64,000 nucleotides of DNA from Oopsacas minuta (GCA_024704765.1 JAKMXF010000343.1:248001-312000), one strand, 5' to 3'. Positions 1 to 64,000 are shown, numbered from the stretch's first letter. Made by a program: numbers and translations. The notes: generated by a model from the letters alone, not told the origin.

Positions 1-62
1 CAGGAGATAAGAATAACTTCTTATAAATTATATTTTCACATATTAGAAGATTTTAATTCTCA

Positions 63-1340
63 ATGCATAAACGTAATACCCGCAGAACCAAGAATACACC
101 CAGCACTAAATCTCCAAAAGCACTCAACATAATCTCTTCCATCAAAAACTACATAGGAATCGATGAGAATTTTCTTCTCCAAGATCTCATATATTCTCCC
201 TCTTTCTCATGGCTGACCTGTGCTATCCTACTGCCAATCGAGCTAATACTAAATATCCTAGTGATAAATCATGTGAAGTATACAGAAATAGATTGGGAAG
301 CTTATATGCACGAAGTAGAAGGTTTTATCAATGGCACATTGGATTATGCTAAGTTAAACGGTTCGACAGGTCCTTTAGTATACCCAGCTGGATTTGTTTA
401 TATATTTTCTGTGCTTTATAGTATCACAGATTGCGGACGTATTATACCTCTAGCACAGTATATTTTCGCCGGAATATACCTCGTAAACTTAGTTGTCATA
501 TTTCGCATTTACTTGAAAAGCACTGATCTTCCCCCGTACATGTATTTGCTGCTAAGTTGTACTGCTTATCGAATTCATTCAATTTACATTCTAAGGTTAT
601 TTAATGATACGATTGCAATGCTATTTCTTTACTCAGCTGTTTATGCATTCCTATCTAACAGATGGTTGTTAGGATGTGTAGTATATAGTTTAGGTGTGTC
701 TGTTAAGATGAATGTGTTACTTTTCGCGCCTGGATTATTGGTACTATTGCTGCAGTTCAATTCACCGATTCGTACGGTTTGTTACTTGTCCGTTTGTGCT
801 GTTACTCAGCTTATATTAGGTCTCCCTTTCTTACTGACATACCCTGTGAATTATATGAGCCGTGCTTTTCAGTTTAATCGAATATTCTTATACAAATGGA
901 CGGTTAATTGGAGGTTTTTACCTGAAGAAATTTTCCATGATAGATTATTCCATATCACTTTAATAACTGTTCTTATTGTAATTCTATCTGCTTTATATTA
1001 CTTCAAATGGAGTAAACCAATATACTCCCCTCTTATTTGTTTTAAAAGAATCTCACAGAAAGGAGAATTCTCTAAAAGTGTGAATTGTCACATTTTGTTT
1101 GTTCTATTTACTTCAAACTTTTGTGGAATAGCATTTTCAAGGACTTTACATTTCCAATTTTATGTTTGGTATTTCCATACATTACATTTTCTGGTTTGGA
1201 AGAGACGCTGTCCTGTCGCGTTAGCAGTATGTCTTTTGGGATTAATAGAACTTTCTTACAAGATATTCCCTTCTACCTATTGGAGTTCTGCTATTTTACA
1301 GTTATCTCATGTTATTATATTGGTGATGCAGTTTTTCTAA
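63..1340 (+). CDS. ALG3: Dol-P-Man:Man5GlcNAc2-PP-Dol alpha-1,3-mannosyltransferase, intronless
   Basis: 425-aa multi-TM ORF with ALG3 motifs VKYTEIDWEAYM, GSTGPLVYPAGFVY, RIHSIYILRLFND, SVKMNVLLFAPG, SRTLHFQFYVWYFH. Confidence 0.96.
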   Translation: MHKRNTRRTKNTPSTKSPKALNIISSIKNYIGIDENFLLQDLIYSPSFSWLTCAILLPIELILNILVINHVKYTEIDWEAYMHEVEGFINGTLDYAKLNGSTGPLVYPAGFVYIFSVLYSITDCGRIIPLAQYIFAGIYLVNLVVIFRIYLKSTDLPPYMYLLLSCTAYRIHSIYILRLFNDTIAMLFLYSAVYAFLSNRWLLGCVVYSLGVSVKMNVLLFAPGLLVLLLQFNSPIRTVCYLSVCAVTQLILGLPFLLTYPVNYMSRAFQFNRIFLYKWTVNWRFLPEEIFHDRLFHITLITVLIVILSALYYFKWSKPIYSPLICFKRISQKGEFSKSVNCHILFVLFTSNFCGIAFSRTLHFQFYVWYFHTLHFLVWKRRCPVALAVCLLGLIELSYKIFPSTYWSSAILQLSHVIILVMQFF

Positions 1341-1690
1341 TTGTATTATTTGTGTCAATAGCTTTTGATTATAATTGTTGAGGTTTCAATAGTATACGAA
1401 TTTGCAATTCCTTCAATTACTCAAAAGTTAATGCTATTTTCATGCCATTTTCATAACAAGCTCATGTCATATGTAAACAGTACAAAAGTATATGAACTTT
1501 CTACACGATTTGCAATACTGCTTAGGACCCTCGTTGGTAAAGTTACGAGAAATATCCTATCATTTACAAAGGACAACTGCCCTGCAGCAGTGTGTCTGTT
1601 ATTCGGAAGTTCCGCTATACTTACATGTCCTTCGTTCCTATCATGCACGTATTACTTACATATAAATTCTAATACAATATAGCCTTTATT

Positions 1691-4600
1691 ATGGCAACAG
1701 AATCTACATCAGAAGCTAACGATGATAGTCTTATTATAGTCCATGTATACGGCCTACCTGATGAGAAAACTGATGGTTTCAAAATTAAAACTGAAGCAGA
1801 ACCTATAAATACTAATACCATGAAAGATACCGTGGGTAAGCCTATAGCTCCGAGTGATTTTTTGAAGCAATTTCATCCGTTTGGAGAGGAGAATAAATCA
1901 CTGAATACTCCAAAATTTAGCTCCAGGGATATTACAACAGACTCAATGGCTTCTAAACCAAGAGCTCCATATTTTCATACACCACGTCCTCACTTGTCTA
2001 TGCGACCACCGGTTGTTATACAAACACATAATAATATAAATTCTCCATTAGCTCGCCCTATTCCACCTCAGAATAATATAAGAGTGCTACATCAACCAAA
2101 CGTTTGTCAACCAAATTTTCAAACAACTCATCGCCAGCAACAACCCCCTATACATCAAGTGACAAGGAATGTGGACCAGGGACGAGCCCCATCTCGTACA
2201 CCGTTAGCCCCTCATGAGCTTATAAAAGGGAGAAAGGACCAACCCAGACCAAGTTTCCCAAAAAGTCATCAACTGATACCTCCTGTGGTTGTTCAACAAC
2301 AAAGTAACGAATCTTCGCATCCAATGGAGCACTCTTCAACTTGGAACCGTGGGCCGTTACCCCCTCATGAGTTCTTAAGATCCACAGGGCAAATCAAGCA
2401 TAATCCCCGGCCAAACTTCCAAAGATCTCATAAAACAATAGATAGCACTTCGCTAATACATACATCTAGCTATACTCCCCCAATTGATAGGGGTATGTCA
2501 CGTGTACCATTAGCTCCTCATCAGCTTATCAATAAGACAGGGTTATCTACTAGATTCACTTCTAATAATGCACACATCCAATTCCCAACACCGCCTGTCC
2601 ATCGATCAGCTGATCACGAGCACTCACGCAGTCGTTCATATACAGAAACACATCAAATTAGTAGAGAGGTTAGGCCGACAGCTAGACAACATGCACGAAC
2701 AGTTCCTTTAGCGCCACACGAAATATTGCAAGCTCCTACTTCCTCACAACAAACTCCATCTCAAATCCTTCCAAAGAATAGTATAAGACAACAAATTATT
2801 GACTACTTAAGAAGCGAAAGTATAGCGCAGACAGCTCTCAAAATTTCTAAAGACATAAACCAGCAGAAATTGGAAGTTCAGGTTATTCTTGACTCTCTAA
2901 CTCAGCAGTCTATTGTATTTATAGCAAATACTACACGACCATCCACATACTCAATTAACAGCTCTTCCCCCGTATCTCCATACACTCAACAAAAACGGCC
3001 TCTATCACTAACAGAATCTAATTTAGTATCAAACAATTCTAAGCGTATTGATACTACTGCGAAAGATTTCAATATGGACCCTGTTAGCCTATTAGCACAT
3101 TTATGTAGTAGAGACAGAATACCTCTTATCTATCAAGTAGTAGATAGCCAACAGAAGGGAAGTAAAGTAGAGTTCGTTATGGAAGTTCATGTAGGAGATA
3201 AGAAGTACACCGCTAGTGGTAGTAATAAGAAAAATGCTAAAAAGGATGTTTCTGATATTGCTCTTAAAGATATGCTAGTGCATGGTAAGTAGTAGTACAG
3301 TCAAATCCCGTAATGTCAAACACGGATATATCAAAATACCTGCTTATACCGAAGTAATTATCGCGATCCCTTGAGCGTCGATATAACAGGAGTTGACTAT
3401 ATGTATGTTACTTTGACGGTTTGGGACCATACGTATTGGTATAATGTAAGACCTCGATATATCCGAGTTCAATTTGACTGTATTTCTAATTTAGGACATA
3501 CTAATGTTGATCTGAAGATGATATCATATGTTGGACAGGTCCATCTAGCTAACTTCCATTCAGAGATAGCAGCGAGATCTCAGGAGTTCTTCCTGTATCT
3601 TATATCACATGTACCTGAAGCACAAACAGGACGAAAGGTGATTTAACAATTCTAGAAATATGTCAGTGGAATCTCGTTAATACGAACACCAACAGACCTC
3701 AATTGTTCGCTTTATCCCCAATTCGTGTTAACAGTGTTAGTATTAACGAAGTTTCACTGTATTCATTTTCGAGACTTTTTATCATGATCTTCATACTTGC
3801 CAACCTGAGTGAGAAAAGAGCGGACGGAAGGTGTAAATTTAGCGGTAGGACATCGCGGGACGTAGTATATTTGTGTTAGACTGGACTACAAAATCGGGAC
3901 AATTGAGGTTCTTGGTAAGTTCTGGCTGGAGATTACCCTCATTGCTCTCAACGGATGTCCGAAAGAGCGGGACAGTTGGCAAGTATATGATCTTGTGAAT
4001 GTGCTGTAAATATTATATAACTGTGTTTAGGTATTTGCTTGTATTTTCCTTGAGACCCCAGACAATCAATTCCAGATAGTTTCAGTTGGTTCTGGGACCC
4101 GTTGCTGTGCAGGATCTGTTATAAGCTGTAGTGGTGACGTCATTCACGATACACACGCTGAAATAATGGCTAGAAGAGCTCTAATACGTTACTTAATGCA
4201 TAATCTTAAAGGCTATTATAATCAGGAATCATCTGGAGATATGTTTGAGGAGGGAGACTATTCTTTGAGCATTAGAGATGGATTTAAATTCCATTTATAT
4301 ATATCACATGCTCCTTGTGGTGATAGTGCTATATTCGTTAGGTAGGCATTTAATAATAGAGCAGTACAGTCGAATCCTATTAAGCGGGTTCTCTTGTATA
4401 TTATCTCATAAATACCTTCTAGGAGTGATTTAGAAAATACAGAATGCCATCCTGACGGCTCCCACAATCCCACCCGTACCAACAAGAACCAAGGACTACT
4501 TCGTACCAAGATAGAGGAAGGAGAAGGTACTCTCCCTTGTGACGACATTCCACAGACCGTAGATGGGATCCTAAGAGGATCTCGTGTTAGAGTTATGTCA

Positions 4601-5182
4601 TGTTCTGATAAAGTGGGTCGATGGAATGTGGTTGGATTACAAGGTGCTTTGCTAAGCAATTTCATAGAACCTGTGTATCTTAGTAGTATAACGCTAGGTA
4701 CACTGTATCATCATGGACATTTGTCTAGGGCAGTTTGTTGTAGATTTCAACACCCTGATCTTGTGGACCACTTGCACCCACCCTTTAGAGTGGTGCACCC
4801 TCTGCTTGGTACTGTTCCGGGTAATGAGGAGATCAAGCGACACGTTGGGAAGGCTTCCACCGGAAGTTTGAATTGGACACCATTCGATGAGAACCCAGAA
4901 TTCCTTGATGGAGGTACGGGTCGACCTACATCAAAATTTATCCTGAAATTAGACCAATTGAATTCTAAATCACGATTATCAAAAGTATCATTCCTAAAAG
5001 AATTCCGTGAGCTATGTTACTTATCAGGACATGATTATTTACTAGATCTTAATTACAGAGCTTGTAAGGATGAAGCTAGGAGCTACCAGCAAACGAAACA
5101 AAGTCTATTACATTTCTGCAAAAAGGTAGAGTTTGGAGTATGGACTAGCATGCCTCGGGAGGTTGACGAGTTTACTGTGTGA
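1691..5182 (+). CDS. ADAR: dsRNA adenosine deaminase, ADAR1-like; exons about 1691-3284, 3495-3637, 4031-4341, 4423-5182
   Basis: GT-AG joins give one frame: Z-domain-like winged helix (IRQQIIDYL...TALKISKDI), one dsRBD (DPVSLLAHLC...GSNKKNAKKDVS), deaminase with FHSEIAARS, HDTHAEIMARR, SHAPCGD, LRTKIEEGEG and MSCSDK. Confidence 0.93.
3298..3480. mobile_element. MITE family A (TA-flanked, pogo/Tigger-like ends) in ADAR intron 1
   Basis: TA|CAGTCAAAT...ATTTGACTG|TA; internal CGGATATATC/GATATATCCG inverted pair; related copies elsewhere in window. Confidence 0.8.
3664..3759. mobile_element. MITE family B in ADAR intron 2
   Basis: TIRs CAGTGGAATCTCGTTAATAC / GTATTAACGAAGTTTCACTG followed by TA. 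Confidence 0.8.
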
Positions 5183-6475
5183 TAGTAAAACGAGCGGTGA
5201 GACGTTCGATTTACTATCACGTCTTAGTTATTAGAATTAACAAATCATGGATACAACTTCGGTATAATGGAATGTGGTATCTAGGAAATACCTCTAATCC
5301 GGATGTATTTTCTAGATATACATATTCTACTTCTCTTTCTCCGATTGGAATTATATCCATGGTTTACTAATACTAATATCTCAACCTCCATAATCTCAGA
5401 TATTTGCATCAGTTATACCCATTTCATTTTGACTTTCTTACTGTTTGTTTTACTCTCACAAACTAGCACATTCATTCGCTTATCCCTCAAGTTATCGAGG
5501 GCTAGTTTACTACAGTTTGCTTCATCAGTTTGTTTCTTAAACCCTTTATCTAACTCTTGTTTATTTGAGTTTGCTGTCAGCTATATTATTACGTCAATCA
5601 TGAAGATTGTACCCCAACAGTATATTCTTGAATTCTGCTCCATTAACAACAATTTGATTTGAGGTAATCTTATTACTTTCTATTTAGTCATAGAATATTG
5701 TAGGAATTTCCAATGGAAATACTAATTGAAAGTACATTATACCTCAAGTGGACTAAACTCTAATTTAATTGCAATTTCGACTACATTCCTTATCACCTAT
5801 ATGTTACTAAGGTAATCACATGAGATGGTGCAATATAATTTATCATGTGGCTGTCTCTTTGAGTTTATCAGGCGGTTAAATTCATGTTTTGTCCAACACG
5901 ATTTATCAATTTATACTTTAGAACTTCCAATGTTATACGTATGTTACGAATCGCTACTTATTTTATACAAAAGTGTGACATGAGAATTCTCAGCATGGAT
6001 GTATTCAATTTGAGTTGGCGAAACAACATTTTTGTCTCCCAACTCATTCAAATTTATTTCACCAAGTCATTCATCTTGCCATTACCAACTTATTCAAGAT
6101 TTGATACAGCTACAAGGTTGTCTACTCAATGTTTTACTGACTTTAACAATGTTTAATGAGGTCAAATAAGGCAAAATGAATACTGGTACGAACATTATAG
6201 TATGCAGTCATGATATACACATGTCCATATAAACTTGCCCAATTAATTAAATAACGAACTTCAGTGAAATTCGCATACCGTCTGCAATGGACAAACTCTA
6301 GCAGGCTTCAATACATGAATTACTCTTGTGTCACCAACTTATAGGAACTTGTATGGCTGAAAGTGCTCTCCATTCAAAATCTATTATGCTATAGATTATG
6401 CTAGTACAAATTATACCAATAGCTAACAAGTATAAATACAGTATAATTATTTTGTAAGAGTATAGTAGTGTATCC

Positions 6476-9145
6476 ATGGAAACCAAACCGGAGAAAAGGA
6501 TTTTCACTTATATGTCTGATCTTGGACCAGAAAGATTAACAAGATTAGCAGAGACACTTGATGTCATTCAGCCTGAAGAACACAATTGGAGAAGATTAGT
6601 GAAATATCTCAGAGAATTCCATTTCGAGTATAGAGACTATGAAATAGAGAATTTCGCGAAAGAAATCGCATGTCTGAACGGCAGCCCATCGTCCGCGCTT
6701 CTTAACGACATGATTGAACGTCGTGTCCCTCTCTCAGTTTTCAGAGAAATTTTGAAATTAATGAAACACTTACCTGCTCTGGAAATGCTGGGCGTACGAG
6801 AGAAACCTAGTATTACATTAGAACCACAGAGAATACATCAAAAAGTGGAGGGTGACCATTTAAGCATTGAATTTAAAGCATACGGTATTCCTAGACCAAA
6901 TTATCAATGGTATAAACGTAATGAGAATGAATGGCGAATGATAACTGAACGCCAGAAACGGACAGAGTTACTTTTTGAAAGATTAACTATACATGATAAT
7001 GGAGAGTATAGATGCTTAGCAATTAACGAGAAGGGGGAGGAATACACGAAAACGGTTACAATTCATGTGCAAAGCAACAGTTCTACAACTTATCTAAAGC
7101 CTAAACTGCCGTCTGAGATTTCCGTTTATGAGCATGAACCATTGAGAATTGACGTAACCCTAGATGCCCCGAATTGTGTGTGGAATTATATTTGGTATAG
7201 AAGTCCTAAACATGCGATGAATGCTCGTTCTAATACAGCTCACCAACTCCCAAACCAAATCACCCCTAGCCTGTACATACCGACTACTACAATTAATGAT
7301 GCTGGATGTTACTACTGCTGTATATTCAACTCTGTTCATCAACTCTATTCAGATGCTTGTTTGGTTACAGTTGTACAACTTAGCTATTCTCTTCCCTCTT
7401 CACCGCCTTACGTCACTCCTGCTGTCCATTTAGCCAAAAATGACTCGTCTAGTATTGGCCTAGGATACCCTGATTTGTCATATAAACGGAGACCACCTGG
7501 AGCCAGTAACAGTAACATTTCCAACCCTCCTTCTTATAGGGATGATTGGGATTCCCAGCCTGATTTAGGGTCTCGTACTTGCTCAGACTCCTCGACAAGA
7601 CCTGGGGGTAACCATCGAACCAAATCTCCGACTATATTCGATATCGATACCGACTTGAATATTCAAATTGACTGTAACGGCGATTCTATCTTGAAAGAGG
7701 CGCCATTAGATGTAACTCTACATTTAAAACATTTTCAAGCTGAGCACGATCTAGGTGCTACTTACCAATGGTATTTCATCCCCCTGGATAACCCAGGAGC
7801 AGCTCCTAGACTCAAAGAAAATTGGAAAGAGCGTGAGTGCACATTTAAAGTCTTAACAAAAGATTTCTATGGCTCATATATCTGTGTACAATTACTGAGT
7901 GATAATACTAAGAGAGTATCTTTGAGAACGAAGGTTTGTCCACCGGGAACTGATAAGTGTAGAGATAAGGTAGCATTGCTTATTGGTAATCAAAAGTATC
8001 GTGAACAAGTTTTCACGCTTCATCTCCCTGAGTCTGATACGCGTGATCTAGCAGGTAGATTACGATCACTCGGTTTTCGTGTGGTAACGCTAGTTAACCT
8101 TAACAGCAAGGACATGCGTATCGCCATTAAGCACTACGTTAAGCTGCTTAACACTGGCGTATATGCACTATTCTATTACGGAGGTCATGGCTTTGAGAAG
8201 GACGGTGAGAACTATCTTATGGGGGTAGAGTCGTCACGTGAATATAAGATAGAACATTGTATAGAAGCTAAATGGATTCGTGAACAGATGGCGTCACGTA
8301 ACGCAAGGCTTAACATGATGATATTAGATATGTGCAGAACTAAAGTGGTGAATACTTCAGCTTCATCGCCTCTACCTTTACGTATGCATCATCCTGAATT
8401 AGATAATGCTCCGCATATTATAGCATATTCATGTTCACCGTCCTGTCAGGCGTTTGAACGACCAGCTGATGAGAATTCTATATATATGACTGAGCTATTG
8501 AAATGTATAGGAGAACCGTACCGTGTTGAGAATTTGTTAGTTGAAGTTAGCACGCGTGTTTGTGAAGTTGGGAAGGAAACAGGAGTCCCGGAGTTTAGCT
8601 GGATGCATCCGTTCTTTAAAACGAACTTAACAGAAGCATTCTCCCTACATGATCCCATAGACACAGACAATCGGTATAAAGAGGACTACGAATTGATAGC
8701 TCAGAGATGGCAAGAAGTACACAAATGTCCTCCTAAGCAGGTTATACAATCAGATGATGGGATACTTGTATTACGACTACATTTTGATGCTGAACACTCT
8801 AATGTACTGTTAATTGGCATTGAGAATATGGTGGGATCTTTATCACGTACTGAGATTGTATCACTACAACTAGAAGTTTATCATGATTATCCTTCAGCCG
8901 TTCAGCTGTATAGCGTAACTTGTGAAAATCTCGACGAATTCACCTGCCAAGGTGCACTACTCCCCGAGGTCAATAATCCACTAGCTCGCTATCGAATACC
9001 AGATCTACAGCTATTCCAATGGGGGATGAAATTTGTATTTACAGTCGTCTACCAAAACGATGGATCTACAATTCAAAAACATATCAAATTTGTACCCAAT
9101 CCTTCACCTCTCTATGCTAAGCTAATACACAGACAAGACACCTAA
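6476..9145 (+). CDS. MALT1: MALT1-like paracaspase (death domain, Ig domains, caspase-like protease, C-terminal Ig-like), intronless
   Basis: 889 aa; DD (RLAETLD...WRRLV), Ig motifs (PNYQWYK, DNGEYRC, DAGCYYC), KVALLIGNQKY, catalytic dyad motifs YYGGHGFE and ILDMCR. Confidence 0.9.
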   Translation: METKPEKRIFTYMSDLGPERLTRLAETLDVIQPEEHNWRRLVKYLREFHFEYRDYEIENFAKEIACLNGSPSSALLNDMIERRVPLSVFREILKLMKHLPALEMLGVREKPSITLEPQRIHQKVEGDHLSIEFKAYGIPRPNYQWYKRNENEWRMITERQKRTELLFERLTIHDNGEYRCLAINEKGEEYTKTVTIHVQSNSSTTYLKPKLPSEISVYEHEPLRIDVTLDAPNCVWNYIWYRSPKHAMNARSNTAHQLPNQITPSLYIPTTTINDAGCYYCCIFNSVHQLYSDACLVTVVQLSYSLPSSPPYVTPAVHLAKNDSSSIGLGYPDLSYKRRPPGASNSNISNPPSYRDDWDSQPDLGSRTCSDSSTRPGGNHRTKSPTIFDIDTDLNIQIDCNGDSILKEAPLDVTLHLKHFQAEHDLGATYQWYFIPLDNPGAAPRLKENWKERECTFKVLTKDFYGSYICVQLLSDNTKRVSLRTKVCPPGTDKCRDKVALLIGNQKYREQVFTLHLPESDTRDLAGRLRSLGFRVVTLVNLNSKDMRIAIKHYVKLLNTGVYALFYYGGHGFEKDGENYLMGVESSREYKIEHCIEAKWIREQMASRNARLNMMILDMCRTKVVNTSASSPLPLRMHHPELDNAPHIIAYSCSPSCQAFERPADENSIYMTELLKCIGEPYRVENLLVEVSTRVCEVGKETGVPEFSWMHPFFKTNLTEAFSLHDPIDTDNRYKEDYELIAQRWQEVHKCPPKQVIQSDDGILVLRLHFDAEHSNVLLIGIENMVGSLSRTEIVSLQLEVYHDYPSAVQLYSVTCENLDEFTCQGALLPEVNNPLARYRIPDLQLFQWGMKFVFTVVYQNDGSTIQKHIKFVPNPSPLYAKLIHRQDT

Positions 9146-9380
9146 TGATTGTGTATTCAATGATTTCTCTGTCTACCTGCACTCTGGGACTCAAAAGTAC
9201 AACAAAGAATTAATTATTTTATGTTTGTGTCCATTGAATAATTTGTATAATTTGTATTCAATCCCTAAACTAACAACTTGAATAATATTTATTTGTTGAA
9301 CTAACAAGTCAGTTTGTGGACGGATTTGGGTATACATTATTTATTTTTAGTGGCGAAAATATACCTATAAAGTCCTAATT

Positions 9381-9495
9381 CAGCGGTTCCCAACCTGGGG
9401 TCCACACATGACAGCAGGGCATCCACAAGATCTCAAAATTTTGTATTGCATTCCATTGTGAAGGGTCCACGAGTGAAACAGGTTGGGAACCTCTG
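9381..9495. mobile_element. hAT/Charlie-like MITE (family E)
   Basis: TIRs CAGCGGTTCCCAACCT / AGGTTGGGAACCTCTG; flanks tcctaatt and ttctagtt resemble a decayed 8-bp TSD (6/8 match); further fragments near 11126-11164 and 17050-17230. Confidence 0.75.
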
Positions 9496-9607
9496 TTCTA
9501 GTTTTCTACCACGTCCTTTGGGATCAAGAATATATATTATTTTAAGCTAATCCCATGACGTCATGTAATTTAATTAACGCTCTTATCTACTTAGAATTCG
9601 TCTTTCT

Positions 9608-11013
9608 ATGTGCCTTCAGAAAAATAAAAATAGTATTCCAGATAGATGGGGGGATTACTCTAACTTCAAAGGTGTCATAAAGGAATGTAACCTACTTCCT
9701 TGTAAAACACCTCTGAAAAATGCAGTATTCCTGCAGGGATTAGAAGATATGTTGTTGACAGAAGATCAACATTTCACACCAGGAGATTGTTATAAAATGG
9801 TACATGAAATATTCAAACTAAAACTTGAGTTTGTAATTGATTTCACGAACACAAGTCGATATTATTTCAGCGAAAATTTTGAAAAACTTGGTGTGAAGCA
9901 TGTGAAAATTCAATGTGTTGGCAGGTGTATTCCACCTGAAGATGTTTACAAACAGTTCCATATGGCTATGGATACATGTCTACAGCTTGTATCAGCTGAT
10001 GGAGTTATTGCCGTGCATTGTACACACGGTCTCAACCGATCTGGGTTCTTGGTATCTAACTATTTGATGAATAAATTCGGCTATACTATGGAGCAAGCTG
10101 TGGATACTTTCAATACAGCTAGAGGTCATGAAATAGAGCGAGGTGAGTATCTTGATAAGTTGAGGAATGATATGTATCCAGCTCCTAAAGAGAATACTTT
10201 TAAATTTCAGGAACGAAAAGTTGATACTATTGTTACAGATTCAATTACAGTTCCTAAGCCACCAATTAAACAGGATGAATCCAGGTTTGTAATAAACTAA
10301 TAATACATACGTAATTACGTATACTGTGGTCATATCTCGAAAACTATAAGTTTGTTTTATATGCTCAAAATTGTAAAAATGTAGGTCAGAGTATCACCTT
10401 CCCGTTAGCTATTTAACACTATTTGTATGCATGGTTCTGTTTCTTGTGGCCCGATTACCCCTATACGCCAATTCGACCGTATTTCTACGAATAAATTTTA
10501 TCTATTTTATCCCACAGAACTAAAAAACGAGAAACAACAAAATCACATCCTCCATACGATTATTCATATGAACATCAATACCCTCCAAACCGTGATCACC
10601 ATTATCCACGACATCGAGGTCACAATAGAGAATATGCATACCGTGATAGTTACCATGGTAGATACCATGGTAGATACCATGGTAACCACGACCAATACTA
10701 TTCGCATGAACAAAAGTCATACAAGCGTGCTTCATCATCGTCACGTTATACAAAACGCCCCCACAATCGGGATTTGCATCCAGCTCCCTTTCCAAAGTAT
10801 GAACAACCCCGTACTTTCCATGACCCCTCTGTAGACCGTCGTCACTATCATCCTCCCCCTTATTTACCGCCAGAGGCCTGGGGTCCCCCCGCAAACCAGC
10901 CCAGAGGTGCATATAGGATGTACGGTAGACCTCGTGGACCATCTTCTCACAAATATCACAGTAAGTCAAGTGATGTACGCACATACTCTGGTGTTCCTTA
11001 TATTAAGCATTAA
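9608..11013 (+). CDS. DUSP11: RNA 5'-triphosphatase DUSP11/PIR1-like; exons about 9608-10284 and 10518-11013
   Basis: IPDRWGDY, PCKTPL, IDFTNTSRYY, P-loop HCTHGLNRSG; no guanylyltransferase domain follows, so not RNGTT; exon 2 encodes an R/H/Y/P-rich tail. Confidence 0.85.
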
Positions 11014-11274
11014 TCTTACATAGAATGCTTGTTATATATCATTTTGTTCTTGAATAATTCTATCAGGATTTTATTCATTATTATTTGAGTAGAGTGACGG
11101 ACGAATCACTTGTGGTCCAAGTAGGACAGCTGGGGTCCACGGGTGAAATTGTTGGGAACTGCTGCAGTAGATTCTCCTTTATAAGAATATAAGGTGTCAT
11201 TTGTATAACTAATTTTCCATGTTCCATTCTTTATCCAATTTCTTAAAGTATTTTTCAAGTTAGCAAAGAACAGA

Positions 11275-14262
11275 ATGTCTAGCATATGTCTAAACTCAGC
11301 AGGAGGAGTTATCGCTCTCCTGGAGGAGAAGAACCCTACTATTAAACATTATGCGTTACAAAAACTAGATGATATTGTAGATGAATTCTGGACAGAGATT
11401 TCTGAAGTTGTTGCTAAAATCGAGGTGCTTTATGAAGATGAACATTTCGCTGACAGACAGCTCGCGGCACTCATCAGCTCAAAAGTATACTACCATCTAG
11501 GTGCGTATGAGGATGCGATGAATTTCGCACTTGGAGCAGGTGATAAATTCGACGTGAATGTCAAATCAGAATATGTAGATACAATCCTGTCTCAGTGTCT
11601 TGACGAATACGTGAAACTCCGTATCAAAATAGTAGACGAAAATGAAGCAATACAAATTGATAGCAGGCTAGAATCAGTAGTTAACAGAATGTTCTTGAAA
11701 TGTTTTGAGGACCAGAAGTACAAATTAGCTGCTGGCATGGCTCTTGAAGCGAGGCGAGTTGATTTCTTCGAAGATTCCATAAAACAATCGGAGAATACTT
11801 CTTCTATGCTTATATACTGTATGAAGATTGTACTCTCATTGATCGACCATAGAGAATTCCGTAGCAACGTGCTTGGTATATTGGTACGCATCTTCCTGGA
11901 ACAGCATACACTAGACTACGTTCTTATATGCCAATGCTACGTATTCCTAGGCGATCATCAATCTGTGTCTAATATTTTAGAGAATCTAATGCAAGGAAAT
12001 GATGAGGATAATTTAATCGCTTACCAAATTGGATTTGATTTATACGAAAATTCGTCTCAGAGTTTCTTAACACACGTAATAGAGTCTATTACAGCAAATC
12101 TACCGAATCCTGACTTAAAGACTCCAGTTAAGAAACCGGTTGAAGCAGCAACAGGAGATTCCGGTATGGACCCAATGGAGTTGGAATTGGAAGAAGCCAA
12201 AAATGTAGCACTCCCAGGTGATGAATTGGAAGAAGCCGCACGTACACCACTCCCTGATAAGGAACCCTCAGTAGAGCTAAACACTAAACTGTCCCATTTC
12301 TATGCCATACTATACGGGAACGCTACCATTGCATTACACCAAGAATTCCTTATAAGGAATAATCATACTGACGTGCAAGTGCTTAAAAACATCAAAGATT
12401 TCGTTCGATACTCCATAACACACAATGCAACTATCATTTCCAATGCATTAATGTGTTTCGGCACTACTTCTGATGTGTTTCTACGTAATAATCTTGATTG
12501 GCTTGGTAAGGCTCAAAACTGGGCTAAATTCACTGCTACAGGTAGTCTAGGGCTGGTACACTGGGGTCACGAGAGAGAAGCACTTAAAGTGATGTCTACC
12601 TACCTCCCTAAGGACAGTAGTGGTAGTGGGGGTGGAGTATACGCAGAAGGAGGCAGTTTATACGCACTGGGATTAATACACGCGAATCATGGGCACAATA
12701 TAATCGAATACCTCCAGGATCAGCTGACTGCAGCTACTAGCGAAGTTATACAGCATGGTGGATGTCTAGGACTAGGCCTAGCTGCAATGGGTACAGCACG
12801 TGCTGACGTATTCGATCTGTTACTACAACATTTACATAAATCAGATGCAGTCATTGGAGAAGCTGCAGGCATAGCTATGGGACTTGTAATGCTCGGTAGT
12901 GCTAACGAAAATGCTATTAAAGAAATGCTCGAGTATGCGAAAGAAACGCCACACGAGAAAATTCTACGAGGTCTAGCTATAGGCATTTCTCTAGTCATGT
13001 TCGCTACGCTTGATGATGGCGATGTTCTCATAGAAACTCTATTAGCTGATAAAGATCCGTTACTAAGACGATCTGGTATTTATACTATAGCCATGGCTTA
13101 TTGCGGCACTGGTAATAATAAAGCTATACGGAAACTGCTGCATGTAGCTGTATCTGATGTAGATGATGACGTCAGGCGGGCTGCTGTTATGTGTCTAGGC
13201 TTTCTTCTATTCCAAACACCTGAACAGTGTCCTAATGCTGTGTCCCTCCTGTCAGAGAGTTATAACCCACACGTTAGATGTGGTGCAAGCTTGGCATTAG
13301 GAATAGCTTGTGCTGGTACTGGGAATAAAGAAGCATTGTCTCTTCTCGAAACTCTTACCGATGACCAAAGTAATTTTGTTAGACAAAATGCACATATAGC
13401 ATCTGCTATGATACTCTTACAGCAAAGTGAAATTAGTAATTCTAGACTCGCAAAATTCCGCGAGAATTACATCAAGGTAGTGTCTGATAAACATGAAGAT
13501 AATGTGACTAAATTCGGTGCAATAATAGCTCAGGGTATTCTCAATGCTGGTGGGAGGAATGTGACAATAAATCTCAAGTCTAGGAACGGGCATACAAATG
13601 CCCGTGCTGCAGTAGGACTATTAGTATTCACTCATTTCTGGTTTTGGTTCCCACTATCTCATTTCATTTCACTCGCCTTTGTTCCCACTTCTCTAATATC
13701 GATTAATTCAGACTTAAAAATGCCTAAAATACAATACAAATCCAATGCAAATCCAAATATATTCGCTTATCCCCCTCCCGTTAAGAAAGATCAGGAAAAA
13801 GTAAAGTCTAAGGTGGCTACTGCTATTCTCTCTATAAGTGCTAAGGGCAAAAAGGCAAAAAAGGCAGATGACGTCACTGAGAAGGAGGGTGAGGACATTG
13901 GAGCTACTGAGGGGTCCTCTGATCCCCCCAAAGATGAGGTTAAGTCTAAACCAGAGGGAGAGGGGGCAGATGAAATGGAGACTGAATCTCCCACGAAAGT
14001 TGAGCCTACTTTTGAGATGCTTTCCAATCCAGCTAGAGTACTTCCAAAACAGTTACAGTATATTAGCTTAGAAGAAAATTGTAGATATATGCCTACTAAA
14101 AGTATTGTGGATGGTGGGATTATTCTCATGCGGAATTTAGCACCTGGAGATGAGGAACAGCTGATCGAGAATTTGAAAGTCATCCTTCCTGGAGAGGAGG
14201 ACGAGGGAGAGGAGCCTGAACCCCCTGAGGCCTTCGAATGGAAGGATGAGTTCTTGGATTAA
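11275..14262 (+). CDS. PSMD1: 26S proteasome subunit Rpn2, intronless
   Basis: 995 aa; SAGGVIALLEE, NLDWLGKAQNWAKF, PC repeats (GLGLAAMGT, VSDVDDDVRRAAV), C-terminal EPEPPEAFEW. Confidence 0.98.
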   Translation: MSSICLNSAGGVIALLEEKNPTIKHYALQKLDDIVDEFWTEISEVVAKIEVLYEDEHFADRQLAALISSKVYYHLGAYEDAMNFALGAGDKFDVNVKSEYVDTILSQCLDEYVKLRIKIVDENEAIQIDSRLESVVNRMFLKCFEDQKYKLAAGMALEARRVDFFEDSIKQSENTSSMLIYCMKIVLSLIDHREFRSNVLGILVRIFLEQHTLDYVLICQCYVFLGDHQSVSNILENLMQGNDEDNLIAYQIGFDLYENSSQSFLTHVIESITANLPNPDLKTPVKKPVEAATGDSGMDPMELELEEAKNVALPGDELEEAARTPLPDKEPSVELNTKLSHFYAILYGNATIALHQEFLIRNNHTDVQVLKNIKDFVRYSITHNATIISNALMCFGTTSDVFLRNNLDWLGKAQNWAKFTATGSLGLVHWGHEREALKVMSTYLPKDSSGSGGGVYAEGGSLYALGLIHANHGHNIIEYLQDQLTAATSEVIQHGGCLGLGLAAMGTARADVFDLLLQHLHKSDAVIGEAAGIAMGLVMLGSANENAIKEMLEYAKETPHEKILRGLAIGISLVMFATLDDGDVLIETLLADKDPLLRRSGIYTIAMAYCGTGNNKAIRKLLHVAVSDVDDDVRRAAVMCLGFLLFQTPEQCPNAVSLLSESYNPHVRCGASLALGIACAGTGNKEALSLLETLTDDQSNFVRQNAHIASAMILLQQSEISNSRLAKFRENYIKVVSDKHEDNVTKFGAIIAQGILNAGGRNVTINLKSRNGHTNARAAVGLLVFTHFWFWFPLSHFISLAFVPTSLISINSDLKMPKIQYKSNANPNIFAYPPPVKKDQEKVKSKVATAILSISAKGKKAKKADDVTEKEGEDIGATEGSSDPPKDEVKSKPEGEGADEMETESPTKVEPTFEMLSNPARVLPKQLQYISLEENCRYMPTKSIVDGGIILMRNLAPGDEEQLIENLKVILPGEEDEGEEPEPPEAFEWKDEFLD

Positions 14263-14478
14263 TAGAAGAGTGACTGTGTGTAGTGAGTTAGTAATCTTAT
14301 GTGTTGTAGTATCAAGCGATTATCTAGGTGTTGTGCATAGACATTCTAACATTCATGCTTTGATCATTTGGTAGATTACTATGGGTAGATTACCTCTGTT
14401 GTAGGCCAAAAAACATACAACATATATTAAGCTATACATTATAGATTAGTTTAGCTGTTATGATTAATTGAATTAGTA

Positions 14479-16804
14479 ATGGCTCAATCTGAGTCAGCTT
14501 CTCGTAGCATCTGGCCTAACAAGAAGGAGAGCTACTGTATTGAAGAGGTAGTAGGTTATGGTGGTACTGCCTCTGTACAGGCTGCTACCTGCATTCCTCT
14601 CAATAAACGTGTTGCTATAAAGAGGATTGATTTAGATCAGTGTACTAGCTCTATTGAAGATATTCTCAAAGAGGTTTGTAATTTATCTGTTCATAATGTA
14701 TAGTTAGTTATAAGAGGTCATGTCATATACTTTACATTCCCAAAAAGTTATCATTGATTCTATTAGCTATACTCCCCTGTAGGTTCGTATGATGAGTCAA
14801 TGCTCTCATCCTAACGTCATAGAATACCACACATCTTTTATACACAATCAAGAACTCCTACTTGTAATGACATTAATGGGGTGTGGCTCTCTCTCTGATA
14901 CTCTGAGACATCTACGCTCTTCTGGACATAAGAACGGGCTATTGAGTGAGGATATACTTGCTACAGTCCTTCGGTATGTCCTACTAGGTCTTGATTATTT
15001 CCACAGCAACTCACAGATACACAGAGACCTGAAAGCCGGTAATATTCTCATCGGAGAGTCCGGTGCTATCCGGTTGGCAGATTTCGGCGTTAGCTCTTTG
15101 CTCGTTAATGCGGGAGAAGCGCGTAAGAAAAGACCTAGACGGACATTTGTGGGTACTCCGTGTTGGATGGCTCCAGAGGTGATGGAACAGATTGATGGCT
15201 ATGATGCCAAAGCGGATATCTGGTCATTAGGCATAACAGCTCTGGAATTAGCGACAGGTTACGCGCCTTACTCCAAGTACCCAGCTGTTAAAATTATTCT
15301 TATGACTCTTGAGAATGAACCTCCGACTTTGGAGATGATGCAGGAGATATATGAAGAGGATTATAAACAGTGAGTATAGTGTAAATATGGTCAACTCCAG
15401 TTATATCATAGCTCAAGGGACCGCGAAATTACTTCGATAGAACCGATAAAATTCGTATATGTTTCTTTGATGGTTTGGGACCTATAGGTACAATTTCAGG
15501 CTTCGATATACAATGGATACCGGTTATAAGAACCTCCGTGGGAGTACCAATACATGTTCTTATAACTGACAGGAATATATAAGAACTATTTTCCAGAGGT
15601 TGGTGCTTATATCACTAATCCAAGCAAGTTCTTAATTATCCAGTGTTCTTATGACCAGCATGCACTGTATCCGTGTTCGATACCACGGGGATCGATTGTA
15701 GTAAGAAACTTGGTTATAGTTACTATTACTTAAATCAAAATTAAAACTCCAATCTACAGATTCAGCAAGTCATTCCGTAAGATGGTAGCCTCCTGCTTAG
15801 TAAAGGAACCAGAGAAGAGACCTACAGCTGCTGAGTTATTGAAGCATTCTTTCTTCAAGAAAGCTAGAGACGAGGAGTTTTTGAGAGAGAACTTAGTTCC
15901 CCTCGCTCCCTCCCTCTCTACTCGTCTCAAGAAGCCTGTACGGGTACCAGGGGCTAGTGGTCGCTTGTGTAGAGGTCCTGAGGGTACATGGGAGTGGGTA
16001 GACGAGTCTGAGGAGAAAAATGAGGAACAGAAGAAAGGTGAAACAGGTATGATGTAATGAAATATTTTCACAGACCACTGTTAATTGGAAACTTGTTCAG
16101 GTCCACCGCCTGCATCAATTTTACCTGTCGAATGAATATTGTCATGATTTTACCAGCCAAATTCAACTACACAATATATTTACTAACTAACGGGTGAATA
16201 GTAGTGATTTTATCTTCACAGACCTCCTTTAACACGGTTAATTAACATATTTACAAGTAGAGTCATTGAGAATTTCCATGAATTCGACACTTTGCATATG
16301 ATAACGTCATAAAGATAATGAAATCCCGCCCGCCCACATACTTAGATGGACATCATGTTGAACAAGTTTCTCATAGACAAAGATTTTTAATTTATCCACA
16401 TAGATACAGCTATGAATACAACTAACAATTCAAACAATATCCCTACCCATCCAGCCTCCAAATCTCAAAACCCAGATCAGTCATCTCTAAATTCAATAGA
16501 TACCTCACCTGTAAATCTTAACATCAGGCTAAGAGACTCGAAAAATAAATTGAAAGATATTAAATTCACATTTAACCCCAAATTAGACACCCCAGAGAAA
16601 ATATCCCAGGAACTCGTAAACGCCAAATTAATTGATCCTCGTAATTCTGATACAATTACAGCTGGCATAAGTACGATACTGAAAGACAGACGAAAAGAAG
16701 GGACTATTCGATTCAAGTTGGACTACGCGATTTTACCCACTGGTGAACCGGACGAATCTGAAATGTACGGTTATGCACAAGTCAGTATATTTGATCCAAC
16801 GTGA
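14479..16804 (+). CDS. OXSR1: STE20 kinase OSR1/SPAK family; exons about 14479-14673, 14783-15369, 15760-16046, 16404-16804
   Basis: [45 protein letters not shown] and C-terminal CCT domain ([17 protein letters not shown]...GYAQVSI). Confidence 0.9.
15387..15520. mobile_element. MITE family A fragment in OXSR1 intron
   Basis: GGTCAACTCCAGTTATATCATAGCTCAAGGGACCGCG matches the 5' part of the copies at 30257 and 61314. Confidence 0.6.
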
Positions 16805-16805
16805 G

Positions 16806-16858
<53 letters not shown>

Positions 16859-16886
16859 ATTGTTGTTGTTGTTGTTATTGTTGTTG
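16805..16886 (+). repeat. (GTT)n microsatellite directly after the OXSR1 stop codon
   Basis: About 27 GTT units with two ATT interruptions. Confidence 0.97.
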
Positions 16887-17303
16887 ATATTATAAATAAC
16901 TTGTTTGGTGAGTATTTATGGATTTCATGTTTTAACCGTTATTCTCAATTGGTGTGAATTTTTCTTGTTTGTCAATTGATAGTGTATATTTATGCTACTT
17001 TATTGTATAATACATTATACTGTACTGGGATCCTTGCTGTACTTATTCTTCATAGATATCTCGCTTGTTGTATAAACACACTTAGAGCAGCGATTCCTAT
17101 CACTCACGGTCCCCTATACCAATTTAACACATTCTATGTACCCTTCCCATAGACTACAATACAAATATTGAGATCCTGTGGACCCCCTGCTATCGTCAAA
17201 CAGCGGTTCTGGGGCCAGAACCGCGTTGTAGAGGAACGTTTGAGTAACTTTTCATAATTTTCTAATCACATTAGTTAGCTAGCTATAATCTAGTGTATTC
17301 ACT

Positions 17304-19346
17304 ATGATGTCATGTAGAAGAGTATTGAGTATTATCTCCAGACACAAACTGAGATACACCCTATATAATACATACATCAATAATTACTCACAAATACCTC
17401 CATATATACCCGATCTCTTAACAACGAAACGAATGTTCTCTACTAAATCAGAAGCTTCTAAGAGCACTAACGAATTCATCGCAGAGACTAAACAACTCTT
17501 AGATATAGTAGCAAACAGCCTATACTCAGATAGAGAAGTATTCCTTAGGGAACTAATCTCAAACTCATCAGATGCTCTGGAAAAACTAAGATTCTTACAA
17601 GTAGCTGGCAAAGAAATGGAAGATCCAGATATCCCTTTACAAATAACGATATCACCAGATGGTAAGAATAAACTGACTATAGAAGATACAGGTATTGGTA
17701 TGGACTACGGAGAAATGGTAGAGTATTTAGGTACAATAGCAAGATCAAGTAGTAAAACATTTTTGGAAGAAATGGAGAAGAGAGGAGAGTCGAAGAACGC
17801 GGATAGTGTAATTGGCCGTTTTGGTGTTGGATTTTACTCATCTTTCATGGTAGCTAATCTTGTAGAAGTATACTCAAAGAATTGGAAGACGGGGTCCAAA
17901 TGTTACCATTGGTCCAGTACAGGTGTTGGTGGGTACAATATTGAAGAGACCACTTCAAAACATGCCAACACCTCCCGAGGTACAAAAATAATCCTGCATT
18001 TAAAGGATACAGCAGATGAATTCAGTAGTAATACTCGAATTAAGAGTATTATCACCAAATACAGTAATTTCGTACAATTTCCTATTTATATTAGCGGTAA
18101 GAAGATAAATATTCAAGACCCTATTTGGTTAACTGATCCAAAAGTTACCAAAACTGAAGACAATAAAGAATTTTACAAGTTCTTAACCGGGGATACTTTG
18201 TCGCCTCTTTTCACGTTCCATTTCCGGCTCGACATGCCGATAAGCATAAATGCTGTATTCTATGTCCCGAATATTCCATATTTAGCAAGTACCCTACAGA
18301 ATAGAGAACCAATGCCTAAAGTATCTCTATACTCACGTCGTGTTCTAATACAAGACCAAACTACACAGATAATACCCTATTGGATGAGATTTGTTGTTGG
18401 TGTAGTTGATAGCGAGGATATACCATTAAACCTATCCAGAGAAATGCTTCAGAATAATCCATTGCTCCTGAGAATGAAGCAAATACTGACGTCACGGATA
18501 ATACGAGCAATTGAAGGGGAAATGGAATCGAATAAGACTAATTATTCAATGCTGTTTCGTGCTATTGGGCTGTCGCTACGTGAAGGTATTATGCATATAG
18601 ATGATAAACGAGGCAGAGAAGAGATCGCTTCTCTTCTAATGTTTGAATCCTCAAAACGACCCGAAGATACGGAAATCACACTTAATGATTACTTCAAAAA
18701 CATGAGACCCCTCCAAGAGGAAATTTTCTATCTGGTATCCCCCAACAGAGCTGGCGCTGACAATTCTCCTTATACTGAACAGCTGATGGAAAAAGACATA
18801 GAAATCCTATACTCATACTCACAACATGAGGATACTATTATGCCATATCTAAACGAATATAAGGGTAAAAAAATAATATCAGTCGAAGAGTATACTAATA
18901 AGAATTTAAACATTGTGAAGAGCAAATCTGTAGAAGGCAAAGCTCTCAAAGAATATACGAATTGGTTTGAAAACATACTCGGAAAGGCGAAAGTGAAAAA
19001 AGTTGAAATATCGAATAATCTTAAAAAACACCCTTCAATGTTAATGATCCCAGACTTGACTAAAACACGACAATTCCTTCAAAATACGCCTGAAATAGAA
19101 AATGTATGGGAGTATATGTCTGCTACACTACATCTTAATCCTAATCATGATCTTATTAAAAAGGTAAATATTTTACGCAAGAAAGAGCCAAAATTAGCTA
19201 GTCTTATTGCAGAACAAATTTATTTTAACAGTCTTATTGCTGCTGGGTTTGTAAGAGATGCTAGGTTTATATTACCTCATTTACATGAGTTATTGGAGAA
19301 ATGCATTGAAGATAGTACTAAGTCTACTATTATCACTCCAGATTGA
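17304..19346 (+). CDS. TRAP1: Mitochondrial HSP90 (TRAP1/HSP75), intronless
   Basis: Basic presequence-like N-terminus, EFIAETKQLLDIVANSLYS, ELISNSSDALEKLR, IEDTGIGM, GRFGVGFYSSFMV, DSEDIPLNLSRE. Confidence 0.95.
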   Translation: MMSCRRVLSIISRHKLRYTLYNTYINNYSQIPPYIPDLLTTKRMFSTKSEASKSTNEFIAETKQLLDIVANSLYSDREVFLRELISNSSDALEKLRFLQVAGKEMEDPDIPLQITISPDGKNKLTIEDTGIGMDYGEMVEYLGTIARSSSKTFLEEMEKRGESKNADSVIGRFGVGFYSSFMVANLVEVYSKNWKTGSKCYHWSSTGVGGYNIEETTSKHANTSRGTKIILHLKDTADEFSSNTRIKSIITKYSNFVQFPIYISGKKINIQDPIWLTDPKVTKTEDNKEFYKFLTGDTLSPLFTFHFRLDMPISINAVFYVPNIPYLASTLQNREPMPKVSLYSRRVLIQDQTTQIIPYWMRFVVGVVDSEDIPLNLSREMLQNNPLLLRMKQILTSRIIRAIEGEMESNKTNYSMLFRAIGLSLREGIMHIDDKRGREEIASLLMFESSKRPEDTEITLNDYFKNMRPLQEEIFYLVSPNRAGADNSPYTEQLMEKDIEILYSYSQHEDTIMPYLNEYKGKKIISVEEYTNKNLNIVKSKSVEGKALKEYTNWFENILGKAKVKKVEISNNLKKHPSMLMIPDLTKTRQFLQNTPEIENVWEYMSATLHLNPNHDLIKKVNILRKKEPKLASLIAEQIYFNSLIAAGFVRDARFILPHLHELLEKCIEDSTKSTIITPD

Positions 19347-19600
19347 TTTATACTTAGTTTGAGAGATTAGTCTGTTTCTAATAGTTTTTGTAATTTCTGA
19401 TAAAAAATGATTAAAATAGTACTCATTTATTGTATAACAGTGTACGTATAACAATAACCGACATATAATATACAGGATTATATGAGAACCGTTTTCCAGA
19501 GGATAGGTTTTATATCCTGCATGTTCTTATTCACAGTATATTTATCGAATCCAATATTTCACAATTCATTTCAATAGTTGGCTAGTATTTACCTCATTTG

Positions 19601-22600
19601 ATGTCCTTTGCAAAGAAAGACGCTCTACGTAAGCTTGAGCAAGAAATACAAGATTACTGGGAGAGTGAGAAGATATTCGAGGAAGATGCTCCTACAGACG
19701 GAAGGATAGGAAATGTTGATGAGAAGTATTTCGCTACTTTCCCATTTCCTTACATGAATGGAAGATTACACTTAGGACACACATTTACTGTTTCTAAGGT
19801 ATATATACTCTCTATATTTTTGAAATTCCAGTGGAACATCTTTAATACGAATTTCGGACAAATATTCACACAAAATCAAGCCCCTACAATAGTTATCCAA
19901 TTGGTATTACTCTGGATAAAGTGAACAAATTGACCGTCTGTTTGATTCCTATTAACGAAGTTCCACTGTAGGCTGAGTTTTCAGTAGGCTATGAGAGATT
20001 AAGAGGGAAGAAGTGTTTATATCCGTTTGGTTTTCATTGTACTGGAATGCCAATAAAGGCTTCTTCTGATAAGTTAAAGAGAGAACTGGAGCAGTATGGG
20101 TAAGTATATATGATCCACTGGTAATTAAGAACTAACATGATACAGTATAAAGCATAACTCCCGATAGGACACACACATTTTCAGCCTCCTTCAATGACTC
20201 AATGAGGATCACTTAGCTTAGGTCGTTACTTAGCAGTCACCGAGGCTTTGAGTGTCCACTTAGTTATTAGTCTCTTACAGCAGATAATTTTGCTAATCCA
20301 AATCGTCTATATGACACAAATTCATCACTTAATAGAACTCTGCTTATTTCGAAATAATTATCGTAGTTCCTTGAGCTTCAATAAAACTGGATTGATTGTA
20401 TTATATTTGATGTAGTTGTCCACCACAATTCCCTGAACAAACTGAAAAAATTATTATCGAACAGGAGACAGTATCAGCTGGAGAAGGACCTCAGTTTAAG
20501 AAGAAGAGTAAAGTACTAGCTAAAGAAGGAGGTCTGAATAGTCAATGGGAGATAATGCAATCTATGGGAATATCTGATACTGATATACCTCAGTTTACAG
20601 AGAGCGAGCATTGGTTAAGATACTTCCCTGACTTCTGTAAGAAAGATTTGCAGTCTATAGGATTGAAAGTGAGATTATTATTATTTCCCATATTCACTAG
20701 AATAATAGCTCCACCTGAAATATGTGCAGTCGTGTAACAGTGACCGTCAATACGTATCTTGCTGTTACAGTGGATGCTGGTTGCAAGAACACCTTTTGAG
20801 AGTTAATTTTCATAGAAAAAGCATTTAAGGAGAAGTGACCGTTCCTTAGTATTTATACATAAATATTGAGTTCATTAACTCCTAATAAATAGCTACATAG
20901 TTAAATGACTGACATTATCCATTCAATTAATCTACATTAAGTTTGTATTTCTTGCTTTTTGGTGTTAAGTTTGATCTCTGTGAACCTCGTCTTTTCACAC
21001 CTTGCGTCACAGCTTTATCACACTCCATTTTCACATCTTCTCCGCGGAATTTCTCACACATTATATAGAATATTATCTCCTCTTTCGCTAATTTAACCGC
21101 TATTTCCGTATCACCATTTTCAACACCCTTTTTCAACACAGTATACCTCTTGGCCATAACAGTATCCTCGTACATACTAATGTATTGAGACAATTTAGTG
21201 TATACAGATGTTATAGTGGTCTTTGTAGCTGTCCTTTTGAGAACTTTTGATAATTGCTCCACTGTCTTGTCTTTTACTTCTTTTGAGGCTAAAATGTCTG
21301 TCAGCCGCAGGCATTCTGCCATTCTAAAACAGTATTAATAATGTATAAACATTCAAGCACAGTTCGAATGATTGAAGGAAATTGTTGTGTTTGTTAATTT
21401 GAATTTGCAGTCTATCTACTAATAGACTGATTACAGAAGTATTGAATTATCCAATTTTCCCGTTAAGCACAAATACAGTGCAGTGTAAGGTAGGACACTT
21501 GGGAATAAGGTTGACCGCATCAAGGAGAGTCCGTTTGGAGCGTTGCACTGTCCATCAAATCTCAACAGTGTTTATTATTTATTATTTATTTTCTTGGACA
21601 CAACTATATAATTGTCGCAGTGCATTGGGTGGGTAACAATCTCTTGTTCCGTCTGAACAATACATGCATCATACATAAATATACTACATCATAACACGTG
21701 ATATATTTGTAAACAAACAGAACAATAAAGCTATATATTCAAACTGCTATGATAAGACTAATTATAAGATAATGCTAGCTTGAAAATATTCAGTGTAACA
21801 ATTTCCGGTTTCTCCTGCAGTAACAATAAGATATTTTAACAAAAAGGATTGTTAAATTATCGGTTTATGCTGTTAGTTATCTTCCAGGTAGACTGGAGGA
21901 GATCGTTCCTCACAACTGACGTCAACCCTTATTTCGATTCATTTGTTCGCTGGCAATTCCATAAATTGAAAGAGAATGATAGAATACAATTTGGTAAGAG
22001 GTACACGATATACTCTCCTAAGGATGGACAGCCTTGTATGGATCATGACAGATCTAGTGGAGAGGGAGTAGGTTGTCAAGAGTATACCCTTATCAAAATG
22101 AGAGTTAAAGGTATATACAAATATATTGACTTGTACATAACTGTTAGCAATGGGTATTCTAATTATAGTCAGGGTCTCTTATATGAAACAAGCCAGTGGA
22201 CCCAATATATCACTCCCATAGGAGTTTCATTCAAATGAAATTCTCAGATATTTCTATATTCTTTGAATCCTACAGATCCTTATCCCCCATCTCTATCCCG
22301 TATATCCGGTAAACCTGTGTATCTAGTAGCAGCTACATTACGACCTGAGACAATGTATGGACAAACTAACTGCTGGATAGCTCCAGAGATATCATATCTT
22401 GTATTCCGTACTGTAAAGCAAGGAGATGAGATTCTTATTAGCACTAAGAGAGCTGCTAGGAATATGTGTTATCAGGGGTTTACACACAGAGAGGGAGAGG
22501 TAAGGAAATTATGGGTCATTTTGAGGTTGGAATTTCCAAGTTGTAATTTCTAGATAGAGAGCTTATTCGAGGTTAAGGGTATAGACCTATTGGGTGTTGG

Positions 22601-25600
22601 TCTATCAGCTCCTCTTACACATCATGACGTCATCTACACCTTACCCATGCTGACTATAAAGGAGAATAAAGGTACAGGAGTTGTGACATCAGTACCTTCT
22701 GATGCTCCTGATGATTTTGCTGCTCTCAGAGATATCAAGAATAAACCTGATCTGAGGAATAAGTATGGAATAACTGAGGATATGGTTATACCTTACGACC
22801 CTGTAAGTTTACATTAGCTTTCATATAGTAACAAATTCATGCAAAGTACGAATTGCTAACAGGCGAACTCCACTACATATGCCAACGAGTTTGTCTGCTT
22901 TATGTATTTGTGTAAATTTTAAGTAATATAAAATTATAATTCTTCAGATTCCGATTATAAATGTCCCGGAATTGGGAGATCTCAGTGCAGTTACTGCTTG
23001 TGATAAATTCAAAGTCAAATCTCAAAATGATAAAGACAAGTTGGAGTTAGCTAAAGATATGACATATAAACTAGGCTTCAGAGATGGTGTATTGAAAGTT
23101 GGTGGGTATAAATCGAAGAAAGTTTCAGAAGTTAAGAAGATTATCAAAGATAAATTAATAGCTGAAAAGTCTGCATTTGCTTACCAAGAACCAGAAAAGC
23201 AGGTACGGGCTAGCTAGCTATTGATTTTCGATAGAATTTTCTAGTGAAACCTCCACAAACGGGAAGACGGACGCCAGTATGCTACTCCCTTTGTGGAGGT
23301 TACTTGTACAATGTTTCGGGATGATACATTGATTTTGGAAAGATATCTATAATTTCCCTGAACAAAATACCATATGATAAATCTATGATAATTTCCGATG
23401 GGTAATTATGCAAATATCTCCTTTATATCTGAGATTAAGCTTCACTGTCTATGACAGTCTTATTAACATTTATAGAATGTTATCCAAGGTTACAATTCAC
23501 TCTTATAATACAATTCATTAGGTACATCAATAATATAGTAAAAATCAAAAACTAACTCAAAAATCAAAAATAACCAAGAAATGCAAAAATTTCCCAAAAA
23601 TAATAAAGAACCAATAATGTAAATCAAAATATATACAAGTACCAAAACATTTATATTATTACTGGGCGTGGTGGCGTGCGCCTGTAATCCAGTTACTTGG
23701 AGGTATGACTTAGTGGATGGTCTGAGGTTGGGATCCCTGTGCTGTTGGTAGTTATGGCGAGTGGGTGTCCTGTTAAGACTTGCATCTACAAGGTAGCCTC
23801 GTTTGCAGTAGGAGGCGCCCTGGTTGATAATGAGGAATGAACCGGTTCAGGACCGAAAGGTAGCAGATCAAAGTTCCCGTGCATTTCAGTAATGGGATAG
23901 CACCTATGAATAGCTCTGACAGTGCAACCCAACCAATAGTGGTCAGACCTGAGTCTTTTTGCTTATTTTCTAATTATAATTATTAGGCAATTGAGAATAA
24001 TGTTTGTTTGAAAACGACTTTTTTGGTACAATTGGACATTTTTTGTAACCTCAACAAACAGGGCCTGTGGAAATTGGGGATTTTGGAAACGGAGTGAAAA
24101 AGCAATAGAGCGTATTCCTATTTCCATACAAATGGGCCTCCACAAACGGGGGGGGTTTGGCAGAAACTGGAAAACGTGGTAGCATTTTTCTGCTTCCCTG
24201 ACACTCCTTTTGTGGCGGTTACACTGTAGTTTGCTATGAGTGGTGCTATTTTTATAATTTTTATGGTTGAGAAATATTTGAATTTCATGAATATAATTCA
24301 CTCTTTACAACAAGCATTTTATCAGGTAATATCTCGGTCTGGAGATGAATGTGTAGTAGCACTATGTGATCAATGGTATCTAAATTACGCAGAACCTCAA
24401 TGGAAAGCTCAAGTGACAACCTGTTTTAATCAACTCAATACGTGAGTTCATAGAAAATTCCCGATAGAGCCTATTATATCTTACCTTCTAATCCATAGTT
24501 ATTCGCAAGAAGCTTCAAACAACTTTACAAATAGTATAGATACACTACATGAACACGCTTGTTCTAGGAGTTATGGTCTCGGTACTAAGCTACCATGGGA
24601 TGAGCAGTACTTGATAGAATCTCTATCAGATAGTACGATATACATGGCATACTATACTGTAGCTCATTTGTTACAAGGTGATGTGTATGGGAGTACGCCT
24701 GGATCTCTGCTTATAAGGTAATGGTGTCTTGCAACCCTCCTCCTGGGAGATTGGATGAAATCGGTCGCCAATAGGATAGTCGCGAAGCCAGATTTTGTTC
24801 CGAACAATCTTACTCCTATTCCATTTTTACACTTTCTAGACCAGATGAACTATCAGACGAGATGTGGGATTACATATTCCATCTAGATAAACCATATCCA
24901 GGAGGTTGTAGAATATCCAAAGAGAAATTAGATGTAATGAGAAGAGAGTTTTCATTCTGGTATCCTGTTGATTTGAGAGTTTCTGGAAAGGATCTTATTC
25001 CTAATCACTTAACTTACTATCTGTTCAATCATGTATCTGTATGGCCAGGTGTGTTTATACGAATTATAGCATAAGGTCATGAAAGTAGGACGTAGACCGC
25101 TACTCCTATAATAATTATAACATAGAGCTCAATATATTTTCGAGTTACTTTTTGCCTGTAAACATTGTATTTCTAGATAAACAGGCTCATAAATCTATGT
25201 GGCCTCGAGCAGTACGAGCTAACGGACATATTCTACTAAACAACGAGAAGATGTCTAAACACACTGGTAACTTTATGACATTACTAGAAGGGGTAGAGAG
25301 ATTCTCAGCTGATGGGATGAGACTAGCTCTAGCGTCAGCTGGCGATACACTGGAAGATGCAAACTTCATTATTGGTACGACACAAATATCTCCTCCAATT
25401 TAAACTAATTCCAGTCAATTCCCGTTATATAGAAATATCCGCTTATGTCAAAGTCTGAATTGTACAAATATGCTCCCAAACCGTAGTTGGCTGTATAGAA
25501 ATATATTATTTTCATATATTTTACTGTTTCTAGAAATGGCTAATGCTGGTTTACTCAAGTTACACACACATCTAGAATGGATGAAAGAATTTCTAACTTA

Positions 25601-27388
25601 TAATGAAACTCTACGTATTGGAGATTACAACTTTGTTGACAAAATATTCATAGCAAAGATCAACAGCTGTTTACAAATAATTGAACAACAATATGAGAAA
25701 ATGTTATATTGTGAAGTGAGTTTCTAAACACACCTTTGTACACATAAATCAATGTCATACATTCTCATTACAGGTTACAAAGTATAGTCTACACGAGCTA
25801 CTAACATGCAGAGACAAGTATAAAGAACAATCTCAGATATATGGTGGTATGCATAGAGATTTGGTAGAGAGATTTATCAATATACAGACTGTTGTATTCT
25901 CACCAATATGTCCGCATATATGTGAGAGAATTTGGCAAATGACAGGTGACAATAAAATCGCATATTTGTTCGTATTATCAGGAGTAATACCAATTCAATA
26001 ACCAGGAACCTGATTTGTGTAAATATTTGTTCATTTATTCGGAAATTAGTATTAACCGTGTTCGTATAAACGAAGTTCCAATGCTTGCTTTAATTATGCG
26101 CTCAAATCTCTAGGAAATAAGGGGAGTGTCTTACACGCTAGATGGCCAGACCTTATCTCATTTGAGTCAGGTTCTTCCCAGCACTCTTGGCTGTCTGCTG
26201 GAGAATATTTAGCTGATACTGTACACAAGATGAGAGTTAAAATGAAAGCTCTTACAGAAACTAAGTTAAAGAAAAACGGTATTAAAACTATGCCCAATTT
26301 CTGTGAGATCTTCATAGCAGAAAAATACCCTCCATGGCAGATACAGATAGTTGAAATTATGAAAAAATGTTTTGACACTAAAACTAATACATTTCCTTCT
26401 AATCAGGAGTTATTATTGTTCTTAGGAAAGGGGGGTTTGGGATATGAACAAGAAATCTATGCCATTTGTTCAACGACTGAAAGAGAAAGTAATGGAAGAA
26501 GGTTCCATATCCTGTTTAGAGTCAAAAATTAATTTCAACCAAATGGATATTCTATCTCTAGCTAATGAGTATATTTGTTATGCTCTTGATTTGGATAAGC
26601 TTTGGGTTAAGGATGTTAGTACAGCTCCTGATAAGGTAATTATATGTACAGTATACTCCATTTAATAGGGCTACTGGTTAATCACATAATTGTCAATCGT
26701 CTCGGTATCCCTGTATTATCCCAGGATTCTACAAGAAATTCATGAAGTGCTTGCAGATTATTGTGGCTTTTTACCAAATAATAGTCTGAGATTTGCCCTA
26801 TTAAGCAGAGTCTTATGTATATCAGAAACAGAATCATATCAATTATAGCTTAACTTGTTTCTCGGCTTTTAGGTACAACAAGAGTGTGAACCTCTGAACC
26901 CATTTATAACATTCCATTACACCAGTCCATCTCCAATACTGAATATATACTTTAAGAATCCTCAGCCTTGTACTGGATACTTCAGCGAGTATATTTGTAT
27001 AGTACAAGACGATCCTATAGAGCATGTGATAGCTAGATTAAGACGGAGACTGAATATATCTAGTGAGTTGTTAATAGGATCGATAATTGAGATCGTTCTG
27101 GTGGTTATTAGGCCACTGTTAGTTGGAAACTTGTTTCAGCTCCACTGCCCGAATGTATTTACTAAATTTTCAATTTTAGGAGATCTGGGTATAACTTTAA
27201 TACGCTATACAGACCCCATCACACAATCCAGAAATATCCCTCTGCCAGGTACAGACTATATGAACAATCCTCTTTACACTATTCTATCACAGAACACTGT
27301 ATTCATTATACAACCTGATCAGCTGTTAGTTAGAGATAACCGTAGTACTCAATCAGCTGGTAGAGATCTGATATACCTGATACATTAG
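19601..27388 (+). CDS. LARS1: Cytosolic leucyl-tRNA synthetase, many exons
   Basis: [14 protein letters not shown] (HIGH), [11 protein letters not shown], editing-domain [43 protein letters not shown]-terminus GRDLIYLIH*; pieces joined by GT-AG introns. Confidence 0.96.
19829..19968. mobile_element. MITE family B at the 3' end of LARS1 intron 1
   Basis: CAGTGGAACATCTTTAATACGAA / ATTAACGAAGTTCCACTG|TA; internal sequence similar to 44589-44745. Confidence 0.8.
20927..21322 (-). CDS. Orphan 131-aa protein nested antisense in a LARS1 intron
   Basis: Uninterrupted 396-bp ORF in AT-rich intron; preceded by acceptor-like ctgttttag|aATG; basic C-terminal tail; no family recognised. Confidence 0.55.
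   Translation of the reverse strand: MAECLRLTDILASKEVKDKTVEQLSKVLKRTATKTTITSVYTKLSQYISMYEDTVMAKRYTVLKKGVENGDTEIAVKLAKEEIIFYIMCEKFRGEDVKMECDKAVTQGVKRRGSQRSNLTPKSKKYKLNVD
23242..23306. mobile_element. MITE family C (mini copy) in LARS1 intron
   Basis: TAGTGAAACCTCCACAAACGGG ... CCCTTTGTGGAGGTTACTTG|TA inverted ends. Confidence 0.75.
23661..23960 (+). ncRNA. RN7SL: 7SL / signal recognition particle RNA
   Basis: About 300 nt colinear with metazoan 7SL: Alu domain CTGGGCGTGGTGGCGTGCGCCTGTAATCC, helix 8 CAGG-ACC-GAAA-GGT-AGCA, CCCGTGC...CAGTAATGGGAT, and T5 Pol III terminator at 23956-23960. Confidence 0.95.
24042..24226. mobile_element. MITE family C in LARS1 intron
   Basis: TGTAACCTCAACAAAC ... 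TTTGTGGCGGTTACACTG|TA. Confidence 0.75.
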
Positions 27389-27510
27389 TTAGAATATTGA
27401 ATATCTATTTCATAGTTCGATTATAGTTTTCTGCAATAAATCTAGGTCTCTGTAGTAATGTGATCCTTGAATTAAGAGGTCCCAGCTTTTCCTGGTGGAT
27501 TTTGTGTATA

Positions 27511-27658
27511 CAATGGAATCTCGTTAATATGTACAAACAATTTAATAAGAATTTTCGCTATTCAATTAGTATTACAGGTTTGGACGTTATACTGTACTCC
27601 GGATAAAGCTGACAAATTTTGACTGTCCGTTAGCGTTTGTATTAACGAGGTTCCACCA
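27511..27658. mobile_element. MITE family B between LARS1 and TPGS1
   Basis: TA|CAATGGAATCTCGTTAATA ... TATTAACGAGGTTCCACCA|TA. Confidence 0.75.
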
Positions 27659-27695
27659 TATTTAATTGACTATTTATCTCCGATAACAGCACTAT

Positions 27696-28352
27696 ATGTC
27701 TAATCGCCAACAAAGCTCTCCCCAGAAGCTATCTAATATTCTAGAAGAATCTATAACATCTCTCCTCACAACTACACCAGATGACGCTATTGAATTCTTA
27801 GCTAATTATTTTAAACAGCAACCCCATTCACCTAATGAAGCATATTATAAATTATCACAGATACATTATAAACATGCTAATTTCCCAGATTATTGTTATC
27901 AGGTATATTGTCAGTATCGTGAAATAATTCTAGACCACATTGGCACCTCTAAGGATCATTTCCTCACTGAGTTGTATACGAATATTTCAAACGATATTCC
28001 TATTGAAACCGCGAAAATTCTAACCTCAAAACTACAATTAACTCCCCCAACAGATTTTAAATCATTTGAGAATAACATAAGAACATGCTATACATTCAAA
28101 TCTTATATATCCACAGCTGATAAGTTATATTCACACTTGCTAGCTGGAAAAGAATTTCCACCTCAAGAAACTATGCTAGAAGCAATTGATGTATTGAAGG
28201 GGCAGCTAGTTATGCTGAGAAGGATATCAGATTCTAATAAGCATGAGTTAATATCTTATATACAAGAATTAGTGCTTGATAATGCTGGTAATAGTGTGAG
28301 TAGAGAAGAGTTTGTTAGAATGTTAGCTCTGCTATTCGTGTATACTATATAA
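27696..28352 (+). CDS. TPGS1: Tubulin polyglutamylase complex subunit 1-like, intronless
   Basis: N-terminal RIIa/Dpy-30-like ILEESITSLLTTTPDDAIEFLANYF and C-terminal VSREEFVRMLALLF resemble TPGS1 (PEEPIAFLAHYF; MTREEFLERAAALF) from memory. Confidence 0.72.
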   Translation: MSNRQQSSPQKLSNILEESITSLLTTTPDDAIEFLANYFKQQPHSPNEAYYKLSQIHYKHANFPDYCYQVYCQYREIILDHIGTSKDHFLTELYTNISNDIPIETAKILTSKLQLTPPTDFKSFENNIRTCYTFKSYISTADKLYSHLLAGKEFPPQETMLEAIDVLKGQLVMLRRISDSNKHELISYIQELVLDNAGNSVSREEFVRMLALLFVYTI

Positions 28353-29100
28353 TGAATGAGATAACCATATGGGCCTTGATTGTGTGTATTATCTCTGCTG
28401 TGGATGCCAGTTACAAGACCCCCCCTCGGGAGTAGCAAAACATGTTCTTATACCCAGCTTCCACTGTAATATACATTGCCATACAATACCTGTGGAATAC
28501 ATTGCATGTTGAAACCAAGTTTACTGAGATTTCTGCATCAAATAGTGATAAATTACATTCTTTACAAGAAGTATGGTTGGGTAATCCTTTTCAATGCTTC
28601 ACAATGCTTGTGACCTAATATAAAAGTAGGAATACGATATTATGCGAGATTAATATTCTCACTCATATCACATATATAAATTAGCCATCTATGAAACCGA
28701 GCAATTGATATTACCAATCATAGGCGTAGGAGTATACAATTCTAGTCGAGACCTATCGAACTCTTTAATATTTTGCAAATGTATTATATTTCTAAGATCT
28801 GATATTTGGAACCGCTATATTTACAGATCTAAAACTGATTGAAAGAAAGTTATCGATTGAAGTCACTTACAATAATTAGCTGTTGCATTGCCATCAGGTT
28901 TAACGAAAGCCAAGGTTTGTATATCTCACCTCGAAATTGAGAATTCTACAATGGCTCTAATCTCAAATCCCCGGATTCTCAATTTCATTACTACACATAT
29001 ACGATTTCTAAAATAGCCCAATTATATCCCAAACCGCACAATATCCAATGTCCAGTTTGTATATAACTAACTAATTAATATATTAAGCTAGTAAATAGCA

Positions 29101-31839
29101 ATGGCAAGTTATGATCAATGTTTTTGGGCTAACTCAGGCTACGAGACTATTCGTAAGCACAATAAGATGAATCTAGAATTTCTGAAGGAGTTCTATCAAC
29201 TGGTACAGGAGAGAGGAGATTTGGAGAAAGATTTCTCTAACAAGTTGATGAAGTTAACTCAGAGGGGAAATAAGTCTAATCACCTATGTCTCGGTACAAT
29301 ACAGGTATTTTTATTTGTATATGCTATCGACTCGGATTCGGGCAGGTTTTTAAAGAATTGTCGACTTCCTGACGCCCGAATATTTGTTCTAAATCTGTAT
29401 TCTCCGAAAATTACAGTCTCTATTAATTGAATCCACTGTCTTTAGATTCCTCGTTTTATGACGTTTCTCTTCTGAAAATTCACTGTATTTATCATAATTT
29501 CCTCTGTAGAGTGCTTGGAGTAAATTTACTGGCAATCTTGAATCAGAATCTGAGATCCATTCTAAGCTAGCTGCATCTCTAGATACACTCAGTAAGAACT
29601 TAGCAGAATTCCATCAAATGCAGGTGAAGGATAGGAAGGCATTAGAATCACAGTTTGAAAAGCATAATAGAAACTATTCAGATCGACAGAGTAAATTCAA
29701 ATTAGCTCAGAAGAATCAATTTAGTAAACTAAGGTAAGATATGTATGTGTATATATTACTGGGGTATTCCATGCATATCAACCCTTCTGCATTTGTTAAA
29801 CTTCCAGAGGGCTCTAGCATACGCGAAAATAGCAAGATGAATACATTCTGTGGTACCCATGCTGTCGCCCGTGGAACACCAAAGTGGATCCACTGCACTA
29901 ATTACATACAATTAATATATAATCTACATTGCATTATAGAGAGTTAGAACAATATCAAGTAGCATTATCAGAAGCTAGAGAGAACAGAATAAAGTCTACT
30001 GAGAAAGATATTGTAAAGTTAGAAGGAAAAACTAAACGAGCAGAAGAAGTAGGAGAGAGAGTATCTGTGCTATTTAGTTCAACTGCTAAGTCTCTAGAAG
30101 ATGCTAGATTGGGATGGGAAGGTGCTATATATAAATACGCTAGAGGTTAGTTCATGTATAATATACTCCTGTATGTTAATATTCTTTGAAACACATTGGT
30201 AAGCTTCTACATATAACTGGGGTAATTCTCAGATACATTTATATCAAAGTACAGTATAGCCAACTCCCATTATATCTCAAGAGACCGCGATAATTTTGGA
30301 CACTACTTGCTCAATTTCGACTTGGACACAAGCGGATAATTCGATATATCCGTGTTTGATATACGGGAGTTGACTGTACAATATTCCCTATAGATAGTCA
30401 GCTGATGGAACAAGAACGTATCAATACATTATCAGATTCATTACGTCAGTATATTGGAATGCTAGACATGACAGCTCCCAAGCTACAAACAGTCTGTCAA
30501 GAACTGTCAGAAGTAGTGACTAGAATATCTCCACAGAGCGATATACAGTCTACCTGCAATAGAGTAGGTATGGGAGAATATCTACCTGAACAGTGTCTAT
30601 ACTACGGATACGAAAATATGGAAGATACAGCATTGAAACCGGAAACAAGGAGGTAGGTTGCCTAAAACTAGCTTGCTTCAAATAATTAAAGGCTCGTAAA
30701 TATTTGGTTTTAAATAAATACAAGCATTTATTACATTTAATGTAAATTTCTAATCCTTCCAGACTAATGCTAGAGCGTCGTCTCACAGAATTCGAAGAAG
30801 CTATCCTAGCTACACAGAAGGGTAAAGTAGGAGTACAACAGCTATCCTCTGCTTACGAACAGACCCCAAACTTCTCTACAGCCACAGGACAAGATGACGT
30901 CAGGAGACAACTCCTAGAAATGGACACATTAACGAATTTCCTTAAAGCTAGCCATTTTATAATAGAGAAATCTCTCTTAACTTTAACTTCACAATCACCC
31001 AGTAACTCACACTTAGAGCCTTATATACAAATAGCTAGTGAAGGTAAGGGATTACCTCAGTCAAAGCTGAAAGTACCAATTCAGGATGTTACTAATATAG
31101 CTGATGAACAGCACTCTAGTATTTATCAGACTATTCCTGGTGCTGTACAGAAAGTTGGTAAGTATCGTGTTTACTCGAATGGTAGCTTTACAGCTGTGTT
31201 TCCAACCTTTTTACCAGTGTACCGTCTATACTATATCAATTTTAACATATTATGTGGACACCTGTATCATGACCATTCCCATTTCCACTTGTTTGTTCAT
31301 TTTGGCCTGTTTTCAAGTCAAAAAGGCCAAATAGATTCAATTTGACCAAAAATGACGTAATATATTTATGTAGCTAAGTTTGTCTGCTAATTCCCGTATT
31401 TCCTAGAATAGTAGCTCCCTCCAAATAGTGACTATTGGCTGATATCAATAATCACCTGGCTACTATTCGAGTTGAATAAATGCAGTAATATCTATAGAGA
31501 TATTTCTTCAGAAATTTTCACATTTCTACTTCATTAGATCCATCATACGGTAAGAACAATTTACTATCTGCAATAGAGAGTTTCCCAGATGAGAGCGAAT
31601 ACGGAGCTACAGGCTACCAAGGACCCTCTACGGAGGTCTGTGACACTACAAGCAATGAAACGCTAGGTCAATGCATTGCTCAATACGATTATGCGGCTCA
31701 AGCATTCGATGAACTAACAATAGCTCCTGGAGATGTGATCTCTATTATAGAGCAAGACGACCCAGGCTGGTGGAAAGGAAAACTTAACAATAGAATAGGA
31801 GTATTCCCTGCTACATACGTCACACAAACTGATGCGTAA
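29101..31839 (+). CDS. NOSTRIN: F-BAR + HR1-like + SH3 protein, NOSTRIN-like, multi-exon
   Basis: F-BAR start (FWANSGYETI...QERGDLEKDFSNKL), EQERINTL, coiled coil LERRLTEFEEAI, final SH3 ALLNYD...DELTIAPGDVI...GWWKGKLNNRIGVFPATYV, stop 31837-31839. Confidence 0.75.
30257..30376. mobile_element. MITE family A in NOSTRIN-like intron
   Basis: TA|TAGCCAACTCCCATTATATC ... GATATACGGGAGTTGACTG|TA. Confidence 0.75.
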
Positions 31840-32628
31840 CTTATCTATTCTACTTTCGTATTGAATTGTCCATCCAACTACTTTGTATATTCAGATATTG
31901 TATATAACTTATTGAACTTTTTTACGCTTTGTTGAGCTCTTAACTAATATTTTGTTAGATTTTAGTATCTTCATAGTTTGCTTTATATATTCTAAGATGA
32001 TACTATTGTATGGTAGATAGTTGTGGCCTTTTTCAATCAGCTGTTCCAGTGAAATATTATAATTAGCCTCAGGTTAATTGGGTCACCTCAGAACCAGGCC
32101 ATTTGAGCCGATTAACCGGAATATGGTCCCAAACCGTTAAAGTAACAGAACTTTTATCGGCTATATCTAAGTATTATAGCGCTCCCTTGAGCTTCGATAT
32201 ACATGAGTTGACAGTATACATTGTGAAAATTGATAGACACAGGTTTACGTAATCTATTTATGTGCATATAATATGGTAATATCTCCTCGAATTCCAATTC
32301 TTCATATAAAATAGAAAACTTTTTATAATTGCCAATTATTGTCCATATTGAATTAGTGCAATATGAGCACATACATTACAATACATGTATTAGAACAAAG
32401 CACTAAATGTCATTTGATTATATCCTGGGGTTACAAACGCTGCATACACTCATTTCCTAATTTTATTATTATTAATAGAGATGTGCTGTTGTAAAGACAA
32501 TTAGTAACCCTTCATTCAATAGCTCAAATATGTTTGCTTGTATTTGATTAGCTTCTGTCGAGTAGCCCGTATAAATTGGCTGTGGCAACTTGTATTTGTA
32601 TTTGTTATATCTAATTGACAATTATACT

Positions 32629-41307
<8,679 letters not shown>

Positions 41308-41668
41308 TTCGCCAGAGTTCTTCTGTATAGTTGTGCTATTCTCTCTCCCTATTCCTTATTGGTATATTTTTACGCTTACTCAGATGTATTTTGCTCTCTA
41401 TTATACGTATTAACAATAAAGTGTCTTTAATTCTTCAATGGTTCATTCATGCATATTAATTCTCACTTAAGGCCCCAGTATAACCATGGTGGGAACAATC
41501 GTCCCGAGATACAACTTCTTGGGAAGATGGCACTCTGACCTACATTTTTACAATTTTGAGCATATAATACTGACTTATAGCTTTCGAAATATAACAATGT
41601 AAAGTAGTTTAGCCGCCACTGACAATTGTCTCATAACAAAAAAACTATTAGTATTGATAATTATTAGT

Positions 41669-42825
41669 ATGTCATACGGTAATCCAAACCAATACCAACA
41701 ACCACCTCAAAACTACAACCCTCAGGTGTATGCGCCTTCTCATCCTCCTGGTCACGCTCCCCATGCCCCCCCTGGGTACAACACAGGAGCGGGAGCACAA
41801 GGGTACACACCGTATAATCCCGCTCAAGCTGCTCCTCAGGTAGCGTATCATGGAGCAGCTCCTCCTTCATACGGCCAGGGACAGCCTCCTTCTACTGGTG
41901 GTTATGGAGCTCCTGCTGGATACAGTCAACCTCCTCAATACGGAGCTCAACCTCCTGCTGGATATAGTCAACAATCTCAATACGGATCTCCTTCATCTAC
42001 CTATGCCCCTCCAGGTAATTACTTGTAGACACTGTAACCTGATCCAAGTGTACGTCTTATCCTAATAAAGATTGTATTATAATGAATTTTCCGTTTGCAG
42101 GAAGTGCGTACTTGCCCACCAGGTCTACTTCCCCTGTATAAATTCATTGGGTAGCTATCGTAGACAGGTTCAAATTTTGTTATTAATACAATTTATTTAA
42201 TATTTCTCTTCTCACAGCTTCCAACCCTTACGCTACCAGTCACAGCGGAGCACCTGGCTACCCCACTCAGGCCCCTCCCGTCCCAGCTGGACCCCCCTGT
42301 CCCCCAGGAGTAGATCCTACCCTCTGGCAAGTATTCAAAGTAGTTGACAGTAATAACAGTAATTCTATAAGTGCTAATGAGCTACAGCAAGCTCTTGCTA
42401 ACAATAACTGGACACAGTTTAATTCTGAAACGTGTCGACTGTTGATTGGTCAATTCGACCAGAATAAAGACGGCTCGATTGATATTTACGAATTCTCACA
42501 CCTTTGGAAGTATATCCAGGATTGGAGACAGTGCTTTGAGGGATTTGACACTGATAAATCGGGGACTATCGATGTGAACGAGTTACAACAGGCTTTTCAG
42601 ACGTTCGGCTATCGACTGTCTATCGAATTCTGTAGCTTATGCACACGCGTATTTGACCGTAGCGACAAACACTCAATGAATTTCGATAGTTTCATTCAAT
42701 GCTGTGTTTTAATGCGCTCTCTAACTGACTCGTTTCGTAGAAGAGACACAAATCTGAATGGGCAAATTAACGTCAGCTATGAGGATTTCTTAGAAATGGT
42801 AATCGATAATACAGTCACCAACTAA
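41669..42825 (+). CDS. PEF1: Peflin-like penta-EF-hand protein; exons about 41669-42014 and 42218-42825
   Basis: Long Y/G/P/Q/A-rich N-terminus (PPAGYSQ repeats), then EF hands VDSNNSNSISANELQQAL, FDQNKDGSIDIYEF, FDTDKSGTIDVNELQQA, RDTNLNGQINVSYEDF. Confidence 0.88.
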
Positions 42826-43270
42826 TATACACAAAAATGTATTATACGTATATTATAAATTGTTTTGTAGGTGATGGATACTGGTATTCTTTAAGTGACT
42901 AGAGAGATGAGCAAACTCATTTATATACTGTGCCCTATTTCGATTGATTTCTACTTATTTGGTGTACGTAGCTATTATGATTTATTATTGATTCTGTATT
43001 TAGTTAGTATTTGTGATAATTATATATCCTCACATCTGTTTATGTAACTTCTGTCGATTCAGTGTACAAGTCTACTCCATTTCAAATAAAAATCACTATT
43101 GTGTGAGGTTGAATATAACTTTATGTATGACCCAGTAGAGCCATGCTTTAATGTGAACGTAGTTCATTATACATACCTGGATAGATAATGCCTAAGGTGT
43201 ATGTTGTTAATTAAACCTAATACTACTAATATCTCTAATAAGCATATCTACAGTCTAGTCCCTTAATACT

Positions 43271-44446
43271 ATGGTTTCTCGATCTTCTGGTAAAGACAAT
43301 ACAAATATATTCAGATGGAGTTTAGGTCCTAAACCTCGTTCACCGTTAGAACTTAACATACACAAGGAACAGGTTGAAAAGTATTATGATATACATTGGA
43401 ATAATATTGTAGGTGAGGGGGTAAGCGGAGCTGTATGTGAATGCGAATCAATCGAAACTGGCAAGAAATTCGTGCTTAAAGTATTAGCAAAGAACGAATA
43501 TTCATTCCGTGAGATACAACTGCATTATATATCATCCAATTCCAAAAATGTCGTACAAATCGAGGCTGTTTATGAGTGTTTTATGCGTGCAAGCTGTGTG
43601 CCGGATTCCTCGAAAATTCTATGTTACGCTATCGTAATGGAATACATGGAGGGCGGCGATTTGTATGATTTTATATCAACGAAGGGGAGTTTCACTGAAA
43701 AGGAAGCAGCTCATATTATCCTACAAATCTGCGAGGCACTATTCCATCTCCATTCTTTAAACATAGCGCACAGAGATCTCAAACCTGAGAATAGTCTAAC
43801 AAATATTCGAGCTACTAAAATTAACCATGAAAATACTATCAAAGACTTGATCATTAAAATAACAGATTTCGGATACGCGAAAGAGGATGACCAACAAATG
43901 AAAAGTCCCTTATACACTCCATACTATGTACCACCGGAAGTTATAGTTAATGACGCCTTCTGGCCTGGGGCTTACGTACATTTCTATGATAAAAGTTGTG
44001 ATATGTGGTCTTTGGGGGTCATTATATATATTATTTTATGCGGATATCCTCCTTTCTATCCAGAGATGGAAAATAGGGAAATTACAAGTGAAATGGTGGA
44101 GAAAATAAAATTCGGTTGTTACACTTTCCCTGAACACGATTGGAAGGATATTTCAATGGACGCGAAAGATCTGATAAGGAAATTACTAGTTGTAGAGCCA
44201 AATAAACGACTGACTTCAGTTGAAGTTATCACGCATCCATGGCTGAATAAGAAACTTCCAAACACACCACTTTCCACCCCGAAAAATGCCGCGAGAATGA
44301 AAAGTTTATATACGATACAAACATTCTCAGACATGAGGGAAGAGATGAGGGCTAGATCTAAAACTACGAAAGAGACAGTTGGGACAAAGCTTAGTCTAAA
44401 TTCAATAGATCCTGATATAATGTATAAGAGACGGGAAACTAGTTAA
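43271..44446 (+). CDS. MAPKAPK5: MAPK-activated protein kinase 5 (MK5/PRAK)-like, intronless
   Basis: YDIHWNNIVGEGVSGAV, IAHRDLKPEN, DFGYAK, YTPYYVPPEV, YDKSCDMWSLGVIIYIILCGYPPFY; closest to MK5 by recalled motifs. Confidence 0.82.
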   Translation: MVSRSSGKDNTNIFRWSLGPKPRSPLELNIHKEQVEKYYDIHWNNIVGEGVSGAVCECESIETGKKFVLKVLAKNEYSFREIQLHYISSNSKNVVQIEAVYECFMRASCVPDSSKILCYAIVMEYMEGGDLYDFISTKGSFTEKEAAHIILQICEALFHLHSLNIAHRDLKPENSLTNIRATKINHENTIKDLIIKITDFGYAKEDDQQMKSPLYTPYYVPPEVIVNDAFWPGAYVHFYDKSCDMWSLGVIIYIILCGYPPFYPEMENREITSEMVEKIKFGCYTFPEHDWKDISMDAKDLIRKLLVVEPNKRLTSVEVITHPWLNKKLPNTPLSTPKNAARMKSLYTIQTFSDMREEMRARSKTTKETVGTKLSLNSIDPDIMYKRRETS

Positions 44447-44588
44447 GTTTTATTTGTATAGAAATATATAGCTGGGATTGTTACATATTTATCACTGCTT
44501 TTATATTTATACTTTTGTTGAGTTATCGTCATTGTACATTCATTCTGTTTTCAAATGATTCAAGGGAATTTCGGCTTATACATGTGTA

Positions 44589-44745
44589 CAGTGTAACACG
44601 GTTAATACGAATTTCCAGACAATACGAAGCAAATATTTACACAAAAAATCAGGTTCCTACAATGGTTATCCAATTGGTATTACTCTGGATAAAGCGAACA
44701 CATTTTGACCGTCCCGTTGGTGTTCGTATTAACGATGTTCTACTG
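44589..44745. mobile_element. MITE family B
   Basis: TA|CAGTGTAACACGGTTAATACGAA ... TTCGTATTAACGATGTTCTACTG|TA; a reverse-oriented relative lies at about 25960-26083. Confidence 0.78.
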
Positions 44746-45165
44746 TATTCGTCCAAGACTCATATATCGTAATCCTACATGCATAATCTGAGATTATCGG
44801 CCGTCCAAACGTTACTAACAATGGGAGAGCTTGTCTGTTAATTATTTCAGGTGATGAACTCATAGCTAAGGTTATCAATGTTCATTTATTAATTTTGGGA
44901 GATTTGTTATAACTCTAATCGTTAGCGTATATCGAGTATGTTCATATACATTTTAATTAATGCCCAAACGGGGAGGGAAGCTTAGAGATAGCGAGCTCAT
45001 AAAAATCCCCAAATATTATATCAATATAATTCATGAAAACGAATCCATATCTTTCCTTATTTACTATCTGTATTTAATTCCCACAACAACACTTATAAGC
45101 TCTATTCAATAAATACGTATATATTTCTCACATTCCCTTCATTTATATTATTTTGTAGTCTCAAA

Positions 45166-45708
45166 ATGCATATGAACATGACCATGACAATGCAAATGTA
45201 TTTCACAACCAGTACAGATGTATTCGTATTATTCAAAGAATTCCATGTACAAACACCTGGACAAATGGTTGCTGCATTTGTTGGCGTGTTTATTTTCGCG
45301 ATTCTAAGTGAGGGATTAAAAATAGTCCGTGAATATGTGAACTACTTTATTAGCACACTAAATATCCGAATATGCACCTCAGGAAATTCAATCCAAGAGG
45401 AAGACCGCAGTAAATATGAGCCTCTGTTGCCAAGTGACAAGCCCCCGCAAATGTCAAATGCGAATAAAAACACGAACGAATTTATCGGTCATATTACACT
45501 AACATTATTACAAACTATTCAATATATCATCGGCTATCTACTCATGTTAATCGCTATGACATTCAATCTGTGGTTATTCCTGGCTGTTGTCCTTGGTATG
45601 GGGACTGGTTATTTTCTGTTCGCTTGGATGAAAAAGAGAATTCCTCATCATAAGAATAAATCTGAAAGTTTCATCGCTTCTCAAGATGCATGTGATTGTC
45701 TTAATTGA
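45166..45708 (+). CDS. SLC31A1: High-affinity copper transporter, Ctr family, intronless
   Basis: Met-rich N-terminus MHMNMTMTMQMYF, LSEGLK, TM2 MxxxM (YLLMLIAMTFN), GxxxG (GMGTG). Confidence 0.92.
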   Translation: MHMNMTMTMQMYFTTSTDVFVLFKEFHVQTPGQMVAAFVGVFIFAILSEGLKIVREYVNYFISTLNIRICTSGNSIQEEDRSKYEPLLPSDKPPQMSNANKNTNEFIGHITLTLLQTIQYIIGYLLMLIAMTFNLWLFLAVVLGMGTGYFLFAWMKKRIPHHKNKSESFIASQDACDCLN

Positions 45709-46548
45709 TTTTATTCGATTTGATGTATTATGTTGTTAGTATATTCTCGCAATATTTTTTGAATCCATATTGCGGTTTGATTTATTATTATATATTCAAG
45801 ACCCCTCTTCTTGTAATTAAGCTTTATACTTTTTATTTTGGTGGACAATTCCTTGCTAATAATATTTCATTTGCATATTTCTGAGGGAATTTATAATTTG
45901 GTAATATGCGTATACTATTTGTAGTTTATTTCTAGGATTGTAAGGGCATTTAGTATATTCTAAGTTTGGTATGTTATTTATGAAATATTTGTTTTGCTTT
46001 GCGTACTATATAACTCAGGAAATGCACCAGACCAGTAATAGCATAGAACGTGACCTTCTTGTATAGCAGGGCCAGGCATATGGAGGATTGGATATTATGT
46101 AGTCATCTTGTAGCTTGTTGGAGGATGAAATGGTGAATTGGTAGAATGCTATGAATCGCGAATTATTATCCTTTTATGAAGAAATATGTCACAGAGTATG
46201 GAATAATATTAAATCATTGGAGAAGATGATGAACTACATCAAATGAAGGAAATTTAAAATATTTGAAACATGTTCAGCCTGGATTCATTTTAAATCTCAT
46301 CCATTCATCTTCATTATTGAATTACTATATCCATTGTTATCAACAGACAATTAGTTATTTGAATCACCATAACAACAGTCTTACTCATTGGCATCCATAA
46401 TCCTTGTTTCTTTACCTATTGTCACCTAATCAGATACCATTGCTAACAATATACTCATATAACCAGTCACCCGCAAAATCAACACATTAATACATTACGC
46501 ATGTTTATAAATACGATAGAATCTGTGTAGAATATTATAATTACTAAA

Positions 46549-47130
46549 ATGGATTCAAAGATTGTACTCAAAAGTTCAACAAAAGTCTCACTGAGCGATC
46601 GATTCGCTAAAATTCAATCAAGAGCTAGTCAACAACAGCAAAGCCCAGCTGGCTTCGGAAATAGAAGAAATATTGGCGGCAGTTCGTCTTATAACAATCC
46701 ACTTTCCGTCAGTATCAAACGTGGAGCTATCGGATCAAGGAAGCAAGTTACAACTGATACATCAAGCAGATTACGTAGCGGAGGAAATATGAGAGGAGGC
46801 AGTTTAGCCTCCCGTTTACAAAAAAGACCCGTGAGAAATACTATACAGAACTATGTAACACAGGCTACACGTCCGGTGAGAGGGGGAGCTACTGGAGTGA
46901 GGGGATTTCAACGCGGCGGCGGACGGCGTGGAGGAGCGACGACTAGAGGCGGTGGACAAATGAACACTCGCTCATCACAGGGGGTACCTGGAAATACTCC
47001 AACCCGCGGCAAACGTACACAAGTTGCCGCTCCGAAGAAAGAAGACTTAGACAAAGATCTTGAATCTTACATGTCCAAGACGAAAGGATTTTTAGATGAG
47101 CAGTTAGATGATTACCATAAACAGAAATAG
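46549..47130 (+). CDS. CHTOP: Chromatin target of PRMT1 (Fop)-like, intronless
   Basis: KIVLKSSTKVSLSDRF, RGG/GAR region, C-terminal KEDLDKDLESYMSKTKGFLDEQLDDY. Confidence 0.88.
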   Translation: MDSKIVLKSSTKVSLSDRFAKIQSRASQQQQSPAGFGNRRNIGGSSSYNNPLSVSIKRGAIGSRKQVTTDTSSRLRSGGNMRGGSLASRLQKRPVRNTIQNYVTQATRPVRGGATGVRGFQRGGGRRGGATTRGGGQMNTRSSQGVPGNTPTRGKRTQVAAPKKEDLDKDLESYMSKTKGFLDEQLDDYHKQK

Positions 47131-47552
47131 AATAATTATGTGGTTGCCTAAGATTGATAACTCATCATTAGTCACTTGTGGGAGATAGTATGTTGTGTTG
47201 TAACGGGTATATTACTGGTCAGCTGATATGCTATGAATCAAATGTCTTTTATACATGGATAATATAATTGATCATTCTCCTATATTACATACAATTTCAG
47301 AGTACTTGGGAAGCGGGGACTATTCCTCGTAGGGGCTCTCTGGGATGGCATATTGATCCTGTATTAATGGGTGTAACACTTTCGGAATCTCCTAATTTCT
47401 GGGGATTGCGTTGTGTAACGTTGAATGTCCCATAAGTCTATAACACTGCCTAACTCTATTTATGTATAAAGAATCCTATTGGCGTCTTCAATTGATATTT
47501 TCGTATTCGTATCTTCTCATTTAGCAGCCCACTCACACTAGATGTTCTAGCT

Positions 47553-48818
47553 ATGTCTCTACAACAAACTTATAATGCCAAATACATTACAATATTTGCT
47601 ATTACAGTCGCCATATTCTCCACTATCATTTTCTATGTGCTGTATGGCTGTAATATAGAAATCGAACACCATGAAATGTCATGTCCTATCGTATTCTACA
47701 CTGCATACTATCCATGGAAAGATACGTTAATTGTTGGCTTAATTTCCCTCGCATCTAAATGCGGTCTAGTTGAATTCAATTCTACATTCTCATACTACAT
47801 AGATGAAGCATCGAAGAACACGACTGAATTATTCATAACCCCAAATATGAGTAACATCACGCTATTTCCTGTATCTATACAGCTCCACGTCATCAAAGGT
47901 ACTAAAACATATATTTATACTCCAATCGGTCCCACAGAGACTTATCTCCAGCCTGGGTTTATATACTTACATGGAGGAGGTGGCGTGTCCGGAAGTTCAT
48001 CATATTATGACGCTACTTTAAGGTACTTAACACATCATACACAGCATAAAGTAATCGTACCAGAATATACAAAAGCACCGTTACAATTATTTCCTGAAGT
48101 AGAAGATGAATGTTTGAAAGTTGTTAGATATATTCTAGAAAATGGTGAAGAGTTTGGAATAGATACAAACCATTTATCGATAGGAGGAGACAGTTTTGGT
48201 GGTCATTTAACACTTTATATTGTAACTAAATGGAATATTATTAATAGCCACAAAAAGTTCAAATCCATTGCATTAATATACCCATCTATACAATGGTTGA
48301 ATTTAGAGTTTGAATCTTATAATAATCGAGTTAACGATAACAGGATCCTTTCTAAAAAGATGATAGCAAACTATTTGTCTATTGGGATATCAGGTAACCT
48401 GGAATTGGTCCCGTATATACTGAACTCTACTCTCCCAGTATTAAGCAAGGATTACACAGCTAAACGTAGCAAATATCCTCACTTATTTCATGAGGTCAAT
48501 TGGAATCCACCCCAGTTTTTAATAAACAAATATTCAAAATTTGCTGATGTTTTTCTGAGTCCTTATTCGAATTTCCTATTTCAAGAGGATTTATCTTACC
48601 TCCCTCCAACTCTTATAATCAGTGCTGAATACGATATACTATTCACTGAAGGCTTGCTATTTAAAGAAAGGCTACAACAATCTGGGGTAGAAGTATACCA
48701 TCATGTTTATGAGAAAATGTTCCATGGATTTACTTACCTGCATCCGCCAATAGTTAGGTTCACAGATACCATAAAGTCCTTACAAGATGTTGCACGCTTT
48801 GTAGCTAAAAAATTGTAA
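47553..48818 (+). CDS. Arylacetamide deacetylase / NCEH1-like esterase (HSL family), intronless
   Basis: N-terminal TM, HGGG oxyanion motif, GDSFGG nucleophile, EYDIL Asp, MFHGF His. Confidence 0.88.
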   Translation: MSLQQTYNAKYITIFAITVAIFSTIIFYVLYGCNIEIEHHEMSCPIVFYTAYYPWKDTLIVGLISLASKCGLVEFNSTFSYYIDEASKNTTELFITPNMSNITLFPVSIQLHVIKGTKTYIYTPIGPTETYLQPGFIYLHGGGGVSGSSSYYDATLRYLTHHTQHKVIVPEYTKAPLQLFPEVEDECLKVVRYILENGEEFGIDTNHLSIGGDSFGGHLTLYIVTKWNIINSHKKFKSIALIYPSIQWLNLEFESYNNRVNDNRILSKKMIANYLSIGISGNLELVPYILNSTLPVLSKDYTAKRSKYPHLFHEVNWNPPQFLINKYSKFADVFLSPYSNFLFQEDLSYLPPTLIISAEYDILFTEGLLFKERLQQSGVEVYHHVYEKMFHGFTYLHPPIVRFTDTIKSLQDVARFVAKKL

Positions 48819-49144
48819 TTTTCTAGTTTTATTTGCATTGAAAGTATTTTTTTATTTTCAATCACTTCACTTCAAATTATATCGCCAGATAGTTTATTTT
48901 GTTATTTTATGGGTGGAAACAATCGAGGATTTAATAAGCGAGGGGGAGGACATTATATTTTAAGCCAGCGTATCGGATCCCAGCTTAGGTTCATGCCCCC
49001 CTTTGTTGTCCACGGACGACTGCAGGGGGTCCAGTATCGCAATTTCGTATCCATGGTACTTACTAATTTACAAGTAGGGTTAATTTCTACTACTTGTAAA
49101 TATTGATATATTTATAGTGTTATAGCTATTGTGCCAGAAATATA

Positions 49145-49408
49145 ATGGCTAAGTCAAAGAATCATACTAATCACAATCAGAATAGAAAAGCTCACCGTAA
49201 CGGTATAAAGCGACCCAAAACTTATCGCTATCCCTCCCTCCGGGGGGTTGATCCCAAGCTTCTGAGGAATTTGAAGTTTGCTAGGAAGTACAACAAGAAA
49301 GGAAAGAAGACCGATTCGAAGCCTGTTGACACTCCAAAAGCTCCAGAAACAACTGCGCCGCAGCCTACTACAACTACTACTACTACCGCAAAGCCTACCG
49401 TTGCGTAG
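49145..49408 (+). CDS. RPL29: 60S ribosomal protein eL29
   Basis: [24 protein letters not shown]...[12 protein letters not shown], plus P/T/K-rich tail. Confidence 0.97.
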
Positions 49409-49534
49409 TCTGAATTAGTAATTTGTTTGTGTTAGCAATTAGTTTATTAGAAATTAATTCTTTATATTATGATAACAATGGATGGACAGATTTTGTTCAG
49501 TCCACTTAATTGAAAGTTTGAAACTTTTATATAT

Positions 49535-49752
49535 GACAAAGATAGTCTCCTATATGCTTATTGGATATTTAACCATGGATGGCGGATTTCGTATCTGCTT
49601 GGAGGCCCGGATGTTGTTCTAGGATCGAAGATATGGGTCATATTGAAGGACTCCTCGCTTGTTGGAATGGGGATCTCTATTTAACATAAGATAAAAGAAA
49701 TCCATCATCCATGGTGAAATAACTAATAAGCATATAGAGGACTGTTTTTGTC
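49535..49752. mobile_element. Foldback element with about 55-bp inverted arms
   Basis: 49535-49590 (gacaaagatagtctcctatatgcttattgg...ccatggatggcggatttc) is the imperfect reverse complement of 49697-49752; the ttaaccatggatgg motif recurs near 53130. Confidence 0.65.
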
Positions 49753-50945
49753 AAAACAAACATTCCTCCATTTTCTGCATAAAATAATATAAACTGAAAA
49801 CAAAGCCTATAAAGTGATTGTTATGAATAATACAAATATGCTATAACCCACCCTCTACAAATTATTGAAAAATTGATTTTTGGCGAATCGCGCGTCCTAA
49901 TCTCAATCTATAAATAATCTAGGTGTAGATCATCACTCCTGAAATCAATTTATAATCCGCAATCATGACTTAATACTTCTAACGAGAATAATTATTAGCA
50001 CATTAGCTAACTAATTAATAGGATTATTATTATTATTTATAAATCATTACAAGTCAATTGTAATAATATTATTTGATTATTTGATTGTTAGAACTTTCTA
50101 TTCAGTCAGGCAATTGCTGTCATTAATTTTGAAAATGATTAGTGGACATTTCTCGCTATTACTTTATTTTCAGTAAAATCTGCTTCCACTGGATTTCGGA
50201 ACCCCAAGAATTTCTGTTACGGTGTTACCTATGTACACTCTTAATCGTGCATCAGGTCAATATGACAATTACCCTTCATGTTGGCTCCATAGGTCATAAA
50301 CTTTTGGGACGATAATGATTCTATGATTATAATTGGCCAGTTATGATTCCCTATTGAATTGAGGGGGGTCTGTTTTGTCCAGTATTCCTATTCCTGCAAT
50401 ACCATCTCATTTAATATGCCAGGTTATTTCATTTTCAAATCACTTTGGTAACGTTTTAATGTTTGCAAGGATATTCATGTTTCTTAGATCGGAAACAGAC
50501 ATTTCGTTCCAGACATATGCTGAATAAGGTCATTTTGAAGCACTCCTCTAGCTGTTGGAGACTTGGAGTAGGTATTCACCATGGCTTAATGGAATGCTAT
50601 GTAATCGTATCATAAAGTGTCGCCAATAATATTTTCAGTAATCACAAAATAAAAGATCTGCCCAAAACCTTTGTACTCTCGATAGCAAATCAACAAGAAT
50701 TAAATTTAATCTTACCTCTAAAGAAACCCCACCATATAAATAGGCATTTCTAGTTTAAGCCCACTATTCCACTAAAAATAGACAGATATAGTACGTAATT
50801 CTAAGTATATGCGTACTCTACTGTTTCACTGGTTCTATATTTATGAAGCTATATCTGCCACGTTGTATTGGACACGTTAATCAAATGAAATAGTATTAAT
50901 ACGTGTGTGTATGCAGTATTCTTATATTATTTTTAGAACGATTAG

Positions 50946-52947
<2,002 letters not shown>

Positions 52948-55900
52948 ACAACAGTAATTTTATTGGACTTCTAAATCTGGACACAGATTATGGACTTGTA
53001 GTACTTTCCTCTCTCTCCTCTGTATATATAACTTACTAACCTGTGTTAATTACAAAGCTATTGTTATCCTCCTGTATTATCTATCTATCTATCTATTAGC
53101 ATAATATGCTATTGGGTTATGTTCTTTGGGGATTACGTAACTTATTTAGATTTCAAGTTTTTCAGAAATTCCCCCATCTATATCTTAGTTAACCATGGAT
53201 GGTGATGTAGCAAACTGCGTAGATGGGAGTCCTTAGATAATTCTGGCTATACCTCAACATCCTTGGTTTGAGGGGGTATTAGTGTAGAGCATATCCGCCT
53301 TCCATTGTTAAATACCTAATAACATGTAGATGTAGAGAAGGTAATTTCTGACTGTGTTCGTGAGCTACGTATTTCACGGACTGATACCATGGATATTTAT
53401 TATTTCTCTTGACAAACGAATTAGTAATGTAATGCTATAGACCAGTTGCAATTCCTTGCACCATATAAGGACATTTCGATTAGTTGCAGAATTGATTTGT
53501 AGATATAATCACTTACTTTCACTTGCAATTATTATACTACTTTCGGATGGAATATTTATTCATCACATCCTTATGTAGACATTTTACCAAGTGTCCGGCC
53601 GGTTTTACATAATAATCAGTATGACTTTTGTCCACGAATACTGCCATCCAAAACCAAACTAATATGTGTTAGTTACAATTATATCGATAAATCAGAAGCA
53701 TAGATAGACACAATAACTCATTTCAATGCCATACTTATAATTCATGCGAAAAAAGGCCACGAAAAGGATAAGTGCCCTGACACTTATTCAGGGAAATTCG
53801 GTATGTTTTAATAAATAGTTAATGCAAGTTTGCTTCGCTCACTTGCGCTACACAGCTTGTGAACACTTCGTGTCCATGGAAGTCACCCTACGAGTGCCTC
53901 TCATATGGCTATTATGTCAGAATCGAATGTAATGTATTTCCCCTGAGTCACTAAGAATTTAAGTTAGAACTTAGTGCTTAACTCATTAGTGAATACAACT
54001 GCACAGATTTGTGGATCGAATCTCTTCTTTCATTGTCATGGCACCGTTTGTAAATGTGTTAGCTAAATTTACTGACATATATAGAGTCGGCTTAAACTGT
54101 GATTAGACAATATCCCCAACAGCTTTATCCTCCATAATATTGCTAAAATAATGACTAGAATATTATTATACACACAGAGTTGGGCATATTTCCATTAACT
54201 CATTATATTGTGATATTTTATTAATAGAACATTTCATTCTAGATAGTTTATGAAGTGGAATAGGTAATACTTCATTTTTATAGCAGAAACCTTTCAGTAT
54301 GGTAATTATGTATGTTTTAAGAAGTCCCACTCTAACCTAATTTGGTCAATATAGACTAAACAAATTTGATGCTTTTTTAAATATGATAGTAATTCGATAA
54401 GACATATTCTCATTCCCTAAATGGCCTTCTCTTTTAGTAAATGGGATGTACACTTTGTATAAGAGGGAACTTACCTACTATATAATAATTCGCTTCCATC
54501 TTATGCTAGCTAAGTTCAAGTCAGTTTCTTAGAATTATGCTTGTAAGTATTTATGCTTTTGATTATACATATGTACGTATATAGGTTTGTGTTATATGGA
54601 CAAATTGAAAATGGCCAGTTCTCGTTAGTTATAATATCTCAAGATATTACGTCATCTTAATACCCCTCTCATCCTTGGAATTCAATTACTTTTACAGATA
54701 CTACTACTGATAAACAGTACTCTAATTTGACCAGAGAGGAGCACGATACACGAATTTTGGACATTCCTACTTGCAAACAAATATTAGCGTTCGTTTGCAA
54801 GGAAAGACACGCAAACAAACACTAAAATTCTATTATTTAATACAAACTGTTGTTCTGTGCGTATTTAACGCACAGTTTGAGTAGTGGTAATGTGTCTTTC
54901 TTGCACTATTAGTGTTTCAGTTCGTTTGCAGGTAAACTGTTGCTGATACGTAATTTCCGAATTTTGACTTCACATTCATGTACTTACTGAGTCTCACTGT
55001 TTTGCAATACAAATTTTGATAATAAACTTTGTATAAACGCTATTCTGGATTGTATTTGAACTGAAACTCAATCGAACAAAACGCGAGTTACATTTTCTGA
55101 TTTTGTCCACACTGACAACGTATATTATATTTGCTTTGTAACACTCCTTTGAAATATTGAACTGTGTGGTCCATAATGCCAGCATTTGAATTAATTCAAA
55201 ATATTAATCATGTGTACACTTCTCTTAAACACACAGAATACTTGCTAATTTTACATTTCTATGCCGAGACGGTATTTCATTAATATTCAATTAAATGGAC
55301 ACATCGTTAGAATTTATTGATATATTGGGGGACAATTCGTAGCATGATATTTGTTGCTGGAATGTCATTATTAGGCATCTTCCATGTCTAGTGTTTGACT
55401 CATAATCAATCCGAGAACACACCCTGAAAACCTAATGTTGTGTAGGAGGACTGGGAATTCGCTGTATTTATTTTCACTCGTTTGCGGAGGTTACAGTGAT
55501 GTTAAAAGTAATCCACTTCTAACGAATAACCATACTTCATAATACATGAAGTATAGTTGTTCATATCTTATCAGTTCTTATTTATTCCATCGCGAATCTA
55601 AAGATTCTTCTAAGCCAAACAATACCAACCCCACTCTAGTAATTTCAATTAGCAGCTTTCTTCATAATTGCCAAATCAGTTCCAAGCTCTTTACATGTAT
55701 TCTATTGAATCTGTATATTCAGCTATGGGCTTCTAACTGATTCTAGGATTTGTTTGATTATTTCTATAGAATATTATTAACAGGGAAGGCTTCATTGTTA
55801 GCACCTACAAGTTTCTAAAGATCTCGAATTCTATCATTAATAATGTTTGAATATCATTTGTGATGTTTGTTTTTAGGCCTCTCTCTGTGTGAAGTGGTAG

Positions 55901-56531
55901 ATAGCTTGTAATGACCTGGTATGAGGCTAGGAATTATTTGTACAGCGTGTTGGAAATATTCAGGTCCATTGTGTTTAGTAAATTTGGCTGCCCCAAGGAT
56001 TATGTCAAAATCATGTCAATGGTATAGCCTCCATATCGGCTGTGGAAACGGAGTGATAAAGCGAAATTCTAGTCCCATACGAGTGAAACTCCACGAATGA
56101 GAAACGGGGTAGCATTTTTCGGCCTCTCTGGTACCCGTTTATGTAGGTTACACTGTAAGATTACGTCATAAATAATGAATGAGAGATCATAGAACCCCGC
56201 TCCCCTCCCAAAGTGGCCCTTATCAGAGCTAAAACAAATTTATCATAAAGGAAATAGTAATAACTAATATTCATATGATGTTAATTGTTACAATAATGAT
56301 CATCCTTGATTAATTATACTGATTCCCAAGCTGCCATCAGTTTGTATATCGCACAATTACACTTGATGCATTTCTATATCTCCACTACGTACCATCAATT
56401 AATATATTGATGGAGCATAGGATAGTTTTATGGATGATCTTGTAAATGACGTCATTATTGTAGTAACCTTGAGACATTATTCACGTTAAAATATCTTTGT
56501 CTCCTAAGCATTCATTTTAACTTTTTATAAG

Positions 56532-56688
56532 CAGTGTAGTCAGGTTTTGTGTTCGCCTATTTGCAATATTAACATAATACCAATTTTTCAGAGTCCAATT
56601 TGTGAATTGTAAATAATAACTATAAAGCAAGTTCGCGTATTAGCAAGGATTCGTGAAAATTCCACTTGCTAATAGGCGGACTCCACTG
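56532..56688. mobile_element. MITE family D, decayed
   Basis: GTTCGCCTATTTGCAA ... CTTGCTAATAGGCGGACTCCACTG; same family as 58086-58229 and the fragment near 22850-22873. Confidence 0.65.
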
Positions 56689-57266
56689 TTGTCTTCCGAC
56701 AATTTGCAGTAAGCAATTATTACAAATAATTAAGACACACGTAAAATGATTGCATTTCTAATCTCCATATAATTTCTCTTCCCTGTTTGTTACATAGATA
56801 TATTCATCAATTTTACACTGCGCAATCCCCTGTTGACTCTTATATTTTCTACAGATAGCACACAACCAAATAGTAATCGCTATTAATAAATCATCCAATT
56901 TCATATTAACCCGCTTACAATTGCAATAATAGCAAAACTGCCATTCCATCCTTCACAGAAACTTCAAATTAATTAAAACTTCATAGGTAAAATTCCTATA
57001 AATTTAATGACAAAGATTTACCGAACGCATTGAAACCTATTAACAAAATTCGAACTATGATTCTATCCCTATAATACTATTATAGCGTGCTAATTAAGCT
57101 AACTACTAAATGGCGATGCCATAAATCTCACTTCAACTTTTGAATATAAATCTTGACGCGACATTCTCTTTATAATTGTTTACCGTGTTTTAAAATGCTA
57201 ACAGTTACCAGTTACGGTCAGCCTATACTCATCCCCGCGTATACAAGACCATTATCCAAACTACGA

Positions 57267-60200
57267 ATGGCATCAACTCGAGTATCAGCTGTTTGGGGCT
57301 ATGACTATGAGCACAACGGGAAAAGTATCTCATTCGCAGCTGGGGAGATGTTTGATTTAGTTGAGAAATCAAATGCAGATTGGTGGCTTGTATCACGCGT
57401 ACCTGGTGAAAGTTTCTTCGTACCAGCAAACTATTTGAAAGAAGAACAGAAGCAGAGTTCATCTCAAAAATCGCCAAACGTGATCCCCAAAGAAGGGAAG
57501 CCACTCAGTCCAAAGCCAAGTCTGAAACCTAAACCAATAAAGTCTGTAAACAGTGGCGGTTTTGACGTAGAGAAGCAAAAACCCCCACCTCCCCCTGTCT
57601 CCAAAAAGCGCACTCAGGTGAACAATCGTTTCGAAGAGGTCCCGAACCTTTCTCTACTCCCTGAAATGAGACCCAGGAAATGTCCAACTGTTTCATATCC
57701 CAAAGCACACGAAGGACTCAAGAATGAATTAAACTCGAAGCTAAACAGACTATTGCCTGCTTTACCTGTACAGAACGTTAGACACAGTACTGAGATATTC
57801 ACTAAGAAGGACTTTGATCGTGATAGCTATTACGATACATTAACTCCTCTGAATAATGATAAGGAAGATGAAGTATATGAGGCTGTAAGTTACATAACTT
57901 AATACGGAGGCCAATGCATAATCCTCTGTAGTATCCTTACATGAAAGGTATCTATGGTTTCCTGAAGTACAGGATTGCTCGCTTATTCAATGTCATACGC
58001 GTGAACACGTTTTTGGGAGATTTTATGGTTTCGCCAAATAAAGCTGAAAATGTGAAAATCGTATTTCTTGTTCGATCAGTGTACACAGTGGTGTTCGCCT
58101 AATAGCAAGTTTAATTAAGCAGTAACTTAGAGTCTACATTGCATTGGAAATAATTCCTCAAATAGTAAGTTCTCGTTTTAGCAAGGTAAATTCGTGCAAA
58201 ATACAACTTGCTAATGGCAAACTCCACTGTATAATCGAATTTAGAGATAAATATTATCTAATTGTTATATTTCGCAGGTACAGGATCCTATAGTAAATAC
58301 AATAAGACATCCCCAACCAGCTCCAAGAACAGAGCACAGTCAGAGTGATTCAGATATTCTAAGAAAGCATGAACAAGTGCCTTCTCCTCCGAAGCGTAAT
58401 TCTAGACTCTCAGAAATTCCAAAAATCCCAGAAATTCCAAAAATCCCTGAAATATCAAAAATCCCAGAATTACCAAACCTGTCCAATTCCCAAATGCATA
58501 CAACAGAGAATACGTTACGTAGCATAGATAACAAACCGAAGAGACGTGGAACTATGCACTCAGTTCAATCTAGTCCGGATTTACCTGATGGAACTAATAA
58601 TATAAGACAACAGAGAGTATTACCCGCACTTGTCTCCAATCGTAGCGCCTCACTTAGTGATGATAAGCATTTGTAAGTTAAAATCATTTATATTTGTTTA
58701 AATCATGGACTATTGTCTTTGCAATTTATTTTTGTCATTTTAAACTGTCTGAAAGTAGGATTCGGTGCCAGCTTGATGCATAATAGGTAACCTTGGATTC
58801 CTAGTTACACTCAAGTAGGTACGCCGAACCTCGAACAACTTAACAATTCAAGGGACTTATACCCATGTTTTGTATTAGCCAGGTGTATGGCTCAACCTCT
58901 GTCCGCTGGATTTGGCGCCTATGCGCTCTAGGAATCCTGAATTTCACGAATGGCCTCAGTTTCTATATGTATGAAAATTTCTAAATTATCTTAATTATGA
59001 AACAGATACTTTTCTCCTGGATAACTTTTATTATTTAATATTAGGACATACAGGTTAACACTACCATACTTGGTTAAGTACATCCTTCTATATGATTTAT
59101 CTCCTACGTTAGCGTACTGTATTCTTATGAAAGTGTCAACACCACAGGTCATATACGTATATCATATTAATTACTACATGTATCTAAACCCATATGAAAT
59201 ATCCATAAATATGATTAAGCAACTGTCAAGAATTAAACTAACATTCCATAAATACAGTATAAATATTGGAGAAATAGATTTGCAAACAAAGAACGAAATT
59301 ATATTCGATTAATCCAATAAACAAAATGTTTAGAAGATATTTCTCTCCCAAATTTAGGATCATTACAGAGAACAAGAAGCCTATTGAACTCACAAATTCC
59401 CTTCCAGGAGCTATCGACACGAATGCCAGCAACAGTTTCAGCCCCAACGAATCTCCGTACCCATCCCAACAACAACAACAGGGACATGGCAAATTTACAT
59501 TTGGCTCAATGCACTTCGAAAAACGTGGAAATGTAAATAGATTCCGAAAAGATGGTGGATTGTTTAAAGGAGGAAAATGGGAATCACAATATATGGTGCT
59601 GGAGAATTTCACAATCTTTTTCTATAAAGATTCTAAAGTAGCAAGATCGGATAGTCCTCAATCCCAGCATGTACTGTACTTACAGCATTGTACAGTGCAT
59701 CTTGTTCCCGAAATGAAAGATGCTAGAAAACATCAGTTCAAATTCGTGGATCAGGAAAATAATGAAGAAACTTTATGCCAGGTGAGTAGTACTGTTAATT
59801 TTGTATAATAGAACGAGTATTATTCGTGCATTTGTCTAGTCTCAAGCGGTTCCACTCACTGGTAAATGCATTATAATTTTATTGCTATTTTCTGACTATT
59901 CTCATATCAAATTTCGCATTATTTGATATAGTTAAACCCAGTGAAAAACATGAAAAATCCAGTATTTGGCGATAATACTAGTGTAACGGGGACCAGAGAC
60001 GCCGAAAATGTTACCCCGTTTATGGAATTTCATTTGTATGGGCCTAAGAATTCGCTCTATGTATTTTCACTCCATTTCCAGAAGTTTCATGTTTCCACAG
60101 GTCCCATATGTAAAGGTTTCGCTGTAGTATTACAATTTTGCTACAATATATTGAACTGAACTATTTTACTTTATTTCTATCTAATAGGCTGAAAATGCCC

Positions 60201-61003
60201 AATCAATGAACGAATGGTTCTCTATTATCCAAACTACAATTTCTCAATGTGCAGAATCCCCGCGTAAAATAAGCATACCTGACGCACATCCACCGAACAT
60301 AACCAATGAACCTAAAATTGACGAAAAGAAGAAAGACAAACTCCGAAGATTCCTCAGACAGCGTCCCAACATTGAAACCCTTCAGAAGAATGGAATTTTA
60401 CATTACAGTGTATTTGGATCACCTCTAGAATCCGTGGTTGAAAAAGAACATAGTACAGTGCCAGATTTCGCTTTGAAATGTATAAAGGAAGTTGAATCAC
60501 GTGGTCTTGACGTAATGGGGATATACCGGCTAGCTGGCAATACATCTCAAGTACAAAAACTTAGATATATCGTAGATCAAGAACAGTTATATTTCCTGGA
60601 TGATTTAGATAAATGGGACGATATAAATATTATCACAGGGGCACTTAAACTGTTCCTCCGTGAAATGCCTGAGCCATTGATTCCCTTCAACCAATATGAT
60701 AGTTTTGTAGAGTCTGCTTACATCTTAGATACAAGAGAACGGGTTAACTTCCTCCGTAAGCTATTAGATAACTTTCCTAAACCCAATTACGACCTATTTC
60801 AACTACTATGCAATCACCTAGAGCGAGTGGTACAGTACTCAGACGTTAACAAAATGAAATCGTCCAATTTAGCTATAGTATTCGGTCCCACCTTAGTACG
60901 TCCGGAAATAGACACAGCGTTAACAATCGGACATTTCACCGCAATAAATAACTCCCTCGAATTCTTACTATCACATTATCAAGAGCTATTTACACGTTAT
61001 TAA
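57267..61003 (+). CDS. SH3-PH-RhoGAP protein of the ARHGAP12/27/9 family, multi-exon
   Basis: SH3 (VSAVWGYDY...SNADWWLV...FVPANYL), PH (KRGNVNRFRKDGGLFKGGKWESQYMVL), RhoGAP (FGSPL, GIYRLAGN, ITGALKLFLREMPEPL, NKMKSSNLAIVFGPTL). Confidence 0.88.
58086..58229. mobile_element. MITE family D in ARHGAP intron
   Basis: CAGTGGTGTTCGCCTAATAGCAAG / CTTGCTAATGGCAAACTCCACTG|TA. Confidence 0.78.
58409..58476 (+). repeat. 18-bp coding tandem repeat (EIPKIP)x3 in ARHGAP exon
   Basis: cagaaattccaaaaatcc units encode SEIPKIPEIPKIPEISKIPELP. Confidence 0.85.
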
Positions 61004-61313
61004 ACTACGTCATACCCCCATTACAAGACAGAATTATTGTATATTACATGTGTATGTATATTTGATAGGTTTGTATATTTTGCCTATTATTAAGTAATTG
61101 TTATCAGTTTGTAAATATGTGTATTTGATTAGTAGTGACGTGGTTGCTTCGCTTTGAAATGTTATATCACGATTGTTGTTATTGTTTATTGATATACGTA
61201 TATTGTTGTTCAAACTCAATGGTATGCTATTGTTTCTATAAATTGACTGAGACGTCGCTTGGATTGCTTTCCCCATTCCATAAGACGAACAAATCGTTCT
61301 ACGTTTTAATATA

Positions 61314-61415
61314 CAATCAACTCCCGCTATATCACAGCTCAAGGGACCGCGATAATTAAACTGATATAAGCGGGTAGTTCGATACATTCATGTTCGATAT
61401 AACGGAAGTTGCCCG
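61314..61415. mobile_element. MITE family A upstream of LRGUK-like gene
   Basis: TA|CAATCAACTCCCGCTATATC ... GATATAACGGAAGTTGCCCG|TA; a further partial copy starts at 62656. Confidence 0.75.
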
Positions 61416-61448
61416 TATAATATGAACTTAAGAAAATCATTTACAGCC

Positions 61449-62645
61449 ATGTTACAAGAAGATACAATATGTGAGAATTTATCAGAAATCGGGCCTTCAC
61501 AATCTGGCCTGGGACTGATCTACACGAGACTAGAGCTGTCAAATATGTCACTCTCAGACATAGAAGCTGTATCCAATTTTAAACAGCTACAACATATAGA
61601 TATATCTCATAACTTGATTGAGGATGTAACGCCATTAGCGAACATTCACAATCTTCTATCATTAGACGTTTCACACAACAAAATAAAGGTTCATATTAAC
61701 CTGTATTATCTCGTAGACTGGGGCATATATCGCCTCATAGGACATGAGGAGTTGATGAACAGTGAATGTCGGTTATAAGAACACCCTTGACAGTAGCCTG
61801 CATGTTCTTCTAACCGGTATCCACTGTAATATACTTGTTTCTCATCCCCACCTGTTGCAATTTTTAGTATCAATTGAAATATACGCAGGCGTGAAATATG
61901 ATTATTCATACGGTAAATCATGTAGATAAAGATTTGAAAATGTCAAAATTCTACATATCTACTCAATTACCCCATACATTATTGTAGGAATGGCCAGATC
62001 TCAACACAGTAGGAAATATAAAGTCACTAGACTTATCTCACAATCAGCTGACTACAATTGAACATGTAACTCACCTGAGACAGATCCGATCACTCAGATT
62101 AGATCACAATCAAATACAGGTGTTACCCTCTAGTTTACAGAATCTTAAACAACTACTAACTCTAACTGCAGCTAAGAATTATATTAATAAAATTAATGGG
62201 TAAGATAATGTTTATCGATTTTCCATATATGTTCATATTTTCACACCTTTTCAGTGACAACTTTCTGATAGTTTTAATAATTCTCATTCGATATTATAGG
62301 CTTCAAAATCTATCAATTAAACATCTCGACCTCCATGGCAACCAGATCAAGCGTGTGGAATCCCTCGAGGGTACACGCTACTTACAACACCTAGATCTAT
62401 CTGAGAACTCCATCCAGTCTCTGAGAGGTTTACAGGGACATTCCTGCCTAGAAGAACTGTTGCTAAGCAACAATTCAGTATTAGATATAACAGAAATAAA
62501 ATACATTATGGATCTCCGAGCTCTTAGAGAACTTAACTTAAAAGATAATCCAATACAAACACTAGCTGGATATAGAGCTAGTGTGGTGTTTAAGCTGAAT
62601 CAGATTAGTTTATTGGATGAAGAAGTTGTTACACCAAAGGAAAAG
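61449..62645 (+). CDS. LRGUK: 5' LRR exons of an LRGUK-like (LRRC23/LRGUK family) gene; exons about 61449-61688, 61988-62200, 62300-62645; no stop found, probably continues beyond the window
   Basis: ENLSEIGPSQSGLGLIYTRLEL, SDS22-type LRRs, LRRcap LNLKDNPIQ...YRASVVFKL...TPKEK, ending at a GT donor. Confidence 0.7.
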
Positions 62646-62946
62646 GTCTGTAATACAGTCACCTCTCGTTACATCAAACACAAATGTATCGAGATACCCG
62701 CTTATATCGATGTATGAAATTGTACAAATATAGTCCCAAACCGTCAAAGTTACATATATTCCATCAGTTAAGTAATTTTACAGCGACATGACGTCACTGT
62801 TATTTGTCGTTGTACTAGTTTTCAAGGCTTTCCTCGACCTTTTTGGGGTAATTATCAGAAGTTACCAAATTCTACATAAGAAATATTTTATTACTTGATT
62901 TCTAATTGTTCGAAATACAAAATTTCAAATTAACATTTGTTAAATT

Positions 62947-63780
62947 CTAATACTCCATAGACTGTGCTTGTTCCTCACAAGCTGTAACCAATTCCTTTCT
63001 AATCCTCTCGGAATGAAACTTTGCTCTCTCAAACATTTCAACTTTTCGTTCCCCCTCCAATCCAGCTCCTACAGAACTCATATAACTAATCCCACCTTTC
63101 TCAAGCGAACAAACAATTATACTTCCGGAACTCAACTTTTCCTCTTCTGTATTTGGGTCTATAATGACGTAATTCTCGCGAAACATCGCAGCTGTAACAC
63201 ACACTGGAATCTCACGTAGCACTAGCTCATGCTTAGTAACTGAATTGACAATAGGAATGTCCTCATCCTCATCTACAGTTACATGAGGTAATCGCGTGTT
63301 CTTCAGAGCTCCTACTAACGCTAACAGACAAGCATCTAATGCATTACCATCATTGTTACATATAATTATATCACAGAATAATACCCAACTCAATTTCTTA
63401 TGTTCAATACCCAAACTTTTTAAATCAAGCATTTTAGAGTTTGAGACCATTTCCTGTATGATTTGACTGATTGTGTAAGCCTCGTCGTCGTTTGTGTATT
63501 TCGTCAGTCCCTTGCTGATACCAGGGATATCAACGTTTATAACCAAATATCCATGGTTCGGTTTCAAAATAGGAGGGTTAGTTAGTTGTGCTCTTACCCC
63601 ACAGATCACGGTTGTTTTTCCTATTTTTAAAACAGCTGATCCATCAGCTGTTGATATGCTACCGATGCCAATGTTAAGATATCTGTACTCGTTAAGCTTT
63701 CTACCGTCTGGTCGTATTTCATGATCTAGAAATCTCTGGTAGTACTCATCCGGTTGACAGGATAGGAAATTTTCTGCCAT
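62947..63780 (-). CDS. EXOSC8: Exosome subunit RRP43 (RNase PH family), intronless
   Basis: EYYQRFLDHEIRPDGR, IGSISTADGSAVLKIGKTTVICGV, WVLFCDIIICNNDGNALDA, IIDPNTEEE. Confidence 0.93.
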   Translation of the reverse strand: MAENFLSCQPDEYYQRFLDHEIRPDGRKLNEYRYLNIGIGSISTADGSAVLKIGKTTVICGVRAQLTNPPILKPNHGYLVINVDIPGISKGLTKYTNDDEAYTISQIIQEMVSNSKMLDLKSLGIEHKKLSWVLFCDIIICNNDGNALDACLLALVGALKNTRLPHVTVDEDEDIPIVNSVTKHELVLREIPVCVTAAMFRENYVIIDPNTEEEKLSSGSIIVCSLEKGGISYMSSVGAGLEGERKVEMFERAKFHSERIRKELVTACEEQAQSMEY

Positions 63781-64000
63781 ATTATAGCTGTTCAATAGAA
63801 ACTGATATTACAGAATACTTCTTATAAAATTTAAAATTAGTAAAATATTTACTGAAAGAAGGTTTAAAGCAAAATAGTATCAATAATTGTATTTGCTTTA
63901 ATGGAAGTTTATTGGGAGAAAACTTGGTAATTGGCACATTTTGAAAGATTCTCACTCCAAGTTTTGTATTTCATTTTTATGAAGGATTACATAATCAGCA

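What the first reader, a model, noticed from the sequence alone, without database searches (positions are those of the whole stretch)
63..62645. Twenty consecutive same-strand genes with short gaps: candidate operon-like polycistronic block
Seen: all 20 non-nested protein genes are on the + strand, head-to-tail. Stop-to-ATG gaps include PSMD1-OXSR1 216 bp, TRAP1-LARS1 254, DUSP11-PSMD1 261, LARS1-TPGS1 307, AADAC-RPL29 326, ALG3-ADAR 350 and PTPN9-PEF1 361, and these must hold a 3' UTR plus the next 5' end. If orientation were random the chance is about 2^-19. The genes are functionally unrelated. Known: nematode and tunicate operons look like this and are resolved by spliced-leader trans-splicing, and SL trans-splicing has been reported in hexactinellid sponges. 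Inference: this is one or several polycistronic transcription units.
Basis: partly seen in the sequence, partly recalled or inferred. Interest (0 to 1): 0.85.

Follow-up and report, generated by a model that had tools for sequence, protein, structure and literature searches.

The report
One-way gene array in glass sponge
Twenty unrelated genes of the glass sponge Oopsacas minuta really do lie head-to-tail on one strand, and four related sponges keep part of that layout. Several of the genes carry their own promoters, and no RNA joining two genes was seen, so it is an operon-like layout but not a shown operon.

Summary
Observation confirmed. The window is Oopsacas minuta contig JAKMXF010000343.1, bases 248001-312000. 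It holds 20 unrelated + strand genes, and all seven quoted gaps (216-361 nt) are exact. The only minus-strand genes lie inside introns, or between halves of PTPN9 and LRGUK that the public annotation splits. The run continues beyond both window ends (at least 82 kb). Four other glass-sponge assemblies keep ADAR>paracaspase>DUSP11>PSMD1>OXSR1>TRAP1>LARS1 in the same order and orientation.

Interpretation unproven.
- **Not one unit.** The paracaspase gene has a TATA box and an upstream block conserved in all five species. TATA-like boxes peak 26-50 nt before about a third of the start codons.
- **Acceptor signal is not operon-specific.** TAG/CAG lies within 15 nt of the ATG in 14 of 18 genes (p about 1e-4), and in all 10 TATA-less, short-gap genes. 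The three antisense nested genes show it too.
- **No bridging RNA.** RNA-like contigs over 14000-19999 show only four ordinary introns, no joint between genes, and low depth in the OXSR1-TRAP1 gap.
- **Spacers are not held.** They vary up to about 3.5-fold between species.

Small spliced-leader operons within the tight sub-runs remain possible (about 0.3).

The scan has noted the same pattern many times on other pieces of this genome.

The parts
63..1340 (+). ALG3, single exon. TATAAA about 39 nt before the ATG.
   Evidence: Pfam ALG3 E=6e-130; public gene call; upstream sequence
1691..5182 (+). ADAR (dsrm + A_deamin)
   Evidence: Pfam; public gene call of 935 aa
6345..6436 (+). Paracaspase promoter. 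It has a block GAACTTGTATGGC (6345-6357) and a TATA box TATAAA (6431-6436). Both are found upstream of the orthologous ATG in relatives.
   Evidence: TAGTATAAAT lies 45-78 nt before the ATG in all 5 species. The upstream block keeps its position in the window and 3 relatives.
6476..9145 (+). Paracaspase (Ig + caspase domains), single exon
   Evidence: Pfam Peptidase_C14, Ig_3
9608..11013 (+). DUSP11-like phosphatase. A conserved acceptor-like AG lies 10-13 nt before the ATG (G at 9594).
   Evidence: Pfam DSPc; last exon conserved in the + frame only; AG conserved in 4 species
11275..14262 (+). PSMD1/RPN2, single exon
   Evidence: Pfam RPN2_N/RPN2_C; orthologues at 78-85% identity in four other sponge assemblies
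14263..14478 (+). Shortest gap (216 nt). It has no AATAAA/ATTAAA/TATAAA. A conserved 12-mer TTAGYTTAGCYG lies at 14446-14457. A related sponge carries about 300 extra nt at 14391-14409.
   Evidence: RNA-like depth is 941 at 14310 and 162 at 14356; X5 record 25 shows the extra sequence.
14479..16804 (+). OXSR1, 4 exons; introns 14674-14780, 15370-15759 and 16047-16401
   Evidence: Pfam Pkinase, OSR1_C; GT..AG joints in run X4
17304..19346 (+). TRAP1 (HSP90 family), single exon
   Evidence: Pfam HSP90; an RNA-like contig begins at 17273, 31 nt before the ATG
19601..27388 (+). LARS1, many exons
   Evidence: Pfam tRNA-synt_1, RBD_LARS1, ULD_3; public gene call of 1156 aa; first intron joint
20927..21322 (-). 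Conserved 131-aa antisense gene nested in a LARS1 intron. TTTTAG lies 1 nt before its ATG.
   Evidence: Public gene call; 45-62% identity over the full length in 4 relatives; upstream sequence
23661..23958 (+). Metazoan SRP RNA gene nested in a LARS1 intron
   Evidence: Rfam RF00017, 210.9 bits; same place and strand in L006 and L008
27696..28352 (+). TPGS1-like, single exon
   Evidence: Pfam RIIa, TPGS1_C; public gene call
29101..31839 (+). F-BAR/TOCA-family gene (FCH, HR1, SH3)
   Evidence: Pfam; public gene call of 529 aa
32629..41307 (+). PTPN9-like gene (CRAL_TRIO then PTP domain). The public annotation splits it into 32629-37232 and 39046-41307.
   Evidence: Pfam CRAL_TRIO, Y_phosphatase; gene calls. 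That it is one gene is inferred from the known PTPN9 domain architecture.
37550..38757 (-). NHL-repeat gene in two adjoining ORFs. It has its own TATAAA about 45 nt before the ATG and lies between the two halves of PTPN9.
   Evidence: Pfam NHL; gene call of 195 aa; upstream sequence
41669..42825 (+). PEF1 (penta-EF-hand)
   Evidence: Pfam EF-hand; translation
43271..44446 (+). Protein kinase, single exon
   Evidence: Pfam Pkinase E=5e-58
45166..45708 (+). CTR copper transporter
   Evidence: Pfam Ctr; the public gene call starts at 45196
46549..47130 (+). CHTOP/FOP-like gene
   Evidence: Pfam FoP_duplication
47553..48818 (+). AADAC-like esterase
   Evidence: Pfam Abhydrolase_3
49145..49408 (+). 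RPL29
   Evidence: Pfam Ribosomal_L29e; translation
50961..52947 (+). ARF-family GTPase
   Evidence: Pfam Arf; ATG located; gene call end
57195..61003 (+). SH3-PH-RhoGAP gene
   Evidence: Pfam SH3, PH, RhoGAP; gene call of 774 aa
61422..64000 (+). LRGUK-like gene. The LRR part is 61422-62717 and the guanylate-kinase part starts at 63901; the gene runs off the window.
   Evidence: LRR translation; gene calls for LRR and Guanylate_kin
62947..63780 (-). RNase PH (exosome subunit), antisense, between the LRR and GuK parts. Only 120 nt separate its ATG from the next + exon.
   Evidence: Pfam RNase_PH; exact gene call

Best explanation
This is a real, evolutionarily conserved one-way gene array. It is made of separately processed genes and is not one operon.

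Shown:
- 20 unrelated + strand genes with 216-4247 nt between stop and next ATG.
- The same order and orientation of seven of them in four other glass sponges.
- At least one conserved internal TATA promoter (paracaspase).
- A positional peak of TATA-like boxes before about a third of the genes. These are the genes with the longer upstream gaps.
- A T/G-rich flank after each stop.
- TAG/CAG a few bases before the ATG of the TATA-less, tightly spaced housekeeping genes.

Inferred:
- Most genes start their own transcription from very compact promoters.
- The TAG/CAG sites are spliced-leader acceptors, or possibly initiators, used by single genes as well.
- With spacers of only 200-500 nt, RNA polymerase II reading past a poly(A) site runs into the neighbour. 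That is harmless only when the genes are in tandem. Selection therefore keeps genes co-oriented, and trans-splicing could salvage read-through RNA.

Whether any downstream gene depends on its neighbour's promoter is not shown.
For: - **Gene map and gaps:**
- **Conserved order and orientation in L005, L006/L007, L008 and L009:**
- **Paracaspase promoter:** TAGTATAAAT is conserved 45-78 nt before the ATG in 5 species, and an upstream block is conserved.
- **TATAWA position:** 6 hits at -26..-50 against 1.3 expected (p=0.002), and none at -1..-25.
- **Gap length by class:** TATA genes have longer upstream gaps than TATA-less genes (post-hoc Mann-Whitney p=0.002).
- **Compact autonomous units inside the block:** RNase PH with 120 nt on its promoter side, a conserved antisense ORF131, and a Pol III SRP RNA in LARS1 introns.
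- **Own 3' signals:** the first 150 nt after stops are T/G-rich, with (T-A)/(T+A)=0.20+-0.02.
- **RNA-like run X4:** only ordinary intron joints, a TRAP1 contig starting 31 nt before the ATG, and depth 24-46 in the OXSR1-TRAP1 gap against about 1100-1900 in the flanking exons.
- **Spacers not held:** orthologous spacers vary up to about 3.5-fold (for example DUSP11-PSMD1 256-808 nt and PSMD1-OXSR1 216-763 nt). They also carry repeat insertions.
- **Literature:** leaders were seen on only about 4% of long cDNA reads in Aphrocallistes vastus (PMC10282587).
Against: - A co-oriented run of 20 genes in the window, with more + genes beyond both ends, has no established cause in eukaryotes other than polycistronic transcription (kinetoplastids, dinoflagellates; established knowledge).
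- No transcription start site was mapped in any gap.
- The ten tightest genes have no recognisable promoter motif, and all have TAG/CAG within 15 nt of the ATG.
- RNA-like depth in the gaps is not zero: 162 at 14356 and 45 at 16896-17187, at or above intron level.
- The TATA/gap-length split was found post hoc in 18-20 genes.
- Contig depth is a poor measure of RNA level, as the tool itself warns.
Confidence: 0.5

Rival explanations
1. The block contains several true spliced-leader operons. A TATA-bearing gene would head each unit, and the tightly following TATA-less genes would be transcribed on the same precursor. They would then be separated by 3' cleavage and trans-splicing at the TAG/CAG before each ATG. 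Candidate units are paracaspase>DUSP11>PSMD1>OXSR1>TRAP1>LARS1>TPGS1, PTPN9>PEF1>kinase, and FOP>AADAC>RPL29.
For: - Co-orientation is far beyond chance and is conserved.
- All 10 TATA-less short-gap genes have TAG/CAG within 15 nt of the ATG (p about 3e-5), and so do 20 of 24 orthologous sites.
- The DUSP11 acceptor-like AG is conserved in 4 species.
- The gap-length dichotomy fits this model.
- RNA-like depth in the gaps is low but not zero.
- Spliced leaders are documented in hexactinellids (PMC7986045, PMC10282587).
Against: - No joint, contig or leader linking genes appears in the output shown.
- Antisense nested genes, which cannot be downstream cistrons, have the same TAG/CAG.
- The near-ATG sites have no pyrimidine or C-rich tract: pyrimidine (Y) fraction 0.51 against a background of 0.52. 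The four RNA-confirmed acceptors have 0.60, with C 0.31.
- Spacer length is not conserved.
- The three shortest gaps have no canonical poly(A) hexamer.
- A TATA-like motif lies about 45-65 nt before the LARS1 ATG in 4 of 5 species.
- Housekeeping genes are commonly TATA-less and compact anyway (established knowledge).
Confidence: 0.3
2. The whole run of 20 or more genes is one kinetoplastid-like polycistronic unit without gene-specific promoters.
For: The run of 20 unrelated genes extends beyond both window ends without a strand switch, for at least 82 kb. The scan has noted many similar runs in this genome (unverified notes).
Against: - A TATA promoter inside the run is conserved in five species.
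- TATA-like boxes show a positional peak before a third of the genes.
- Apparent RNA depth differs about 7-fold between PSMD1 and OXSR1, and the gap depth drops about 25-50-fold (with that tool's caveat on depth).
- Only about 4% of long reads carried leaders in a related sponge (PMC10282587).
Confidence: 0.03
3. Co-orientation has nothing to do with transcription through the spacers. It would reflect replication direction, or a historical arrangement frozen by a very low rearrangement rate.
For: Nearly half of all genes are syntenic between two glass sponges, so rearrangement is slow (PMC10282587). Order is also kept across the long ADAR>paracaspase gap.
Against: - Slow rearrangement preserves an arrangement but does not create co-orientation of 20 or more genes.
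- No consistent GC or AT skew marks a replication direction. Introns and the centres of the gaps are near zero.
Confidence: 0.1

Closest known systems
Nematode (C. elegans type) spliced-leader operons
   Same: Co-oriented, functionally unrelated and mostly housekeeping genes. Stop-to-ATG distances are a few hundred nt. The lineage has spliced-leader trans-splicing. AG acceptor-like sites lie just before start codons. Internal promoters are tolerated ('hybrid operons').
   Different: The run has 20 or more genes rather than 2-8. Spacers range from 216 to 4247 nt and change up to about 3.5-fold between species, rather than being a constrained spacer of about 100 nt from poly(A) site to acceptor. 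No second, operon-specific leader is known. No precursor RNA was shown. The same acceptor-like sites occur on antisense nested genes.
Tunicate operons (Ciona, Oikopleura)
   Same: A very compact animal genome. The acceptor abuts the ATG. Housekeeping genes are favoured for trans-splicing (PMC6883708 for Oikopleura).
   Different: Ciona operons have almost no intercistronic spacer, and their units are short. Here every gene has a T/G-rich 3' flank and a spacer of at least 216 nt, and a third of the genes carry TATA-like boxes.
Kinetoplastid polycistronic units and dinoflagellate unidirectional gene arrays
   Same: Tens of unrelated genes on one strand, in organisms that use spliced leaders. No strand switch occurs over at least 82 kb.
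   Different: Here the genes have introns, nested antisense genes and a nested Pol III gene. Some have conserved gene-specific TATA promoters. A leader was found on only a small share of reads in the one glass sponge examined (PMC10282587).

Membership tests
Spliced-leader-resolved eukaryotic operon (nematode/tunicate type) | Two or more co-oriented genes with short intercistronic distance | tested here: met
   20 + strand genes. 10 of the 19 gaps are under 450 nt and the shortest is 216.
Spliced-leader-resolved eukaryotic operon (nematode/tunicate type) | One promoter upstream of the first gene drives all cistrons | tested here: not met
   This applies to the block as a whole. There is a conserved paracaspase TATA promoter, and TATAWA is enriched at -26..-50 before 6 of 18 genes. 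For the tight TATA-less sub-runs the feature remains untested.
Spliced-leader-resolved eukaryotic operon (nematode/tunicate type) | Polycistronic precursor RNA spanning neighbouring genes | tested here: inconclusive
   Contigs of an RNA-like run show no joint between genes. Depth in the gaps is low but not zero. Contigs cannot show single molecules.
Spliced-leader-resolved eukaryotic operon (nematode/tunicate type) | Downstream cistrons receive a spliced leader at an acceptor before the ATG | tested here: inconclusive
   TAG/CAG lies within 15 nt of the ATG in 14 of 18 genes (p=1.5e-4). No leader was seen in the loose ends shown. The sites lack a pyrimidine tract and also occur on antisense nested genes.
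Spliced-leader-resolved eukaryotic operon (nematode/tunicate type) | Constrained spacing between the 3'-end signal and the next acceptor | tested here: not met
   Orthologous spacers vary up to about 3.5-fold among five species. There is no AATAAA/ATTAAA/TATAAA in the 216, 261 and 326 nt gaps.
Kinetoplastid-type polycistronic transcription unit | Tens of unrelated co-oriented genes between strand-switch regions | tested here: met
   20 genes in the window, and the run continues on both sides. No switch region lies in the DNA held.
Kinetoplastid-type polycistronic transcription unit | No gene-specific Pol II promoters | tested here: not met
   A TATA promoter is conserved inside the run, and TATA-like boxes show a positional peak.
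Kinetoplastid-type polycistronic transcription unit | Every mRNA carries the spliced leader | not testable with these tools
   Only contigs were available. The literature gives leaders on about 4% of long cDNA reads in Aphrocallistes vastus (PMC10282587), which is likely a lower bound.

The most novel reading that the evidence does not exclude
Glass-sponge genomes are built of long one-way gene arrays. In them, tightly spaced TATA-less housekeeping genes are transcribed together with their upstream neighbour and released by spliced-leader trans-splicing. These would be the first operons in Porifera, in arrays of a length so far known only from kinetoplastids and dinoflagellates.
Probability: 0.3. 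Interest if true: 0.85.

Novelty: new variant of a known kind. Interest (0 to 1): 0.55.

Why it matters
Operons and polycistronic RNAs have not been reported in sponges. The library's review text says so explicitly for hexactinellids (PMC7986045), and neither glass-sponge genome paper mentions gene co-orientation (PMC10280926, PMC10282587).

A conserved one-way array of 20 or more genes in an early-branching animal bears on two questions. The first is how spliced-leader trans-splicing and operons arise repeatedly. The second is what limits promoter and terminator size in very compact animal genomes.

There is also a practical consequence. The public annotation fuses three neighbouring gene pairs in this window and splits two genes that host antisense genes. 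Gene counts and orthology calls for this genome are affected.

Tried and rejected
1. **Public fused gene models as evidence of bridging RNA** (DUSP11+PSMD1, OXSR1+TRAP1, AADAC+RPL29). Rejected. The models come from BRAKER1/Augustus with unstranded intron hints. X4 shows no such joint. Stop codons do not generally sit in splice donors: only OXSR1's TGA lies in GTGAGT.
2. **Codon-usage scoring of all six frames to find hidden minus-strand genes.** It discriminates weakly, because antisense shadows also score positive. The matter was settled by Pfam and cross-species tblastn.
3. **Alignment of orthologous gaps.** They are mostly unalignable. The 9-mer footprint was noisy in AT-rich DNA. Only matches that kept their position were retained: the paracaspase promoter, a LARS1 TATA-like motif and the OXSR1 12-mer.
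4. **Poly(A) hexamer search.** No consistent AATAAA position was found, only T/G-rich flanks.
5. **Strand skew as a mark of transcription through the gaps.** Introns themselves show no skew, so the test has no power.
6. **Pyrimidine-tract test of the near-ATG TAG/CAG.** They do not differ from background, but only four confirmed acceptors were available for comparison.
7. **Exact-protein look-ups** for PSMD1, TRAP1, CTR and AADAC failed, because the public models differ.
8. **The spliced-leader sequence.** It could not be obtained as text, so leaders could not be searched for.
9. **Whether PTPN9 is one gene** could not be settled with the tools.

Full report
**What the window is.** An exact-protein look-up places the window on Oopsacas minuta contig JAKMXF010000343.1 (assembly GCA_024704765.1), bases 248001-312000. 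The DNA is AT-rich, 30-42% G+C.

**Observation: the gene map.** Pfam on the long ORFs and exon-sized ORFs, together with the public gene calls, gives 20 + strand genes. In order they are ALG3, ADAR, a paracaspase, DUSP11, PSMD1, OXSR1, TRAP1, LARS1, TPGS1, an F-BAR/TOCA gene, a PTPN9-like gene, PEF1, a kinase, a CTR copper transporter, CHTOP/FOP, AADAC, RPL29, an ARF GTPase, an SH3-PH-RhoGAP gene and LRGUK.
- The 19 stop-to-ATG gaps run from 216 to 4247 nt, with a median of 445.
- Three OXSR1 introns and the first LARS1 intron are confirmed by GT..AG joints. These appear only in run X4, which therefore behaves as RNA. Runs X1 and X3 are contiguous DNA.

**Observation: the minus-strand genes.** Three are real.
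- A 131-aa ORF in a LARS1 intron is conserved over its full length in four relatives.
- An NHL-repeat gene lies at 37550-38757.
- RNase PH lies at 62947-63780.

The last two are nested only if CRAL_TRIO+PTP and LRR+GuK are each one gene, as in the known PTPN9 and LRGUK architectures. The public annotation splits both, and I could not settle this. Other long minus ORFs are shadows of + exons. An SRP RNA gene also sits in a LARS1 intron.

**Extent and conservation.** The + run continues outside the window.
- Two more + genes lie upstream.
- Further + genes lie downstream, to about window coordinate 72500, with one minus GH18 gene among them.
- The run therefore covers at least 82 kb without a strand switch.

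The PSMD1 protein found orthologues at 78-85% identity on long contigs of four other assemblies. All four loci keep ADAR>paracaspase>DUSP11>PSMD1>OXSR1>TRAP1>LARS1 in the same order and orientation. The antisense ORF in LARS1 is kept in all four. The SRP RNA is kept in the two loci that reach that far.

Spacer lengths are not kept:

| Gap | Lengths across the species (nt) |
|---|---|
| DUSP11>PSMD1 | 261, 808, 256, 538 |
| PSMD1>OXSR1 | 216, 623, 358, 352, 763 |
| OXSR1>TRAP1 | 499, 973, 484, 613, 715 |
| TRAP1>LARS1 | 254, 278, 198, 222, 453 |

The spacers are mostly unalignable and hold repeats:
- a (GTT)27 microsatellite directly after the OXSR1 stop;
- an interspersed repeat in the TRAP1>LARS1 gap;
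- about 300 extra nt in the PSMD1>OXSR1 gap of a sponge about 4% diverged (X5).

**RNA evidence.** Only the one read-laying run returned contigs rather than reads. In the RNA-like run X4:
- The only splice-like joints are the four internal introns. No joint connects two genes.
- Depth is about 1100-1900 in OXSR1 and TRAP1 exons. It is 16 in a unique intron bin. It is 24-46 in the OXSR1>TRAP1 gap.
- In the PSMD1>OXSR1 gap, depth falls from 941 (48 nt after the stop) to 162 (94 nt after).
- One TRAP1 contig begins at 17273, 31 nt before the ATG and right at a TTAG, with three unmatched letters. This fits either a start site or a splice junction.

The gaps are therefore transcribed at a low level, at or above intron level. 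That is expected both for a precursor and for ordinary read-through. The tool warns that contig depth cannot rank expression and that a contig across two genes is not a transcript.

**Promoter signals.** TATAA is the most enriched 5-mer in the 80 nt before start codons (16 against 4.3 expected). Against a non-coding background, TATAWA shows a positional peak at -26..-50: 6 genes against 1.3 expected (p=0.002), with none at -1..-25 and background level elsewhere.

The paracaspase gene carries TAGTATAAAT 45-78 nt before its ATG in all five species. Further upstream it has a second conserved block, GAACTTGTATGGC. That is a conserved gene-specific promoter in the middle of the run, so the block is not one obligate transcription unit.

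Genes with a TATA-like box are ALG3, ADAR, paracaspase, F-BAR, PTPN9, CTR, FOP, RhoGAP and LRGUK. For the eight tested (ALG3, the first gene, was left out), upstream gaps are longer than those of the TATA-less genes (post-hoc Mann-Whitney p=0.002).

Compact autonomous promoters clearly exist here. RNase PH has only 120 nt between its ATG and the next + exon. Shortness of a gap therefore does not by itself imply a shared promoter.

**Acceptor-like signals.** TAG or CAG lies within 15 nt of the ATG in 14 of 18 genes. Expectation is 0.33, and control ATGs in the gaps give 0.35-0.36 (p=1.5e-4).
- All ten TATA-less, short-gap genes have it (p about 3e-5), and so do 20 of 24 orthologous sites in the relatives.
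- The DUSP11 site is conserved in position in four species.
- This fits the spliced-leader trans-splicing reported for hexactinellids (PMC7986045; a leader of about 37 nt in A. vastus, PMC10282587).

Two cautions apply.
- The three antisense genes, which cannot be downstream cistrons of the + run, have the same feature at 7, 1 and 12 nt.
- The sites have no pyrimidine or C-rich tract, unlike the four RNA-confirmed acceptors (small sample).

The signal may therefore mark trans-splicing of single genes, or an initiator-like element. It does not mark operon membership.

**3' ends.** The first 150 nt after stop codons are markedly T/G-rich, so each gene seems to carry its own 3' processing region. 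The three shortest gaps lack canonical AATAAA-type hexamers.

**Reading.** The arrangement is real and conserved. The library holds no paper reporting it.
- PMC7986045 states that operons have not been reported in hexactinellids.
- The O. minuta genome paper mentions neither operons, trans-splicing nor orientation.
- The A. vastus paper reports leaders on about 4% of long reads, many nested genes and wide microsynteny, but no operon analysis.

I favour (0.5) a co-oriented array of separately initiated and separately processed genes. On this reading, tandem orientation is kept because read-through across 200-500 nt spacers is harmless only in that orientation. True small operons within the tight TATA-less sub-runs remain a serious rival (0.3). 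A single giant unit is very unlikely (0.03).

**Relation to earlier scan notes.** The scan has flagged the same pattern on many other pieces of this genome. Follow-ups there reached similar conclusions. I treated them as leads. I re-tested two of their claims here: the conserved arrangement in relatives, and TAG/CAG before start codons. I could not re-test their report of a leader seen in RNA.

Noticed in passing
window 23661-23958 (+); L006 22564-22861; L008 22395-22692: A full-length metazoan SRP RNA gene sits in a LARS1 intron on the host's strand. It is conserved at the same place in two other glass sponges.
   Followed up: partly
window 20927-21322 (-): A 131-aa antisense gene with no Pfam family is nested in a LARS1 intron. 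It is conserved at 45-62% identity in four relatives. Its function is unknown.
   Followed up: partly
window 9608-14262, 14479-19346, 47553-49408; 32629-41307; 61422-64849: The public annotation fuses DUSP11+PSMD1 (1377 aa), OXSR1+TRAP1 (1164 aa) and AADAC+RPL29 (514 aa). It splits PTPN9-like and LRGUK-like genes around their antisense guests.
   Followed up: partly
window 37550-38757 (-): The NHL-repeat gene is in two ORFs (37550-38134 and 38170-38757) whose frames overlap by a few bases. This could be a frameshift, a tiny intron or a decaying gene. Only the 195-aa part is annotated.
   Followed up: no
window 16801-16887: The OXSR1 stop codon TGA lies inside a consensus donor-like GTGAGT and is followed at once by a (GTT)27 microsatellite.
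   Followed up: partly
window 15561-15613 and 19464-19516; also about 16160-16270 and 17145-17190: Copies of short interspersed repeats lie in OXSR1 introns and in the OXSR1>TRAP1 and TRAP1>LARS1 gaps. Contigs from other copies join these places in DNA and RNA runs alike.
   Followed up: partly
window 14446-14457: The 12-mer TTAGYTTAGCYG lies about 5-33 nt before the OXSR1 ATG and is conserved in five species. It is followed in most by an upstream ATG. It may be a start-site or acceptor element, or a small upstream ORF.
   Followed up: no
window 14391-14409: A sponge about 4% diverged (run X5) has about 300 extra bases here, inside the shortest gap.
   Followed up: no
window 52948-57194: A 4.2-kb stretch has no gene call, no ORF over 64 aa and no Rfam match. 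It is the only large empty space in the run.
   Followed up: no
L002 about 7200-7900 (about 2.1-2.8 kb before the window start): A stretch is open in five reading frames on both strands and has no public gene call. It may be low-complexity sequence or an unannotated exon of the upstream host gene.
   Followed up: no
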